DNA from: Psammoneis japonica
Taxonomy: Eukaryota
Length of the DNA stretch: 53,055 nucleotides
Reading direction: 5' to 3'
NCBI GenBank assembly: GCA_008632985.1
Contig: QPGO01000238.1
Span: forward strand, 62,001 to 115,055
The translations under genes and the position numbers were made by a program. How positions within the stretch are numbered: position 1 is the first letter of the stretch; every line of letters starts with the position of its first letter. This document shows positions 1 to 53,055 of this stretch, piece after piece. The notes under the pieces are model-generated. The model searched no databases and was not told where the DNA came from. It saw only the letters and a program-made list of their open reading frames with translations.

Positions 1-3000
1 CATGGATCCTTCTTGTTGCATTTGCTTGACAAACGCATCTTCCAACATGCGACGCTTCGCTCGATTGTAAAAGTATTCACGAGAACGCTCCCACGGTACA
101 ACATCACGAATGACTTGCTTGGCCTTCATTCGACCAGTCTTGTCGTGCAAATCGCAAAATTCCGTGGCGGCCTGGAGGTAGACTGGCTTGAGCAACTCTT
201 CACGAGCCTTGATTTGCTCCTTGAGCGACTCTACGGTATCCACGTCCATTGAGTCTGTCATTTCGAGCTCTGAATCCAAGACTTGTAGCTGAGCATCGTT
301 CTCGTGCATGACCACCAGCTGATCCGCTGCACGGAACTTGATCTCGGCAATGCCTGCAGGAAAGTTGCATGGGGAGAAAATGAGAGTACGGTACGAGCGT
401 GAGCAAGCAAGAAACAACGTTTTGATGACTTACCAGATGGCTCAAGGATACCACCACGAGATTCGGGATCTGCGTACATTTCCATCTGGGCCTTGTTAAT
501 GGTTGGATCCAACACCACCCAAGAACCTCCACGAAGTTCTCCGTGAGGTGGAATATAAATGTAGACTGGATTTGTGCATTCGCACAAGGCATCAACAATC
601 ATGGAACCAAACTTCAATACTTCCATGGCCATGTCTCGACTTCCACCACTAAAGCCTCTCCAGTTGGCGAAAATCATGATTGGCAGGCCTTCCTTGTCAA
701 AGTCGCGAATGGACTGAGCCGTCTTGAATGCAGAGTCGGGGTACCACACCTTTCCGGCTTGGGGTAAGACAGATTCGCTCGATTCAGGATTAGCAGGATC
801 GGCCGGTATAACTTGCTCCACTTGGCGAGTTTCGACGGCAATTGCTCCCATGGGTATTCCACCAACGCGACCTCGGCCAACTACAACACTCTTACCCCAT
901 CCAGGTAGATACTCTTTGAAGCTTCCCTTATCGAAGAAACCGGGACGAGACGGAGTACCAGTGAAGATCAGGCGTGGATCATAGGGAGTTCGGGAAGGAC
1001 GCCACATGACATTACGATTCGGTGGATCGGCAAAATTGCGACAGGCAGGAAGATCTCCCACTGTTTTTGGAACGTAGCTGAGCCACTCGAGAATCGCATC
1101 AACACCTTCTTGGTCGTTGTCAACCTGCAAATGCGAGACACCATTCGGAATCATCACCTGCGGACCACCGAGCTGATCTTGTGAATTATACACCGCCCGA
1201 CCCAGCAGCTTATTCAACGCAGCAAAGCCTGTGAGAATAATCGGACCATTTGTCTTTTGAATGATTCGCTGTCCAAGGCGTACAAGATAGGCTCCGATTC
1301 CAACACTGCGACCAGTTACGTAGCTCAAGGTGAATACCTCCTCGTATGCTCGAGACGTTTCGCCAGCAATCTTGCCGCTTCCTTGGAGATTCTCGACTCC
1401 AATTCCATGCACGGTCCCAATGACATCATCTACAGCCCATCCCTCAGGAACCTTGTGCGCATTGACTGCTCCTTCTGGCAGAGCTTTGTAGTCGCCATCG
1501 GTGAGATATAGATACTCAAAGCCCTTCGATGGATTCGACTTGTCGTAAAACTTGAGTTTGATCTTTGACTTGAGGTCATCATAGAGACCAATCCGGGCAC
1601 CGGCATTGCAGGCAATGTAGACACGAGGAATCTTGCGTTCGCGAGCATACTCAGAAGCCTTGCAATACACTTCATCTTCGTCAACAGAGAACGAGCCACT
1701 CTTGACTGTAACATCGTTCGCGACAACGACAACGTCGCGGCCTTCGGGGTACTCTGGAGTCTTCATTGTTACGTGCCATGCAAGCATGCCGACCTTGTTT
1801 GTACCAATCGGTCTGAATCCCGGTTCGAGTTTTCCATTTTCTCCTTCAATAAGCTCAGTCGACTTGAATATATCTTTCGGCATTTCGATGGATGGATTCC
1901 TTTGCATAAATGGCTGCGGTTCTTTTTGCGCTTTGATATACGTGTTCCACTGCTGCACTAAGCCAACCTCGAGTAAACTCAGAAAATCATAAACATACGC
2001 GGATCCAACGTTTCTGGCTATTGCTCTTTTGGACTGGATGGTGCTCGACGGCTTGTATGCATCTAGCAAACAGACATCACCGTCTCCTTCTCCAAGGATG
2101 CATGACTCATTCGTAATTCCAGTGACCGGATCCGGATAGTCAATGTATGTGGTTGGCTTGAGCCATTCGCCTTCCAAGGAAGACGCGACGAAGCGAATCG
2201 GTTGGACCATCGGTTGCCCAGCTTCGTCAGTAGCAGCAAGGCGAGATAGAATCTCCACCTGATCAACTCGAAGTTTCAACAACCGAGTCGCATACTTGCT
2301 CTTGAGTTGAGCGACAATATCCTTGAACCCAGCAGCGAGCTTTTCTGGGTCAGCATCTTTCAGTGGCGGAAGAGAGTGGAGGAATATCTTGGACGATGAT
2401 TTACGATTCACTTTCGAATTTGCCTGGGCACGTTCGAGCTCATCGAGACCCAGAAGCAACACGCGTTCTGCTCCTTGGAATGTCAGGACTTTGCGAGTGT
2501 TACTGACTCCGCGAACAAAGACAACTTGTTGAGGGCCGCCTCGAACAGGCTTATCAGCCTTTTCGGTACCGAGAAAGACCTGTACCACTTCTTTTCCCAC
2601 ACTATGGAGATGTTCAAGGTCTGCGGGAACGAGAAACAATGTGAGTATGGAATGCTCTTCTATCGATTCATTAGGAGAAGATCACAGGCAGAACGCACCA
2701 AAGTTGTCGTCCAAACGTTCGAGCTCGAGAATGTGGTGTGACGTAGGCCTTATGCTTCGCCTGGATCGATCTTCTTTGAATCCGTTGTACTGTGGGAATG
2801 TAAAGTACTCGGGATTTTGCTTTGGGACTGGGACAACCACATTGACCTTTGAAATACCAAGCTTCTGGAGCAAGCCTTCCTCTTCTTCAATTGCCTTCTC
2901 GACAGCCTCGACGTCAATGTCTTTTCCGCATCCCTGACAAACAATAAAGACTTCATGAGATGGTTTGCCAGCTGCAGCCTTGGGAAGTTTCTCCCCAAAT

Positions 3001-6000
3001 GAAGTCAAGATACTTGGCAGCTCCTTCTTCAAGCCGTTTAGTGAAGGGATGACTCGAAGAATGCCATGGCGAACGGTGCTGGAAGTCGATGGAACATCCA
3101 AGTGCTGGTTCGACCAATAAACAGTTCGTCCATTGTCTTCAACTTTGACGTCGAGAAGTCGATAAGCCCGATAGATGCGACGAACGTAAAGCTCGAGAGC
3201 CTTGGCTTGTACCACTGGATCCGGGTCAGCAAAGAGATGCGTTAGCATATCAACTCCGGCAGAAATGGCAGCACTACCAGCCAACTCGTCAAGTGTCGCG
3301 CTCTCTTCCAAAAGCTTTGATCGAAGCTCACTGACACGATCGTCAAACGGAGGCGCTTGGGAATCACGAATGATTGTGTCTGCCTCATTCACCAGGTCTC
3401 CGTATTCTTTTGAATCAAGACCGCGAATCTTCTCGAGGCTGTCAATCATTGCTTCAGGGAAACGGTCAAGGTCAAATCTTGCACGGAGTGACTCGGCTTG
3501 GCGCAGCATGGCGAGCAGTAGCTTGATCCGGGTCTCGAGTTGTTGGTGGGCACGAATAATGGAGATCGCCTCACCCTCGTCATCGGCGTGGGACTTGATC
3601 AAGTCGCGGATGGCTTCATCGGGGATCTTTCCATCAAAGAGTGCTTCTACTCGCATGAATTCTTCCAGTGTATCCGTGATGAGATCCATTGATGCATCCA
3701 CATCTTTTGCATCAGCAAACGCCTTTTGCGCGACCGCATCGGGATCATTTTCAAAGCCTGCAAGAGTATGGGTCAGAGCATCTCTGGGATCCGCAGACGA
3801 AGCAACCCCAGAAACATCAAGTTCCCCCCCAAATGTTTCAATCTGCTTCACATGAGAAGGATCTGCGACTTCCAAGGTGGCAAGCAAGTCTCCAGCTGCA
3901 ATCACTGTACCGGGAGCCAGATTGTGTGTGATGCGGCCAGCCTCGGTAGCAACCTGAGTCATGATCATTTTCATAGCTTCCACTTCAACATACCCTTCGC
4001 CCTTCTTCACGTTGGCTCCATTGGGTTGAAGATATCGCACAATCTTTCCGGTGACATCTGTACGAAGCTCGGACGGATCAATGATGTCGGGCATGAGTGT
4101 TGTGACGCTATCCAGAACCAGGCGAAGGCCAAGAGGCTCGACTCGACCGACAATACGATGCATTTCGTTGCCATACGACGCCAAAAGTGCACCCTCAGCA
4201 GATTCTGTGATGTCCATGTCTATATCTTGTCCATTGATAGAGAAGCGGTAGGTGTCGGGGCCAATAAGAGTGACGGTAAATTGATACTTGATGTCCTCGT
4301 AAGGTATTTCAACATCGAACTTGGAAATGGAAGGAATTCCTCCAACAAAAACTTGACCCTTTTGAAAGGAATCAACGACCGCCTTTGTTTCAGCCTGCCA
4401 AGAAATGGATAGAAAACATTGCACGCTGAGAAGGCCGCGGCTGCATCCAAGATAGGCCAACAAACGACTACAATAACGTTCTTACCTTGACGTGCTCAAA
4501 GGCACGAAACGCCGCCGCTGCCAGAACGACTTGGTGTGGTGGCTGAGCAACGCGTAGGCTCTTTTCCTTCAAAAGCCCGTCGAGCCACGATGTCGTGACC
4601 GCGTTCGTCTTGAACTCATCAGTCTCGAGAAGCTGCACAAGATATTCCACAGTGGTTCGAATCTCACCCCGCACTTCGAGGTCCTTGAGTGCCACAATGA
4701 GTGACTTTCGTGCCGATTCCCGGGTGGGACTCTTGGCAAAGACGTGTCCAAACTGCGAATCGGCAAACTCGTGAATGCCACCATTGGGTCCAATGCAGAA
4801 ATAGCCCCAAACATTGCCGGCCGACTGGAACTTGACGCGTTCAATTTTGCCAGCCGTGGGTTTGAAGCCCTCGTCGGGGTTCTCAGCAGTGATACGGGCA
4901 GCAATCACATGAGTATCGACTTGAGGGTAGTCTTCGGCAATAAAGTCAATGTCACTGGTTCCATAAACGTCATCCTTGCCATAGAATCGACGGACTTCTG
5001 GAATGTTGGAGAGTGGAATTCCCATGGCCACCTGAAGCTGTGTGGCTGGAAGATTGACATTGGTAATACCCTCCGTCACTGGATGCTCGACTTGAAGACG
5101 AGGATTAAGCTCGAGAAAGTAGTACTTGTTCTTGTCGGCATTGTAGAGAAACTCGACCGTTCCGGCTCCAATGTATCCAATCGATTGCGTCAAACGCTGA
5201 GCAGCCTTTTCCATTTCCCGAAACGTCTCCTTGGGAACAATTGCGGGTGGGGCCTCCTCGAAAATCTTTTGAAAGCGACGTTGGGTGGAACAATCACGAC
5301 CGGAAAACGCCACTGCGTGTCCGCTCTCGTCACCAACAATTTGCACTTCAATGTGGCGATTGTTTTGGCAGAGCTGCATGAGAAAAATGGGACTGCCAAT
5401 GACTTCGTTCTGAACCTGCAAAAACATGTCGGGCAAATCTTCTTCCTTGTACACGAGACGAATGCCCTTGCCTCCTCCGCCTTCGCTCGCCTTGATCATG
5501 ATTCCATTTTCGTATCCGATACGACGAGCCACCTCGAGGGCTTGTTCGACCGTGCGGCATGTGCCCTTTTCAAAGGTTTCTTCAGGAATGGTGCCCTCTT
5601 CTGTAAGGTCCGCCACGAGCGGTCCGTCGTTTTCGCCACCAAAGGATCCGCTCCAGGGTCTGAATGACGAAAAAAATGAAACATGTTTAGCATAGCAGAA
5701 ACCAACGTAGGGAGAACATGCATACAAGTCATACTTACACCGACGGAAGTCCGGCAGTCTGAGCCAAAATATTGGCAGCAATCTTGTCTCCCAACACCGA
5801 CATGACGGGCGAGGTGGGTCCAATAAACTTGATTCCAAGCTTGGTCAAGGTTTCTGGGAGTTTGGGGTTCTCACTCGCGTGTCCCCAGCCGGGCCATACG
5901 GCATCGACGCCTGTATTGATAACGAGACGTGCGATGAGCGATTCATAAGTCATTTTAATCCATAAAAGCGAAACAAAATGACTATAAGAATCAATACCAG

Positions 6001-6551
6001 TTGACTCACCTTGTTCTTTGGCTACTTCCGAAATAACAGTCACGTTCGCGTAGTTGTTGAGATTCTTTCCGCCCGGCACTTGAACAAAGGAGTCAGCCAA
6101 TCGCACAAACTCGGCATTGGCTGCAATGTCTTCGGGTGTCGCCATGGCGACAAACTCAATCGCTGCCTCGTCACCTAACTCCATATATGCCCATTGGCGC
6201 TGAAGAAAGAATGATATAAGTCAAAACGCGAATCGTCAAAAGCAAAATGACCCTTTTCAGAATAAAACGTACCATGCTTAGAATGGATTTGGTGGCCGCC
6301 ATGCCATTGTTGGCAATCAGTACCTTGCGTATAGGACGATTACCACCACGATCCTTGACGTATGACTCCAACGTGTCGGTATTTGCTTTGCCCGTGGCAA
6401 AGGAATCTTCTTCAACATACAAGTTCAAGGCCGTTTTGGGAGCCTTGCTGTGGATCCGCCGCGCAAAGGACGGAGGTTTCAGCGAAGAAAAGGCAAGCGC
6501 AGTCTCGGCTGCTGCTAGGCCCGCCATGGCCATGACGAGTCCACGTCCCAT
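1..6551 (-). CDS. ACC: Multidomain (homomeric) acetyl-CoA carboxylase, probably plastid-targeted; 3' end runs off the window
   Basis: Biotin carboxylase motifs ([47 protein letters not shown]), biotinylation motif EVEAMKM, carboxyltransferase motifs ([19 protein letters not shown]). GT-AG introns at about 6272-6200, 6009-5911, 5738-5660, 4485-4395, 2698-2621 and 433-354 join the ORF pieces in frame. N-terminus [23 protein letters not shown] resembles a diatom bipartite (ASAF-type) presequence. Confidence 0.96.
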
Positions 6552-7138
6552 GGTTGTAATTCTATTTCGTCTTGTTCTATTGTTGTGAGGTGTGTGAGTG
6601 GTTGTGTGTGTGTTCTTTGCGTTCTTTTTTGTTTTTGTGTCCACGCGTTTCGAGAAAAATGCCGAGCGGAAATCTTTTCAGGGTTCGCATCGACCACCAA
6701 AGATACCGGTGTTCGCATCTTTTTCGTGTTCGTATTTGGGATATTTGCATAAGAATATGCAATATTGATTATTAGTATTGCAAAAAATTCCGAACCTCGT
6801 GGACCTCGTATCGCTGATTTGAGTGAGGTTCAAGTTGGACATACGGTATGGCTCGTAAAATATTTGTAAGTAGAAATCACGTGAAGAATATACCATACAT
6901 CATAACGTTTGGTCCCATGCATGCCATTGCACTTCATGTCGGCATGTCGGTGAGTCGGGTGCAACTGCCCGACCTGCGCTCGCTTTCTGCAGAACTGTCT
7001 GACGGAATTTCTGGTGTCTCAATAGGAATCTTTCGAAAATGACCCGTGACGTAAATCGCATAAATTACTTATGGACGTCCGTAGAATCTACACGTTTTTG
7101 TACCAAAACTGTTATCGTCTCAAAACTTTTGCAGAAAA

Positions 7139-7219
7139 GGACATTACTGCTAACTGATCAGGCGTATTTCTGCAAATATGTTGTTCTAAAATACGCCTGA
7201 TCACTTTGCAGTAAAGTCC
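7139..7219. repeat. Imperfect palindrome/hairpin, 31-bp arms
   Basis: ggacattactgctaactgatcaggcgtattt (7139-7169) versus the reverse complement of 7189-7219, ggactttactgcaaagtgatcaggcgtattt; 3 mismatches. Confidence 0.9.
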
Positions 7220-7339
7220 ATTTTTCGCAGAATTAAAATTCACTAAGGGTAGACAGACAGACAATTTCATATTTTTGCTGGTGCTGGTCTACATAATTTC
7301 TACGTATTTTTATGAAACAATGACTCTACGGCACGAAAG

Positions 7340-10150
7340 ATTGCTGTTGTTCACATGACATCTACCGGCATGTGAAAAAGTCAGTGCCTGCTTCCCAACC
7401 ATCATTTTTGAATTTCTCTTGCAGCAACAAAACCGTTCAGAATTTCACTGCCGGCACAGAAATGGGACGATGAGTTTTCTCACTCCCCGTTGTGGTTCCA
7501 ATGCTGAGCCCACACACCAAGTCTTGTTGCCCAGCTTTTCTTGCAGCACTGTCGGTCTCTTGTGCAAGGCCGCATGTGACCACAAGTCTCATCTTGTCAT
7601 TTTGTTGTTTGCTTGCAAACAGTTGTTGGACGTGTTGCCCCCATGTTCTCACATCGCTTTCTGTTGTCATGTTGTTCTTAGAAACATGACGATGAGTTGC
7701 TGTCATGACCCATCATTGTTCCAACAACACTTGTGCCAATGCCCATTGCTTGGCTTTTCTTGCTGTGCTGTCAGTCTCTTGTGTGAGGCCACCTGTGTGA
7801 CCACAACTCTTGTCATTTTGTTGTTTGCTCACAAGCATTGCCCCCATTTTCTCACCTTGCATTGCGCAGGGAAAAACTGCACTTCGCAATCAATCTTGCG
7901 CCACACAAGCAAGCCCTCTTTTTTTTTATTCACACTGCGACCATTCACTCAGCATTCATTGTTTCTCAGCTTTGACACCACAGATCGTGTTTTTCTCATT
8001 CTGTCACCAGACTGTCATGCCAGTTAGATCATTCTGCTGCTTCAGTGTCAAAAGAAGCTCAAGAAGCTTTCTTCTTCTTGTCTGGCATCTCCTTGTCCAT
8101 TCATCTTTGTCTTTGTTGTCAGGCCAATCATGAGTCAGCGTCTCCTGGGCCAAGGCCATGCTGTCTTCATCACTTGGCAGCTCATTGTCACATGCCTCAG
8201 GCATGGGGCAATTGTTGAAACACAGTGGAAAAGGTGAGTTTTTGACTTTTTGGAACATCTTCTCTCCACCTGACAGATGCCTCACAGAGACTTGGCACAC
8301 CTGACATTGCAGCGGCATGACAACATGGGATGTGCCACATTGATGCTGGCATCTGCAGTCACAAACGCAATGTGACACCATCCATGCAGAGCTTCTGGGA
8401 CCACACAAGAAGGTTGTCAAGAGATCTCTGGAGCAACTGATGCAGATCTTCACTTGATGAAGTGGCGCGGCCCAAATCTTGTGTGGAGCATTGGAGCCAG
8501 CCACCCAGGAGGAATGCCAAGCAATGACAAGGCCAAACCAAGTGGTGCAGCCTCCTGAACACACTCGGAAATGTCAGCAACACCAAGCAACATTGCCACC
8601 TGAACAAAACAAGAAACAAAGATCAGGTGCCATGACTTTGACAAGACAAGGGAGGGGTGCATGCCAGCTTGCCAACGTTGAGCCAGAGCTCTCCGTGGCC
8701 TGGCTGATGTGTTGTTTGGTTTTTGAGGCGAGAGGGTTTGGAGAGATGTGTCTTCAACAAATGGACACCGGCAACACACAAAATCTGAGTGCAATTCAAA
8801 CAGAGGGGGAAGAAACAATCCTCATTGATGGGGACAAGCATTGAAATTCAAATGGAGAGAAACGGACACCAAAAACAGAAGAGAGAGATTTGGGGTTTCC
8901 ACGCATCAGTTCTGGGTTTCTTGCAAGGTTTTTTGTGTGGTTCTGGGTTGGAAAATGGTGGCCCGACAACCTTGCTGGAGGCAAGAGATTTGTCAAGGCA
9001 GTCATCAATGTGAAGAACAAAGTTTTGAAAGTGAAGAAGGAGCACAGGAAGTCGGAAGACAAAAGGGACGGGAGGTTTGCCATCAGCCGAGGAGGGCAAG
9101 ATCTGGCAATGGTGTGTCAATTCTTGGGTCTGCAGTGCAGGCAAGTGCAAGGAAAGCGCGGAAAGATGGGCGGGCAGTGATGCCAAGTTGGTGGATGAAA
9201 CAGCAGACTCAAGGAGGGCAGCGAAAGGATGGAAGCTTGGGGGGAGAGTGGGGAGGAGCTGAAGGATCAAAGAGAAAGTGTGCAAAACAGGGTGGCAGTG
9301 AAAGGATTGTAAACGGAGGGAGACAGGGATCAGGCAGAGGACTTGGATGGAAGGTGATTGGTGGGAGAGTGACATCACACCAAGTGAGGGCTGGAAAGTC
9401 CATGTCGGAGCAAGACCAATGCAAGGGGGGAGAGATGAGAGTTGGGAAGGCTGGTTGACACCAACTTTGGGAGTCAAAGGTTGTTGGGACCTTGGGGCAT
9501 GTGATCATGTTGTTGCCATTGGCAGGACAGACTGAGGAGAGCAGGAAGGAGGTCATTTCAGCGGCAGTCCAGTGATGATCATTGAGTTGCAGATTGGCAT
9601 TGGAAGGCTGGTGGTGGTGTTTGCAGGAGTTGTCAGAAAGGTTGCATTTGCAGGAGTCATCAGAAGGGTCATCGAATGAACCCGGGTCGTCGAGGAAGAA
9701 CTCGTCCATGCCCCACCAAAGCAACAAAAAGCAGAGAGAACTGGCACTTGCCTGGCCAAAGATTGTGATTTAAGGAAACTGCTGGCTTTCAATCCAGCAG
9801 AGCAACACAGTCGGCAACCGGTGCAATTGCTGATTGCATTGACATGGAGGCGGAGAAGTGGAGCAAACATGGGGTCACGCACGATCAAAAGAGGGCTGTG
9901 TTGATGCGGTCATGCCTGATCGTGGAAGGGCCATTGGTGAGGTGATGCATGATCAAGAAGGAAGAAACAAGGGTGGAGTCATGCAGGCGAATGGTGTTTA
10001 AAGGGGCGGCAGAATTTGGAAGGGTGGAGAAAGAAACTCTGGAACGGTGGTGAGGAAGGTCACGGGATGGAGAAACTCAGGAGAGGCTGTCGGAGGAGGT
10101 GTCAGGAAGGGGTGGTGTGGGGCTGCATGTTGTTTAATGTTGGTTGAAGA
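7340..10150. mobile_element. Degenerate repeat-derived tract, TpA- and CpG-depleted; family not identifiable
   Basis: Very few TA or CG dinucleotides and a strong TG/CA excess; internal direct duplication 7534-7618 / 7753-7834 with CA/TG reciprocal differences; no recognisable protein. Confidence 0.55.
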
Positions 10151-10944
10151 AAGGAAGGAAAGCAAAGGGTTGGCACTTGAGGGTAGAGAGGATGAGAGAG
10201 AGAGGGTCGACGAAGCTGTGCCGAGGTTGGAAACGATGAGGAAAATGGTGAAAACCGAAACAACGCGAAGGATGCATCGCAAAGGAAATGGACCATTGTG
10301 CGATGGAGGATCAGGAGCCCATTTCGGGAGGTGTAGCGAAGTGCTACTTGACTGGGGAGTAAACCCCGTCGGCGTTGTCGTTAAGGCTTTCGTCATCGTC
10401 TCGCTGTTTCGCATCGCAAGAATGTTCCGTTCAGACAGTTGGGAGGTGTCTGTGGTGTGGTCGGGCGGAGTGCACCCGGCGCGCGGACAAAGGGGACATC
10501 GTACAGGTGGGGATAGGATTTATTTGTTGCGTTGCTTCCCCGTGTATCTTGAATTGGACTTGACCAACCAAAAACCTTATGGAGGGCCCTCTACTCGCTA
10601 GTATTACTGCAGGGCCTAGCTAGGGCCCTTAGATTCTGTTCAGACGTGCATGGTCATTGATTTGTTAAGTTGGAGGAGGATGCGCACTGCAGGGCCTAGT
10701 AGGTAGAGAGGGTCCTTAGATTCTGTGCTGACGTGAATGGTCGTTATTTTTTTTTGTTAGAAGTTACTCGTAGAGGGGAGGCCCATGCCTCGTCTTCCAA
10801 GCAAACTCGATCAAAGCAGGTGTCGGCCCAACTCATGACTACCGGATCAAGAAGTAAACAATTGATTCCTTTTTACGATTCATCCAGGCATTCGATTAGC
10901 CAAATCGATCATATCAAGCTGGTTCTGCTCATAAGGTAGACCTG

Positions 10945-12102
10945 TTATGATCGCAAGGAATCTTCAAGTGCCTTGTCTAAAACAGGATGGCCTATTCTTC
11001 GCTTGGGTGGTGGATCCTTGACTTGTGGTACATGAATGTCGCAACAATTGTCCTCGTCTCGGCAGTGTCTTGCAAGCACCACTCCTTCTTCTTCATTACT
11101 GGGATCGCTGCAATGGAGAATGACCCAGGAGGCTGGATTGTCTCGTTTTTGTAGTTGAACTTGCTCGTACAGGTATCGGTCCAAATCTTGTCGGAATGCA
11201 ACCGGATCATGCTGGAGAGATGCTGATTCCTTTTTCATGATCCAATCCAGGGTTTGTTTTGCTAAATCATTCGGACATGCCATGGTTGTATCATTGACAC
11301 AAGATTGTCGAAATAAAAGAATCGAATCGGAAACGACTCGTTCGTCCTCGTCAGATAGCACCATCACGTTTTGTTGGGTATTGTTGTAGAGCTTCTGCTG
11401 CCTCCAAATTTTGGACAAGGCGATACTACCCTTTTGTCCCATGGTTTTGGCATATTTCATTGGAACATAACCACTGACCGTGCCACTCGCCATTAAGCAC
11501 CACAGCACTAAATCAAATTGAAGAGACGAATCTGCTTGTTTGTACAGACTCTCAAAGTCTCCCCCACCACACGTTGTTGTTGCATTATTTGCGATAAAGT
11601 TATCCACATCCTCTTGTTCCCACGTTTGCATGGAAAATCGAGTTGATACACTAAAGGCTCGATGCATGGTGCGTCCTACAACAATCATGTCTTGGACGGC
11701 AAGTCTTGCTTGTTTGTTTTCCGGAGTAGCAAAGACCCAATTCTGAAAAAATCGTGCCTTGTCAAAATCGTGCTTGGGTGAAACGTCCGAGGGAAACAAC
11801 GTCATGACTGTCACGATCGGCCGTGGTATTTGTTGTCGACGTTTGGCTCGAAACATGGATTTAAAGTAAAACAACAAGACCATGCAAACGACGAGACCCG
11901 TCAGAAACACCAACACTACCAAATAAAATTTCGTGAACAAGTCGTTTGCTTGATTCTGGCCCTTGTTGATTTGTTTTGTTGTTTTTCGTTCGTGTCGTTC
12001 TTCAGAATGTTGATGATTGAGAATGCGACGACGACGAGTCAAAGCAGAAGAACTTGGAGAGGACGACGACATGACGACGGCTGGTGTTGCGCCATTGGCC
12101 AT
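10945..12102 (-). CDS. Single-pass membrane protein of unknown function (385 aa)
   Basis: Uninterrupted ATG-initiated ORF with normal composition and one hydrophobic segment (FYLVVLVFLTGLVVCMVLLFYF) near the N-terminus. Confidence 0.75.
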   Translation of the reverse strand: MANGATPAVVMSSSSPSSSALTRRRRILNHQHSEERHERKTTKQINKGQNQANDLFTKFYLVVLVFLTGLVVCMVLLFYFKSMFRAKRRQQIPRPIVTVMTLFPSDVSPKHDFDKARFFQNWVFATPENKQARLAVQDMIVVGRTMHRAFSVSTRFSMQTWEQEDVDNFIANNATTTCGGGDFESLYKQADSSLQFDLVLWCLMASGTVSGYVPMKYAKTMGQKGSIALSKIWRQQKLYNNTQQNVMVLSDEDERVVSDSILLFRQSCVNDTTMACPNDLAKQTLDWIMKKESASLQHDPVAFRQDLDRYLYEQVQLQKRDNPASWVILHCSDPSNEEEGVVLARHCRDEDNCCDIHVPQVKDPPPKRRIGHPVLDKALEDSLRS

Positions 12103-12240
12103 TGGATTTCCTTTCTTGTCATGAATCTGACTGAAATAATCTTGAAATCTGGGGATGTCTCCACCCCTGACCAGGGCGGGGTCCGGGGAAATGGCGGTGA
12201 CGTGGCAGAATCTTTGTACAGTACAGTGCTGTAGATCGCA

Positions 12241-13767
12241 CCCCTGCGTCAGTGGAGAGTATGGTTGGTGATGTCATGGTGATGTATGCTCACGTCATGG
12301 CATTTTTATATTTGTATTCATGTAAAAACAATTACATTTGTACACAAATGCTCATAGTTGCAGGAAAAATCCTGAACCACACTCTCCCCTAAATCTCGAG
12401 TCGCCTCGAAGGGACCCCACCAATTGACCAGTTTTGGTGCTCTGCAGCACCGCGAAAAAAGCACGCGTCCCAGCAACCTTGCCATGATGCTTTCAGAACA
12501 TTCGTCCCCTCCCACTTCCGACGAAGAAGCGACCAACGGTGTTGATGTCATTGACCTCACTGCAACAGGCAATGTTGTTGAAATTGCCGTCGCAAGCACA
12601 TTGCTTCCGAAATTGTGCCTCATTTATGAGATGGATTCTTGCAGACCTCATCCAAATGAAAGCTGGCAACACAGCCATGGTTGTGCTGCAGGGTGGCTTT
12701 GTGCATTGGTTTCCGGCACTGGTCGGGGCCAAGCGACAGCAGGGGAACTACGGCAAGGACAACACCGCGAGTGCAAACTCCAACAACATCTCGAACAAGC
12801 GATTTGCCACCACCTGTAGGTTGGACCAGCAGACAAGGTCTGGCGGAACATTTGCGAGAAGACTCAATCAAGCTGGACCCAACCGCGGTCTGCCAACCAC
12901 ATGGATGCTTGCCAAAGACATTGACAGATGCAGTGTCAAAAGATTGGGAGGCACAGGTCCAAAATGGGTTGTGGCCCGCCGTGGTGCAAGCAGTGGCATG
13001 CACTGTGGAGCATGAGTGAAAAAAAATGGCGTGAGACAGTGTAACGGCACTGTTGGCATTTTTGGTGCACAACAGCAATGCACGACACATGTGTCATTGC
13101 CTGATGGACCGGGCGCAGTGGGAAAGGCATCCGCCGGAATGTTGGTCATGGCGTTGGCATTGGCAAAAAAATCAGTGGCAGGCACTGCGCAGACACAGAC
13201 AAAAGGTGTTAGTTGGTGCCAAACAATTTCGTCAGTGTCGGGCCAATGAGAGACAAAGCAACATCATCACCTCTTGTGCCAGTCGGGTGAGGAAAGCTTC
13301 CGGGTGTGGCAGCTGCGGGAAAGGCAGAAGCGGCGATGTCATTGATGCCAGAAGCTTCGGCAGGTGGTGGAGCTGAAAAAACAGAGTGTCAGCAAATGAG
13401 GTGTCATTTCGGAAGCAACAGGGCTGCGACGGTAATTTCAACAACCTCACCTGTTGCAGTGGGGCAAACAGCATCAGTGCCGTTGGTCGCTTCTTCGTCA
13501 GAAGTGGGAGGGGACGAACATTCTGAAAGCATCATGGTGAGGTTGTTGTGCCGTGTGCTTTTTTTGCGGTAAAGAGATGGCTGAAAACTGGTCAATTGGT
13601 GGGGTCCCTTCGAGGCGGCTTGAGATTTGGGGGTGCCATGGGGTGCAGGAGATTGCTTGTGCACGCACATGCACTCGCCTCAATGCGAATGTTCTCTTCT
13701 CAACGCATGTGATGACATCATCACACATCACACACAACCACATCCCACAGTGCCACTGATGCAGGGG
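12241..13767. mobile_element. Foldback/TIR element with long inverted repeats enclosing a RecQ-like helicase fragment
   Basis: About 240-bp inverted repeats at 12387-12625 and 13395-13633; outer ends cccctgcgtcagtgg / ccactgatgcagggg; flanked by the direct repeat gctgtagatcgca at 12228-12240 and 13769-13781. Confidence 0.8.
12640..12900 (-). pseudogene. RecQ/SF2 helicase motif I-Ia fragment
   Basis: Translation LLVQPTGGGKSLVRDVVGVCTRGVVLAVVPLLSLGPDQ matches the RecQ Walker A (PTGGGKS) and motif Ia (VVxPLxSLxxDQ) pattern. Confidence 0.75.
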
Positions 13768-14539
13768 CGCTGTAGATCGCAGCACATGGTGTGCGCAGGG
13801 ATGCTGAGCTGACAACAACAACACATGCAGGCACGCATCTGGCATGCCTCTGCAGTCCACACTGTTTGTTTTCTGTTGTTTCTCCACAGAGTTGGTTCTC
13901 TGCATAAAAATGCTCAACATCACATGATGTGGAGGGGCGGTCGCTTTCATGACCAAACACTTGGCCAAACATCTTTGCTTCGCGCGCGCGCCAGCAACAT
14001 CGGGTGTGCCCTGTCAACTCCAATCTCCTTGGCACCCTTCTTTGTGCAAGTGGATCTGGAGGATTTGGCAGTGAGAGCCTGCCAAAATGCTGAAACAAGA
14101 TGTTAGCACCATGGCAGCTGACAATGTGCAGAGCGCAGACAAGGCAAGCAAGGGGCCGTGCAGCTGACTTGTGCCAAAGACGTGTTCCAGCTCTAGGTGG
14201 GGACCTCGCACTACTGAACTGTGACATAATTATTTTTTTATCATCCGTCGTATGTTTCGCACGTACATTTCTACGTGTTCTATTATAAAAAATTGTTCCA
14301 CACTGCCTGTTTTGCGAAGCCAAAGGCTTTCTGTTATCTGCACTTATGTCAATAAAAATGCGCTGGGTATATTCTTTAATGTCTAAAGAATATACCCGGG
14401 CATACTGTAAAGAATGTACTTCAAGTGTGGAGGAGGAGATACGTTCGCAAAATTGCCTCTTTTTCTGTTGGCGATCATTCATATATTCATTGCTTAATAA
14501 TTTTACTACGGAGCTCGCACGTAGAATTCTACGGGCCCA

Positions 14540-15660
14540 ATGTCACAAAAAGTCCCACCTAGGACTGGAACCCGTCCAAAGGGGTGCTGCCGGTGTTAAA
14601 GTGGGTGCCACTCAGCCTTCAAAGAAGCAATTTGTTGATGTTTTGCTTGATGATGAGCATGACAATTTGATTCTTTTGGAGCTGTTGACTGTCGCTGGTG
14701 CATGGCACTGCGTCATGATGATGTGAGCATGTGCTGGAGCCCACACCCCCCAGCAGCTGACACTGGGCACGCCCCCTTGGCATCTGCGCAAGTTGAATTG
14801 CTTGATTTCAAATTGAGGAGCAAGATCTCAGTTGGTGTGCACCAACCATGTGCATGTTTGCCCAAGGCCGGATTGAGCCCAGACAAGCCAGCAGTGTTGC
14901 TTGACGTGCTTTGTCACTCTTGAGCATTGACCCATCTGCGTGGGACCCACAGTTTGGACACTGAGCGCCTGGGATGCACAATTTTGAAACCAACCAGCTC
15001 TTTTGCAAAACTCTTGCTGACTCAAATGACAAGTCTGCAAAGTTTGCAAATGACTGTGCCCTGACTCAGATGCTGAGTGTGGCTCTTGACATGGGGGATC
15101 TGGTTGCTCATTGTGCGCACTTCTTGGTCATGGACCACGGTCACCCCACTTCTTGAAGGTGACATGCGCGGGGGATGGATTGCAGTGTTTGAGGTTCCTG
15201 TTGTGTCTTGGGGCAAAAACTCCCACACACTCACAGGATCGGCATCACATGAGTTGCAATGGAGAAATTGGGGGGTGCCCGCATGTCTTGTCACCTTTTC
15301 CTCTGTCACAAGTCACACAAAATGTGTGTTTTTGCGGTGCATGACACTGCTTGTTCTGTGAACTGTGAAGGCAAGGCACAGCAAGTCTCTTGTCTTGTTC
15401 ACACATGTTCTGATGTGATGCTTTCACAAATCACCGCATTGTCATTCTTGTTGGCAATGCGACGTTTAGCCCTGGGTTTGCGAGGGCCACTTCTGTTCGG
15501 AGGGCTGCAGCTCCACGGCCTTTGACGACTCCCTCACTGTTCCTCCGAAGAAACAAGCATGTTGTCTGTGTGACATGTTGCAATGCTGATTAGTGCCAAG
15601 TGAAGTCCACAACTGAACACTGAAACAGTCGGCTACTTTGGCATTTTCATTGAAAGTGCG
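14540..15660. mobile_element. TpA-depleted degenerate tract (13780-14200 is similar); origin unknown
   Basis: Near absence of TA with TG/CA excess, separated from the previous tract by a TA-rich island at about 14210-14535. Confidence 0.45.
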
Positions 15661-16110
15661 GTGAATCATAGCTTCGCTCGGGTCGTTTGGGATGCCTAAA
15701 ACACGTCGTTCGCTTGTTTTGTTTTATTCACTACACTGATTTAAACCATTTGATTGCTTCAGCGATAATGAAGCCTGTCTCCTTAACAGTGTCGCTCGGT
15801 TCTCTCGACCCTCGTCTAGCTGGCTCCCCCTGCCGTTTCGCCTAGACTACTTAGTGGCATTGTTTGGATCGTTTATGTCGCGACCTTTCATGCAAAACAA
15901 CACAGCGGAGTCTGACACACACAAAAAGAAACGAACCAACCAATAGACCATGCCAAATTGATTCACCAATTGGATGTTCTAGTTCGAGAACGGAAAAATG
16001 GTCCATGAGCATTATGATAGAAAAGCGCACTTAAGTAGGGCGTTTGCAACGAGACTTATTGAGGTGTACATTTTCTTCCAATCGCACCACAGATTGTATC
16101 TTCCAATAGC

Positions 16111-18857
16111 CTATGTTTTTGTCCACTTTCGCAAGGCATCGTCGATGTCGCTTTGATTAAAACTAGAAGGAGCAACCGACGCGGAGTCTGCTAGGGCACA
16201 TCTTCGGGTGGCGTCCAAGCACAGTGTGCGACAAAATCCTTCCACCTGAGCCCCGCTTGCGTTAGAGGCAGCGAGCGAGGCAGCAACATGTCGTATGGTT
16301 GACTCTCTGCTATCGCCAAGAGGAATGCGACGGAGATGAAGCTCGAGAATACCAACAATGTCTGTCTCTGTCGGAAGAGGCAAAAGCACGTGTTCTTCCA
16401 AGCGACCAGGACGTAGCAAAGCTGCGTCTAGTGCATCCAGACGATTTGTAGCCGCAACAACCAAAACTCCGTTATTGCCCGACGACACCCCGTCCATTTC
16501 ATTCAGAAACGTGGATAAGAGTCTTGAAGCGACGTCATTATCATCGTTTTCGCGGTTGGTAGCAATTGCATCTATTTCGTCAAAGAAAAGAATACAGGGT
16601 GCAGCTGATCTTGCTCGTGCAAAAAGGGATCGCACGGCTGCCTCCGAACCACCCAGCCACTGATCTAACACCTGGGACGCCCGTACCTACGCAAAGACAA
16701 ATAAGATGCGTGGATAGCAAGCACATAAGGATAAGATAAACGCGAAGACTCGTTAACAGATCTTTGCGCATGTTCAATTACCTTGACAAACGGAAGACCA
16801 AGCGACACCGCTAGACAACCAGCTGCTAGCGTTTTTCCCGTGCCAGAAGGGCCGTGAAACAACACACCGGCAGGAGGCGCAACTCCCATTGGAATTCCAT
16901 TACTATTTCCAGCGCCATCAAAATCAGTGCTTCTTTGACGACCTAATGACGAAACGTAGTGTCGCCAAGGAGCAACGACCGTCCGATACACCCGCTTCTT
17001 CGTTTCATCGTAGCCGCCAAGCTTGTGGTCCCAACTCCAATGATGAATCGCTCTGTAATCATTACTGTCCACTAGATGATCTGGTAAGGGTGGTGATTTC
17101 ATGACGTCCAACTCGGCAAGCTGGGATGGAACAAGAGATTGTGCAGCTTTTCTCAAATCGCTCCACGTAATGTTTGGCATTGCAATGCGATTGTAAAATG
17201 TTGGGGACGTCGGATCTAGTATCCCTTGTCCATCATTCATGTCATCAAGGCTGCTTTCGCTTCTTTGTCTGCGCGCCCATGCATGAGTGGACGCATCCAT
17301 ACACAGTCGAACAAGATCCGCCGCCACACAACCACTCGTGAGTGGACCCAAAGCCAGAGCCCATTTCTCAAACACCACTTCATCTTCTTCTTGCAGTGGT
17401 GATGGATGTGTTTGCCATAACAGCTTTTTCAAAATGCATTCGCGCTGCCACTGCGTTGGGGTCATCATGGTGACTGTCTTTTCTAGGCAACCCACACTAA
17501 GCAACTCCTTTGGTAAGCAACCAACGTCGCGGCACATCCCAAGCACATTGCAAAAAGCACCTTGCTGTACCAAGCGGTCAATTGTAGCAAGAACGGCATT
17601 CTTTGTAAGCATGAGCTCGTAATCATGAGCTTGTTGCGAAGTATCGCCATCTGCATTACCCAAAACGTCCAAATCATCGAGAATGACAATGATGCGTTGT
17701 TCAACGTTTGCAATCCGTGAAGGTAGCAAGAGCTGCATCAAGTCGGCTTGCGTTGCCCAAGACGCTTGAAGCAAGACGTCGTGAACCGAAATGTTGTGAA
17801 TCGCAATGCCGCTTTGTTTGAAATAGGCTAAAGACGTCAAACAAGAAGCCTGTGAAACATTTGGCAGGCATACATGTATGGTTAACCAGGACTGAACAGG
17901 AGTATCTCCAGAACTTGAAAAAAAGACATGTACGTACCATTTTCGTCTTTCCAACTCCCGCGCATCCAGTCAAGACTATCCCCGTAGGCACCGCTTTGCC
18001 CCTGAGCTGAAATAAGGAATGAATATGTTCCTGCAAGTGTTTGTACCCGGGACAATAATCAGCATCCATTGACTCGAGGTTTTCTATCCCATTATCAACA
18101 TCTTCTCCCCATCTGATGTTAAGGTTGCTTTCATCGAGTGTAATTGAAATCTCGTGGTCTATATCGATTTGCTGATAGGTCCTGGATCCTGAGCTTGACG
18201 AAAAAGGCTCATGCTCCTCATCGGAGGATATCTTTACCAGAAAAAGGCAATCGCCAAGCACCACAACAGTGTTGGAATCTGAAACAACTCGTCCTTCCAG
18301 CGCTCTCCTTATCCAATATTCGATTTCTTGGTTTTCATTAGTGCCATCTAAATCTCGACAAATTGTACAAGAGACAGGTTCAATTTGCTCGTTACGGTCG
18401 ATACTACAACGTTGCGAGGAAGAACTTGCACAACCCATCCGGATGACATGTGAGGGTAGTCCTGGTCTATTTCTGATGCCGCCACTGACGCAACGGAGAC
18501 AAGATTAAAACTTTCATCGTAGTTGTAATAATCCTCCTCTTTTTCTTGTAGATGTTGTTGTTGTTCTTCTTCTTCCATGGACTGCAGTGCACGAACCAAA
18601 AACTCGTAGAGCAACGGATGCAAGCGAAGCAGTACGTTCTTCTTCTTCTCCTTAAATGCATCCTGACCTTCACGCTTTTGGCATGGATCAGTCCATACTT
18701 CATCATCATCTTTTGTAGGAATAAGTTGTACAATTGCTGTCGTTAATTCAGAAGGGTGTTGTGATTGCAAACAAATCATATCAAATGGTTCCGCATTCAA
18801 TTCTTTCAAGGCCTGAAACGAAACGAGCGCATCGTTTGGGTTGCTCATTTCCGTCAT
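16111..18857 (-). CDS. Two-module AAA+ ATPase (CDC48/AFG2/PEX-like)
   Basis: Walker A motifs GCAGVGKT and GPSGTGKT, Walker B ILFFDEID, SRH motif VVAATNRLDALDAALLRPGRLE; introns at about 17937-17850 and 16781-16687; one unresolved frame change near 18350-18440. Confidence 0.88.
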
Positions 18858-19303
18858 CCCTTGTTGATTGCAATTCTCAATTTTCCACCACTCAACTCAT
18901 ACTCTCTATTTTCTGTGAATGCAACAAGAAGAATCCCACACCTGAAACAGTGCCGCTATCCGCCGTAGTTCGGACATCATTGTGCTTGCATGCTTTCGGA
19001 TTTTTGATTTTTCTGCGAATATCGTACGATGTACAGACGGTTCTATCGGACGCGCACGGCCACGCACGCACGAGCGAGCGCGAGGGCGGTGGTTTTCGCG
19101 CTTTTTCGGTCACATTTTTTGGCGGTGAAAGGAAAAAATGCAACTTTGTTCGACCACCGCCATCCGTTGCCAGAGGAATTCTCATTTGTGTCAAGCCAAC
19201 GCTTTCGGCAGATCCCAACTTCTCTTAGATTCGCTGGAGATACACAGCGTTTTGTCGTTATCGATCCGATTGCTGTACATCATCTACTGCCACCTGATGC
19301 GCA

Positions 19304-21153
19304 ATGACCAAGATTTCCAGGAGGCGCCGATGGGCATCCGCCATGACATTGCAAAATCTATGTTTTTCTGATGAAAGACAAGCAACAAAAAGGAAAGGGC
19401 CATCAGTGTCGTTTCTCGGATTGTTGACAATGCTACTATTTTTGGGTATGCATTCGAGACAAGGCAAACAACTAGAAATGCTCAAAGAAGAAAAGACTGT
19501 TGGTGGGAACAAGATTTCCCTCCCAGAGGCTAAAACACAATCTTCATCACTGCGGCATGACCGGCAAGATGCAGCAGGCGCAGATCAAGGTAAAGCCAAG
19601 GTGGAACGAATCGTTCATGAAACTCCGACGGAGCCTTCTCTATCTGTTGCAGGATTAGAATCCCAAGGCGCAACGGAGGATCACGAGCCTGGAAATGTAC
19701 CAGCCGTCACAGCAGACACCAATCAAGGGGAAGGTGCAACCAAGGTGGAACAGATTGTTCATGAGACTGCAACGGAGACTTCTCTCTCGGTTGAGGCAAC
19801 AGAATCCCACGGTGCAACGCTGCATCACAAGCCGGAGAAAGCAGAAGACGATCCTCTAGATGAAACCGAGGCGGATGAATTAGAAGTATACTATCTTTGG
19901 GGTAAGACGGAATATCGCTGGAAGAGGCCGTATCATGATTATGACACACATGAGGACATTGAGTTTGAAACCCCACGGAGAGTACGACTCGATAATGACA
20001 CCACGTGGGTTCTTCCCGACACATTACTTCACCCAACTCGTAATCATGATTCTGTTCTTGTGGAAAACAAGCAAAAGCAGCTTCTTATTAATGTCTTGGG
20101 AAGACACAGTCGGTACGTCCAAGCGATGGACTTGAGGACTGGAAAGCAATGGGCACAAACTACACCTGGTAACGACCCAAAAGGATTCCCATTGAACAAC
20201 CTTAATCACGTGTATACGGTTCTTGTCGACAGTTTGAAGGTGACGGAAAGGATCTATGGTTGCCGTGCGGGTTCAACGGCGATGAAGTCAATGAAGAAAA
20301 GAGCATTCAATATGCTCGCATACTAGATCTCAAGACCCTAAAAATACGATTGGGTCCAAAGCTTCCATATCCTGGCGGAGCCTGTGTCGCTCAAGCTCTT
20401 GAGATTATACCAAACGAACCGCCCATGATTTGCACCTTTGGAGGCACGGTGGATAGTCACGAGTCGGGGGAATTCATACCATACTCCACTTGTTACGATC
20501 GTGTGCGTAAGAAATGGTGGTTTCCTTTTGGAAAGTTACCATTGGCTTTTGATCACGGAAGTATTTCCTATGTGCCTTCCAACACCTGTAATCCTGGAGA
20601 CCCTGCAAGGCTACTGATTCTCAATTTTCGCACCGAGTCATACGGCACACAAAGAGGGGAAATAATGGCCTTTGACCTCCCTTCAGAGGGATGGAGCCTT
20701 GAAGACATTGCAGCAAAGAAGAAAGGAGATCCCGGCAACTGGTATATTTACCAAAATGTAACTTACAGTGGTCCAGATGACGTTGTTAATTGCCCTCGAG
20801 ATGCGAGTGGAACTGTGACAGCGAATAATGGAAGAAATATTCTCAATTACGGTGGCGTCTACTATCATTGGACCACTGGTGAGCGTGACTGGCAACGCTT
20901 TTCGGTTGTGCGATCCTTTGATGTTTGTACAAAGCAGTGGTCGGCTGTTGGTGATATCGGTGTACAAACCTTTGCTCTCCAGACAGTGGCCAGCCAAGAG
21001 CTGCAAATTAGTATAACATGCGGTGGTTTGAGCCATTGGTACGTGAGACACAACGAGACCGAGAACAGTCCATGGTGCATCGTGAACCGTCTCGGGAAAC
21101 ATGGCACTTTTCAGAATCGGCACGGCAAACCAGCTTTTGGAGATTGGTTCTGA
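19304..21153 (+). CDS. Type II membrane protein with a Kelch-like beta-propeller; one frameshift near 20236
   Basis: N-terminal TM segment (VSFLGLLTMLLFLGM), duplicated ~37-aa acidic linker, Kelch-like blades (LGPKLPYPGG, CYDRVRKKWW, RSFDVCTKQWSAVG). ORFs 19304-20326 and 20260-21153 join if one base is added near 20236. Confidence 0.7.
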
Positions 21154-21664
21154 ACTGAAATTTGCGTTCACTCGATGCCCGTTGATAACCTTGCTTTGGT
21201 TTTTGGGTGTAGTGCGATTGAGAATTGACACTACTAATGATATCCAGTGCACAAATAAAATAGAAAAGATTGAATCTTGGATACGGCCACAAAAACTGGT
21301 CCTCGCGGGCAATGCGTTCGATTTGGACTTTGGACCTTGTCCGAATCCAAACCAGAGAGAATTGATGAAACATAGGATTCCGAACATCATAGCGAAAAAA
21401 ATCCCAGAAACACGTGCGTATCCTGTCGAAAAGGTCAAAGAGAACTTGGTTACTAAGCGTTAAGCCGCCGCATTTACGAGAAATGACGTACTTGATTGTT
21501 CAGACTTGATTGTCAGCGAGTGCGGAAAGATTGTCTGGTATACTTTTCTTGGCGGACTCATTTTTTACTACCAAATGCATGAGGGCCATATAACTCCAAC
21601 CATGAAATTGCTTGACGAGGATCCACCCACCACCCAAAGTCGCGAAGAGACTTGTGCAGTAGGT

Positions 21665-23037
21665 TCATTTCGTTCCTAATAGCGACAAGACGGTCACACC
21701 TGCAACGGCCAATGCGGCGCCAAAGAAACTTCTGTAACTAGGCCTTTCCTTTTGAATAAGCCATACAAGTGGCAATGCATAAAGCGGCCCAACTGAACCC
21801 AGTGTTAGCGCCAATGCAAGTGCAATTTGAAATAGCGCATAGTTGCTCAGGGCGGGACATAAAAACGTCACAAACAACACTCCCAGAGACACCTTCATCC
21901 AATTGCGACGTTTCATGGTTGGAAGCAAATACCATCTATCACTTTTCTTTTCGCAAGAGTGATTGACGCTTCCACATTCAGTCATTTCCCTGTCTTTATT
22001 GTGATTGAGAGTGTCGTTCTTCTTCCCTTGACAGTAGCTCCTTATTTGAAGGATGGCTGACAAAGATAGCATGGAGGCACCCGCAAATCCAAAACGCTAT
22101 GTGATTGACAAAGGAAAAAGGAGAATTAGCGACACAAAAAGAGAAACAACAAAACTCTCCATCCGAACCCTCGACTGTTTCTCACTATTAAACTGATTTC
22201 CCATGTAGTCATGCCCTGTCCATATTCTTTGGTCAATAGTGAACCAAACGTGTCTAGTAGCACGTTGAGAAAAGCCATGCTATAGCCAAGTCTGTATCGT
22301 CGACGACGTGATTTCTTGTGCCCGTCATCGCCGTCGTTCTGACTTGCATTGCACTGATCCAACTCTCGCGTTTCGTCTATCGACTGGGATACATTTGCAA
22401 GAGACGAGGAACCCGTAACGTCTGTTGTGCCTGTTTCTTTATTCTCAGCAGACGACGCACCATCTTCTGAAACAATTTCAATGCACAAGTCACTGTCATC
22501 GGCTCCTTTTTTCTGTTCCGTTTCACCCTTTGAATTTTCTTGGCTTTCAATCGAGCTACTTCCTTCACTGTTAGATTCTTCCGTTCCTCGTTCTTTCTCC
22601 AAACTGACAACCAAGACACCAATTACCGTGAGCGCCATGCCTCCAAACGCGGCGGGTGGCAAAGCTTCTCCTAGAATTGTCCAACCAAACAACGCTGCCA
22701 GGAATGGTTTGCAAGTATCGACCACAATCACACGAGTTGCTCCAATCAACCGTAAGCCCTCCAACCAGGTCCAGTCTCCAATAAGGATACCAATGACACT
22801 CGAGAAAATGAGGAAACCAACATTTTGCGCCGTAAAAATATCGGAAGGGAACAGAGGCTCATTCCGAACGACTCGTGTCATTATGCTAAACAGCAGGAAA
22901 CCAAAGGATGCCACTGTACACTTGTACATGTTGAGAGCAAATGCGCTGCCTTTCCAGAAGCTATCCCAAATGACAAACCCCAACGTCATGGCAAGAGGTG
23001 CAGCGAGGGCCGCGAGAATGCCCGTGGTTGCCGACAT
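21665..23037 (-). CDS. DMT/EamA-family transporter
   Basis: Multiple TM helices in two EamA-like halves (GWTILGEAL...GMALTVIGVLVVS; WLIQKERPSYRSFFGAALAVAGV); intron about 22185-22097. Confidence 0.88.
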
Positions 23038-23419
23038 TTTTTCGGCAAATAACAGGGGCGAAACACTCTAGAAGATCTCAATCAGTTTTTGGCTTTCTAA
23101 CTTCTCGGTTTCATTGATACTTCTGTCTCACACCGGTATTGAGTATGCATCGCTCTGTCCTTTCATTGCTCATTGCGTTTTGGAGTTCTGAGTCAGAGCT
23201 TGCAGGTTTCAGGTGTCAGGGTCAGAGAGTTTCGCGTGCACGTGCGCGAAATTCGGACAAGTGGACGGACGGAATCGGGCTTCTGTCAATAAATAAATCA
23301 AGCAATCCAAATCATGCATTGTCGGTCGGAGAATTCAATTTCGCGCACCGAAAGCAAGTGTCATTCTCTCGACAACATTGGACGATGTTGACGACGCTGG
23401 GTGCGAAGATCTACGTCGT

Positions 23420-24880
23420 GCATCACCGCTTGAGAGGAGCCTGCATCAACACTGTGTTGCTCTGGTGTTGTCAGGAGCAGAGCTCTCAATCAGCCTGAAG
23501 CCCCCCCCCCCCCCCCCCGAGGCTCCAGGCTTGTTCGTCACTGTGTCTGCCTCACACTTGTGCTGAGCTCAAGTCAGTGAATCATGGCTCTGCTCTCTTG
23601 TTGGCTTTTTTTTTTTTAACTTGCCTTGTTGAAATTTGCCATCATGTGGAGTCAACTCTCGTGTTGCTCATTTGAAGGCAACTGGTCAATTGCAAGATGA
23701 AAAAAAGAAGGATTTTGCATGGGCATCACAACTCTGTGCTCGCATTTGCTGTCAGCCACACAACCCAGTTGTGCCGCACTTTTGTTTCATTGTCTCACTT
23801 GTTTTCTTTGATGCACCCATCTTCATTGCTCATGTGCAAGGAGGCACTTGAGTTGGCACGAACAACAATGGCTGACAGTTTGGTGTTGGTGTGGGTGCCA
23901 TTTTGTTGAGACCGAATTTCTTCATCATTGCAAAGCAGCACTGTGGCGTGCCCTGCACTTGGTTTGAATCAAACGAGCATCCAAAAATCATGCAAACAAC
24001 AACTCTGAACATGATGGCACACACATCTGTGTTGTCTCTCTGTGGCAAGTGATGCTCTTGTGAATGAGTTGAGCTGATGTGAAGTTGATGCAGCAATCAT
24101 TGACAATGCTCTCAATCAACTGACACACAATTTTGCCACAAAATGTTTTTCCCTGTGTTGTGGAGCACACCATGGTTTCACATTTCATTTGTGTGGTCAC
24201 TCTTGATTTTGTTTGGTGCATGAATGTCCGGCTCACATTGTGATTTGTGCAGCACTGGACCCTGCTGAATGAAAACAGAGAGAGTTGTTCTGCAGCAAGG
24301 CAGAACTCTTGTTTTTGTTGTGCTGGCAAGGCTGTCAGCTTCACAACTCACACTGGCCCCTGCTGAACAAAAAAAAGAGTGCTCAAGTTTTCAACCCATC
24401 TTTTGGTCAAGCAGATTGTGAATCAAAACAAGCACCCAAGAAACCATGCAAGCAACAACACATTGACCGCAGGTTGGTGTTGGCACATGCTGCACACAAT
24501 CAACTCCAGCCAGATGAAAGAGAGCACACCATTCAGTGCTCTGGAGAAACACACACATTGTTGGAAGTGCACCTTCCTGCCTTTGGCTTGTCCAAAGAGT
24601 GCTGAGATGCAAGGCACTCCATGGCTTTTGCATGTCATCATGTGTGCTTTGGTTGTGAGCGACCAGCTCGAGGCGGTCACGGGAGAATTGCTCGCCTCAG
24701 ATCCACACACAATTGCACTCCAAGAGTGTCCTTCTGCAGATTGGGCCTCACAAGCAGCAGCTTTGGTGGATGACTGTGTTTTGATTGGATTTGCAGCTTT
24801 GCATGCGGGTCATGTCGCATTGTTGGTCAAGAAGGAGCTCATTTTGGAACAAGAGCGTCGAGTTTGTCACGGTGACGAGG
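23420..24880. mobile_element. TpA/CpG-depleted tract beginning near a C18 run (23501-23518)
   Basis: Almost no TA over about 1.4 kb; TG/CA excess. Confidence 0.45.
24655..24860 (+). pseudogene. Endonuclease/exonuclease/phosphatase (EEP) domain fragment, hypermutated
   Basis: QLEAVTGELLASDPHTIALQECPSADW resembles the EEP 'PDIIxLQE' motif; downstream DDCVLIG and AGHVALL are consistent with Tyr-to-Cys/His changes. Confidence 0.55.
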
Positions 24881-25684
24881 TGATTTTGAACAAGACTATA
24901 ACCGAAATCAACAGTACTTGAGATTCGTCCCATGAGGTTCACATTCATATACATTTTGACAAGGGGTCTGCAGTGGCGGACATTACAAACACGAGTACAT
25001 TGATGGTGGAGCCTACCGGTTCTGAATCTTGTCGGCTTATTGGTACCTTTGCGATTGCCTCTTCTTCCATAATGGATCAAGTTATTAGGGTGTTTTGGAA
25101 TGAAATCAGCAAAAAGGGCTTTTCAAGAAGAACTACAAGATTATGAAAAAGAATCTTTGAAACGATACCAAAAGGAATCATCATCAAGTACTGAATCATC
25201 TGGTGGATAGGTTACGTACCTCCTATACGTAGATATCAGTTGTCTTTCGTGTAACAATGCTACAGGAGTATCTTACAGAAAAGATAGTGCGTAACGGAAA
25301 CCAACACAGAGGAGAGAACAATGCTTTCACCGACACGTCTCAGGGAGGCAAATAACAAACTACTTGATCTCACATGAGTCCCGAAAGTTGAACCGTCAGC
25401 CGTACGGTGTCATTGGAAAGTATTCATCGTGGAAAACTATCTGCAGTGCAGAAATATTAATGATCAGCCCTTTCTAACTTTCCAATAAGTCATCTGGGTG
25501 TTGGCGAGTCCTGCGCTCTCCCTCGATCCCTGCTAATCACGACATCACGACTTTTTATGTTTGTTGGTCTTATATTACTATCTTACATGTTCTAATCCCC
25601 CAGCTTGTCTACTGCATCAGCAAAATGGTAGGTATCTGAAGCTTCACAAGTCAAGCACTGCTCGAGCCTACGCTTTGCTGAAGC

Positions 25685-26935
25685 TTACTTGCTATTGGTG
25701 CGCATTCTCTTGCCACGTGGGGAGACTACATCTGCTTCCTCCTTCGATTGATGGCGCGTGAGACGCCGAGCCTCCTTCATCACTTCACGAGCTCGCTTTC
25801 GACTTCCTTGACGTTCCTCGTGAGCCTGCTTTCGAAGACCGTCGAGGCGTGTAACCAGTGAAGAAAGCGATTCGATTTCCTTCTCGGAGGACTCGCAAAG
25901 AGTCCTCCCAAGATCTTGATTCTGTTCTTTTAGATCGTTCACAAGCTTGGCAAGCTCTTCAATCCGCTCCTTGACCGAATCCGAGAGAGATGCAGTACTT
26001 TCTTCATCAGCGGCGGCTACATCAACGTTGACCTCCATATTGAGAAGCTCTGCCAAATTCTCTGGCGCATTCTCCACCAAACGATCAAGATTCTCCGTGA
26101 CTGAATCGGATATCGAAAAAGAATTTTGGTCATCTGAGGAGCTGTTGTCAACATTTCCCGTACTTGAGGATGTTGACGTACTAGGTGAGCTGATGACGGG
26201 AGAGGCTGGTTGATCAAGACCCTCTGCTTTAAGCCTATTTGCATTGCGTTGCTTTCGACTCGCTTGGAGCTCCTCGTACGCATCATCTCGAACGATGGAA
26301 AGGCCATCAATTATGCCAGCACGGTCCTCGATGTCCTTCTCAAACGCATCGCCAATAAGCGTCTGTAACTCCTGGTTCTTGTCCTCAAGTTCCTGCTTTT
26401 GTGCTGCAAGATCCTGATTTCGTGCTTCAAGTTTATTGTGCTTGTCTCCAAGTTCCTTGTTTCGTGCTTCAAGTTTATGGTTCTTGTCTCCAAGTCCCTT
26501 GTTTCGTGCTTCAAGTTTATGGTTCTTGTCTCCAAGTTCCTTTGTTCGTGCTTCAAGCTTATGGTTCTTGTCTTCAAGTTCCTGCTTACGTGCTTCAAGA
26601 TCCTGCTTCTTGTCTTCGAGTTCCTGGTTTTTTTCTCCGAGTTCTTGGCTTTGTGCTCGTAGTTCCCGGTTCTGTGCTCGCTGTTCCAGCAGCTCTTCTT
26701 CGAGTTCTTTGATGTAGACTTTACTGTCGTGGGCTTCTTCCTTGAAGTGATCAGCATCCATCAAACGAAAGCGATGACACATATTGGCTGAGAGTTGATC
26801 ATGAAATGAAACCTGTAGCTCTCTAGGGAGACGTGCGAGGAGCGTTTTGCAGCGTTCGACGCACTGAGTGTGCTTCTCGTCATCGCATAAATCGACCTTT
26901 TGGAGCTCGGCAATCATCTGCGAGGCCTCTGTCAT
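25685..26935 (-). CDS. Coiled-coil protein with 14-aa tandem repeats, function unknown (416 aa)
   Basis: Intact ATG-initiated ORF; repeated ELGDKNHKLEARNK heptad pairs; basic C-terminus (PRGKRMR, NLS-like). Confidence 0.7.
   Translation of the reverse strand: MTEASQMIAELQKVDLCDDEKHTQCVERCKTLLARLPRELQVSFHDQLSANMCHRFRLMDADHFKEEAHDSKVYIKELEEELLEQRAQNRELRAQSQELGEKNQELEDKKQDLEARKQELEDKNHKLEARTKELGDKNHKLEARNKGLGDKNHKLEARNKELGDKHNKLEARNQDLAAQKQELEDKNQELQTLIGDAFEKDIEDRAGIIDGLSIVRDDAYEELQASRKQRNANRLKAEGLDQPASPVISSPSTSTSSSTGNVDNSSSDDQNSFSISDSVTENLDRLVENAPENLAELLNMEVNVDVAAADEESTASLSDSVKERIEELAKLVNDLKEQNQDLGRTLCESSEKEIESLSSLVTRLDGLRKQAHEERQGSRKRAREVMKEARRLTRHQSKEEADVVSPRGKRMRTNSK
26370..26650. repeat. 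42-bp coding tandem repeat
   Basis: Repeated unit ttcgtgcttcaagtttatggttcttgtctccaagt(t/c)ccttgt inside the coiled-coil ORF. Confidence 0.9.
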
Positions 26936-28249
26936 GATCTTGACGATTGCTGCGTGATTGTAACATCAATTAACAAGAATGGGCGTCAACAATGGTTTAC
27001 TGGAGATGCGGAAAGAAAACGACCGATACAAACAACGATGTCCTGACACATACCCATTGCAGCAACAGATCCATCTTTTCCAGACGCCATAATGCTCTTT
27101 CTTCGAGACTTGGCCTTCTTTGCTTTCTGACCCAAAATAGAGATACAAACAACGACGCAATGAAGGAAATGAGAAGAAATGGATTGGACTTGCGTTCTTC
27201 TCCGTGAAAACGGCCGTAACGTAGAATTTGTATCAAAGCCTGCGATCCGAAACGCAGTAACGGCAGCATGGGACCAAGGCAACGGCTAATTGCTAAACTG
27301 CAACGGCTGTCTCTCAAAGCAGTAGGTTGACAAAACCACATCCAGAGCTCATGACGACGACTCGAAAGAAAGAGAATCAGCCCGGATAGGCATCACATCA
27401 CATCATGGTTCGGTGTGCAGCGGCTAATACAGCATCCACATTATCTACCCGCAATATACACACAAACACGACAAATATATGCGCACAAAACCCCACGCTG
27501 GACTTTTTTGTTCAACAAAAAAGACGAAACGCATACTCACAAAGAGCCGCCCTCCACGCTGATTTACAACCACTCACCTTTTTGGCTGCGGCACTCACGT
27601 GCGATGTTTTGACAGTACGAGCGCTTGAATAGGACGTGACACTGGCATTGTCGTTCGACATGGTATAGATGTCGTAGCAAACAAAATCTCAAGAGATTAT
27701 TGTGTCGTCTCTGTCAAGAATGAACAAAGTGCGAGTGAACAAGAGAGAGACGAGCTTGCCACGATCAAATTTCTCAACGAGGTTTGAGAAACGTGTTTCG
27801 AGCGTCATTTTCGGAAGAAAATAAAATATGTTTGGTGCTTGGGCAAACAAGCAAGGTGCGGTGGAAATTCTCTCTAATTCTACAGATGCGTGACATTCCC
27901 TCCACCATCAAAGAAATGTAACAGTGACGGGATAGCATCTTGGTCCATGACGACGGTGAAGACACACGGCAGCAGAGAGAAAGCAGATCGATTTTTGATG
28001 CACTGTTCTTTTTGTACAGGCAACAATAAGGTGCCAAGGCGGGAAATCATGGGATCGCTTGATGCGAAAACTGCACTTGACCGTTGCAAAGGAACCATGA
28101 GGTTTGTTACATCGCGTCCGTCAAAACCAGAATCACCATGGTGCGATATGGACGCTGCGTGGCATTTTTTTACCTGGTGTGGGCAGAAGGTTTTGATTAA
28201 CTCGACTCGAGCGAAGCGAGAGTCATCTCGCAAAAGTAACCCGGATGTT

Positions 28250-29480
28250 AAAGTGGGGAGAACTGACAACTGCACAAGCACCCATCACCCCAAAGGCAGC
28301 TGCACTCAAGGACAAGGAATGGCATGCAAAGCAAAATGTAACATACAGACAAGGAGCTTGTGCAGAAACAGGGTGTCCAGCCAGCACACCAGCACCAGCA
28401 GAGGAGGCTGCAAGAGGAGGCAGAGCACAGCACGAAGAAGCAAGAAGAGAAGCCACCACAGAAGGGGCAAGAGCCTGCACAGAGGACAGTTGGCATGTGG
28501 TGTGCCTTGAAGAACCAGGTGGATGGGGTGAACAAAATGCCAAAAAAAGGGGAAATTGTGAGACTTCTTTGGGAGCTACAAGCAAGCAGTTGTGTGAGAT
28601 GCTTTGCAGCACAACCCAACAAAAGCTCATTGCCGCCCCAGCAGGCCAGCCAAGAATCTCTGTGTGTTGTCCATGACCAAGCAGCACCCTGAACAGTGTT
28701 TTCAACACCACTTTGGGGTGTGACCCAGTTGTCATTGAGAGCTGCCTCACTGAAAACTGCTCCAGTGCTTGTTGACGAATGTCCAAAAGTGCGCACGCGA
28801 AAGCTCGCCTGAGCTTGCTGAAGATGTCTCTCTGCTGCTGTGCACTGAAGAAAAGGCAGAAGTTCACAGGCGTGCAGCATCTGAGGTGGCCAGAAATGAT
28901 TTCCAGCGTGTGCCAGTGCAAGGCAAGCAGTGGCAAAAGCAGGGTGGGAAAGCAAAGGCTTGCTTTGGTGAGGATGGCATGGGCAAAGTCAAGAAGCCAC
29001 ACAGAGAGAAACAAGCCAACTTGGTGCAGTCTTGGCACCAGGTGGTGGCCAAAGAGTGCACACCATTGTGCGCAGCAACTGCTTGTCAGGTGCCAGCCAA
29101 CAAGAGGGCTCAGCAGCGGCAGTGCTGGCCAGCTCCCAGCTGCCAGAGCTCGGCCAGCCTCTCACATTGCCAACTCAGAACACTTTGTGGCAGAGTTGAA
29201 AAGCAAAATGCTTTGATCACTGTGTGCAGCATGGCGGCAGGAAGGAAGTGGGTGAGACAAGCTTGAGGTGGGCGAGACAAGCTTGCTCTCCTCTCTCGCA
29301 CTGCAAAAGAAGAAACAACAACAGAGAGACAGGAAACAAGCAACAGCTGACAACAGCAATTCTTTCTGCTTGGAATGCCGTCACGTTTTCTATGTTCACT
29401 GTCCTCGTTGCTTGCGTGAGACTGGCGACATTTGTGCCACAAGATCTGTCTTCTCCGTGCCCGCTGCCGCATGACGGCGT
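28250..29480. mobile_element. TpA/CpG-depleted degenerate tract
   Basis: TA nearly absent, TG/CA excess; no recognisable protein. Confidence 0.45.
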
Positions 29481-29576
29481 TTTAAAGCTGTGTTTGACTA
29501 ACTTGATTAAAATGGCAAAGGGGCAATGCGTGATGACTCAAAAAATTTACCCCTGTAAGTAAGCAACAATTCGCCT

Positions 29577-29696
29577 TTATGTACGGTACAACCTTGTTAC
29601 GTCCTCTGCCTTATGTACGGCACAAAATTTGTGCCGTACATAAGGGGCAATTACTTAAAGGATGACCTTCCACGTCAGCGCTGTCGTTATGTACGG
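29577..29696. repeat. Perfect 37-bp palindrome plus repeated TTATGTACGG motif
   Basis: ccttatgtacggcacaaa-a-tttgtgccgtacataagg at 29609-29645 (18-bp arms); TTATGTACGG also at 29577 and 29687. Confidence 0.92.
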
Positions 29697-30922
29697 CATC
29701 CCACATTGTTTGACGACCTGCCCGCTGCGTTACTAGTCTAATGTTTCGAAAGCACGGGGTTGTTGAACGGCGGACGGGCGACGAGAAAACCGTTTTTAAA
29801 AGCACAAGCGCCTTTTACCGTAAATCCGAATGTTTTGATTTCAAAAAATGCACCACTGATGATGTCAACGATGTGGGCACCATTGCAACTCCACACTATC
29901 ACATCTGCCACTGGAGAGCAGAGGTGCGACAAAAAATCCTTTCGTGTTGCATGAGGATGTTCGGCAAAGGGTGAAGCGCGACAGCTCGTCTGTGGGCTTC
30001 ATGCCGTTGCAAAAAAATGTTCGGCAGTGACAAGTCTGCAGTTGGTGCTGCATCTATGCTGCAGGACATGGGAACACAACGGAACTTTGTGTGTCATTCA
30101 GAGAAAGCCACGGATGCTCTACGATTGGGACAAAACAGCGCTTCATCGAACCAAGTCCTCGCCTCTTGCTCAGCGCCAATGTTGATTGTGAGTGATGCCC
30201 CCTCAAACATCAGAGGTGTCCAACCATCTCTAACTCTTCCTTTTTTTCGCAGGGTGTGATGCATCTTCTGAAGACACAGTGCAGCCTTCAACTTCGTTGG
30301 GGTTTCAAACTTCAACGGGGTTCAAAGTTTGCACAGACCCTGATGGTGTTGGCATCCCGTCCGCCATTGCTTCAAGACTCCTGCGCAACCTGGAATTTTC
30401 GCTAGATCCATCCTCTGCTGGGCTCCCATTTTGCACAGGATTGCAGCCACTGGGGAGTTCTGCTGTGGATGAATCCTCCTCTCCTTGCTTGCACTGAGCT
30501 CGAGCGCTTGGTTCAAATCGAAAAACACTGTCTCATTTCAGCCGTTTTTCGTTTGAAATTTCTAAAATTCACCCCAAAACAAGGGGGTTCCCAGCCTCAA
30601 TGGAATCTCCTGCAGAAGTGCATGACTGAGCATGCGGTGCGTGAGCAGATGATGAGCCTCGGGTGTGAAGAACCCATGTTGAATGGCTTTGTGTTGATTT
30701 TAAGAACATCATTTGTCAAGCGATCGAAACGCAGTGACTTTTTGTGCAACAGTCCTTCCAATCTGATGTGTGGCTTTAATGCGATCATTCATGACGTGTT
30801 GCCCGCAGGGGTGGACAGGCACGTGCACACCGCAGCAACTCGACCATCCCCTGTCTGAAACGTCTCCATCCAACGCAATGCATCGCATGCAACAACTGCT
30901 CCATCCCCTGTCTCAGCGCCCA

Positions 30923-31280
30923 AGGAACCCCCGCAAGAAAGTTTGTAGCCCCAAGGAATGCAAGCGCGAGAAGTTTGTAAAGCATCGGGAAACCCCGCGA
31001 GAAAGTTTGCAGCCCCCCAGGAAAGCAAGCGCGAGAAGTTTGTAGAGCGTCAAGAACCCCCACAAGAAAGTTTCTAGCCCCCCAGGAACGCAAGCGCGAG
31101 AAGTTTGTAGAGCATCAGGAAGCCCCGAGAGAAGTTTGTGGCCCCCCAGGAATGCAAGCGCGAGAAGTTTGTAGAGCGTCAGGAACCCCCGTGAGAAAGT
31201 TTGCAGCCCCCCAGGAACGCAAGCGCGAGAAGTTTGTACAGCAGAACGTCAGGAACCCCAGCGAGAAAGTTTGTAACCTC
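30923..31280. repeat. Minisatellite, unit about 64 bp, about 5.5 copies
   Basis: Unit approximately ggaacccccgcgagaaagtttgtagccccccaggaacgcaagcgcgagaagtttgtagagcgtca. Confidence 0.93.
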
Positions 31281-32611
31281 AAAGGACCCCAAAGAGAAAG
31301 CTGCAATTAGCACTGCAGAGCTGAATGTTGCACATGGGATTCAACGGATGTGACACAGGTGTGCATGTGTCCTGTTAAAAAATCGATTAAAAACAGATAA
31401 ACCGGATCTGAAAATCTTGTGTAAAAACGAGAATGACCCTCACCGAATTTTTAACGCGAAAAACGACACGGCCATGGCGACAAAAGCCGCTCGCGTTGCT
31501 CCCACACTGTTCCATGCTACAAAACCAAGGCATGAATCGACCCGTCTTGTTGATCAGACATTAAAATACAACAACCTGGATCATCCACAACAAACTTGGT
31601 GCTCAAATCGAGTGCGCACTCTTGACACCAAAAATGACGCCCTGCAGAGACCCACACAAATTCTGCGCAAAAATGAAATCACCAATCAACAACCCTGTTA
31701 CAAACGGCAACTGGCAACGCCACACATGCCACCTCAGCAATCCACCAACACATCACGAGGTGTGTCAGACAATGAAGGATACGCCCACATCAATGAAAGT
31801 GCCACACCACACAAACGGCGACAACAGTGAGCGGGTCATTGTCGATGATGCATGTTTGTGTGACTCCGATGGCCACGGATTGAGAATTTCACGCTGTGGG
31901 GGTAAAAGCGAAGACACACAGGCAGACGAAAAATGCATGACCTTCAGTCATGCATGTCTGCTTCTACTCACACAAACACACATGTGCGTGATGAGTCTGG
32001 CGGTCCTGACCGTCAACAGAAATCTTGCAGTCTCACTCTCTTTTGCGAGTGACTCTGAAATCTAGCCACTGTCTGGTAGAGCTGCCAGCAGAGAGCAGTG
32101 CAGCTACGACACTTCTGCCTCAAAGCAGCTGGCAGCTTCCACTCTAGAGAGTGGAGAGCAGCGACCATTCTCCACTCTCTGCTCTCTGCTGGCAAGAGCA
32201 GCCAGGGAGCAGAGCTCTGCGCCTCTCCACTGGAGCAGAGAGCCAATCATGTTGGAGAGGCTCCAATGTTCCTTTGCAGGTGACACTTGGACTCGGCTCA
32301 CAAAATTCATTCCACGTGCTTTTTGTCCCACCACAAGAGTGTTTCTGAGTCAAAGTTGACTGTTCCTTTTTTTTCTCAGACCAATTTCTGTCCTGAGACA
32401 AGGTGAGCTTGACTGAAGTTGCTTGATTTGTTGTCAGAGTCAACGAGACACACAACAAAGTGGCACAGCCTGAAATGGAAAGCAAGATGCAACTGGCATG
32501 TCTAAACAGCATCAAGAGGGTGCAAGTGTGGGGTCATGAGACATGGTGCCTCTGTTCCAAACTCAATTTGTGTTGGCCTCTGGTTCATGTGTGCTTGCAT
32601 CATGTGCAAAA

Positions 32612-32817
32612 TGGTGTTTCCCGAGTGCGCATTTTGATCATCCGACCCAAGTGGGCACTTTGGTTGGTGTGCAAATTTGTTGACAAAGTTGATTTTGCTT
32701 CCAAAAATTTGGCAAAAAACAATGTGGTTGGTCTGCAACAAATTGGTCAACCAAAGTGTTTTGGATTGACCAAAATGCCTGATTTGGTCAACCAAAATGC
32801 ACACTCGGGAAACACCA
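32612..32817. mobile_element. Small MITE-like element with 25-bp terminal inverted repeats
   Basis: tggtgtttcccgagtgcgcattttg (32612-32636) versus caaaatgcacactcgggaaacacca (32793-32817); 1 mismatch. Confidence 0.6.
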
Positions 32818-33816
32818 ACAAACCAGGTGTGAAGCCAGCAATGTCTGAGCCTGTGAAGCCACAGCAGTGGCAACACACAGCACACTGAGGGGGGCCATGT
32901 CCAGAGCTGCATGGAACTTCTTCAGATGAAACAGCACGGGGTTTGACCAGCCCACCATTGTGCTGTTGGTCAGTTGTTCAACCCCGCATCCTTGGAGTGC
33001 TGCACATCTGTGTGGGGGTTGGCACCACACAGCACATGTGGAACATGTGCCAACTCTGCTGCTTGTTCTCTCACAGCACTCACAGCATTTTTTGTGCATT
33101 GTCCTCATCATCTTAACTGGGGGTTGTCATTTGAGTTTGGGTGTAAAAACTGATGGTGCAGCTGCACCCCCTGACATGAGCTTGGTTTTTCCCACATGTG
33201 GCACAAACATGCAGCCACTCAGCATCAATGTGAGAGTGCTGTTGTGAAATGAAGAGCAGTTTGTGACTTTGGCTGACACCTGAGACATGAAATCTTATGA
33301 CAACATTGCCAAAATGGCAAAACCTTTGGTCATTTGTGCAAGTGCAGAGGGATGCCCAAATTTGGAGCTGCTCAAATCACATGAACCCGGGCTTTGGTTT
33401 TGAGGATCTGTGATGAACAACATCATGGACAACCTCTGGCTGCAGCAGAAGCAATGTCAATCGGGGTTTTTTGCCAGATTGTGAGTTGATTCAAACTGGT
33501 TGAAAAGGAAAAGGTGGCTCACTGCGCTGTTGAAGCAGCACATGACTGGAAAGAAAGAGATTGCCAAAACATGAGGGGCCCTCAAAACAGACTCTTTCAA
33601 AGAACGAGCACTTGCACTCACCAAAGCGGAGCTTTGCCTGCTCTTTGAAAGGTTTTCTGATGGCAGCAGGAGCCCTTGGAGGAACGCAAATGGCAAAAAA
33701 AAAGCTTCGCTGGCTTCAAAACAAACACAGAAAGAGTCATGAGCTCAGCACCATGAGCTGCTTTCCAAAAATCACATTCTTGAGCACCTGCACACCCCAA
33801 CTCCACAGTGAAAGGA

Positions 33817-34032
33817 TCGCAGCCAAGACTCCAAGCCAAGCAAGGAGAGGACCTCCTTGACTGGACCGAGAGTCACCGCGCGAATGCAGGAGCGAAATGG
33901 GTTGAAGGACGGACGACGGACGAGACGAGCGGAAACGAGGCCAGCCCAAGGGATCCCCTCATTGTCTGGCAGGATGGGAGACACCATGGCACTGTCAGAG
34001 GCGTCTCCCAGGAGATGCCAACAATGAAAATC
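33817..34032 (+). repeat. Split direct repeat A1
   Basis: 216 bp, differs from A2 at 4 dinucleotide sites. Confidence 0.95.
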
Positions 34033-34961
34033 GAATGGTTTTTCTCTCTCTCCTGTCAGTCAATGCTGAAAATCCCTTGCGTGGTCTGCTTGCGCAGCCG
34101 GGAGTGTCTCGTGCATTGGTGCTGTTTGTTGCCACGCCATTTCGGCGCTGTCCTGTGGATGCACCTCCCCAATTTTTTTCACCACTGGTGCTGACTACGG
34201 TCACGCCATCTTGGCGCCATGTCACGTGGGCATTGCTCTAAATCCTGACTGGGTCCGCTTGTCAGCGTGGACCGCTTCGGCGGCCGAGGATTGCCTCGCA
34301 CTCTGGCCTGTTTGCCACACCTTTCAATGGTGCTTTCTCACAAGGAGCACATCCTCATGTGGACGGTCTCAGCACCATTAAAAGTCCTGCATGGGCAAAC
34401 AGTGGCATGGCTTTTCAATCCGCCTGCCGCTTTTTCCTGAACGCCCATGTTGGGCCCCTTTTCTTTTGCCGCTCTGCGGTTCATGGTCATCGCCTTTCCT
34501 CTCGGCGTGTCCAATTTTTCCCCTCTCCCAGGGACGTGGTGTGTTCAGACTTGTGCACCAGCACACTGCAGTGTCGGAATTACCAGCTCTATCTGGTCGA
34601 CATCAATTGTGTGCACATGTGTGCACTCCCGTGAGGGTTTAGTCAAAACGAAATTTGCCACCACGTTTCGGGGGTTTTTCGTCTTCTCGCGAAATGCGCG
34701 CCATCACGATGATGAATGGTGATGGAAACTGACCCGTCACATGGGAATGAAACTTGGATTTCTTTCTCATCTCCATTCATTGGACAAGTGTGGGAATCGT
34801 GAAGGGTTGCGTTCGCGGAACCGACACGGTGTCAGCCAACGCTTGTCCTTCTCGAGCAATTTCCACACGCTGGTGTCCTTCACTTTCCGGTGAGATTGCT
34901 CTCACTTTTCCTTTTTGCGATCAGACGAGCCTTTGGTTTTCTGCTGCTCTGTTGTTCCACC

Positions 34962-37243
34962 ATGAACCACGCCCACGCTGCTGCCATCAACCGCGGTGAG
35001 CTCTCCGCTGCAAAGCGGCACTCCGCCGCTTTGCCCTCCTCCACGGGTGCGATCGAGTCTGTCTCAACTGCTGTCCACCATGACACCCAGAAGGAGCTGC
35101 GAGACCATGTCTTCACGACCTCTGACCTTTTCTGCGCGGTCTGCAATCGCAAGATTGCGGTTGTGGCGAAACCTCGCCCCAGGCAGCATGCTGATGGGAA
35201 TCTAAAGTGGATCGGGAGCCTCTCGGATACGATCGGCGAGGTCATCCCGATGTTTGGCAGTTGGACTCGTTTCCAAGGCCATGCAACCACTCTAAACCCC
35301 CAGGGCGCTGTGGATGCTCATCACCTGCCCAAGTGCGAACTCAGCCCTGACGAGATTGACGGTCCCGTTGGCAATGACGGCAACAACGTGCCGGCGTCGA
35401 TGGGTCGTCTCCATTTTGGGAATCCTTCCGGACCGGCAGAGCGTCCCTCCATCGTCGCACTCCCGATGTTCCTGCCAATCCCAATGGGCGTCACCCTTCC
35501 TGTTGACTTTGACCCAGCAGATCCCCCAGCATCCCTTGCCACTGACTTTCCGCTCGGAGTGGTTTGGGCTCAGGGTGTGTCCTGGTTGCTTCAGCACAAC
35601 GCGTCTGTCTCTGTCACGGAAGGCGGCCCTGTGTTTGAGCAGAACGGTTTTGCCATTGTCGATGAGTTTGCAGGCCTCAAGATCCACAATCTCGACGACA
35701 ATGATGCACAGATGCTCCAACCTCTGACGGATTGGTGTGCACTAGTCAAGACCACGATGGACGCCTTTGCGGATGAGACCTGGAGGCAACTCGGTGGAGA
35801 AGATCCCGCGCAGACACCAGCTCCCGCCGCCCCAGCCCAAGGCACCAACGGACAGGTTCCGAACCACACCATCAACATCCCGCGCCAGGACTCAAAGAAG
35901 GAGTCAGACCAGAAGCTGAGGGCGTGCGACATTGGCCACCGCTGGTCACTCTGTGCGTTCCGAGTGACTGCTGGCACAGGTCCGGAGGACCCGCCCATGA
36001 TCATCGTGGGCGAGCTTGCGGACCAAGCGGTCAAGATTCTGCAGGACACGTTGGCTGCCAATGCAAACCGTGACCTTGCGGATCTTGTTAAGATGGCTGT
36101 TGTTGCATCAGCCCGTGGTGACAGTGGTCTAGATGCTGGGGTCGATTGCAAGTGCACCACAGTCAACAAGGCCACACGGACTGTTTCCGCGGCTTTAATG
36201 TGGTTGCGGAGCCCCCGCAGTGTGGCCAGGCTTCGCACCGTATGAAGCTGTCTGTCTTTCCCTTTCTTCCCCTGAAGACTGCATCATCTTCATTTGCTGG
36301 TCTCAAGGACGAAGGGAGGACACTCCATCGGGCACTTGCCAACGGCTCTGACTGCAAGATCCCCGATGACGCGAAGGCAAGCGACCTTTGCATCCAAGGA
36401 AGGATGGACACTGCCAGCGATCTGTGGTCAGCACTTTGCAACTTTCGCTGTGTCCTTGGATGTTGGATCAAGGACTTCGACAATGCGGAGCTGTGGAAGT
36501 CCCTGGATGTGTGCGCAAAGGTTCTCTGGTCGCACCCGGGCCGTGCGTGGCTCAAGAATCTCGAGGACCCGAAACCAGTCGTCGCTGGCATCCTAGATGA
36601 TTTCCAGACTGTTGTCAAAGTCTACTTTGAGATCGGAGACTCTCCCTTGTACCGTCAGGCGGTAGAAACCGAGCGTCCGCTGAGCTGCCAGACAGCAAAG
36701 GACGCTCGCACTCTGGTCAAGTCCCTCATTGCGGACCTCAACACCGCGATCACGCGGGGCAAGCCTCTGGCCTTTGCAGAGGCATCTACATTGGCCCTTG
36801 TCCCCCCAGGCAACTCTGTGTTTCCCTCTGCTGCTAGCGGAACGAAGGACAATGCGACCAAGTCTGGTCAACCTCCGAATGAGAAGCCGCGCACAGGGGA
36901 AACAGATGAGAAAACCACCGAGCTCTGCAAAGCGATGGGTGTGCTCAATTTTTCGGGCACGAAGTGGCTCCCGACCAGCCCCGTTTTCTACAAGAAGCGA
37001 GGATCAGATCAGGAGGAACGTGTCTGCATGTGCTTTTGTACTGAGGGGCACTTCTGCAAGTTCCCCAACTGCCCGAAGCCCCACCCATCGTCTCTCTCCA
37101 AGATTCCGAGTGAAAAGAGGGATGCCTTTTGCCAATTTGTCAAAGACACCCCTGGACTCGATTTTGTCCCTGGCAAGGGCCCAGACGGTGCATCCCAATC
37201 AGGTTCAAAATTTTCTAGTCTATGCACCACACCCTGTTGCTAA
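34962..37243 (+). pseudogene. Gag-like ORF1 of the YR retrotransposon (frameshift near 36175), C-terminal Cys/His finger
   Basis: ORFs 34890-36245 and 36146-37243 overlap in different frames; C-terminal CMCFCTEGHFCKFPNCPKPH is CCCH-like; position upstream of RT; the first 451-aa ORF has no Tyr. Confidence 0.7.
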
Positions 37244-37323
37244 TGCAGTGTTGTCCAAAACTGTTTTGTTTTTACTCTTGATTAGTCTGCATTATCCCGG
37301 ATAGGTCCGTTCGTCTCATCGCA

Positions 37324-40212
37324 ATGGATGTCGACGACGACAGCGATCAGGAGTGCGAGGTGATCGATGCAGAAAAAGAAGAGACCGGAATGAGCATCGA
37401 TGATGCCATCCCAGCTGTTGACGCTGCACTTGCCACGTCGGTGAAAGAGCCGCACCCGAGCCTGCGCCGAGGTGCGGTCACGCCGCAGCCTCCCGTCGAC
37501 GAGAATGAGCTGATTGAGCCATTCCCTACCTTCTCCATGGTCCATAAGAAGAAAGGGACCAATCTGATTCCTACAATCAACAACGGCTTCAACAAGAAGG
37601 CACGTGAGCACTTTGCCAATGCGGAACTGTCACCGGGCGTGCGTGCCAAACTGGACCAAAAATTCGGCAAGGAAAGCTTGAATCAATGTTTCTTGTTGGA
37701 AGCGTGTTTGCGTCATGTGTTGTCACCGCTGTTGAAATCCGGACACCTTTTGCCACCGGTTGATTGCGTGAGTGACTTGTCTGCCCAAATCGCCTTTGGG
37801 GGCGATTGGGAGAACTTCGGAGCGGCCATCCCGGAAGCAGCCGAGTTCATGAGTCTGGTCCAGGAACATGGCGACATCGACTTTAATCCTCTCCAAGGCT
37901 ACCCCAAGGGATGGCAAAAGGAGACAACGGTCAATGCGGATAGAGCCGCGATGACAACTGCCGCATTGTTGCATTTTGATGGCGACCCAGCAAACCTGGT
38001 TCGCTGGGTTGGCGGACCGCACGTCGGTGAACACAGATGCACGCAGAAAATGCTCCGCTTTCTACAAGGTCGTGTGCCCGACGAGACAATGGCACACGTT
38101 CGCCGCATCTTCCAAGACGGGGCGCCAGCGAAATGCAACACTGCTTTCTCTGAAGCAAACTTCCAAGCAGCTCTCAAGTGCGGAAACCACAAGGCCGTTG
38201 ACGCTGCACCTGACAAAACATTGGCGGCAGTCGTCAAGGACAATCGCAAGGGTTTCACGCTGCTTTTTGACCAGCGTCTGGTGCCATGCTTGCTGAACTG
38301 CCATCTCACTCCTCAGGGGATGGTGGACCTTGACAAGAAATGCAAGAGTCCGCGCCCCATCTTCGACAGTGCGATGCGAGCGACTCCGGGCGGTGCAGCA
38401 ATCAACGACACGTTGGACCTCAAGCACGAACCGCCGATCACGTTCCCATCAGCGGAAATGGACTTTATGGTGTGGACATGGAACATGAGAATGTCCTGCC
38501 CACATGAGGAGATCTGCCTTGGCAATGATGATGTGAGTGGCGCTTTCCGCAACATGAAGCACCACCCGAACCTTGTCGGGATGCATGCCAGCGTCCAGTG
38601 TGGACCAGGCGTCCTACAGACGGGTTGCACCTTCGGCGACAAGACCAACCCAAGCAACTGGGACGCCATTGCCAACGCAAGACAACATCTTGCTCAACAC
38701 TTCTGGCTGGTGCCCAACATGGTGGAGCTCGCCCAGCAGTGTCTCCCGTCGACATCATTCGCGGAACCTCCAACAGCTGAAGAGGTGGCGTCATTCTGTC
38801 CTGCGGAAGCAGACGCTGTCAATCCGGGCATGTTCCTAGACGGCAACCGTCTCCCACCAACATGCAAGCACCACATCGATGACAACTTCTACGGAGACAC
38901 ACGTGACTTGATGAAAAGAACAGTCGCTGTGAGCGCCCTGGCCGTGTGCATTGTGTTGGGCTTCCCACGCGATGAAACTCCGGATTTCCCAAGCAAAGAG
39001 AAACTGGACACACTGTGCTCGCATCTCCGACGAGCCCTGGGAAGGCACTTCAACTCAAGAGCACTGTCGGTGGGAATGCTCCCATGCAAACGAGAACAGT
39101 TCCTTGAAACTTTGCAAGAATGGTGTGACAAACAACGGCACACACTGTTGGATGCAGCGAACCTGAATGGTCAATGTGAATTCCATGCGCGGTGTTGTCC
39201 ATGGGCTCGGCCGAATTTTTTTGCACTCCAGAATTCCGTGCGGCGGGCTGTGGTCGTCCAATGCGCCATTGTCAAACGAATCATGGAGCGACAAAATTTC
39301 AAATTAAATTTTGAAACTCAACTGCCGAGTCATCTCAGGAATGGGCTGCCGAGCTCACTCGCGCGCACACAAGCCCAGCTCCTCTGTGAGCTGAAGATCG
39401 AGATCCCGATGACATCCGATGTCATTGATGTGATGAAGGATGCAGCATCCTACATCGAATCGACGCCAGACCCATGGACAGCACCGATTGGATGTGTCAT
39501 GCTGCGAGTGCCACATTGCCAAGCAATTGGAGACGCCAGTGACGCAGGCGGAGGAGCCCACTGCGCGGAACTCAAATTTTGGTTCGCATTTCTTTGGGGA
39601 CCAAAAATGGCGAAAGGGCTCCGGCTGAGGAAGGCCTCCGACCCAGAGTGTGTCCATGTCAACACAGCAGAGTTTGTTGTCATCACACTCAAGCTGGCAG
39701 CTGCAATTGTCTGCATGGAGACTATGACCCGAGAACGGGCCCATGAGTTCTTCCGGAACGGCGTCGTCCCGCTGCACCTGGTCGTCAGGAGTCGTTCAGA
39801 CAACATGGTGTCGGTCAACCGGTCCAACAAAGCAACGTCAAAGTCGCCACAGGGGCAACGATTTGTTTGGGTCTTCTGCGAATTGCTCCGCCGTGCTCGT
39901 GCCAACTTCAACGGTGATCACATCTTTGGCGACGAAAATTTTGTTGCCGACGACATCTCACGACCTTCTGTTTTTGCCTTGATCTCGCATCGCACCCATT
40001 CTGAACAGCTGTTTCGGAAGTGTCCCTTTCTGAAGACCTGGGACTGTTTCCAGCCGAGTCAAGAGCTGCTGCAGCTCCTCTCCTCACAGCTGTCTACCAA
40101 GCACAGAATGGCACCCCAGATCCCAAACGACTTGGGACAGCTCGTTCCCGCAGAATCCATTTCCTCTGCTTTTACAAGAGTGCGAAGTGGCACCTGGGAG
40201 ATCCGGAAATGA
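37324..40212 (+). pseudogene. Reverse transcriptase-RNase H ORF of the YR retrotransposon; open frame but YxDD mutated
   Basis: RT motifs DDVSGAFR, TFGDKTNPSNW and HIDD (expected YxDD); RNase H motifs GDAS, HVNTAEF, SDN and HIFGDENFVADDISR. Confidence 0.9.
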
Positions 40213-41261
40213 CTGTGATTGGCAAGGACCCAAAGTGCTGCCAACTGGTGCCAGCTGTGCATGCGTTGCATCTAGCTAGCGGCTCCACTCTCTACTGCAA
40301 GAACATCTCCTCAGGTGCCATCAAGGAATGCGTCCACGACGTGTCAACGTTCGTGTCTCTGTTTGGTTCCACGCATCGGGACGTCCGTAAAGACAACAGC
40401 GTGGACACCAAGATGGGGTGGATCCTCAGGAGAGCATTTGATGAACTCCAACGGTGCGAGAAAGTCCTGGAACGGCGCGAGTCATGCACGTTGCTGATGC
40501 AGCAACGAGCGACGTTGACAGCAGACAGCATGCGAGAAACCGACCCGGACGCGATCGAGGTGGTCCTCGCTGACTGGTTTGAGATTGGGCCAATGGCCGG
40601 CTTGCGAAGCATCGAATGGGCTCAATCCAATGAGCACTCAGACCTGGAGAACCCAAGGCTGAACATCTTCGAGGAGACCTGCGTGTTCTGCCTCGACGAC
40701 ATCCGCTGCGAGACAAAAGACAAGCACCGACACACCGGAGCGGATTGTCTCATCCCCAAGCAAGAGGATGTCGAAAGCATGTGCGTCATGTTCCGAGCTC
40801 AGAAGAACATGCACAATGGCGAGGAACGCCAGTTTGCTGTGAATCTTGATGGCAAGCACGACTTGGCAAAGCAGATGCTTCGCGTCATCCGATGTTTCGT
40901 GCAGGTCCGTGGCAAGGACGACAAGATCTGCCCCCTTGCTGTCTACTTCGATCCAAAGGAGGACAAGTGCCATCTCGTCACGTCCAAGAAAATCGAGACC
41001 CACATGTGCCGAATTGCCGCGGAAGTTTGCCACCTCGACCCGGTGAAAGATGAGAAAGCTCTCAGCAAATGGTCGGCTCACTCCCTCCGTGTTGGAGCCT
41101 GCAATGTCCTTCACGAGATGAATTTTAGTGGCGAGCAGATTAAATGGCTGCTCAGATGGCGATCTGATGCCTTTGTGGCTTGTCTCTGCAACTGCCTGGG
41201 TCTTTCCCAGGCCCATTGTCGAGCTCTCGATAAGGCGGCACCCATGCCGTTTTTCGATTAA
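40209..41261 (+). pseudogene. Tyrosine recombinase of the retroelement; catalytic Tyr replaced by Cys
   Basis: GLRSIE (catalytic R), FRAQKN (K), HSLRVGA (HxxR), LRWRSDAFVACL where Y is expected at C (TGT, 41181-41183). ATG at 40209 overlaps the RT stop (ATGA). Confidence 0.92.
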
Positions 41262-41529
41262 TCCATTTGTGCGGATTCAATGTGTCCCCTTTGTGTGTGT
41301 CCTCTCTGCGTGACATAAAATCGCACACTGTTGTCCTGTTGCACCCGAAATTTCAATTTTGAAATTCGAAATTTGATCCTGGCAACGGGACTGTACACAT
41401 GCATTCAGGAGGAACATTCGTCCCTCCATCGTGTCTGAAGAAAATGGATTTTTTTTTTCCGGTTGGCTCTGCCTCCGATGACATGGGCGCGTTCGCAATG
41501 CTTTCAGCATTCCGCATCGGCAGCATGGT

Positions 41530-42209
41530 CTGTGCACAGTGAAAAAGGGAACCAATTGCTTGGCACTGGCGATTCCAAGCCCAGTCCCACATCCTAATTG
41601 CTTCACCCACTGGCGACTATTTTCATCGTGGCAACAACATGAGTCTACACACGGATGTGAGCACTGCGCATGTTGTGGACGACACCAATGTGTTGCATCG
41701 ACAGACAAGAGACGCTTCCACTGTGCCATGTCATCGGAGTGCAGACACGGATTCTCGCAGCCAAGACTCTGAGCCAAGCAAGGAGAGGACCTCCTTGACT
41801 GGACCGAGAGTCACCGCGCGAATGTAGGAGCGAAATGGGTTGAAGGACGGACGACGGACGAGACGAGCGGAAACGAGGCCAGCCCAAGGGATCCCCTCAT
41901 TGTCTGGCAGGATGGGAGACACCATGGCACTGTCGGAGGCGTCTCCCAGGAGATGCCAACGATGAAAATCAAAAACCCACCACTCCCTCCCCTGTGCACA
42001 GTGAAAAAGGGAACCAATTGCTTGGCACTGGCAACTCCAAGCCTGGTCCCATGTCCCAATTGCTTCACCCACTAGCGACCATTTTCATCGTGGCAACAAC
42101 ATGAGTCCACACACGGACATGAGTGCCACGTACATTGTGGACGACACCAATGTGTTGCATCGACAGACAAGAGACGCTTCCACTGTGCCATGTCATCGGA
42201 GTGCAGACA
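41530..42209 (+). repeat. 3' repeat block B1 (41530-41747), A2 (41755-41970), B2 (41992-42209)
   Basis: Direct alignment of B1 with B2 and of A2 with A1. Confidence 0.95.
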
Positions 42210-43413
42210 GCCGAGGCGGAGGCAGGGAATCCGTGGGATTCCACCATGATGACACCACCAACCAACCCAGAAACTGCAACCTGAGGGCATTGGGGGTCTT
42301 TGGGGGTCCCCAGGTGACACTTTGGGGACTGTGGTTGAGCATTGCAAGGCTGTCCTGGCTTGTGCAGTTGTCGCCCAGTCACGTCATCTCACAAAGGAAG
42401 AGACTTGAATCCCAGCTCAGCAGCAAAAGCAGGTGACACTTTAAGAGCCATGGGCAAAGAGCATTGCAAAGTGCCCCTCTTGAACAGCTGCAGCCCTCAG
42501 CCACTTTTTCCCGCAAAGGATGAGACTTGAACATCCCAACTCCACAGAGTGAAAGGACACCGTGATGGGGCGACCAACCAACTCAACAACTGCAGCCTGA
42601 AGGCATTGGGCTGAGCATGAAAAAAGTGAAGTCTGCAGATTTTTGAGAGAAAAGGCTCTCCCAACACAGAGATTCCAGCCACCCCCGCCACTGCACCACA
42701 CTTTGCACTGATTTGTGTTCCAGTTCCTGTCAATCCATTCTGCTGGACAGCCAGATCTCACACAAAAATTGTGCCACTGAGCACGGGTGTGATTTCCATC
42801 ATCTTTCCCAAAACAAACTTGCTGGGAGTGTTGTGGTTCCAGCCTTTGTTCTGTCTTGAGTTGGGACCAAGATGGAAGGCGGGAAATGGGGGGCAAGCCG
42901 TCCTTTCTTCACGCGACATTGCCGTTTTCTACTTTTACAGCAGCGCAACAAAAAATCCGACCGCCGTTCACCACAAACAGATCCGACAGCCTCACACAAG
43001 AGGTCTGTTGCCCCTGCATACTGACCGCTGTTTAAATGTTTTCGCATCATTGCTTTTACCGGTACACAATGTCTCACATCTGTTATGAGGCGTTTTGTGC
43101 GCGGCCGTCAAGGCTCCGCATCTCAATCTGTTGCGACACGGCATCACGCCCATGAGGCATCTGAATGACTCCAGCTCTTGAATTTTTGTTTGAAGACGCG
43201 ACCAATCGCGCTAATACATCTAATGCTCTATCCGCGATGCTTTCAATCATGGATCGAGCGAACGATCGACACTCGACGAGCGGCGAATCAATTCAAGCAC
43301 GAACGATCCGAGCTGTTGCACAACACGCTTCTCACTCTGAACAAGACACATGCACGAATGAGTGACAGCTGAACGTCAGTGCGCTGCTCAATCCTAACAA
43401 CACCAAAGCAGCC

Positions 43414-45671
43414 ATGAGTCGTTCGAGCAAGACCCACCAGCCGAAAGCGAACAAAGGCAGGCATAGTGCTAGAACAAGGCAAGAATCAGAAGATCAAAAG
43501 CAAGAGGAACAGACGGAAGAAGTAGATATGACGGCCAATCATGGTTCTCTTAGAACGCAGAAACGCCGCAAGCATCATCGCGAACACTGTCGTGCCCAAC
43601 GTCATCGTCGAGAGCAAGCGCAACAGCAAGAAGAAGAAAGGGAAGTAGAGGGCGAGGATCATCTGCGAGAACACGGGCAACAGGAAGCTCAACCAGACAA
43701 TCCAGGAATCGCCCCTGGTGCTTTTCACGTAAACCGAAATGGGCAGGTCCGACGCAGTAGAGGAGCCGCAGGTGCCACCACCACTCCGTCGGACTCGGAC
43801 TCGAACTCGGACTCAGTTCATTTGGATCCCATGCCTCCTCCACCCACTCACAATGAAGCACCTGGTGTTCTTCTGGAGGCTGAACTCGCCGATGACGTGG
43901 GTATTTTGAGGGAAGAAAATGATCGTCTTCGACAAGAGCTCCATCACCGTCCTGTTGCCCATGCTGAGATTGCTCCCCATGTTGTGGTGGCTAATGCGGA
44001 AGGTGGCGATGAGTATGATGAGTTGAAGAAACGTCGACGCAATCTTTTTATTACTTTGGGAGTGGCAATTGGTGTTTTGGGTCTTATTGCTGCTCTTGCA
44101 GTCACACTGTCGCGCCGCAACAACAACAGCAAGGAGGATCGAATCCCAGAACAACCATCTCTGGCACCAGCAAGCACGTCTCCGTCGCTTTCAACGGTAA
44201 AGCCTACGCCGTCAGAGGGCCCTGCCGTGCCTCCTACAGCAAAAAGTCCAACACCGTCACCAGCAGTAGACCCTGCGTCACCCCTTCAAGTAATCCCACG
44301 ACAAGCGAAGCTGCCTCGACGACTCATCCGACGAGCCATCCTACGCAGTCATCAACAGAGGAGTCTACGTTGCCTTCTTCACTTAATCCCAGCGAAAGTT
44401 CAACACAATCTCCCACTACATTTTCCGCTGAACCACCAACAGAAATCAATTCGTTTACTCCTTCGACAAGTGGACCAACGAGAATCTCAACACCACTTCC
44501 AACAAGCGATCTGCCCACAATGTCGCCAACAGAAAGCCCAGTCTCGACTGCCTCCTACAACCCCACTCTACCTCCCGTGACAGATCGTCCTACACAGATT
44601 CCGACAATGGGGCCTACGCCAACACCTTCAGGAAAGCCTTCGGCGCCTCCAACAAGGTTGTCCACGCCAACACCTTCAGAAAAGCCTACGCCGCCTCCAA
44701 CAAGGTTGCCTACGCCAACACCTTCAGAAAAGCCTACAGCCCCCCCAACGAAACTTCCAACGTCGCTTCCCGATTCTCAGGTCTCAGCGACCGGTCTTCT
44801 GGTACTGTTGTATTCGTGGCCAACCATTGCTCTCGATGACTCTACTGGAGAGTACCAATGCATCAGTGAGCACTGGAAAACAGTTGCAACCAGTGTTGCG
44901 GCCGACAGGACAATTGCGGTCGTTAATCCAAACAATGGACCGCAACATGGTGGCGACACATGGAAGAAGCTCTCCTATGATACTTGTATTGCTTACATCA
45001 AGAAGAACAATGTCGAAGTCAGCGGGTACGTCCACACAAAACTGGGCTACCCCGACGAACTTTACGCCTACCGCGACATTAACGAAGTAAAGGCTGACAT
45101 TGACATGTGGTCCAACGAGTACAACGTTGATGGAATATTCATTGACGAAGTCAGCAATAGATGGCTTGCAAGTTGGGATTCATTGGAAAAAGTCATCTCT
45201 TTCAACCATGACATTGTAGATTATGTTTTGAACGACAAACTCTATGGCCGAGCTATTCTCGACCCTGGTTCTCCGTACTTTGAAGACATTATGAAGCCTT
45301 TTTATGGAAATACGAAAGTCATTGCGGTTTTATTTGAGGGCAAACAGTGGGGCTATCAGCGCGAAAATTGCATTTCGGGGCTGTGGACGCAAGCGCAAGG
45401 ATCGTTTACTCCCGGTCCGTGGTGCAATTCAGTGCCAAACCTTGACGGAATAGAACCTCTCAAGGCAGCAATCGACAATGGTTGGATCCTACCCGAACAG
45501 TCTGCTGTTCTTATCTACGGTGCTGAATCTACTGCTGCAGCCACGGAAACTTCAATTGACGTGGGCGTGGCAGCTAATGTGGGGTGGTTTTATATTGTCG
45601 ACAACGAGGACGAGTGGTCGGCAATGCCGTCAGATCTTGTGATGGCCACGCAAGCGGCCAAAGTACTCTGA
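43414..45671 (+). CDS. Type II membrane protein with Pro/Thr mucin-like stalk and C-terminal Spherulation-specific family 4 (GH135-like) domain; frameshift near 44283
   Basis: TM segment LFITLGVAIGVLGLIAALAVTL; PTPTPSEKPT repeats; Spherulin-4 motifs LLYSWP, IAVVNPNNGP, GYVHT and DGIFIDE; frames switch at the cccc run 44281-44284. Confidence 0.8.
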
Positions 45672-45850
45672 GCACGACGACGACTGTCTTCTCTACTTGC
45701 AGTCTTTGAGTTGTCAAGTCCATAGTTCACGTCAATTGCCCAAGCACAAGTCTACGACTGGAATGCCACAGATGGGCTAGTGTTGTTTCTGTCTCCAACG
45801 TCAAAAAGAAGGCACCAGCAGGTCGATACGGTATTAGCTTCTGGGTGTAA

Positions 45851-46078
45851 TTTAGATTCATTTTCTATGCAGTCACACCTCAGGCATGTTATCCGAATGG
45901 CTATTGGAATTGGGTATGAAAATCGGATTTCCCGCATTGCGGTTAAACATGCTTTATCATTAGCAAAAGGTGCGGTGTCATTTAGATTCATTCTATATGC
46001 AATCACACAGTAGGCATGCTATCCGAATGACTACTTGAATTTAGTATGACAATCGGACTTCCCGCATTGCGGTTACAG
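45851..46078. repeat. Tandem duplication, 130-bp period
   Basis: tttagattca...cccgcattgcggtta at 45851-45945 and 45981-46075. Confidence 0.88.
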
Positions 46079-46740
46079 CAAAAGGAGCGCAAGGAGCTGC
46101 ATTGTGATTTGAAATGGGTTTCAAAGACGAAAGCTAAGCACCATTCTGTAGCGCGTGAGAAACCAGTTACAACAGCTAAAACCGTGCAATGACTGCTCCT
46201 GTGCATTATATACTTTACCATTCACTTATCTCTGTCCGAAGTCCCTGGCGAATGCCCGAGATGACAATAATTAGAAAGATTACTCGTCGCAGAATCCTCG
46301 CAGCCCTAACTGCTCAAAAAGGCCGGCTGGATCGCCGACGAACAATAAGCATTGCCGTACAGTACCATAAGAAGAGGATAAGAATGCCCCTCGTCATCTG
46401 ATGACTAATAAAGATCGTCGCCCTCGTAGGAATAGCACAGATCACGGTCCTTGTCAAAAGCAAGCCGCTTGCCAAGGCGGCTTTCCAGTCAGGACTCAAT
46501 TTGTGAACAGCATTTCCATTGGCCACACCCATAACTTTCTGGTTGGCCGCATCCGTACCCTTTCATGTTGAAATCGCCGTTGAGTACATTATTGCGATAA
46601 TTCGAAAAGACGCAAGCCATCCAGGAGCAGATCGTCTTTGCAAGTACCACTATTCCAGTAGTCTCTCGGGCTTAGTTCAGGCACAATCAGTGGCTAAGCA
46701 CTCGATTCGTCAACGACAAGCTCCACCCAAGCATACGATG

Positions 46741-47923
46741 CTAACGTACGGCTCGATTATGAACAAGCCAGTCATCCACCGCCGCAACCGTGGCTTCTAC
46801 TATATCGAGGTGCTTTTGTTGCTGTGACCCAATCAGGGCAACAATCTTGTCCACCCGCTCAATATTGCATGCGCCGTCCTTGAGGGCTCTTGCAGCCGAT
46901 GACGGACTTTGCAGTGCTTGTGCTGCCTTTGCATATTTTTCAAATGCAACAAAGTCACTTGCTTCACCACCGAGACCCATACAAACATCGACAACCCCAT
47001 TCGTACACTTTGCGGCTCGGTCTCGATGTCACTGCATACAGCGTCCTTGATGGAAAGCATGTCTTTACCGACCGGCTGGATACATCTATAATTTCCCGTC
47101 ATGAGCATGGACCACTTGGCGAGAGGTACAAAGACAGAGTCGTAAACACGTAGTTTCACAGGTACTTGTTGTTGCTGCTGTCCGAATCGAGCAGATTCAA
47201 TGCCACGTTCCAGATCCTTCAAGATTGCGTGTGTTGTGGCAAAGCAAAACCTGATGCCTTGAAATTGGTGGCAAGTCGAACTTGCAACACATTGTTCTTT
47301 TCATCTGGAGGCCGAAATGCTTGTGGATCAGGACTGTTAAAAAAATTAGCGAGTAGTATCATGCATGTAAGCTTTGTCTCTGTTATAAAACAAGGCAACT
47401 CTCCACAGACACGAGACATCTTACCTGCACTGCGTCAGGACGGAGGATCAAAATCGTCCCACAATTCAGCTTCGGCAAAGCATGATCGGAGTTCTTCGCC
47501 AGACACGTCCAAGTTGGGAATTCTCTTGAGATACGGCAAAAGAGGCATGTTGGTGACAGCCATGGTTGGTTTGCGGCTCTTGGCGATCGCTTGTACCAAC
47601 TCTCGAACGCCCGGAGCGCTGTACTGAGGCTCTTGCATGGCCAGTACCACCAAATCAAACTCCTTCACCGACACATTTTCGGGAGCTTGGGCCTGCAGTG
47701 TTCCAGTCAAGTCGTTTGAATGTAGTACAATCACCTCGCCCGAGCGTGTAGGAATGCGTACGACCGACCCTTCGGTGTTGAAGAGCGCCGCTGTGGCCTC
47801 TCGGCATACCAACGTAACGTTGTGACCGGCAAGAAGAATCTTTGTGGCCAAGAGGGATCCATAGGAAGCACCGAGAATCAACACATTGTACTTGACATCA
47901 TCGCTGGCACTGTTGGTCGCCAT
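46741..47923 (-). CDS. Ketopantoate-reductase (PanE/ApbA)-fold NAD(P)-dependent oxidoreductase, bacterial type; four apparent single-base frameshifts
   Basis: Rossmann N-terminus NVLILGASYGSLLATKILLAGHNVTLVC, DLVVLAMQEPQY; later SPDPQAFRPP, VPLAKWSMLMTGNYRC, FEKYAKAA, IERVDK. Intron 47424-47334. Frame breaks near 47443, 47228, 47019 and 46996. Confidence 0.75.
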
Positions 47924-48334
47924 GGTAGTGTCTCTCCAGCTCTATAGTTCTTGGAGGTGATGCTGTGCTGTGCTTTTCTCTTGCAGGCAGCGCTTGCAGC
48001 TTGCAGCCGCTTCCTTCGTTTTCTCACTCTAGAGTTACAAGCAAGTCCCACTAACTTTCTCATTCCACCTGCAATTGACATTCCTTTTTTGTCACTTTTT
48101 TCGCTCAGGATCGTACGTACGAATAGAATCTTCAACTTGGGTATCTTTTCCGAAATCTTCAACCCAATCGCGCGATGGGTGACAGCGATGATGCATGTGT
48201 GATGATTCATCGGCAATCATGACATAGCCCTACCGGTATCGCGATAACTTCACTTGAAACTTGAAACCATTTCACACTCTGCTGCTTCAATCAAGTTTGT
48301 GCTTGCCAATTTTAGTATTACTTGAAACAACACC
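47924..48334. promoter_or_regulatory. Putative bidirectional promoter
   Basis: 411 bp between two divergent ATGs; inferred from gene layout only. Confidence 0.5.
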
Positions 48335-50057
48335 ATGGCGGAAGCTGGCCCTGACGTTCCTACTTATCAATATCTCACCGGCGTGAATACATTGCGACAA
48401 CTCCCCAATATTTCTCATTCAACGTCGGCGGCAGCAATTTGCATTCCGCACGAGAACGACAAATCCGCCATTGAGATTTCCTATCAGCAGCTTCACGATT
48501 TGATCGAGTCTACCGCAACAAGTCTAGTTGAAAAATGTGGCGTACAAAAAGGGGATATTTGTTCCATTGTCATGCCAAACTGCGTGCCATTTGTTCTGGC
48601 CTTTCTTGCCGTGCCATGGACCCGATGCGTTTCGGCCCCACTCAACCAAAACTACACCGAGTCCGAGTACAAGTTTTACATGGAGGACAACAAATCGAAG
48701 CTGCTCTTGGTTCCTTCAGAGGGTATTCCTGCTGCCGAGGCGGCGGCAGCCACGTTGGGAATTGCCGTCTATTCTGTAGATTGGAGCCAGTCTGAGCCTG
48801 AACCTAGTGTTGTGGTGAAGCACAAGTCGGGGCAACCCGAGTGGATGGTCTGAGGAAAGTTCCACGGTGGACAAGAAACAAAAACTTACCTTCGATCCCG
48901 AGCCTTCAGATATTGCTCTTTTTCTGCATACATCTGGCACTACTGCAAAACCCAAAGTGAGTGATCGGCCTGTCTCATGTTTCAAGATGTGACCCGTAAT
49001 CAAACATCGTTTCTAACAATCCCATGGTGCATACGTGTAACAAAAGGGAGTTCCATTGTCACACGCCAATTTGATTGCCAGCATGAACAATATTTCTCGG
49101 ACGTATAGCTTGGTCCCGTCCGATGCAGTGTTGTTGGTCATGCCTCTCTTTCACGTTCATGGCCTCATGTCGGCCTTGCTGTCGACACTGGCCACGGGCG
49201 GAACGGTCATTCTTCCGCCGCAAATCAAGTTTAGCGCTACAAAGTTTTGGCACAATGCGTCCGTGGGAAAGGCGACTTGGACCACGTGCGTACCCACCAT
49301 TTATCAGGTGCTACTGCTGAGGTACAGCCAAGATTACCCGTCGGAAGGAGCTCCAAACTTTCGTTTTGTTCGAAGCTGTAGTTCTGCCTTGGCGCCGTCG
49401 ATTCTCAAGGAAATTGAAGAGAAATTCCATGCTCCCTGTGTTGAGGCATATGCCATGACGGAAGCAAGTCACCAAATGTGTTCCAACCCAATTGATGGAG
49501 AGCGCAAGCCTGGTACTGTCGGGAAAGGCACGGGCGTGGCGGTTGCCATTTTGGATCCGGAAAACAATGTTGTTGCTACACCTGATACCGAGGGTGAAGT
49601 GTGTATTCGAGGAAAGAACGTGACTAGTGGTTATATTGGAGTCAGCGATGAAGTCAACAAGGAAGCCTTTGCCGGCGGGTGGTTCCACACTGGGGATCAA
49701 GGTAAGCTCGACAAGGACGGATACTTGACACTGACGGGTCGAATCAAGGAACTGATAAATCGGGGAGGAGAAAAGATTAGTCCCTTGGAGGTGGATGCTG
49801 CCATGCTTGCGCATCCGTCGGTGGCCGAGGCTGTCTCATTCTCCATGCCTCACGAAAAGTATGGCGAGGTAGTTGCAGCGGCAATTGTGCTAAAGGAGGG
49901 AGGCGAGCTAACCGAAAAGGGTTTACAAGAGTTTCTAGTAGACAAGATTTCTTCCTTCAAGATTCCAACCAAGGTGTTCTTTGACAATAAGTTACCAAAG
50001 ACCGCCACGGGAAAGATTCAGAGGCGAATAGTCGCAGCGCATTTCCTCAAAGATTAG
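48335..50057 (+). CDS. AAE3: Oxalate-CoA ligase-like acyl-activating enzyme (AAE3/PCS60 family); frameshift near 48837
   Basis: LFLHTSGTTAKPK|GVPLSH, VMPLFHVHGL, RFVRSCSSAL, EAYAMTEASHQM, FHTGDQG, KELINRGGEKISP and LPKTATGKIQRR are motifs typical of the AAE3/PCS60 clade; intron 48957-49046. Confidence 0.88.
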
Positions 50058-50277
50058 GTGCATTACATCAATATGTGGCTGGTTTATTGACATTTTGCTA
50101 ATGAAATAATAATAAGCTTCGTTTTCGTGTTTAGCATAAGCGGCTACCTGGTAGGGTACCTGAAGCACATCCGGCATCAATAAACACTGTAGCGTGGCGA
50201 GTGGTAAACGTCGATTCACTACCGGTATGCTCCTAAATTTACAGCGGCACTCTAGGAATTTATGCCTGTCGTGGCAA

Positions 50278-50538
50278 CGACGTGACAGAGCAGTCTCGAG
50301 ACTTCTAATAGCTTTGTCAATGTCTTTTCTGATTGAATGCATAGCACCTCTATGCTTTCCTTCATACCCGAACAATCTTCAAGATTGATTCTTAGCTCTC
50401 TCACTCATAGCGACGTGACAAAGCAGTCTCGAAACTTCTAATAGCTTTGTCAATGTCTTTTCTGATTGAATGCATAGCCCCTCTATGCTTTCCTTTTATA
50501 CCTGAACAATCTTCGAGATTGATTCATAGCTCTCTCAC
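50278..50538. repeat. Tandem duplication, about 133-bp period
   Basis: 50278-50404 and 50411-50538 are near-identical. Confidence 0.92.
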
Positions 50539-50619
50539 CCGTACCTATGTTGCATGTTTGTTGACTTCTACCCGCTTTTTGGAACACAAAAAAAGTCTTC
50601 TCTTTCGTGCAAAGATAGC

Positions 50620-51850
50620 GAGGCAGGTTCACTTTCGAGCAAGGGCAGCGAGGCAGGATCACGGTCTCCCGAAGACCAGAGCCTGTCACGTAGCTTCTTC
50701 ATGAGGACCTCAACTGTCAGATCATGCCATCCACACAGGTCCAAGGTCCAACACGCCTTGGTCAATTTCTCTGTCTTTGTCATTTTCCCATTCAACTCCA
50801 TGTCCTAATGACAAGCACTTTGCAAGCTCTGACAGCTCCCTCAGATGTTCGCCGTTAAGCCCATCCTGCAAAAGTAGCAAAAATGGAGTTCTCGCACCAT
50901 CACCTTCTGCCTCAACGGGTGCAGTTCCAGCCAGGTTGAGAAAATGACAGCAATCTCTGGGCACCACTTTCATTTGCACCCCCTTCAATGAGTCTGCATG
51001 GACAACACTTGAGATCTGTCCTGAAGCGGCAGTTGAGTGACATGTGCCTTGGTGCATTGATGTGCCATGAACAAGGCCAAGTAGATTGCAATCATCATCC
51101 ATCAGGGGACAACCACTGCACCCAGGCACAGAATGAGTGACCACTGTCAATCACGTTTCCTGTGTTTCGATGACCTGCCCTTTTGTGTGAATGCTTCCGT
51201 GCCCAATCACCAGTCTTCCAACCACACCTCTGCACCTTTCGAGCTTTAGTTTCTGACGGGAAAAAGATCCAGAATTCTCAAGCCTTTTCTTTGTGTCACT
51301 GCACAGCTGGGCGCAGGCAATGTCATTCTTGCCACTTGAGACATGGTCTTCTGGCAAGTTCAAGTTTGTCATTTGAAAGGGTGACGCGTTGCCAGCAGGA
51401 TCTTGGCATTTTTCGTCTGCTCGCCAACGCAGTTCAAACACAGGTGGTGAGCACCCTGAAGCTGCATGTGCAGCAACACAACGGGATTGCTTTGCTGCTT
51501 CATCATTTGTTGCTTGGAGGTTGATGAGTTCCACAAGGACATGCGCTGCAGACACAAGGTGGACAAACTTGCCAACGGCCATGACGAGGCCATGGCCAAT
51601 GTTTGCCCTGTTTCCATCATCATCGCCAATGTCTCCATTGTTTTTGCTGTGTCCACAAGGACTTGTTTGATTGTTGGCGTAAACTTGGATGCATTTTTGT
51701 CTGTGCTTGTCCCAAGAAGCTTGTTCTCAAGCTCTTCAAACTTGCTGTCAAGATTTTTTAAAGGCTTTTCCAACCTCCTCTTGTGTGATTCGGCGCAATC
51801 TGGTTTCAAGCTCTTGTTCTTGGGCTGTCATTTTCTACCTGCCACAATGG
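50620..51850 (-). pseudogene. Trypsin-like serine peptidase with N-terminal coiled coil, hypermutated and disrupted
   Basis: Triad motifs in order across broken frames: LVSAAHVL (His), NDIACA (Asp), PGCSGCPLMDDDCNLLGLVHG (Ser); lies in a TpA-depleted tract. Confidence 0.65.
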
Positions 51851-53055
51851 TTCAGCTCGGGTCATGGTGGAAGCACAATGTGGGAGCATGACGGCAAAGA
51901 ACCATGGTTGGTTTTTGGCTGTTTCAACTTTCGACGGCTTTTGAATTCTTTTTTGTGCGGTGATGTGGCTTCAACTTGTGCGACTAAAATCTCAATCTGG
52001 AGCTTGATCAGCCTCGAACATTTCCCTCCACAACTCCTTTCTACAGCACATCAAAACTGCCTTGGCATTTGGAGCACCTTCTGTGACCGTTCCTTGCATG
52101 CACTCCCAATGGTGAGCTCGTTTGACCACAAAGCAGCAGCTTCAAATTGGTGCTCCGTTTTCTGTGGGTGGAGCACACGCCATCACTTTCCAGTGGCCGC
52201 ATGGCTCTCCTGTCAACAGCAGCAGATGGAGAGAACACTCGGCCACAAAGCAATCTCTTGTCAGCTCAACTGGGCTGACAATGACAGTCTTTTGCCTTTT
52301 CATTGACTGTTTTTTTTAAATGCTTCTGGTGCAGATCAATTGCCCATGAGTTGTGGTGCTGTCTCAGCACCATGGCTGAAGCAGCTCTTTTCGCAGAGCC
52401 AAAATTGATTTTTGTGCAGAGAGATCACAGCTCTGAAACCAAGCAAGCTCCAATGTCATTGCTGCTGAGCTGCTGCCATTGACCTTTGTGTGCTCCCTTC
52501 TGTCTCTCAGACAAAGCTGTTGTGACGTCAATGGGGGTCATTCCAATGGCTGCTTTTCACAATGGGGGGTCTTCCATTTGTGCTCAGAGTGACAAGAACT
52601 GTCTGAAGAAGATGCCTTGGTCTGCAAGACAAACAAGCAGAGTGAGGTGTTTCAATCTGTCCTTTCTGCAGAGACCACAGTGGCAGTGAGTGCAGCATGC
52701 CCCCCATCTGAAGTTGTGGTGGTGGAAGGGCAAACTGTTTTTTTCCAAGCACCCAAATTGCCCTTCTTGCACTTTCTGAAACCCCGTTGACATGCCAGTG
52801 CAGCCTTTCCATGCTCCAACATGGACCAAATTGAAAGAATGGTGCTTTGCATGACATCGCCAAGGTGGAGGTCACTGTTGTCTTTTGTTGACTTAAAACT
52901 TCTTACAATCACTCTCTGCCAGAGCACAGAACCATGGAAGCACCCTGGGCTCTAGAACCTGGACTGCTCTGTGGACAATTGCCCCTTCTGCATGAGGTGC
53001 AGGTGGTGTGAGAGATGCCCTTGGAGCCTCGTTGGCAGCTCTGCCTGATGAATGT
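51850..53055. mobile_element. TpA/CpG-depleted degenerate tract continuing off the window
   Basis: Few TA or CG dinucleotides; TG/CA excess. Confidence 0.45.

Follow-up and report, generated by a model that had tools for sequence, protein, structure and literature searches.

The window, as we call the whole 53,055-bp stretch of DNA analysed here, holds a host acetyl-CoA carboxylase gene and seven sharply bounded tracts, 24,203 bp altogether, from which the dinucleotide TA has been erased (140 TA inside, compared with 1,084 in host segments; Table 1). Tract borders were drawn by a two-state HMM run on the TA positions of the window, and they were nearly identical to those of eight tracts proposed in an earlier note on this DNA, two of which (29850-30900 and 31800-42900) fused into one. 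In those eight tracts (22,933 bp), TA occurred 124 times, an observed/expected ratio (obs/exp) of 0.09, compared with 1,099 times and 0.53 in the other 30,122 bp. The note's description of them as nearly TA-free, rich in TG and CA and with surviving AA was borne out by ratios of 1.58 for CA and 1.59 for TG (1.19 each outside) and 1.21 for AA (1.18 outside); CG stood at 0.56 (0.98 outside). Tract counts of CA and TG (2,250 and 2,294) indicate that the two strands were affected equally. The longest TA-free run covers 1,285 bp at 8025-9310; with TA at 0.0365 per base, as in the host, P for such a run is about 4e-21. A second run, of 1,280 bp, occupies 23617-24897 in tract 4.

Table 1. Features of the window; tract borders are those of the HMM, and ratios are obs/exp.
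Feature	Position	Strand	Remarks
Host acetyl-CoA carboxylase gene	258-6644	-	Pfam Carboxyl_trans, ACC_central, Biotin_lipoyl, CPSase_L_D2; very long exons
TA-erased tract 1	7364-10333		8 TA, ratio 0.04; CG 0.37; no recognisable coding content
TA-erased tract 2	12391-14193		10 TA, ratio 0.10; foldback/inverted-repeat element at ~12386-13633
Miniature inverted-repeat element, ~398 bp	14179-14576		Normal TA (ratio 0.96); interrupts TA-erased DNA
TA-erased tract 3	14598-15590		1 TA, ratio 0.02; CG 0.36
TA-erased tract 4	23145-24896		4 TA, ratio 0.03; CG 0.46
TA-erased tract 5	28345-29482		2 TA, ratio 0.03; CG 0.31
Second small TA-normal island	29483-29821		TA ratio 0.92; nested palindromes
TA-erased tract 6, composite	29822-42929		100 TA, ratio 0.14
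65-nt tandem array	30915-31292		In tract 6
Split direct repeat A1	33817-34035	+	97% identical to A2; 6 differences
ORF1, broken	34803-37240	+	Two frames: 34803-36242 (480 aa), 36122-37240 (373 aa)
ORF2, still open	37282-40209	+	976 aa; Tyr 0.3%; 43 homologues at ~43% identity
ORF3, still open	40005-41258	+	418 aa; tyrosine recombinase; 97 homologues
Split direct repeats B1, A2, B2	41530-42209	+	B1 41530-41747, A2 41755-41973, B2 41992-42209; B1/B2 91% identical, 19 differences
TA-erased tract 7	50617-53055		15 TA, ratio 0.10; CG 0.33; continues past window end

The segment with the acetyl-CoA carboxylase gene (1-7363), which served as a control, was unaffected, with a TA obs/exp of 0.49 and 2.4-3.5% Tyr in the host exons, compared with 0-1.0% Tyr and raised Cys and His in long frames of the 34.8-41.3 kb tract. 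Together with the sharp borders, these values agree with the note's statements that host genes are normal in TA and Tyr and that the change is confined to non-host DNA beside them. Its claim that the change is restricted to repeats was not supported: several tract stretches are single-copy at a likeness of at least 85%, and the miniature element, of high depth, is TA-normal within erased DNA. This element has 23-nt terminal inverted repeats (14179-14201 and 14554-14576), and the HMM placed a TA-normal island around it at 14194-14597. Summed depth in the bin 14172-14838 reached 66,415, and 28 + 8 contigs of the X1 set (k-mer contigs of the same sample series as the assembly) diverged from the window past 14573-14576, the element's end. 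A length threshold could be the cause of the small elements' escape.

None of 194 stop-to-stop tract frames of at least 70 aa reached the Pfam curated cut-off; seven gave chance-level matches (E 0.002-0.009), every one below it, and the frames of tracts 1 and 7 matched no Pfam family. A frame of tract 1 (7359-8024) had no relative among viral contigs, and no viral relatives were found for the tract sequence tested. The 312-aa frame on the minus strand of tract 5 (28226-29161) had no homologue in 1.84 billion representative proteins; its openness is a by-product of the absence of TAA and TAG. The foldback element of tract 2 has arms (12386-12625 and 13394-13633) that are 82-94% complementary and a summed read depth of 427-920, compared with a baseline of about 60; of the 42 sites at which its arms differ, 21 are exchanges among TA, CG, TG and CA. 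Tract 3 is probably tract 2 continued, the miniature element separating them. The earlier note had written of recognisable transposons and gene relics, which stood for a single tract, where homologues and a fold search were needed to identify an element.

That element, in tract 6, is a tyrosine-recombinase element of the Ngaro type, about 8.4 kb long and ordered A1-[ORF1, ORF2, ORF3]-B1A2B2. Split repeats of the form A1/B1A2B2 and a tyrosine recombinase downstream of ORF2 are features of the Ngaro superfamily (DIRS order) in the available text of PMC8547959 and PMC4157794; Cafeteria elements, as far as the available text goes, are about 6 kb. In relatives, ORF1 is ~800 aa long; the first of the two frames here (0% Tyr) aligns with its N-terminal half (E 4e-36) and the second (0.8% Tyr) with its C-terminal half (E 8e-35). 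A structural model of ORF3 (pLDDT 81) matched the folds of Cre, Tn1549 Int, IntI, XerH and lambda Int, with 28 matches at E<=0.001, and 14 of 52 members of its family weakly matched Phage_integrase. ORF2 may be RT/RNase H-like, as its position in the element and weak leads hint: its atlas neighbours bear RVT_1/RVT_3, and none of 33 family members matched an RT Pfam model. Because the ORF2 and ORF3 families fall below the Pfam RT and integrase cut-offs, we regard the element as a divergent Ngaro-type lineage. This copy is dead, with a frameshifted ORF1 and the invariant Tyr at the catalytic position of ORF3 (Tyr393) now Cys (TGT). Tract 6 as a whole is a younger Ngaro-type insertion within older, strongly CpG-poor flanks: CpG obs/exp is 0.7-1.0 within the element and falls to 0.07-0.3 in the flanks (32.0-33.5 kb, 42.0-42.9 kb).

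Outgroup polarisation was possible for this one of the seven tracts; evidence for the other six consists of composition and of CA/TG and TA/CA differences among paralogous contigs. At 22 columns that are Tyr in at least 70% of ORF2 and ORF3 homologues, this copy has 3 Tyr, 10 Cys (TGY), 2 His (CAY), 3 Phe, 2 Leu, 1 Ile and 1 Trp (ORF2 alone: 17 columns, 2 kept, 7 Cys), and all three surviving codons are C|TAC. On its own, a Tyr-to-Cys change looks the same whether it is a real mutation or a systematic miscall. Homologues contain 2.4-4.0% Tyr in the ORF2 set and 1.1-4.7% in the ORF3 set, and TA is ordinary in relatives of the element (median Rho 0.61 over 80 loci). Among conserved Arg columns, 4 of 17 in ORF3 are now Cys, and 32 in ORF2 include three now Gln, one Cys and one His, which makes CG ancestral as well. 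The ancestral-state comparison thus shows TA at the Tyr columns and CG at some Arg columns of the Ngaro-type element.

The split repeats differ from one another by the same exchanges. All 6 differences between A1 and A2 are transitions that exchange TA, CG, TG or CA, as are 18 of the 19 between B1 and B2, every one a transition; combined, that is 24 of 25 sites, all transitions, compared with 15 of 98 in host repeats. They include six TA/CA or TA/TG pairs and seven CA/TG pairs, and they imply mutation in situ, after insertion. Foreign DNA that was already TA-poor on arrival, and that underwent only CpG decay here, would fit the reality of that decay, which accounts for part of the CA/TG excess, and the lack of an outgroup for most tracts. 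However, these post-insertion pairs, the ordinary TA and Tyr of the relatives and the loss of conserved and catalytic Tyr codons contradict it for the Ngaro element, and we consider it highly improbable. Just as improbable, in our view, is A-to-I editing of transcripts by an ADAR- or ADAT-like enzyme, fixed by reverse transcription, which would apply to retroelements only. The best-characterised tract is indeed a retroelement, and the A that ADARs edit preferably follows a U (discussion of bioRxiv 10.64898/2026.01.13.699255), but the strands are equally affected, the split repeats diverged in place, the foldback element and non-coding flanks are affected too, and, in the available text of the same preprint, a single-copy, transcriptionally silent viral insert in Bigelowiella natans mutates in situ.

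An independent polarisation, at the DNA level, drew on 22 copies of a related sub-family of elements from metagenomes. In one hypermutated copy (L039), A>G/T>C changes affected 36 of 90 TpA bases and 38 of 612 bases elsewhere, and in another (L031) 52 of 170 and 64 of 1246, such that non-TpA A/T sites changed about 6-fold less. The 123 ancestral TA of these two copies comprised 40 unchanged, 51 now TG, 29 now CA and 3 other. Tyr columns, split repeats and metagenomic copies all support the direction read in the earlier note, from TA to TG or CA by A-to-G on either strand. Pol eta produces A-to-G at WA motifs, and the note had also offered error-prone repair synthesis of this kind, recruited to heterochromatin, as a mechanism. 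Such synthesis fits poorly with the unchanged AA, with the much lower rate at non-TpA A/T sites and with the near-saturation of the process, and we give it negligible weight.

The base that follows TpA also mattered. In the metagenomic copies, change affected TAT at 19/36, TAC at 44/91, TAA at 10/54 and TAG at 9/65 (3' Y versus R: odds ratio 5.2, p 1.9e-8). Tract/host ratios in the window were 0.05 for TAT, 0.12 for TAC, 0.25 for TAA and 0.26 for TAG; the corresponding tetranucleotide ratios are confounded by the host's own scarcity of CTAG and TTAA (36 and 43 counts). The trinucleotide values, and the C|TAC context of the three surviving Tyr codons, indicate that the hypermutation prefers 5'-T-A-Y-3'.

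Within the window, the obs/exp comparison that confirmed the loss of TA found CpG depleted too, at 0.31-0.72 per tract. A mass balance against host obs/exp gave TA -586, CG -641, CA +557 and TG +574. The earlier note had put the TG/CA excess down to TpA change; this balance supports that origin for about half of it and CpG decay, which the note had missed, for the other half. Over 21 copies, TpA loss and CpG decay gave a Spearman coefficient of 0.28 (p 0.22), with no excess of CpG decay in the hypermutated copies, which points to TpA hypermutation being independent of CpG decay.

An artefact, in which the DNA has TA and a modified base in silent TpA is read as G or C, with polishing fixing one, would likewise yield TG or CA and never CG, leave ORF2 and ORF3 open and imitate Tyr-to-Cys/His. 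The X1 contigs reproduce the tracts at a word depth of 61-69, compared with 57-61 for host genes: record 2 (depth 69) differs from the window at 1 of the 2,163 nt of 7321-9483, record 4 (depth 61) at 8 letters over 14550-17988, and record 8 at 0 of the 858 nt of 24054-24911. Their read-level independence is unproven: the assembly may have been built from X1 itself, for which no library type is recorded. Still, strand-specific miscalls should leave half-depth bubbles at each site, whereas the contigs cross the tracts without a break and at the full depth of single-copy DNA. The ORF1 frameshift and CpG decay in Arg codons mark the element as truly decayed, the signature occurs in some metagenome-assembled copies and is absent from siblings of the same contig series, and the B. 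natans case was measured as new mutations on Illumina reads (bioRxiv 10.64898/2026.01.13.699255, available text). A base-calling artefact is thus very unlikely.

Almost half of the window is dead mobile DNA with nearly every TA turned to TG or CA, and the adjoining genes are untouched. Taken together, the data are best explained, with a probability of about 0.8, if the tracts are mobile DNA that has been silenced and is decaying (one Ngaro-type retroelement, one foldback element and an unrecognisable remainder), hit by a TpA to TpG/CpA process of the same kind as in B. natans plus CpG decay. A:T pairs of TpA would change to G:C on either strand, giving TpG or CpA, near saturation, whereas neighbouring host genes and one or more small elements of high depth would be spared. 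A second, independent decay of CpG to TpG/CpA acts on the same tracts, most simply through 5-methylcytosine deamination in methylated silent DNA. Targeting may follow chromatin or foreignness, not copy number, and the TpA hypermutation may have a role in defence.

As agent we tentatively favour, at slightly under even odds among mechanisms, an adenine deaminase with a TadA/ADAT fold working on DNA. No naturally occurring enzyme is known to act on DNA specifically at TpA. The earlier note had named a deaminase of this kind, as does the B. natans preprint (bioRxiv 10.64898/2026.01.13.699255), which calls itself not conclusive. TadA/ADAT enzymes and TadA-derived editors target an A preceded by U/T, and engineered TadA variants on DNA show YAC and YAY>YAR hierarchies that resemble T-A-Y > T-A-R here (PMC12528748, available text). 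As far as the available text of PMC10354150 goes, natural EcTadA does not act on DNA, and the one ADAT2 assayed on DNA, from amphioxus, favours 5'-GAA-3' and hairpin loops, not TpA, which counts against a deaminase. The 53,055-bp window itself encodes no deaminase, as the note had stated.

The same TpA process could instead start on thymine: oxidised thymine occasionally mispairs with G, and a TET/JBP-type dioxygenase making 5-hydroxymethyl- or 5-formyluracil in silent TpA would produce T-to-C. The outcome would be identical to that of adenine deamination (the modified strand would read CA and its partner TG, and CG would never arise), and a preference for T-A-Y on one strand is equally one for R-T-A on the opposite strand. 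In the available text of PMC11572971, the transposable elements of dinoflagellates are enriched in 5hmU, which silences them, and earlier studies had T replaced preferentially in TA and TC dinucleotides. However, near-saturation would require a very high lesion load, and the authors of bioRxiv 10.64898/2026.01.13.699255 prefer deamination; the window's content speaks to neither enzyme. We consider this route unlikely, and adenine deamination remains our favoured candidate.

Like RIP in Neurospora and other fungi, the process is a dinucleotide-specific transition hypermutation restricted to mobile or duplicated DNA, which ruins coding capacity and produces islands of distinct composition with sharp borders. 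RIP uses cytosine methyltransferase-like enzymes. Its direction is opposite, as the earlier note had recognised: RIP makes TpA from CpA, whereas here TpA is destroyed, and stop codons are removed instead of created, so that long frames persist. The duplication trigger of RIP is without evidence here, given the single-copy tract stretches and the TA-normal, high-depth miniature element. APOBEC3/AID editing is likewise a context-specific hypermutation of the deamination type, driven by the host against foreign nucleic acid (available discussion of bioRxiv 10.64898/2026.01.13.699255), but acts on C:G, in minus-strand cDNA during reverse transcription, whereas A:T is affected here, in both strands of resident chromosomal DNA.

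The earlier note knew of no published account of such a process. One now exists, in a single preprint (bioRxiv 10.64898/2026.01.13.699255, 2026): in B. natans mutation-accumulation lines, integrated viral DNA underwent A>G/T>C hypermutation at TpA only. Two viral inserts gained 231 new mutations, of which 230 were A>G/T>C, all of these at TpA. As far as its available text goes, the likeness is close: change exclusively from TpA to TpG/CpA on both strands, foreign or mobile DNA adjoining normal host sequence, TpA-poor clusters rich in CpA and TpG, some lineages or copies unaffected, and an adenine deaminase suspected. The targets there are giant-virus and virophage inserts, whereas here they are a tyrosine-recombinase retroelement and unrecognisable relics; Rho is 0.45 in the NCLDV region, compared with 0.02-0.14 here, near saturation. 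The preprint's main text contains "CpG" 0 times and gives no 3' pyrimidine preference, whereas here CpG decay accompanies TpA loss and the preference is resolved. With 8 introns per gene and TA at 6.0% of dinucleotides in B. natans, compared with exons of up to 2.4 kb and 3.65% here, our host is probably a different, intron-poor one. Relative to the preprint, this locus adds that host, a retrotransposon as target, the 5'-T-A-Y-3' preference, independence from CpG decay, and the same signature in a related family of elements from metagenomes, where some copies carry it and others lack it.

Dinucleotide counts agreed with the tract coordinates of the earlier note and with its description of the tracts as poor in TA and rich in TG and CA. 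The eight tracts that it delimited (22,933 bp) hold 124 TA, an observed/expected ratio (obs/exp) of 0.09, with ratios of 0.56 for CG, 1.58 for CA, 1.59 for TG and 1.21 for AA, while the remaining 30,122 bp of the window hold 1,099 TA (0.53), with 0.98, 1.19, 1.19 and 1.18, respectively; AA had correctly been said to survive inside the tracts. In sliding windows, 500 bp contain 0 to 3 TA over long stretches, where CA and TG reach 1.5 to 2.1 times expectation. A two-state HMM run on TA positions placed the borders of seven tracts (listed in the table, with the other features), which together cover 24,203 bp (46% of the window). Inside them fall 140 TA, compared to 1,084 in the host segments, and they are interrupted by two small TA-normal islands. 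Borders between tract and host gene were sharp in the HMM and the neighboring host sequence was TA-normal, as had been noted from the host genes beside the tracts. The longest stretch without TA measures 1,285 bp (P ~4e-21 at the host TA rate). CA (2,250) and TG (2,294) are nearly equal in number, also tract by tract, and the hypermutation affects both strands. The composition as first described was incomplete in that the tracts are also depleted in CpG (CG obs/exp 0.31 to 0.72 across the HMM tracts).

Positions of tracts, elements, repeats, open frames and contig matches in the window
Feature	Positions	Remarks
Tract 1	7364-10333	
Tract 2	12391-14193	
Tract 3	14598-15590	
Tract 4	23145-24896	
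Tract 5	28345-29482	
Tract 6	29822-42929	
Tract 7	50617-53055	
TA-normal island	14194-14597	
TA-normal island	29483-29821	339 bp, between erased tracts; CpG-rich (obs/exp 1.3); nested perfect palindromes, e.g., 29609-29626 / 29628-29645
Miniature inverted-repeat element	14179-14576	398 bp, inside TA-erased DNA; 23-nt terminal inverted repeats
Ngaro-type element	33817-42209	in tract 6
Repeat A1	33817-34035	97% identical to A2
Repeat B1	41530-41747	91% identical to B2
Repeat A2	41755-41973	
Repeat B2	41992-42209	
Tandem repeat in composite tract	30915-31292	64-65-nt unit, six tandem copies, 64-88% identical to the reference copy
Long open frames in TA-erased DNA	28226-29161(-); 7359-8024(+); 34803-41258(+)	
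TA-normal stretch just upstream of tract 1	6835-7501	summed depth 1,684; palindrome with 35-nt arms at 7135-7223
Tandem array in host coiled-coil protein gene	26343-26699	in-frame, 42/21 nt
Tandem array adjoining Spherulin-4 family gene	44589-44749	in-frame, 48 nt
Stretch skipped by one X2 contig	16684-16778	95 nt, in AAA ATPase gene
X2 cover absent	7502-10169; 14839-15505; 23510-24176	
Erased stretches assessed for copy number	7502-8835; 14839-15505	X1 depth 67-81
X1 record 2	7321-9483	depth 69; 1 differing letter
X1 record 4	14550-17988	depth 61; 8 differing letters
X1 record 8	24054-24911	depth 67.5; 0 differing letters
X1 records 1, 3, 5 (host genes)	5501-7049; 10370-12268; 18586-20037	depth 57-61; 0, 0 and 2 differing letters

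Pfam gave no credible domain in any of 194 tract frames. The earlier statement that the tracts include recognizable transposons and gene relics therefore held for one tract, which contains an Ngaro-type tyrosine-recombinase retroelement, and found no support from Pfam. A 312-aa frame in tract 5 had no homologue among 1.84 billion proteins, and viral contigs searched with one tract frame and with ORF2 of the element yielded no relatives. Long open frames occur in TA-erased DNA because it has no TAA or TAG stops; in Markov simulations of an 11-kb tract, the longest frame averaged 289 aa.

The element in tract 6 is arranged as A1-ORFs-B1-A2-B2, with plus-strand frames of 480, 373, 976 and 418 aa between the split repeats. 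The 976-aa frame (ORF2) by far exceeds every frame from 200 Markov simulations of this tract, which reached 482 aa at most. ORF1 is frameshifted: relatives have an ~800-aa ORF1, whose two halves correspond to the 480- and 373-aa frames. A word-indexed search with its N-terminal half gave no matches, and homology was found only to the ORF1 of relatives. ORF2 has 43 homologues (~43% identity), and ORF3 (418 aa) has 97. Intact relatives encode an ORF1 of ~800 aa, an ORF2 of ~980 aa and an ORF3 of ~405 aa and share these split direct repeats, which are 98 to 100% identical; the A1-[ORFs]-B1A2B2 layout recurs in the metagenomic relatives L062 and L065. As architecture reference, L076 was dropped as a degenerate copy and L051-L078 were used instead. 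Three metagenome contigs (L061, L062 and L065) have all three ORFs intact and split direct repeats that are 98 to 100% identical. The layout and ORF order fit the Ngaro definition in the available text of two sources (PMC8547959, PMC4157794), and this looks like a divergent Ngaro-like family, invisible to Pfam, that was recently active in environmental eukaryotes. Of the seven tracts, tract 6 is the one identified as Ngaro-type, and the change is probably confined to foreign or mobile DNA.

ORF3 is a tyrosine recombinase. Its predicted structure (pLDDT 81.2) gave 28 Foldseek matches at E<=0.001, including Cre, Tn1549 integrase, IntI, XerH and lambda integrase, and every one among the matches listed is a tyrosine recombinase. 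At the sequence level, the family profile aligned with the H-x-x-R...Y region of Cre at E 0.7, and Phage_integrase matched weakly in 14 of 52 family members. ORF2 may be reverse transcriptase/RNase H-like, judging from its position, from motifs that we take to resemble these enzymes and from its atlas neighbors at 0.96, where 52% and 10% of the members have RVT_1 and 11% have RVT_3. The reverse transcriptase Pfam model matched none of 33 ORF2 family members, and a PDB sequence profile search returned nothing beyond a chance DHFR match (E 0.2).

Homologues of the element provided a means of polarizing the change. Tyr makes up 2.4 to 4.0% of residues in the ORF2 homologue set and 1.1 to 4.7% in the ORF3 set, compared to 0.3% and 1.0% in the window copy. 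ORF1 was unfit for this purpose, as the ORF1 of relatives is too divergent. Tyr is present in 70% or more of the homologues at 22 columns of ORF2 and ORF3. The window copy keeps Tyr in 3 of these, all in a C|TAC context, and has Cys (TGY) in 10, His (CAY) in 2, Phe in 3, Leu in 2, Ile in 1 and Trp in 1. The Tyr at the recombinase catalytic position, invariant in 51 homologues, is TGT (Cys). Replacement by Cys is five times commoner than by His, which the preference for a 3' pyrimidine (below) explains, the coding-strand A of TAY always being followed by one. Conserved Arg is replaced by Cys at 4 of 17 ORF3 columns and, among 32 ORF2 columns, by Gln at three, Cys at one and His at one; these sites therefore had CpG as their ancestral state. 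Measured against the host obs/exp, 586 TA and 641 CG are missing from the tracts, and CA and TG are in excess by 557 and 574. The change thus polarized is A>G/T>C at TpA, running from TA to TpG/CpA. The closest ORF3 homologue, P0078 (49% identity), is likewise low in Tyr (1.1%, with 4.4% His and 2.5% Cys) and could derive from a further erased copy belonging to a different data set.

Split direct repeats are expected to be identical at insertion under the replication model of such elements. A1/A2 and B1/B2 now differ at 25 sites, all of them transitions and 24 within TA/CG/TG/CA exchanges (among these, seven CA/TG, five TA/CA, one TA/TG and four CG/CA). In the arms of the tract 2 foldback element, such exchanges account for 21 of 42 differences, and in four control repeat pairs in TA-normal host sequence for 15 of 98. 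The element acquired its mutations where it now lies, once it had inserted.

Low TA is not inherent to the family: across 80 metagenomic loci encoding ORF2 relatives, the median Rho(TpA) is 0.61. Three loci are depleted (L039, 0.16; L058, 0.24; L031, 0.29; window element, 0.14), and L058 and L031 are the same element. We analyzed a sub-family of 23 loci with ~78 to 91% DNA identity; L058 was left out, and what most of the other copies have was taken as the ancestral state. A>G/T>C changes affected 36 of 90 TpA bases in L039 (0.40), compared to 38 of 612 other A/T (0.062), and 52 of 170 TpA bases in L031 (0.31), compared to 64 of 1246 (0.051). In the 20 other copies, the rates were 0.00 to 0.18 and 0.008 to 0.096. 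The process affects single copies, some within the sub-family being changed and others spared. Of 123 ancestral TA in L039 and L031, 40 are unchanged, 51 are TG, 29 CA, 1 CG and 2 TT; that is, 80 of 83 changed sites became TG or CA. The TA ancestry proposed in the earlier note was in this way borne out by both the relatives and the conserved Tyr columns, with the addition that CG was ancestral at the Arg-derived sites. The window element matches the sub-family copies at only ~67% DNA identity over 451 nt; it is a lineage distinct from that of L039 and L031, and its host is probably different.

The polarized events also revealed a preference for a 3' pyrimidine. In L039 and L031 combined, the change occurred at 19 of 36 T-A-T (0.53) and 44 of 91 T-A-C (0.48), compared to 10 of 54 T-A-A (0.19) and 9 of 65 T-A-G (0.14), an odds ratio of 5.2 for pyrimidine versus purine (p 1.9e-8); sibling copies were flat across 3' contexts (0.06 to 0.09). 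Tract/host ratios in the window were 0.05 for TAT, 0.12 for TAC, 0.25 for TAA and 0.26 for TAG, and ATAT occurs 73 times outside the tracts and not once inside. CTAG and TTAA are best retained in the tracts, a ratio confounded by the host itself being poor in both. The main text of the preprint on TpA hypermutation in Bigelowiella natans (bioRxiv 10.64898/2026.01.13.699255), in the part available, gives no 3' context for its TpA mutations.

CpG decay is a process separate from the TpA change. CpG transitions run at 0.03 to 0.22 in nearly all sub-family copies, compared to 0.02 to 0.08 at other C/G, and the hypermutated L039 and L031 have no excess (0.05 to 0.11). Across 21 copies, TpA and CpG rates were uncorrelated (Spearman coefficient 0.28, p 0.22). 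TCG specificity of the CpG decay was looked for in the sub-family and not found. With neither this specificity nor coupling to the TpA rate, we rejected ADAT2-style dual A/C deamination as the source of both TA and CG loss. The tracts carry what is probably 5-methylcytosine-driven decay, with CpG loss, TpG/CpA gain and CG as the ancestral state. The young Ngaro element has a TA obs/exp of 0.1 to 0.3 and a CG obs/exp of 0.7 to 1.0; its flanks and the other tracts have 0.02 to 0.10 and 0.1 to 0.6. Loss of TA in the window is ahead of CG loss.

The Tyr-to-Cys evidence by itself would fit miscalling of a modified base in TA-bearing DNA, with the real DNA unchanged, as well as it fits mutation. One public sample contains this DNA, and contigs of sequencing run X1 were compared with the window. 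X1 contigs over the tracts have the same word depth as those over host genes and are almost identical to the window in sequence. X1 is possibly the assembly's own data, and its library type is not on record. A strand-specific miscall predicts two half-depth k-mer paths per site, whereas the X1 contigs are unbroken and at full depth. Moreover, the element is truly decayed, with a frameshifted ORF1 and CpG decay in Arg codons; the signature is present in some metagenome-assembled relatives and absent from their siblings; and new mutations of the same type were measured on Illumina reads in B. natans, according to the available text of the preprint (bioRxiv 10.64898/2026.01.13.699255). We consider such an artifact very improbable.

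The earlier note had called the process repeat-restricted, a description that found no support. The 398-bp miniature element keeps a TA obs/exp of 0.96, although its bin has a summed X1 depth of 66,415 over a baseline of ~60 (summed depth is not a copy number), and many X1 contigs part from the window exactly at its right end; a length threshold could exempt small elements. Two erased stretches are about single copy at >=85% likeness, a reading limited by the possible drift of mutated copies below that level. These data suggest that erasure is not simply repeat-induced. Either the miniature element arrived after the erasure or it is resistant to it. The Ngaro element, for its part, was inserted within older erased DNA, which fits a possible regional (chromatin) targeting.

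The window is eukaryotic, with host genes for a multi-exon acetyl-CoA carboxylase (ACC), an AAA ATPase, an EamA transporter, a Spherulin-4 family protein and an AMP-binding enzyme. As stated earlier, no candidate enzyme is encoded: the window's genes include no deaminase. No DNA methyltransferase was found among them either, and an Rfam search of the window found no RNA genes. Host TA is itself rather low (obs/exp 0.49 to 0.58, with small intergenic islands up to 0.9), and CTAG and TTAA are especially scarce in host sequence (36 and 43 counts in 30 kb). At 6835-7501, immediately upstream of tract 1, the TA-normal DNA is probably a further small element with multiple copies. One contig of sequencing run X2 skips 95 nt of the AAA ATPase gene, so that X2 is RNA-like and the stretch an intron; X2 cover is absent over three stretches, the RNA nature of the run being judged from this one contig's skip.

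The resident DNA shows a TpA-specific, strand-symmetric, T-A-Y-biased change of A:T to G:C. Pol eta-like synthesis, one candidate of the earlier note, was rejected on account of the unchanged AA (1.21 in the tracts, 1.18 outside). TadA/ADAT substrates have an invariant 5' U/T before the target A, and the putative agent is an adenine deaminase of this type. The YAC and YAY>YAR hierarchies of TadA-derived editors, as described in the available text of PMC12528748, fit the T-A-Y bias, while the only ADAT2 with a DNA test prefers GAA and hairpin loops, according to the accessible part of PMC10354150, which speaks against the adenine route. The main rival is thymine oxidation, and in dinoflagellates 5hmU marks and silences transposable elements and favors TA and TC (PMC11572971, in the portion available). 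Adenine deamination and thymine oxidation are the two serious candidates, and the sequence outcome alone cannot tell the one route from the other.

A more far-reaching reading, to which we assign a probability of about 0.3, is that a naturally occurring chromatin- or RNA-guided 5'-T-A-Y-3' DNA adenine deaminase, probably TadA/ADAT-derived, serves as a genome defense in several unrelated microbial eukaryotes, inactivating retroelements copy by copy, in parallel with cytosine methylation and independently of it. The eukaryotes in question would be the window's intron-poor host and the hosts of L039 and L031, beyond one chlorarachniophyte. Adenine base editors had to be laboratory-evolved, and the search for a natural DNA adenine deaminase has gone on ever since. 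Three features here offer handles for finding the enzyme: tracts close to saturation, a retroelement as target and the T-A-Y motif. There are also consequences for annotation. Because TAA and TAG stops are erased, dead elements keep very long frames (976 aa here), and open frames of nearly 1,000 aa would enter gene-caller annotations as genes. The elements become invisible to Pfam, with Cys and His raised and Tyr lowered. A simple genome-wide screen for the process would look for TA and CG lost together while TG and CA are gained.

Fungal RIP is triggered by sequence duplication. It changes C to T at CpA or other CpN and creates TpA, whereas the tracts lose TpA (0.09) and gain CA and TG, so the contrast with RIP drawn at the outset stands. 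The belief that no such system had been described does not, although the idea was right in kind: a full-text search of literature outside subscription journals for TpA-specific or A:T-to-G:C processes targeted to repeats or foreign DNA gave the B. natans preprint alone (bioRxiv 10.64898/2026.01.13.699255). According to its available text, 231 of 302 new single-nucleotide mutations in mutation-accumulation lines lay within two integrated regions of viral DNA; of these 231, 230 were A>G or T>C, all at TpA, with 11 of 15 lines affected and a directly measured mutation rate raised roughly 1000-fold. The same text reports 124 TpA-poor, CpA+TpG-rich clusters in the genome and enrichment of DDE and RT domains in TpA-poor predicted genes, and proposes an ADAT2-like protein as the mutator. 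As in that account, the A>G/T>C change in the window is confined to TpA, affects both strands and leaves normal host sequence beside mobile DNA. If the host is other than B. natans, this would be a second organism with TpA-erasing hypermutation and, with the metagenomic copies, the first sign of a widespread process rather than a curiosity. The window is probably not from B. natans. In the available text of the respective sources, B. natans has 8 introns per gene, averaging 182 bp (PMC13746701), compared to ACC exons of 2.4, 1.8 and 1.4 kb in the window; TA makes up 6.0% of its host dinucleotides, compared to 3.65% here; and 1-kb windows whose Rho(TpA) is at most 0.43 are by definition 5% there (bioRxiv 10.64898/2026.01.13.699255), compared to 30 of 53 here, host-gene windows included.

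Follow-up and report, generated by a model that had tools for sequence, protein, structure and literature searches.

The stretch of DNA analysed here, a segment of 53,055 nucleotides of Psammoneis japonica (contig QPGO01000238.1; the window), contains a retroelement that has kept most of its CpG but little of its TpA, and the DNA on both sides of it lacks both dinucleotides. Are two mutational processes at work here, how do their speeds compare and are they separate from each other? For quantification, strand-symmetric observed/expected ratios (o/e) were calculated with expectations from 200 mononucleotide shuffles. In the element interior (33820-41300), we counted 54 TA vs 378 ± 15 expected (o/e 0.14) and 476 CG vs 568 ± 17 expected (0.84). 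Both dinucleotides are scarce at 32200-33800 (TA 4 vs 111 expected, 0.04; CG 17 vs 90, 0.19), at 42250-42900 (TA 1 vs 37, 0.03; CG 9 vs 44, 0.20) and at 7900-9600 (TA 3 vs 106, 0.03; CG 25 vs 101, 0.24). Host-gene stretches gave ratios of 0.44 and 0.59 for TA and of 0.97 and 0.91 for CG. The combined TG+CA ratio rises from 1.2 in the genes to 1.37 in the interior and 1.6-1.8 in the flanks and the old tract. This pattern of a CpG-retaining, TpA-depleted interior next to DNA without either step had been described in the initial annotation, and the shuffle-based ratios bear it out. Its extent and wording required refinement: the element reaches 42241 and not 41300, and "almost no TpA" corresponds to about one fifth remaining (62 sites in the whole element vs about 314-317 starting sites estimated). 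The starting TA o/e of the element was estimated at about 0.74. The relevant features are:

7400..10300, no strand: old repeat tract without TpA and CpG, a mosaic of at least 2 dispersed families (58 matches, 67-86% identity to other copies)
32000..33816, no strand: old left flank with TpA and CpG nearly absent, including a MITE-like family and a cut tandem-repeat unit
about 32600-32820, no strand: MITE-like family inside the left flank
33786-33816, no strand: truncated end of a tandem-repeat unit (~190-bp family), 31 nt directly before the element
33817..42241, + strand: Ngaro-type tyrosine-recombinase retrotransposon, young copy, with split repeats and with ends common to copies at other insertion sites
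33817..34035, + strand: repeat A1, 219 nt, 97% identity with A2
34803..36245, + strand: ORF 1 (stop to stop), Gag-like on position alone
36122..37243, + strand: ORF 2, an open frame overlapping ORF 1
37282..40212, + strand: reverse transcriptase/RNase H-like frame, 29 homologues
40005..41261, + strand: tyrosine recombinase frame, homology spanning 40218-41258, 108 homologues
41530..41747, + strand: repeat B1, 218 nt, 91% identity with B2
41755..41973, + strand: repeat A2, split-repeat partner of A1
41992..42209, + strand: repeat B2, split-repeat partner of B1; the element tail continues to 42241
42242..42900, no strand: old right flank, of which 42242-42610 is about two units of the ~190-bp tandem repeat
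43000..50500, no strand: host-gene control stretch with Pfam matches, in which 0/285 TA and 1/415 CG sites differ from contig C270

Ngaro elements (order DIRS) are described, in the accessible part of the source, as carrying split repeats in the order A1-[ORFs]-B1A2B2, an ORF in the Gag position, reverse transcriptase (RT)/RNase H and a tyrosine recombinase with HxxR and a catalytic Tyr (PMC8547959). The element shares the repeat layout, with split direct repeats in the order A1-ORFs-B1-A2-B2, and the tyrosine recombinase; it also has an open frame in the Gag position and a putative RT/RNase H frame. At 8.4 kb it is longer than the Cafeteria Ngaro elements of about 6 kb described there, its putative RT is divergent, carries HxDD and is missed by Pfam, and all copies examined are mutated. 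Pfam gave no match in any of its four frames. The recombinase homologues have HxxR and the catalytic Tyr, with HSxRVGA and the Tyr invariant across 38 aligned sequences; PF00589 was matched by 2 of the 108, and the homologue profile matches Cre (E 0.004). In the window copy the catalytic Tyr is mutated: TGT (Cys) stands in the position where 99% of homologues have Tyr. One RT-frame homologue (P0250) scored 0.96 against RVT_1 clusters and 0.93 against RT_RNaseH clusters in a feature search, one of the 10 homologues scanned with Pfam matched RVT_1 (E 0.036), and no reverse transcriptase was matched in a profile search of PDB. The RT frame contains 0.31% Tyr compared with 2.0-3.8% in 26 homologues, and TGy or CAy stands at 8 of the 10 conserved Tyr positions that could be scored. 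Such changes of Tyr to Cys or His cause Pfam to miss these elements. We also considered the HIDD of the window RT as a mutated YxDD and rejected this, since HxDD is the family motif (HVDD in 25/26 homologues).

The 31 nt directly before the element and the tandem repeat directly behind it belong to the same ~190-bp family, and both pieces are contiguous in another locus of the genome (L058). Thus, the element is a younger insertion into an older repeat, as had been proposed. The right-flank repeat has 134 dispersed matches in the genome with 70-80% identity to other copies. For 32850-33780 in the left flank, no copy was detected other than the contigs carrying the same insertion, and when four old tracts were read through in all six frames (24 in total), Pfam gave a single match (E 0.049). 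A joint of 33814 with 42575 in run X1 was considered as an empty site and rejected; on one side it spans only 21 letters, and it probably comes from another tandem-repeat unit.

When we compared independent copies of the element, the lost fractions in the window, C191, C33 and C214 copies were 0.82, 0.84, 0.77 and 0.82 for TA and 0.15, 0.11, 0.10 and 0.21 for CG (block-bootstrap 95% ranges for the first three, 0.66-0.88 and 0.07-0.18). Thus, an estimated 77-85% of TpA vs 10-21% of CpG is gone from four young copies. Equal rates were rejected (2dLL 644-713), and TA conversion to TG/CA is estimated to be about 7-16 times faster than CG decay, which agrees with the faster TpA loss claimed earlier. 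In an older copy (C107), 0.96 of TA and 0.75 of CG are lost. In a model-free check restricted to RT-frame codons that outside homologues conserve, each of 9 copies had lost Tyr at 7-10 of its 9-10 scorable codons; for Arg CGN codons, the losses were 3-7 of 21-24 in seven copies, 11/20 in C273 and 16/22 in C107. No TpA-intact copy was found among the 40 candidates scored out of 53 (62 matches). The proposed convergence of both losses on TG/CA also held, with 0-2 direct TA/CG pairs per pair of copies. CpG loss is suited to dating old copies and TpA loss to very young ones only; together, both indices form a two-range clock for transposon age.

These losses took place after insertion. In the window, A1 and A2 differ at 5 dinucleotide steps, all of them TA/TG/CA/CG, with no other substitution, and B1 and B2 differ at 12 YR steps plus 1 other substitution. 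Taking the A1/A2 and B1/B2 pairs within the four young copies together, we counted 29 TA losses, 21 TG/CA splits, 14 CG losses and 8 other changes. Moreover, copies differ in whether a given Tyr codon has become TGy or CAy. TA conversion to TG or CA thus arises in each copy independently, and it proceeds site by site. It also went on after contigs carrying the same insertion had split: between the window and C270, 31/84 TA and 67/565 CG sites differ inside the element vs 0/410 TA and 1/591 CG sites in the gene stretches, and transversions are similar (8/8408 in the element vs 3/7481 and 3/3390 in genes). The C287 tract 20008-22000 (2.5% diverged; 8 TA and 8 CG differences, 41 other substitutions) was kept out of this gene control for its roughly 25-fold higher background divergence. 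The CG to TG/CA change was likewise confined to repeats among the stretches compared. CpG transitions reach about 6% per C vs 0.13% for other transitions between same-site contigs; this excess is higher than the roughly tenfold one of mammals.

The TA target has a well-defined context. A>G changes amount to 9.8% after T compared with 0.80% after A, 0.54% after C and 0.68% after G. The TG and CA outcomes are balanced (111 vs 102, p 0.58), which means that both strands are equally affected, A>G on one strand and T>C on the other being indistinguishable from sequence alone. There is no strand coordination of nearby TA and CG events (same-strand share 0.48-0.52). On the 3' side, fitted weights for TA loss were T 48, C 27, G 11 and A 8; loss is fastest at TAT/TAC, ahead of TAG/TAA, and nearly absent at TTAA. 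TTAA retains 59-71% of its normal density across all CpG classes, whereas ATAT is down to 0, and the slow 4-mer CTAC drops stepwise over the CpG classes (0.25, 0.15, 0.11, 0.03, 0.03). According to the accessible part of PMC8989541, TadA-derived base editors favour a 5' T and a 3' C and disfavour a 3' A. The TA sites of the element share the 5' T and the aversion to 3' A; here, however, 3' T ranks over C, and the need for 5' T is near-absolute compared with the editors' mild bias.

The likeliest cause of TpA loss is a candidate adenine deaminase in silenced chromatin. After insertion, a copy would be silenced and CpG-methylated, probably by a DNMT5-type enzyme; in the silenced chromatin, the A of TpA would be turned into inosine by deamination and become a fixed G once the DNA is replicated, and 5mC would deaminate more slowly in the same domain. 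We assign a probability of roughly 0.55 to this reading, in which an adenine-deaminating activity on silenced repeat chromatin converts TA 7-16 times faster than CG decays, alongside methyl-CpG decay. The genome, marked as that of a diatom by its silicon transporters, contains a Tudor-DNMT-SNF2 locus, which fits DNMT5, and a chromodomain-DNMT locus. Searches for deaminase domains matched PF14437 (n = 5), PF00383 (n = 10) and PF02137 (n = 4); these families are not expanded, and the loci read (C17, C36 and C151 excluded) resemble ordinary housekeeping forms. We infer that 5mC causes the CpG loss. In Phaeodactylum, loss of DNMT5a depletes methylation and de-represses young transposons, as far as the accessible text reports (Hoguin et al., 2023; PMC9998398). 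Our element resembles such silenced transposons in that CG goes to TG/CA in repeats and not in genes and that a DNMT5-like locus is present, but methyl-CpG decay accounts for the slow component only.

A comparable TpA signature has been described in the rhizarian alga Bigelowiella natans (Mettrop et al., bioRxiv 10.64898/2026.01.13.699255). According to the accessible text of this preprint, TpA goes to TpG/CpA on either strand of integrated viral DNA, as directly observed in mutation-accumulation lines for two viral insertions, one of them single-copy; of the mutations in its hypermutable regions, 210/211 and 20/20 were A>G or T>C transitions, and mutation was limited to some of the lines. The process was confined to foreign or silent DNA with long-term TpA loss and TG/CA gain, and an adenosine deaminase, with an ADAT2-like candidate, was proposed, not shown. 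Our data agree in the A>G/T>C transitions at TpA on both strands and in the sparing of host genes (0/410 vs 31/84). The rate, hundreds- to thousandfold above background in that system, agrees as well, by an indirect comparison that is not per generation: 37% of TA sites vs 0.1% transversions per base differ between same-site contigs. Unlike Bigelowiella, we deal here with diatom transposons, 167/379 sampled windows stripped of TpA, near-saturation, a 3' context rule and nested CpG decay; the preprint reports almost no C>T, and the word CpG is absent from its accessible text.

Fungal RIP makes C>T changes and thereby creates TpA. With this system (RID/DNMT4) the element shares repeat-confined, dinucleotide-specific transitions on both strands that kill transposon genes, but the polarity is opposite, TpA being the target here and falling. 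C>T at CpA is no more frequent (0.71%) than in other contexts, one direct repeat can escape when its close neighbour is mutated, and no clustered same-strand runs were seen. In diatoms, RID has relatives of the DNMT4 type, some of which carry a chromodomain (PMC9998398, accessible part). A far-reaching version of the deaminase reading, which we regard as doubtful, would see one constitutive, chromatin-guided defence mutator of diatoms that combines adenine deamination in double-stranded DNA at TpA(Y) with fast CpG loss, kills new transposon copies within very short evolutionary time and represents a natural DNA adenine editor, the inverse of fungal RIP, common to at least diatoms and chlorarachniophytes.

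How separate are the two losses? Among 379 sampled genome windows of 1 kb, TA o/e was below 0.2 in 167, CG below 0.5 in 121 and both in 118, and none of the 121 CpG-poor windows had TA at 0.3 or above. An unlikely alternative, which takes the separation proposed in the initial annotation at its strongest, is that the two clocks are fully independent: a RIP-like, front-loaded burst (or rare episodes) would strip most TpA shortly after insertion, and CpG decay would proceed by itself afterwards. With all sites of a 4-mer class treated alike, an early TA pulse is indeed favoured over proportional hazards (2dL 16.1, p 6e-5), and across the four young copies TA exposure is flat (p about 0.002, simpler model) while CpG exposure varies about twofold (0.051-0.113). 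Moreover, as seen in Bigelowiella, TpA mutation can run without C>T loss (10.64898/2026.01.13.699255, accessible text), and TpA persists in the last 250 nt of two copies (15/18, 11/15), where CpG shows no significant additional retention (p 0.38). Gamma site heterogeneity, however, improves the fit by 70 log units; the pulse then adds nothing (p 0.65), and the test over six branches does not reject proportional TA/CG hazards (p 0.14). These fits hardly separate a burst from heterogeneous sites, and the models ignore the tree kinship of the copies and their conversion or chimeric tracts. The continued TA loss between same-site contigs, the stepwise fall of CTAC with CpG class, the missing strand coordination and the lack of CpG-poor windows with TpA also speak against independent clocks. 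TpA and CpG losses thus share their territory and, at the resolution of these data, a single exposure time. Of the earlier claim that TpA conversion is separate from 5mCpG deamination, the distinct chemistry stands (A and not C, with its own context), but not the independence, since in the sampled windows CpG loss was seen only where TpA is already lost. Along the copies, TA and CG retention co-vary weakly (Spearman 0.34, p 0.014, 52 bins sharing sites), which we do not take as proof.

Other explanations dispense with a deaminase acting on DNA. A modified base at TpA (6mA, oxidised or otherwise modified T) or an error-prone polymerase repairing methyl-CpG lesions might place G opposite T; this would account for the shared territory, the joint scaling of both losses, the uncoordinated events on both strands and the failure to find a special deaminase among the domain matches, and yet we consider it improbable. 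Polymerase eta-type errors strike AA as well as TA. Such a WA signature was not seen, AA>G not being raised, and there were no transversions at 214 majority-TA copy-sites. Patch repair would put TA losses on the strand of nearby CG losses (observed share 0.48-0.51), and TA losses could exceed what CG lesions seed only if most lesions were mended unseen. ADAR-like editing of the transcript ahead of reverse transcription, or selection that had made the element TpA-poor from its origin, is very improbable and largely refuted by the differences between A1/A2 and B1/B2 within one copy and between contigs of one insertion. ADAR does prefer a 5' U (10.64898/2026.01.13.699255, discussion), two PF02137 loci are present in the genome and host genes are mildly TpA-low themselves; against this stand the equal TG and CA outcomes, the equal stripping of inverted-repeat and tandem tracts, the estimated starting ratio and the destroyed conserved Tyr codons, which selection would not produce. 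Least probable of all is a base-calling or assembly artefact from modified bases in long reads. The insertion is present in four contigs that differ from each other in a mosaic fashion, a hint of some chimeric assembly, but run X1, which may stem from the sample behind the window itself, yielded word-based contigs that differ from 32000-33831 by 1 letter and from 37669-37931 by none and carry alternative alleles found in other contigs, and TG or CA is fixed per site and copy and graded by age and context.

A repeat-confined A:T to G:C mutator opposes the usual GC-to-AT bias as well as fungal RIP. The only report of such a mutator that we found is the 2026 preprint on another algal lineage; our literature search, which left most subscription journals and repeat databases outside, retrieved no diatom report of TpA hypermutation. 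The TpA signature itself is already in that preprint, the supplements of which may hold context or CpG data; new here are the TA/CG rate ratio, the nesting of CpG loss within TpA loss and the context rule. The ratio, the nesting and the preference for TAY over TAR narrow the candidate chemistry. Divergence-based ages of such repeats are inflated, and a natural DNA adenine deaminase, if true, would be of interest to base-editing research. In 2/9 independent copies (C33 and C182), B2 retains TpA though B1 is stripped; an edge effect may also arise under the homology recognition of fungal RIP.

The initial annotation had described the interior of the retroelement (33820-41300) as poor in TpA and rich in CpG, and its flanks and the tract at 7900-9600 as lacking both steps. 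Quantification of observed/expected (o/e) ratios against mononucleotide shuffles confirmed this description. We found o/e values of 0.14 for TpA and 0.84 for CpG in the interior, 0.03-0.04 and 0.19-0.24 in the left flank, the right flank and the tract 7900-9600, and 0.44-0.59 and 0.91-0.97 in control host-gene stretches. The TpA deficits were 8-21 standard deviations under shuffled sequence, and TG+CA o/e rose from 1.2 in genes via 1.4 in the element to 1.6-1.8 in the old tracts. The pattern of TpA depletion before CpG depletion is real. At 12386-13633 lies a long inverted repeat with 82-94% complementarity between its arms and o/e values of about 0.11 (TpA) and about 0.6 (CpG), which resembles a DNA transposon or MITE of intermediate age.

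The element and its split direct repeats have the following coordinates:

33817-42241, element, ends common to copies at other insertion sites
33817-34035, split direct repeat A1
41530-41747, split direct repeat B1
41755-41973, split direct repeat A2
41992-42209, split direct repeat B2

The order A1/B1/A2/B2 is the split-repeat arrangement described for Ngaro retrotransposons in PMC8547959. The last frame has 108 homologues, and a profile built from them matches Cre recombinase (E 0.004). The long middle frame (37282-40212) is hardly detected by Pfam and PDB profiles; one of its 29 homologues scores 0.96 against reverse-transcriptase (RT) clusters. In this RT-like family, missed by Pfam, HVDD or WVDD replaces YxDD in 26/26 close homologues. 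The sequences 33786-33816 and 42242-42610 belong to one dispersed tandem-repeat family of about 190 bp and are contiguous in another genomic locus (L058). Since the element splits a unit whose halves join there, the immediate flank predates the insertion, and the proposed nesting in an older repeat holds. Many contigs carry the tandem repeat (42242-42610) as dispersed arrays of roughly 0.6-1.5 kb. What remains of the left flank is of mixed composition and includes a MITE-like family (about 32600-32820).

Searching the genome assembly (91.4 Mb, 597 contigs) for copies yielded at least 62 matches; 40 of 53 candidates were scored and 30 loci taken. Contigs C270, C287 and C324 share this insertion and its flanking sequence (identity about 98%) and may be alleles, duplications or partly chimeric assemblies. 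Together with window 20008-53055 they make four contigs that cover a single locus, are nearly identical and contain mosaic tracts, which may reflect gene conversion or chimeric assembly; about 1.1 kb of C324 (40180-41230) is similar to the C214 copy. Independent insertions showed 90-93% (C191, C33, C214) or 77-82% (C182, C273, C107, C359, C386) identity. TpA was low in every copy and CpG o/e spanned about 0.9 down to 0.2-0.3. When the young copies (window, C191, C33, C214) were compared, transitions in pyrimidine-purine steps affected 4.7-6.1% of sites versus 0.15-0.76% for transversions. TA was aligned directly to CG just 0-2 times per copy pair, and the suggested convergence of both losses on TG/CA was upheld.

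Losses were estimated with a mixture model in which the origin of each step is TA, CG, TG or CA. The lost TA fraction was 0.82 in the window, 0.84 in C191 and 0.77 in C33 (bootstrap 0.66-0.88), and the corresponding CG fractions were 0.15, 0.11 and 0.10 (bootstrap 0.07-0.18). For C214, values of 0.82 (TA) and 0.21 (CG) were obtained, and for the older copy C107 0.96 and 0.75. In young copies the TA hazard was 7-16 times the CG hazard; the ratio was 3-6 for the second subfamily and 2 for C107, in which TpA is saturated. Equal rates were rejected (2dLL 644, 3 df), which bears out the claim that TpA is lost much faster than CpG. Between the window and C270, 31/84 TA sites and 67/565 CG sites of the element differed. 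In gene stretches (C270 right, C287 left; the more diverged C287 tract 20008-22000 omitted), the differences were 0/410 and 1/591. Transversions against the same-site contigs were similar (element 0.10%; gene stretches 0.04% for C270 right, 0.09% for C287 left). Thus, both losses are recent, confined to repeats and far above background. In a second young repeat zone (29400-32000), part of which is a 64-65 nt tandem array (30915-31292), 16/63 TA and 21/138 CG sites differ from C287.

In the RT frame, 7-10 of 9-10 scorable Tyr codons were lost in each of the nine copies; Arg CGN losses were 3-7 of 21-24 in seven copies, 11/20 in C273 and 16/22 in C107. At a given conserved Tyr codon, the present sequence is TGy or CAy depending on the copy. 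In the recombinase frame of the window, 4/5 conserved Tyr are now Cys or His (among them the position occupied by Tyr in 99% of the 96 homologues aligned) and 4/18 conserved Arg are now Cys. According to the Ngaro model, the terminal repeats would have been identical at insertion; inside the four young copies they differ by 29 TA losses, 21 TG/CA splits, 14 CG losses and 8 other changes. C33 and C182, the right ends of which adjoin normal DNA, retain 15/18 and 11/15 TA-class sites in their last 250 nt, versus 7/53 and 2/64 in seven other copies. Tyr-codon decay, terminal-repeat differences and TpA-retaining ends therefore indicate that the initial TpA content was ordinary (estimated o/e 0.74), and TpA loss is mutation occurring after insertion. 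In C33 (L006) and C182 (L007), B2 retains most TpA next to TpA-normal DNA and B1, 460 nt away, is stripped, which suggests that local chromatin, not sequence identity, sets the target. Among 96 recombinase homologues (median Tyr content 3.0%), the nearest outside one, P0001, is the poorest in Tyr (1.1%), a hint of the same process in another genome.

The annotation had further proposed two separate clocks. In 38 arbitrarily placed 10-kb stretches (379 1-kb windows), TA o/e was below 0.2 in 167 windows, CG o/e below 0.5 in 121, and both in 118. None of the 379 was CG-poor (<0.5) with TA o/e of 0.3 or more, and 16 were TpA-poor with CG o/e of at least 0.7. The plot is L-shaped, so the joint linear scaling named beforehand as evidence against separate clocks was not seen, but two rates acting on one exposure also predict this shape. 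A branch model (1539 sites; six branches, namely the shared branch and two tips of the same-site pair and three independent copies) favored an early TA pulse (p 6e-5) when rates were equal within each 4-mer class, and an early burst of TpA loss is possible. However, gamma-distributed site rates improved the fit by 70 log units; the data then did not reject proportional TA/CG hazards (p 0.14), and adding the pulse gave no gain (p 0.65). Counting against full coupling, a simpler model gave twofold variation of CpG exposure and flat TA exposure among young copies, and CpG sparing at TpA-spared ends was not significant. Two independent clocks are not needed by these data; of the proposal, two rates about tenfold apart stand, better put as acting on the same silenced DNA.

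TA outcomes were balanced (TG 111 vs CA 102), neighboring events showed no strand sharing (same-strand share 0.48-0.52), and A>G was confined to TpA (TA>G 9.8%; AA>G, CA>G and GA>G 0.5-0.8% each). Fitted weights were T 48, C 27, G 11 and A 8 for the base 3' of A, and A 1.0, G 0.56, C 0.46 and T 0.39 for the base 5' of T. In sampled TpA-poor windows, ATAT and ATAC were zero, CTAC, CTAG and GTAA dropped stepwise alongside CpG, and TTAA was retained at about 0.6-0.7 of normal. TadA-derived editors prefer 5' T and 3' C and disfavor 3' A (PMC8989541), which is a resemblance in context rather than a test. Taken together, TA in repeats is converted to TG/CA after insertion, on both strands and site by site, at a rate about tenfold that of CpG loss and ahead of it.

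This loss is a variant of a kind of process recently described for Bigelowiella natans, the signature of which the window element shares. There, A>G or T>C changes at TpA made up 230/231 of the mutations newly arising in two viral insertions, at about 1000 times background, with an ADAT2-like enzyme proposed as cause; the available text mentions neither CpG nor diatoms (bioRxiv 10.64898/2026.01.13.699255). No report of diatom TpA hypermutation was found in the literature searched. Like RIP, the process is a repeat-confined mutator, but it lacks RIP's defining polarity. The data largely exclude RNA editing and selection, and an artefact of sequencing or assembly is unlikely because contigs of run X1, which may be the window's source sample, reproduce 32000-33831 (one letter different) and 37669-37931 (identical).

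CpG loss probably reflects 5mC deamination. For the TA change the likeliest cause, more tentatively, is deamination of adenine within silenced chromatin, with a modified base or an error-prone polymerase of a special type as possible alternatives. Deaminase-domain searches of the assembly found no family expansion, and the loci examined presumably represent a TadA with a signal-like start, a dCMP deaminase and another small deaminase. There were 27 C5-methyltransferase matches, including a Tudor-DNMT-SNF2 (DNMT5-like) and a chromodomain-DNMT locus. According to PMC9998398, transposons in Phaeodactylum depend on DNMT5a to keep their methylation, and the DNMT4s of diatoms, some chromodomain-bearing, cluster with fungal RID. 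Locus L128 (C34:43385-45776), a DNMT frame preceded upstream by a chromodomain frame, resembles this chromodomain-bearing form and is a candidate source of fast CpG loss. Methyltransferase frames on C297 (L135, L136) and C301 (L137) nearly lack Tyr, lie within TpA-stripped DNA and are possibly carried by mobile elements. With 24 matches to silicon transporters (best E 2e-208), several of them full-length, the assembly is very likely that of a diatom, and C38:226311-230342 holds one 1511-aa open frame with three silicon-transporter domains.

Follow-up and report, generated by a model that had tools for sequence, protein, structure and literature searches.

TpA dinucleotides, including a putatively catalytic tyrosine codon, are lost from a retrotransposon and its surroundings in a probable diatom genome

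The window analyzed here, a single stretch of 53,055 nt, carries what appears to be a retrotransposon of the tyrosine recombinase (YR) type, which spans about 33817-42241 and comprises four open reading frames (ORFs) and two pairs of direct repeats (Table 1). All four repeats lie on the plus strand, with B1, A2, and B2 located past the YR stop at 41261, and a head-to-tail joint in sequencing run X1 places the end of the element probably near 42241. The last ORF is predicted to encode a tyrosine recombinase: its modeled structure (pLDDT 87.8) is matched best in Foldseek by Cre (E 6.9e-7) and by the Tn1549, lambda, and XerA integrases, and its family conserves R, K, HxxR, W, and Y, of which the window copy lacks the Y. 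The single sequence gave no match in the PDB, Pfam returned no domain for any of the four element ORFs, and PF00589 was matched weakly by 36 of 86 YR relatives.

The third ORF looks like a reverse transcriptase (RT)/RNase H by its motifs. The alignment of its family, hereafter the pol family, has the consensus blocks D-D...FG..SP..F...HVDD and DAS...E...DN...AD..SR, which we take to be RT and RNase H motifs. None of 34 intact members matched a Pfam RT or RNase H model at E<=1, the family profile matched no PDB sequence at E<=1, and among members of the closest named Atlas clusters RVT_1 is present in 10% and 52%, which we treat as a lead only. The family numbers 5301 cluster representatives at E<=1e-3, lacks a Pfam model, and has HVDD replacing YxDD; it would represent an abundant retroelement polymerase clade without a name.

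The overall layout resembles that of Ngaro and PAT elements (order DIRS) as described in the available part of PMC4157794: gag-like ORFs are followed by a pol-like ORF and then a YR ORF that overlaps pol, and split direct repeats occur in the order A1-B1-A2-B2, with the internal ones downstream of YR. In the same part of that source (PMC4157794), absence of a methyltransferase separates Ngaro from DIRS and PAT, and we detected no Pfam domain, methyltransferase or other, in the pol ORF or its 34 relatives; just about 80 residues come after the RNase H-like block, and the first 300 residues have no assigned fold. Repeat searches gave only direct repeats at the element ends, with neither Dirs1-type inverted terminal repeats nor an internal complementary region. 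Unlike Ngaro and PAT, the pol family has no Pfam RT/RNase H or PDB profile match, and its motif C reads HVDD rather than YxDD.

Table 1. Features of the window (o/e, observed/expected dinucleotide ratio)
Feature	Position	Strand	Basis or remarks
Older TpA-erased block	7301-10350		TA o/e 0.08, CG 0.38; TA-free 8025 to 9310
Two adjoining TpA-poor blocks (11701-14200 and 14551-15700)	11701-15700		Dinucleotide composition
TpA-erased block	23101-24950		TA-free 23617 to 24897
TpA-poor block, partly high-copy repeat	28251-31050		X1 depth about 1200-1450 across 27670-29670
TpA-poor domain: element and both flanks	31501-43050		TA o/e 0.13, CG 0.72, CA 1.41, TG 1.54
A1, 5' terminal direct repeat	33817-34035	+	97% identity to 41755-41973
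ORF1, gag-like	34803-36245	+	Homologous ORF at same place in relatives
ORF2 with CCCH zinc finger (C302, C312, C317, H321)	36122-37243	+	Finger in 17/17 relatives
RT/RNase H-like ORF, 976 aa	37282-40212	+	Motifs only; family without Pfam or PDB sequence match
CAC, His531, first His of HIDD	38872-38874	+	His in 66/67 relatives; consensus M-H-V-D-D
Predicted tyrosine recombinase ORF, Cre-like fold	40005-41261	+	R201, K267, H359, R362, W385 retained
TGT, Cys393, nucleophile column	41181-41183	+	Family alignment; Tyr in 86/86 relatives
B1, internal direct repeat	41530-41747	+	91% identity to 41992-42209
A2, internal copy of 5' terminal repeat	41755-41973	+	Match to A1
B2, 3' terminal repeat	41992-42209	+	Match to B1
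TpA-erased block at window end	50551-53050		TA o/e 0.11, CG 0.34

The ORFs of the element contain hardly any tyrosine. Under the standard code and counted from stop to stop, the 480 aa of ORF1 contain 0 Tyr, the 373 aa of ORF2 contain 3, the 976 aa of the RT-like ORF (962 when counted from its first Met) contain 3, and the 418 aa of the YR ORF contain 4, 2 of them within the roughly 350 aa past the first Met. The first-pass annotation, made from the sequence alone, had counted 3 Tyr in the 962-aa RT-RNase H ORF, none in gag, and 2 in YR; these counts stand, while its gag length of 451 aa does not, the ORF running 427 aa from the first Met at 34962 to the stop, likewise with 0 Tyr. Tyrosine makes up 0.31% of the RT-like ORF, compared to 1.80-4.43% (mean 3.16, sd 0.55; z = -5.2) in 67 RT relatives, and 0.96% of the YR ORF, compared to a mean of 3.16% and a minimum of 1.11% in 86 YR relatives, a shortage beyond what chance would give. 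The annotation had also described both Cys and His as abundant. Cys is indeed raised, to 3.59% in the RT-like ORF (0.77-2.28% in RT relatives) and 5.26% in the YR ORF (maximum 3.84% in YR relatives), but His in the RT-like ORF (3.59%) shows no excess over its relatives (2.62-4.83%).

Tyrosine is the sole amino acid for which every codon starts with TA, so conversion of TA to TG or CA turns Tyr into Cys (TGY) or His (CAY). The only effect of the same changes on stop codons is to eliminate TAA and TAG or to make TAA into TGA, so ORFs stay open; consistent with the first-pass prediction that no new stop is created, the four ORFs are intact and in the same order as in relatives. Stops occur in the element at 7.2 per kb per frame, compared to 8.5-12.2 at the loci of five relatives and to 11.0 for host DNA; they persist because of TGA, which accounts for 282 of the 362 stop triplets. 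A description of the element as open in all six frames was discarded as an overstatement at this density.

Scoring the conserved Tyr columns on family relatives, a check proposed along with the first-pass annotation, gave mostly Cys or His in the window copy. At the 23 RT columns with Tyr in at least half of the 67 relatives, it has Cys 11 times, His twice, Tyr twice, Phe 4 times, and another residue 4 times, and these 11 Cys and 2 His bear out the proposed direction of change, from TA to TG or CA. Where at least 80% of relatives have Tyr, a change to Cys or His is found at 4 of 7 columns in RT and 4 of 5 in YR, while 63 of 67 RT and 75 of 86 YR relatives have no such change. The nearest relatives are just 36-49% identical to the window copy, and single sites are polarized by family conservation because there is no sister copy or ancestor of it. 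Taking the RT and YR columns together, former Tyr codons became Cys 14 times and His 3 times. A strand bias suggested by this excess was dropped from consideration, as it was unmatched by the bulk gain of CA and TG or by other erased relatives.

The two catalytic sites singled out in the first-pass annotation came out differently. The claim that the YR nucleophile reads Cys was upheld: the TGT at 41181, within LRWRSDAFVACLCNC, lies in a column that is invariably Tyr in the relatives, and loss of this residue would be expected to kill the element. Two residues further on, Arg395 (85/86 relatives) is also Cys. CpG decay contributes too, with Arg>Cys at 4 conserved YR columns. The HIDD motif of the RT-like ORF, on the other hand, had been read as an erased YxDD, and this proved mistaken; the annotation had named native His or Cys at such a column as what would count against its reading, and the family indeed has His there (66/67, reading HVDD). 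The Tyr that was erased in this region is Y528, three residues upstream, which is Tyr in 47 and Phe in 19 relatives and Cys here.

We observed a corresponding loss of TA in the nucleotide composition. TA o/e in the element (33817-42241) is 0.145, compared to 0.29-0.86 (mean 0.62) at 80 relatives' loci, with CA at 1.32, TG at 1.46, and CG at 0.83. In the RT region, TA occurs at 5.3 per kb and CA plus TG at 177.8 per kb, compared to 29.4 and 151.8, respectively, in 18 close relatives, such that TA falls by 24 and CA+TG rises by a matching 26; TG is not in excess over CA, whose rise is at least that of TG. The signature left by fungal repeat-induced point mutation (RIP), a TpA excess with a CpA/TpG deficit, is absent from the element. 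Run depth suggests that the element has several genomic copies. Among the 11 differences from other copies listed within the element, in a comparison that gave 1086 more over a 20-kb stretch, 7 are transitions, 6 of which read TG or CA here and CG there.

The repeat pairs preserve a record of these changes, under the assumption that A1 equaled A2 and B1 equaled B2 at integration. Across the 437 aligned nucleotides of A1/A2 and B1/B2, no TA is shared. Differences between the copies comprise 7 CA-versus-TG doubles, 6 cases of TA versus CA or TG, 4 of CG versus CA, and a single further transition, and transversions are absent. Four repeats from host DNA, used as controls (571 nt), have no double differences and many transversions. 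As 22 of 26 CG are unchanged in both copies and 4 were lost, CpG loss is just ~8% per copy, so the CA-versus-TG doubles must derive from TA. The changes thus occurred on both strands and after the element's repeats had diverged, and they point to a very fast, TpA-specific, two-strand change of DNA after integration. Because no TA survives in both repeats while CG and other sites are nearly unchanged, the TA mutation rate may lie orders of magnitude above background. With a young element, hardly any other change, and repeats that log TA>TG and TA>CA independently, the window serves as a clean natural experiment.

Erasure is not limited to the element. About 48% of the window falls into seven discrete TpA-poor blocks with TA o/e of 0.08-0.23, compared to 0.56 in the remaining DNA, which includes the non-coding spacers of host genes; host genes are spared, and the usual TA density returns at about 42930, ahead of the next host gene. 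All four TAN contexts are depleted in the blocks, and TA-free stretches in complex sequence reach 1285, 1280, 900, 870, and 814 bp, compared to 20 bp for the median distance between TA steps. The older blocks are poor in CpG as well (CG o/e 0.34-0.48). Repeats occur in some blocks: an 82%-matched inverted repeat (12386-12625/13394-13633) lies within 11701-15700, and a 65-bp tandem array at 30923-31275 is associated with the block at 28251-31050. None of 81 ORFs from the other TA-poor blocks reached the Pfam cut-off (three sub-threshold matches were taken as noise), and Pfam on 50 further window ORFs found domains in host genes only and none in TA-poor blocks; scanning the window for Rfam families, tRNAs, and tandem repeats revealed nothing related. 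The central idea of the first-pass annotation, a retroelement disabled by tyrosine erasure, therefore needs amending: the nucleophile is lost, but the process is not specific to the element, as its domain passes both ends and six further blocks exist.

The same pattern recurs in other data. Sequencing runs containing the stretch came from one sample only (X1-X3), with no RNA run among them, and comparison with X1 used k-mer contigs rather than reads. At single-copy depth (58-67), X1 contigs differ from the TA-free DNA at 0 of 858 and 3 of 1906 positions, a depth-67 contig matching 24054-24911 with 0 differences; X1 is not independent, because it is possibly the sample behind the window's assembly. 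In a metagenome contig (L053), Tyr is at 0.55% and TA o/e at 0.29, and the 37 Tyr sites of the intact relative P0001 read Tyr 2, Cys 12, His 8, and other 15. Four of the best 148 family representatives among public metagenome proteins (P0432, P0434, P0401, and P0382) are likewise Tyr-erased, and in P0382 the former Tyr sites read His 8 and Cys 3, a ratio opposite to that of the window copy. Together with L053, these four substantiate the expectation that dead copies are annotated as Cys/His-rich proteins.

We propose that after integration, TpA-specific transitions on both DNA strands, TpA>TpG and TpA>CpA, would have converted roughly four in five TA steps of the element and altered hardly anything else. 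Tyr codons, including that of the catalytic recombinase Tyr, would become Cys or His and leave the element dead. The process would be regional, acting on repeat-rich or relic islands between host genes (the ~48% of the window given above) and ending at genes, with a slower CpG>TpG/CpA decay alongside; its target is presumably silenced chromatin or repeats. As to chemistry, either the A of 5'-TA-3' DNA would be deaminated or the T would undergo a modification that is mutagenic. By analogy with the chlorarachniophyte Bigelowiella natans, we infer an enzymatic genome defense. Taken jointly, we hold it to be highly probable that the element is a young and architecturally intact YR retrotransposon copy of Ngaro-like layout, that its DNA underwent a TpA-specific change on both strands, and that the process is regional.

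Other explanations account for parts of this picture. The element's RNA could have been edited from A to I by an ADAR- or ADAT-like enzyme with a 5' U preference and the changes fixed by reverse transcription before integration; the UA context resembles the ADAR neighbor preference (available part of bioRxiv 10.64898/2026.01.13.699255), and Tyr>Cys, the sense-strand change, exceeds Tyr>His at a ratio of about 14 to 3. However, both products occur, with CA rising more than TG in the RT region, the repeat copies within one element show 13 TA-derived differences, including 7 of CA versus TG, and P0382 has the opposite Cys-to-His ratio. The changes are not all sense-strand A>G and do not stop exactly at the element ends, and the TA-poor domain enters the flanks while six blocks without recognizable retroelement genes are more strongly erased, which together make RNA editing highly improbable. 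We consider an ordinary, slow decay with a context bias, in old methylated repeats and with no hypermutation, to be very unlikely as well: the CpG poverty of the older blocks (CG o/e 0.34-0.48) is what long-methylated DNA should show, but CpG in the element is hardly touched (o/e 0.83; 22 CG shared and 4 lost between repeats), and other substitutions amount to about 1 in 437 nt, yet zero TA is kept in both repeats.

Least credible are a native composition and an artefact. Were the lineage naturally poor in Tyr and TA, and still active with Cys or His at the conserved columns, the truly native His of HIDD (66/67) and the lowish TA (0.44-0.65) and high TG of the closest relatives would fit; the nucleophile is nonetheless Tyr in 86/86 relatives, the TA o/e of 0.145 is outside the range of all 80 relatives, TA sites have come to differ within the repeat pairs of the element itself, and unrelated neighboring DNA is equally erased. 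Miscalling of modified bases in silenced DNA, such that the true DNA retains TA, would explain why the self-complementary steps TA and CG both turn into TG/CA, as strand-specific miscalls would give, and the runs containing the stretch represent one sample, possibly the assembly's own source. K-mer contigs at depth 58-67 nevertheless reproduce the TA-free DNA exactly or nearly, unrelated metagenome assemblies look alike (L053, P0432, P0434, P0401, and P0382), and the process is reported from Illumina resequencing of B. natans lines in the available part of bioRxiv 10.64898/2026.01.13.699255. We thus favor regional, TpA-specific mutation of both DNA strands.

This process shares features with known mutational defenses against mobile elements and differs from each. 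As in RIP of ascomycete fungi, dinucleotide-specific transitions at the DNA level appear to inactivate repeats in blocks, and copies diverge quickly. RIP converts CpA to TpA (C>T), with a rise in TpA and AT content and numerous new stop codons, whereas here TpA is destroyed, GC goes up, and no stops are made. Animal deaminase editing (APOBEC3 G>A, ADAR A>G) similarly produces clustered transitions that disable retroelement copies. It acts on cDNA or RNA intermediates and leaves a one-strand signature confined to the retroelement, unlike the situation here, where both strands and flanking non-element DNA are affected.

The closest parallel is B. natans. In its mutation-accumulation lines, two viral inserts acquired 231 mutations, of which 230 were A>G or T>C, every such change in the inserts was at TpA, and TpA-poor coding sequences were enriched for reverse transcriptase and transposase domains (available part of bioRxiv 10.64898/2026.01.13.699255). 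In common with that system (Mettrop et al., same part), we see exclusively TpA>TpG/CpA changes, which affect both strands and fall into separate blocks of the genome, with long-term TpA loss and CpA+TpG gain. The host there is a chlorarachniophyte (Rhizaria), whereas ours looks heterokont and is probably a diatom. An Atlas search with the host ACCase yielded no informative taxon; one cluster member, at 64% identity, was from a diatom. As far as the preprint's available text goes, the targets measured in B. natans were two single-copy viral inserts, with Rho_TpA still at 0.45 or a TpA frequency above that of the genome, and there were just 124 clusters genome-wide, compared to about half of our 53-kb window with kilobase TA-free stretches; the victim here is a tyrosine-recombinase retrotransposon; and tyrosine erasure without stop codons, a feature here, does not appear in that text's Results/Discussion. 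Our literature search turned up nothing on TpA erasure for diatoms or any other stramenopile; a TpA-erasing mutational defense is so far reported for one other alga only, B. natans.

For annotation, erased dead elements come to be listed in protein databases as "hypothetical proteins" that lack Tyr and are rich in Cys, and combining Tyr content with TA o/e offers an inexpensive way to filter for them. Should the host be a heterokont, TpA hypermutation is not confined to one chlorarachniophyte, and comparative genomics spanning two branches of the supergroup would be a worthwhile route to the enzyme. TpA erasure might in that case be a system found throughout SAR, either old or evolved repeatedly, in which mobile elements die silently, their ORFs open and stripped of Tyr while gene callers list Cys/His-rich proteins, and which shapes much intergenic DNA. 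Taking together the heterokont host, wild populations with the same retrotransposon family, the SAR-wide origin, the silent killing, and the intergenic shaping, we lean slightly toward the view that a defense resembling RIP, although chemically its opposite, operates not only in B. natans but also, at a far higher genomic load, in a heterokont alga, probably a diatom, and in wild microbial-mat and marine populations.

Tyrosine accounts for 0.31% of residues in the RT/RNase H-like ORF of the element (the pol ORF), compared to 1.80-4.43% in 67 relatives (mean, 3.16; standard deviation, 0.55; z = -5.2), and for 0.96% in its tyrosine recombinase (YR), compared to a mean of 3.16% and a minimum of 1.11 in 86 relatives. 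Translation of the four ORFs, which lie on the + strand and overlap one another, with the standard code reproduced the Tyr counts and codon positions of the first-pass annotation, apart from the length of ORF1, which it had put at 451 aa rather than the 427 or 480 aa measured here. It had also noted many Cys and His; Cys is indeed about double the relatives' level, but His is not raised in the pol ORF.

At the 23 columns with Tyr in at least half of the 67 pol relatives, the window copy has Cys at 11, His at 2, Tyr at 2, Phe at 4, and other residues at 4, so the proposed direction of change, TA to TG or CA, agrees with the residues that replace Tyr in this copy. Where at least 80% of the family has Tyr, Y>C/H changes were found at 4 of 7 (pol ORF) and 4 of 5 (YR), while most relatives scored identically had none (63/67 for pol, 75/86 for YR). 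The YR nucleophile column is Tyr in all 86 relatives and Cys in the window copy, as had been claimed. Two residues past it, Arg395 (Arg in 85/86 relatives) is also Cys, a CpG change. The HIDD sequence of the pol ORF, however, is not an erased YxDD: its His is present in 66 of 67 relatives, where the motif is M-H-V-D-D, and is therefore native. The erased pol Tyr is instead at column 528, three residues upstream of the HIDD His, where the relatives have 47 Tyr and 19 Phe and the window copy has Cys.

Features of the element and of the TA-depleted regions (window positions)
Feature	Position	Strand	Description
ORF1	34803-36245	+	standard code; 0 Tyr; 480 aa stop to stop, 427 aa from Met at 34962
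ORF2	36122-37243	+	standard code; 3 Tyr
pol ORF	37282-40212	+	standard code; 976 aa; 3 Tyr
YR ORF	40005-41261	+	standard code; 418 aa; 4 Tyr
CAC codon	38872		first His of HIDD in pol ORF
TGT codon	41181		Cys within ...RWRSDAFVACLCNC of YR ORF
Direct repeat pair A	33817-34035 and 41755-41973		97% identity
Direct repeat pair B	41530-41747 and 41992-42209		91% identity
TA-depleted block 1	7301-10350		sliding-window map
TA-depleted block 2	11701-14200		sliding-window map
TA-depleted block 3	14551-15700		sliding-window map
TA-depleted block 4	23101-24950		sliding-window map
TA-depleted block 5	28251-31050		sliding-window map
TA-depleted block 6	31501-43050		sliding-window map; contains element
TA-depleted block 7	50551-53050		sliding-window map
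TA-free stretch	8025-9310		1285 bp
TA-free stretch	23617-24897		1280 bp
TA-free stretch	33296-34196		900 bp
TA-free stretch	14597-15467		870 bp
TA-free stretch	28577-29391		814 bp

The loss of Tyr reflects a dinucleotide effect with a regional extent. In 1-kb bins, the observed/expected ratio (o/e) of TA is 0.33-0.71 over host genes and 0.02-0.25 in depleted blocks, where CA and TG climb to 1.4-2.0; the seven blocks make up ~48% of the window. Three further small blocks within genes, with normal CG, CA, and TG, were discounted as fluctuation. The median TA spacing is 20 bp, yet TA-free stretches occur in complex, nonrepetitive sequence. TA is normal in the host genes (encoding acetyl-CoA carboxylase [ACCase], an AAA ATPase, an EamA transporter, a Spherulin4-like protein, and an AMP-binding enzyme) and in the noncoding DNA separating close genes. 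Across the element (33817-42241), o/e is 0.145 for TA, 0.83 for CG, 1.32 for CA, and 1.46 for TG; TA o/e averages 0.62 (range, 0.29-0.86) at the metagenome loci of 80 relatives. Depletion extends to all four TAN contexts (ratios, 0.12-0.29). Relative to 18 close relatives, the pol coding region has 5.3 rather than 29.4 TA per kb, 85.9 rather than 80.7 TG, and 91.9 rather than 71.1 CA, such that the 24 TA lost per kb are offset by 26 gained in CA plus TG, with no excess of TG over CA. The older TA-depleted blocks are CpG-poor (CG o/e, 0.34-0.48) and the element is not, so TA erasure must be much faster than CpG decay. The interpretation offered in the first-pass annotation was thus largely right, the HIDD site aside, but too narrowly framed around the retroelement.

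Erasure within the element is patchy, as 15 of its ~60 remaining TA steps fall in ~700 bp (36594-37302) that take in the last part of ORF2 and the beginning of the pol ORF. Elsewhere in the window, 27670-29670 belongs to a high-copy, TA-poor repeat family with many internal deletion variants (k-mer depth of ~1200-1450 in X1, the sequencing run containing this stretch, versus ~60-110 for single-copy DNA). Within a TA-poor block, an inverted repeat (12386-12625/13394-13633; arms 82% matched, 768 bp apart) may represent old DNA transposon ends or a foldback, and seven CA-versus-TG doubles distinguish its arms.

TA erasure is not an artefact of this assembly. X1 contigs at single-copy depth (58-67) showed no differences from TA-free window DNA over 24054-24911 and three over 31926-33831, although this agreement alone is not independent, since the assembly may have been built from the X1 sample. 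A metagenome locus on a 4101-nt contig (L053) carries a family member, 38% identical, with 0.55% Tyr, a TA o/e of 0.29, and only one stop; of the 37 sites that are Tyr in the intact relative P0001, it has Tyr at 2, Cys at 12, His at 8, and other residues at 15. Among the best 148 representatives from a library of 1.84 billion proteins, Tyr content is <1% in three and 1.2% in a fourth, and each of these has Cys or His at family Tyr columns. Dead copies are therefore filed as Cys/His-rich proteins, as had been predicted. These four Tyr-erased proteins, from unrelated public data, are P0432, P0434, P0401, and P0382; in contrast to the window copy, P0382 has His at Tyr columns more often than Cys.

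X1 depth over the element region is 150-740, indicating that the element is multicopy. Over the 20 kb compared, differences from the other copies in X1 comprise 884 transitions and 222 transversions, and the 40 differences listed include several CA-versus-TG doubles. Of the 11 listed inside the element, seven are transitions, six of which have TG or CA in the window and CG elsewhere, so CpG decay contributes too. One X1 contig joins 42241 to 33819 with two letters between, a head-to-tail junction of the kind expected when a recombinase-borne element forms tandem copies or a circle. A second contig passes from 33814 to 42575 through 16 other letters and may derive from an allele or copy lacking the element.

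The split direct repeats show that erasure struck both strands of the DNA once the element had integrated, and they point to a fast process. No TA is common to both copies in 437 aligned bases, which contain seven CA-versus-TG doubles, six TA versus CA/TG differences, four CG-versus-CA differences, one other transition, no transversions, and 22 shared CG. A double requires that an ancestral TA or CG mutated separately in each copy, with the two changes on opposite strands. A CpG origin would account for only ~0.1 doubles, given a CpG loss of ~8% per copy, so the seven derive from TA. Under a simple two-copy model of these counts, we infer that conversion would be ~80% per TA per copy, versus ~0.2% change at other sites. 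Four control repeat pairs of host DNA (571 nt) had no doubles and many transversions.

This conversion creates no new stops, because TAA and TAG can only be removed or, for TAA, turned into TGA. Both strands of the element contain 31 TAA, 49 TAG, and 282 TGA triplets, and stops per kb per frame number 7.2, compared to 8.5-12.2 for loci of five relatives and 11.0 for host DNA. None of the four ORFs has been closed, as anticipated, even though the YR nucleophile and several near-invariant pol Tyr are gone; judged from its sequence, this copy would be dead without looking dead.

Relatives share the order ORF1-ORF2-pol-YR and the overlap between pol and YR (tblastn over 80 loci, many on short contigs: pol, 80; YR, 44; ORF2, 41; ORF1, 18), and the CCCH zinc finger of ORF2 is kept in 17 of 17. 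The predicted YR fold (pLDDT, 87.8) best matches Cre recombinase (E = 6.9e-7), followed by Tn1549, lambda, and XerA integrases, and 36 of 86 YR relatives weakly match PF00589. In the YR frame, the first ~68 residues (40005-40212) precede the first Met and overlap the end of pol. These residues are conserved (tblastn matches in relatives begin at residue 2), and the conserved overlap hints at either a frameshift fusion or dual coding. The ~930-aa pol family has many members (5301 cluster representatives at E<=1e-3; 832 at E<=1e-30) and lacks sequence matches in Pfam and PDB: no RT or RNase H Pfam model matched 34 intact relatives, nor did the family profile match PDB chains, at E<=1. Its consensus has blocks that we take to be RT motifs A, B, and C and an RNase H D-E-D-D pattern, and its nearest named Atlas clusters carry RVT_1 (a lead only). 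Motif C (38863-38886; residues 528-537) reads M/H-H-V-D-D, Val being as frequent as His (66/67); retroelement RTs usually have YxDD, where this family has HVDD. A Dirs1-like identity was rejected because the element lacks inverted terminal repeats, and its layout is Ngaro-like by the structural rules in PMC4157794. DIRS/Ngaro-like elements are annotated in Ectocarpus (PMC3145265) and in a Chaetoceros genome (bioRxiv 10.64898/2026.04.27.720831).

As to the host, the ACCase ORF shares 64% identity with a cluster that includes a Pseudo-nitzschia protein and starts (6552-6490, - strand) with a signal peptide followed by Phe (ETALA/FSS), a heterokont-type plastid presequence that marks plastid targeting in algae whose complex plastids are red-derived. 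Together with the TA baseline discussed below, these features point to a heterokont alga, probably a diatom, and away from Bigelowiella natans. The islands may be recognised by repetition, silenced chromatin, small RNA, or foreignness; erasure ends sharply at host genes and the older blocks show CpG decay, which is consistent with methylated, silenced chromatin as the target.

A TpA-erasure process is already in print: a 2026 preprint on Bigelowiella natans reports TpA-specific hypermutation (bioRxiv 10.64898/2026.01.13.699255). In mutation-accumulation lines, two integrated viral regions mutate ~1000x faster than the rest of the genome, with 230 of 231 changes being A>G or T>C, all on TpA; the genome has 124 TpA-poor clusters, and reverse transcriptase and transposase domains are enriched in 324 TpA-poor CDS. 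Its authors suggest an ADAT2-like DNA adenine deaminase. Following that suggestion, the candidate chemistry here would be deamination of A in 5'-TA-3'; mutagenic modification of T in TA would give an identical pattern, because TA is its own complement, and we consider A deamination the more likely. In the literature searched, we found no report of TpA erasure in diatoms or other stramenopiles. The window is a new instance of the kind of hypermutation described months ago, with a much higher load and probably on a different supergroup branch. It differs from B. natans in its host baseline, a TA o/e of ~0.5, below what that preprint's 5% cut-off of 0.43 would allow. The chemistry is the mirror image of fungal RIP and, unlike ADAR or APOBEC editing of retroelements, TpA erasure affects both strands of DNA that has already integrated and extends past the element.

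Follow-up and report, generated by a model that had tools for sequence, protein, structure and literature searches.

Probable TpA-directed A:T>G:C hypermutation of a Ngaro-type element in a genome of the diatom lineage

The element and its genes

The window analyzed here is a 53,055-nucleotide stretch of contig QPGO01000238.1 from Psammoneis japonica. Among its host genes lies an 8.4-kb element (33817-42209) with the order A1-ORFs-B1-A2-B2, i.e. with two interleaved pairs of split direct repeats, whose features are as follows:

33817-34035, plus strand: A1, the 5' split direct repeat of the element, 219 nt, 97% identity with A2
34803-36245 and 36122-37243, plus strand: two overlapping ORFs, gag-like by position only
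37282-40212, plus strand: pol-like ORF P0001, 976 aa, putative RT/RNase H, apparently hypermutated; 1312 relatives at E<=0.001
40005-41261, plus strand: tyrosine recombinase ORF P0002; 97 relatives; catalytic Tyr codon now TGT
41530-41747, plus strand: B1 repeat, 218 nt, 91% identity with B2
41653-41675, plus strand: cluster of five apparently converted TpA sites in B1; B2 partner 42115-42137
41755-41973, plus strand: A2 repeat, 219 nt, 97% identity with A1
41992-42209, plus strand: B2 repeat, 218 nt, 91% identity with B1

Split repeats of the form A1-ORFs-B1-A2-B2 characterize elements of the Ngaro/DIRS order in the accessible portions of the literature (PMC3783388, PMC8547959, PMC7192593). 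The present element resembles these, as far as they are described there, in its repeat layout, its multi-copy nature and its ORF order (gag-like, pol-like, tyrosine recombinase), and we posit that it is a Ngaro-type tyrosine-recombinase element with the A1/A2 and B1/B2 pairs as its split direct repeats, an assignment that belongs to the broader reading that we regard as probable below. It differs in that the Cafeteria Ngaros, in the same portions of that literature, match PF00078 and PF00589, whereas the pol-like and recombinase proteins found here match no Pfam model. Neither gag-like ORF has a Pfam match; a Pfam search with P0001, five of its homologs and 34 aligned members gave nothing but one weak match to RVT_3 (E=0.13), and the recombinase ORF and its homologs gave none (four element ORFs and eight homologs tried). 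Sequence-profile searches of PDB with the pol-like and recombinase families likewise returned 0 matches.

The recombinase identity of P0002 is nevertheless confirmed by its predicted fold: the model of the family (pLDDT 83) recovers 38 PDB matches at E<=0.001, and those listed are all Cre, Tn1549 Int, XerH, Flp or XerA. The alignment columns R201, K267, H359, R362, W385 and Y393 are invariant or nearly so in the family, and we take them to be the catalytic Arg/Lys/His/Arg/Trp/Tyr set. The consensus of the pol-like family carries motifs resembling xxDD and DAS..G.GA, which presumably correspond to those of RT and RNase H, and on sequence grounds the "retro" status of the element is putative. 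We considered whether HIDD in the pol-like ORF could be a mutated YIDD but rejected this, as HHVDD is the native family consensus.

The proteins of the element are strikingly poor in tyrosine. The gag-like ORFs contain 0.0% and 0.8% Tyr, and P0001 contains 0.3% against 2.0-4.4% across 36 homologs. At the 15 columns where Tyr is the plurality residue in the family, P0001 has Cys in eight, His in two and Tyr in just two, while control columns are largely kept (F 18/26, H 13/16, N 16/17 and W 12/16). Similarly, four of the six Tyr-majority columns of P0002 are now His or Cys, including the catalytic Y393, which is Tyr in 18 of 18 homologs and Cys here (codon TGT). This copy of the element is dead.

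The family to which it belongs is multi-copy: 811 contigs match at 80-100% identity, the summed contig depth is 190-850 over the element as against 60 in the flank, and the differences between copies are mostly transitions. Other copies were found neither within the 53-kb window nor in a scan of viral contigs, and a metagenome scan recovered only 39%-identical relatives, all of them devoid of the repeats.

Differences between the paired repeat copies

The repeats were located by a repeat search of the window and then compared base by base without gaps. B1 and B2 differ at 19 bases, which fall in 13 sites, in agreement with the count in the first-pass annotation. All 19 differences are transitions (P=4.5e-4 assuming a transition:transversion ratio of 2:1), and six adjacent pairs occur among them over the 218 positions (P=0.002 under random placement). 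Five sites are TA in one copy and TG or CA in the other, and the two copies, as had been claimed, retain TA at different places: B1 at 41595, 41618 and 41646, and B2 at 42073 and 42131. Six sites are reciprocal, with TG in one copy facing CA in the other (B1 positions 41582, 41590, 41656, 41662, 41665 and 41671), and the remaining two comprise a CG/CA (41571) and another T/C (41573). The example string quoted earlier from this comparison was located in the cluster at 41653-41675 and its partner at 42115-42137. B1 and B2 have 0 TA in common as against eight CG; the latter are interspersed among the changed sites, two of them within the 41653-41675 cluster.

The A1/A2 pair is less diverged, with 0 TA and 14 CG in common. 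Here, the earlier count of four differing sites (TA/CA, TG/CA and two CG/CA) holds for those named, but there are five in total, the fifth being another CG/CA at 34033, three bases short of where the repeat ends. The differences thus amount to one reciprocal TG/CA, one TA/CA and three CG/CA. Sites of the TA/TG/CA type account for 11 of the 13 differing sites in B and two of the five in A, and for 10 sites in an inverted-repeat pair elsewhere in the window.

Loss of TpA across the window and the state of host genes

The depletion of TpA extends well beyond the repeats. The TA observed/expected ratio (o/e) is 0.14 inside the element versus 0.39 outside, and the G+C fraction of the element is 0.55 versus ~0.49 in its surroundings. 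In a profile of 500-bp windows, TA o/e falls below 0.25 in 43 of 106, grouped in eight blocks. The principal regions, together with two further repeat features, are:

7501-10500: TpA-erased, CpG-poor patch between host genes; complex sequence with no simple repeat; TA o/e 0.00-0.24 and CG o/e 0.17-0.47 over 7501-10000
12386-12625, plus strand: left arm of an inverted repeat, 82% identity with 13394-13633 on the opposite strand
13394-13633, minus strand: right arm, partner of 12386-12625
23501-25000: TpA-erased, CpG-poor patch (500-bp profile)
30915-31307, plus strand: tandem array of 65-bp units in which one site has three states (TA in three units, CA in two, TG in one, with no CG)
31501-43000: largest TpA-erased domain, the element plus older flanks that are also CpG-poor; TA o/e 0.00-0.31 (500-bp profile)
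51001-53055: last patch of the window, likewise TpA-erased and CpG-poor (500-bp profile)

The inverted-repeat pair bears the same signature as the B repeats, with seven reciprocal TG/CA sites, three sites with TA in a single copy, 0 common TA and 11 common CG, while two repeat pairs in TA-normal DNA have six common TA each and 0 reciprocal sites. Adjoining the element, the TA-free flank at 33300-33831 is single-copy by contig depth, and a contig of depth 60 matches it with 0 differences over 532 bases. Another contig joins 33814 to 42575 and may represent an empty site. The CG o/e of the old TpA-erased patches is 0.1-0.5. They yielded no recognizable TE protein, one ORF having been tried (28226-29161, minus strand), for which no homologs were found; foreign DNA is a putative target in these patches.

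Host genes are spared. The host ORFs retain 1.3-4.0% Tyr, and the host ACCase, whose nearest homologs are from Triparma (78%) and diatoms (73-76%), keeps eight of 11 conserved Tyr with 0 turned to Cys or His. These homologs point to a host of the diatom/bolidophyte lineage; a dinoflagellate origin was considered and dropped, a spliced-leader motif having given 0 matches, and an Atlas look-up with the ACCase yielded only clusters labelled Streptophyta, which carry no information on lineage. The TA o/e of the host genes is itself also low, at ~0.3-0.7.

A proposed process and its alternatives

We consider it probable that the repeats of this Ngaro-type element record a TpA-specific A:T>G:C hypermutation of resident double-stranded DNA. 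Under this proposal, repeat copies that were identical at first would have been exposed, as resident duplex DNA, to a process that turns each TpA into TpG or CpA, the two copies being hit independently of each other and on either strand. About 86% of the TpA in each copy would already have been converted, with other positions hardly altered. The same process would have stripped about nine in ten TpA from the whole element, raised its G+C by about five points and turned Tyr codons into those for Cys or His, that of the recombinase catalytic Tyr included, and the other intergenic patches of the window may well bear its mark. Conversion of TpA never makes a stop codon; hence, long open frames are left on both strands. 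Site specificity, direction, action on both strands, excess over the background and the sparing of host genes are plain in this record, and we infer from it a targeted activity, akin to genome defence, directed against silenced or foreign DNA.

As for the chemistry, the leading candidate is an ADAT/ADAR-like deamination of adenine on DNA. That an enzyme deaminates adenine in 5'-TA-3', with the resulting inosine read as G, is a tentative suggestion that we would put at somewhat under even chances. Thymine hydroxylation in dinoflagellates reportedly prefers TpA, which brings up a related but rather unlikely alternative, namely that thymine at TpA carries a modification (5-hydroxymethyluracil-like or similar) and mispairs with G in the integrated DNA, with no adenine deamination involved. 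As TpA is self-complementary, a T>C change on one strand is the same as A>G on the other, and sequence cannot separate the two chemistries. However, the data presented here give no evidence of such a modification in this lineage, and the accessible text of the preprint describing the closest known process (bioRxiv 10.64898/2026.01.13.699255) proposes an ADAT2-like adenine deaminase, albeit without proof. The same text observes that the 5' U preference of ADAR fits the TA motif.

The hypermutation that we favor would act on integrated DNA. With TA as the ancestor, the inferred products are four TG and four CA in B1, with three TA kept, and three TG and six CA in B2, with two TA kept; over the repeats they total eight TG and 12 CA, with both kinds interleaved within 17 bp in each copy. 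The presence of TG and CA products in each copy implies that both DNA strands were hit, which supports the first-pass claim that mutation acted on both strands of integrated DNA. Single-strand RNA or cDNA editing of one polarity is excluded, as that annotation had held; the exclusion concerns polarity on a single strand and leaves deaminases as such in play.

A more elaborate version of editing, in which an adenosine deaminase acts before integration on both the RNA genome (TA>TG) and the minus-strand cDNA (TA>CA) during retrotransposition, strikes us as improbable. In its favor, B1, A2 and B2 would lie on one RNA or cDNA, such that independent editing is possible in one cycle, and the coding sites lean towards sense A>G (Tyr>Cys 11 versus Tyr>His 3, p=0.057). 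We had entertained this sense-strand bias in its own right and dropped it, for it faded in the full polarised count. Both data sets lack a clear polarity, with 12 TG versus nine CA in coding sites and the opposite lean in the repeats, and the signature also appears in the inverted-repeat pair and in the single-copy flank adjoining the element. Moreover, in Bigelowiella natans the corresponding changes arise de novo in integrated DNA, according to the accessible text of the preprint (bioRxiv 10.64898/2026.01.13.699255).

The proposal of TpA conversion in resident DNA further depends on TA being the ancestral state. That B1 and B2 were the same at insertion is assumed by analogy with models of DIRS/Ngaro replication; the ~99% identity of the non-TA positions provides a safer basis than this assumption. 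For B, the numbers of shared, single and reciprocal TA are 0, 5 and 6, and independent conversion at p~0.86 per copy predicts 0.4, 4.3 and 6.4; with the three repeat pairs pooled (0, 9 and 14), the TA-ancestor model has a goodness-of-fit p of 0.81. Against this stands a very improbable account by ordinary C>T deamination, in which the reciprocal sites descend from methylated CpG and the single sites from RIP-like CpA>TpA changes. Reassigning the reciprocal B sites to CpG gives 8, 1 and 6 versus an expected 4.2, 8.6 and 2.2; with the CpG rate taken from the single changes, the probability of at least six reciprocal sites is 9e-14, and none of 20,000 simulations was as extreme as the pooled CpG-ancestor counts (33, 8 and 14), whereby the pooled CpG model is rejected. 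The eight CpGs that remain intact in both B copies amidst the reciprocal sites also speak against it, as does the depletion of TpA (o/e 0.14), given that RIP enriches this dinucleotide.

For the coding changes, the conserved residues of the protein homologs served as the outgroup for polarity. Changes were found in 114 conserved columns, among which 29 need at least two changes and seven are ambiguous; the 78 unambiguous ones comprise 30 transversions and 48 transitions. The latter include 12 TA>TG and nine TA>CA as against 0 TG/CA>TA (21 versus 0), which is contrary to the C>T account, along with nine CG>TG, six CG>CA, three TG/CA>CG and nine others. We hence regard A:T>G:C, i.e. TA to TG or CA, as the direction supported by the sequences, and TA as the supported ancestral state at reciprocal sites, at the 13 B sites by way of the model. 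The decay of CpG is active all the same: the A and B pairs together have four single CG/CA sites, 15 polarised coding changes are CG>TG or CG>CA, the old patches have their low CG o/e, and 15 of the 34 listed best-supported sites of difference between element copies are CpG-type (a further six are reciprocal TG/CA, and 0 are TA single), so that CpG decay is also at work in the element family. The B1/B2 sites are absent from the 40 listed among 1589 contig differences.

The excess of TpA conversion over the background is large. Conversions amount to ~1.97 per TpA per copy, as against a background of one change in 874 copy-sites that are neither TpA nor CpG. The ratio is ~1700, or roughly 1000-fold, with a wide interval since the background is a single change; TA converts ~26 times faster than CpG. 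The overall B1/B2 divergence is 8.7% versus ~0.2% at other non-CpG sites. No preference for the 3' neighbor of the converted A was evident (G8, T6, C5, A1 versus G12, T9, C8, A3).

We attach as little credence to an artefact as to the C>T account, whether from systematic mistakes in base calling or polishing at a modified motif, or from an assembly that fused family copies into a chimera. Several copies of the family exist and 62 contigs can be placed at two positions in the window, and a chimera of B1 and B2 is possible; if different family copies were joined in the assembly, the B1/B2 comparison would measure divergence between copies rather than within one element. Even a chimera, however, would preserve the record of two copies in which TpA was converted independently. 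The exact match of the TA-free flank to a depth-60 contig and the 202 contigs that match the element at 99% or more also argue against error, with the proviso for both that the public run may be the assembly's own data, and the loss of Tyr codons and the regional TA profile are independent of how the repeats are paired. The least probable account, in which TpA/UpA is kept low by selection or compositional constraint (RNA stability or codon usage) with no mutational process, can appeal to the widespread avoidance of UpA and the low TA of the host genes, but is at odds with the turning of the invariant catalytic Tyr and of 10 of 15 conserved Tyr positions into Cys or His, and with adjacent non-coding repeat copies that went to opposite products at the same sites.

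Relationship to known systems and wider implications

TpA-specific hypermutation of resident DNA, as proposed here, resembles fungal RIP in that dense transitions strike a single dinucleotide of resident DNA on both strands, mobile elements are disabled and compositional islands arise. However, RIP is a C:G>T:A process, mostly at CpA, that generates TpA as well as stop codons and makes G+C fall, whereas here TpA is destroyed, no stop codon is possible and G+C rises. The RIP signature is absent from the element, as seen in its low TA o/e, elevated G+C and 0 polarised CA/TG>TA. The decay of methylated CpG likewise yields TpG and CpA on both strands and runs here as a second, slower process; yet it starts at CpG and fails to explain the 0 common TpA, the eight intact CpGs of B and the 21:0 polarity. 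ADAR/APOBEC editing is comparable as hypermutation of mobile elements by base deamination, but affects one strand with one polarity per event, in contrast to the two polarities within 17 bp in each copy and the involvement of non-retro sequence seen here.

In the literature searched, diatom papers included, TpA hypermutation is reported only for B. natans, in the accessible text of a preprint (bioRxiv 10.64898/2026.01.13.699255). The present case extends this just-described process to a further lineage and a further type of target: the signature now appears in the diatom lineage, which belongs to another supergroup branch, and its target there is a tyrosine-recombinase element. As an internal clock, the repeat pairs give direction, strand symmetry and relative rate without experiment. 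If the process is general, the enzyme could be traced by comparative genomics as a deaminase or base-modifying gene common to the affected lineages, and would represent a natural TpA-specific A-to-G activity on DNA. Such generality would also account for the G+C-rich "ORF deserts" without stop codons by which gene prediction is led astray in such genomes, and would mean that insertion dates from repeat divergence are badly inflated unless TpA-derived sites are masked (compare 8.7% with ~0.2%).

On balance we lean towards a TpA-directed defence in a stramenopile of the diatom/bolidophyte lineage, of polarity opposite to that of RIP, acting at ~1000 times the background on integrated mobile-element DNA and having wiped TpA from ~40% of the window. 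It would prefer ATA/TAT, spare TTAA/CTAG, and kill genes without stop codons through the loss of Tyr and Ile codons and AT-rich signals; together with the rhizarian report, this would make the process widespread or ancient in SAR.

In the mutation-accumulation lines of B. natans, as the accessible text of that report has it, TpA>TpG/CpA changes occur at >1000 times the background in integrated viral DNA, and the genes depleted in TpA show an enrichment of TE-type domains (Mettrop et al., bioRxiv 10.64898/2026.01.13.699255). As far as that text goes, the likeness is close: changes are at TpA only, to TpG or CpA depending on the strand, in the direction A:T>G:C, and at ~1000 times the background. 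The same portions of the report also allow several differences to be drawn. B. natans is a chlorarachniophyte (Rhizaria), while the ACCase of the host here is closest to those of Triparma and diatoms; the evidence there consists of de novo mutations in culture, and here of an evolutionary record in paired repeats and codons; and the targets shown there are inserts of a giant virus and of a virophage, as opposed to a tyrosine-recombinase element and unannotated patches. In the older patches of this window, unlike in B. natans, CpG loss accompanies TpA erasure. Finally, the erasure is more pervasive here, with TA o/e <0.25 in 43 of 106 windows versus a 5% tail at <=0.43 in B. natans.

The element and its relatives

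The two repeat pairs, A1/A2 and B1/B2, are components of a single mobile element, and their coordinates give the order A1-[ORFs]-B1-A2-B2 across 33817-42209.

Features of the element (repeats from a repeat search)
33817-34035: A1 repeat, 219 nt, 97% identical to A2
34803-37243: two gag-like frames, between A1 and B1
37282-40212: pol-like frame P0001, 976 aa, between A1 and B1
40005-41261: frame P0002, 418 aa, between A1 and B1
41530-41747: B1 repeat, 218 nt, 91% identical to B2
41755-41973: A2 repeat, 219 nt, 97% identical to A1
41992-42209: B2 repeat, 218 nt, 91% identical to B1

The same split-direct-repeat layout defines the Ngaro elements of the DIRS order in published accounts (PMC3783388, PMC8547959). 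Neither the four frames nor those of their homologs that were searched matched Pfam; despite this, P0001 and P0002 are both members of large families, with 1312 and 97 relatives, respectively, at E<=0.001. Modelled from 30 sequences (pLDDT 83), the P0002 family matches Cre, the Tn1549 integrase, XerH, Flp and XerA, a predicted fold that confirms P0002 as a tyrosine recombinase. P0001 is a putative reverse transcriptase by motif resemblance, and a PDB sequence-profile search with its family returned no match.

The source organism carries many copies of the element family: in a public run, 811 contigs match it at 80-100% identity (202 at >=99%, 196 at 95-99%, 204 at 90-95% and 209 below 90%), and summed contig depth is 190-850 on the element versus 60 in the flank. 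In one contig (depth 54), 33814 is joined to 42575 with 16 additional letters in the middle, which may represent a haplotype with the empty site, or else a paralog. In a second contig, 42241 is followed by TT and then by 33819, a head-to-tail or circle-like element junction.

Differences within the repeat pairs

Compared without gaps, B1 and B2 differ at 19 bases in 13 sites, and all 19 are transitions (P=4.5e-4 at a 2:1 transition:transversion ratio), with six adjacent pairs among them (P=0.002 under random placement). Five sites are TA versus TG/CA, six are reciprocal (TG versus CA), one is CG/CA and one is another T/C, exactly the classes claimed in the first-pass annotation; its further claim that each copy keeps TA at different sites also holds, with three retained in B1 and two in B2. 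For A1 and A2 it had listed four sites; we find five (one reciprocal, one TA/CA and three CG/CA), the extra one being a CG/CA. None of the 40 inter-copy differences listed, out of 1589 from contigs on the element, falls within B; the 34 inter-copy sites listed include 15 of CpG type, six reciprocal TG/CA and seven transversions.

TpA as the probable ancestral state

From a pair alone, a reciprocal site requires two changes from either a TA or a CG ancestor. Under a TA ancestor, B has no shared, five single and six reciprocal sites, and a model in which every TpA converts independently per copy, with TG and CA equally likely as products, fits these at p=0.86 conversion per copy (expected 0.4/4.3/6.4). 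Under a CpG ancestor, the eight intact, one single and six reciprocal sites compare with 4.2/8.6/2.2 expected, and the probability of at least six reciprocal sites is 9e-14 at the CpG rate taken from single changes. With three repeat pairs pooled, goodness-of-fit of the TA model is p=0.81, versus 0 of 20,000 simulations equally extreme under the CpG model. Patchy methylation does not rescue descent from CpG, since a 17-bp cluster of five converted B sites encloses CpGs intact in both copies.

As an outgroup we used alignment columns with >=60% homolog agreement where the element copy differs (n=114; 29 require at least two changes and seven are ambiguous). Among 48 unambiguous transitions, TA>TG accounts for 12 and TA>CA for nine, as against none in the opposite direction (TG/CA>TA); the remainder are CG>TG (9), CG>CA (6), TG/CA>CG (3) and others (9). 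The set also holds 30 transversions, as expected for proteins sharing only about 40% identity.

Tyrosine codons bear the same mark. Tyrosine makes up 0.3% of P0001 versus 2.0-4.4% in 36 homologs, and at 15 Tyr-plurality columns P0001 reads Cys at eight, His at two, Phe at two, Tyr at two and Ala at one; residues taken as controls are retained (F 18/26, H 13/16, N 16/17, W 12/16). P0002 has His or Cys in four of six Tyr-majority columns, and one column with Tyr in 18/18 homologs is now a TGT codon. Host ORFs in the window contain 1.3-4.0% Tyr, and the host acetyl-CoA carboxylase (ACCase) retains eight of 11 conserved tyrosines, with none changed to Cys or His. Counts, the protein-conservation outgroup and tyrosine codons thus decide for TA as the probable ancestral state, and the earlier proposal of TpA conversion independent in each copy stands (pooled p=0.81; polarised changes 21 versus 0).

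A reading of the pol motif as a lost Tyr was ruled out, HHVDD being native to the P0001 family. The closest recombinase relative (P0005, 49% identity) contains just 1.1% Tyr and has Cys in a column where Tyr is conserved; it may be a further hypermutated copy, from a different assembly.

Strands, rate and timing

With TA ancestral, the products would be four CA and four TG in B1, and three TG and six CA in B2; across A and B, eight TG and 12 CA are interleaved without runs. Because the products are mixed in each copy, both strands were hit within each. In the polarised Tyr/Ile codons of 37282-41261, sense-strand A>G exceeds T>C (p=0.02; Tyr>Cys 11 versus Tyr>His 3, Ile>Met 4 versus Ile>Thr 1). 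This excess is probably chance, the full count being 12 versus 9 and that of the repeats 8 versus 12.

Only one of 437 aligned positions outside TA and CpG differs in the A and B pairs and neither pair shows a transversion; therefore, the copies were recently identical, whatever the replication mechanism. TpA conversions amount to ~1.97 per TpA per copy versus 1 in 874 copy-sites elsewhere, a ratio of ~1700 with a wide interval, as one background change underlies it; TA conversion is ~26 times faster than that of CpG. B, with ~18 inferred ancestral TpA, diverges more than A, with ~3, because of TpA content rather than age. The element retains 62 TpA; survival-rate scaling implies ~440-690 ancestrally and a G+C gain of 4.5-7.5 points, in agreement with the G+C-rich block at 34-42 kb.

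The signature beyond the element

The inverted-repeat pair 12386-12625/13394-13633 has seven reciprocal and three TA single sites, no shared TA and 11 shared CG, whereas the TA-normal pairs 50278/50411 and 45844/45974 each share six TA and lack reciprocal sites. One site of a 65-bp tandem array reads TA three times, CA twice and TG once, with no CG. Of 106 500-bp windows, 43 have a TA o/e below 0.25, and these lie in eight blocks between host genes. The 500-bp profile marks these almost TpA-free patches outside the element:

7501-10000
23501-25000
28501-29500
32001-33500
51001-53055

In these patches CG o/e is 0.07-0.5 and CA+TG o/e reaches 2.1; in the element, where TpA is lost and CpG retained, CG o/e is 0.7-1.0. 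We read the patches as older targets where slower CpG decay caught up; two processes of unequal speed seem to converge on TG/CA. One ORF from the patches had no homologs.

Survival of TpA is non-random: a 5' A (ATA/TAT) accompanies 10% of the TpA surviving in the element and 9% of those in the patches, versus 27% in host DNA, and TTAA, CTAG and CTAC are enriched (62, 70 and 1020 sites; chi-square p=1.7e-7 and 9e-9). The bias suggests that the process favours certain flanking bases, the host control being imperfect as it is shaped by coding.

Three metagenome contigs with pol relatives (39% identity) are mutually 99.7-99.9% identical, with TA o/e of 0.52-0.60. TA versus TG/CA accounts for 1-4 of 7-10 substitutions per pair. 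These tiny numbers, from non-independent pairs, hint that a relative of the element is subject to the same bias in a different organism.

Mechanism and known precedent

The change of resident DNA seen here is specific to TpA, runs A:T>G:C, affects both strands at a high rate and leaves host genes alone. The first-pass observation holds, and its interpretation, mutation of both strands of resident DNA, is supported. Inosine pairs with C, and TpA is identical on both strands. We posit that a targeted activity would act on silenced or foreign DNA, with deamination of the adenine in 5'-TA-3' as the candidate chemistry; a modified thymine mispairing with G would yield the same sequence pattern. Editing of RNA and minus-strand cDNA during a single retrotransposition cycle could pass for two-strand change inside the element, but leaves the inverted-repeat pair and the single-copy flank unexplained. 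Assembly chimerism among family copies would alter the meaning of B1/B2 but not the process inference. A base-calling artefact is argued against by a depth-60 contig matching the TA-free flank (33300-33831) with 0 differences, albeit from a run that may be the assembly's own data.

In the preprint of Mettrop et al. (bioRxiv 10.64898/2026.01.13.699255), Bigelowiella natans mutation-accumulation lines gained 302 nuclear mutations, of which 231 map to one integrated giant-virus region and one virophage region; all but one of the 231 are A>G or T>C, these being all on TpA, >1000 times background and confined to some lines. They propose an ADAT2-like adenine deaminase. In the literature searched, diatom papers included, we found no further report of the signature. 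The present host is another alga, and TpA erasure in the window covers far more sequence than the 5% tail in B. natans. A process with a single earlier description, in 2026, is thereby recorded in a new lineage and on a new type of target. The window's ACCase (best match 82%, Triparma 78%, diatoms 73-76%) offers a single-gene lead to a possible diatom/bolidophyte lineage.

By-products for reading frames

The genetic code permits no new TAA, TAG or TGA in any frame from TpA to TpG/CpA conversion, which explains why 33000-43000 holds, over its two strands, 41 stretches that run for at least 100 codons without a stop; these would mislead gene callers. The multidomain host ACCase (261-5844, minus strand) is spread over three long open frames, and a single in-frame stop parts two of these. 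Short introns may stay open in a TA-poor genome, and ORF length is therefore a poor guide to exon structure.
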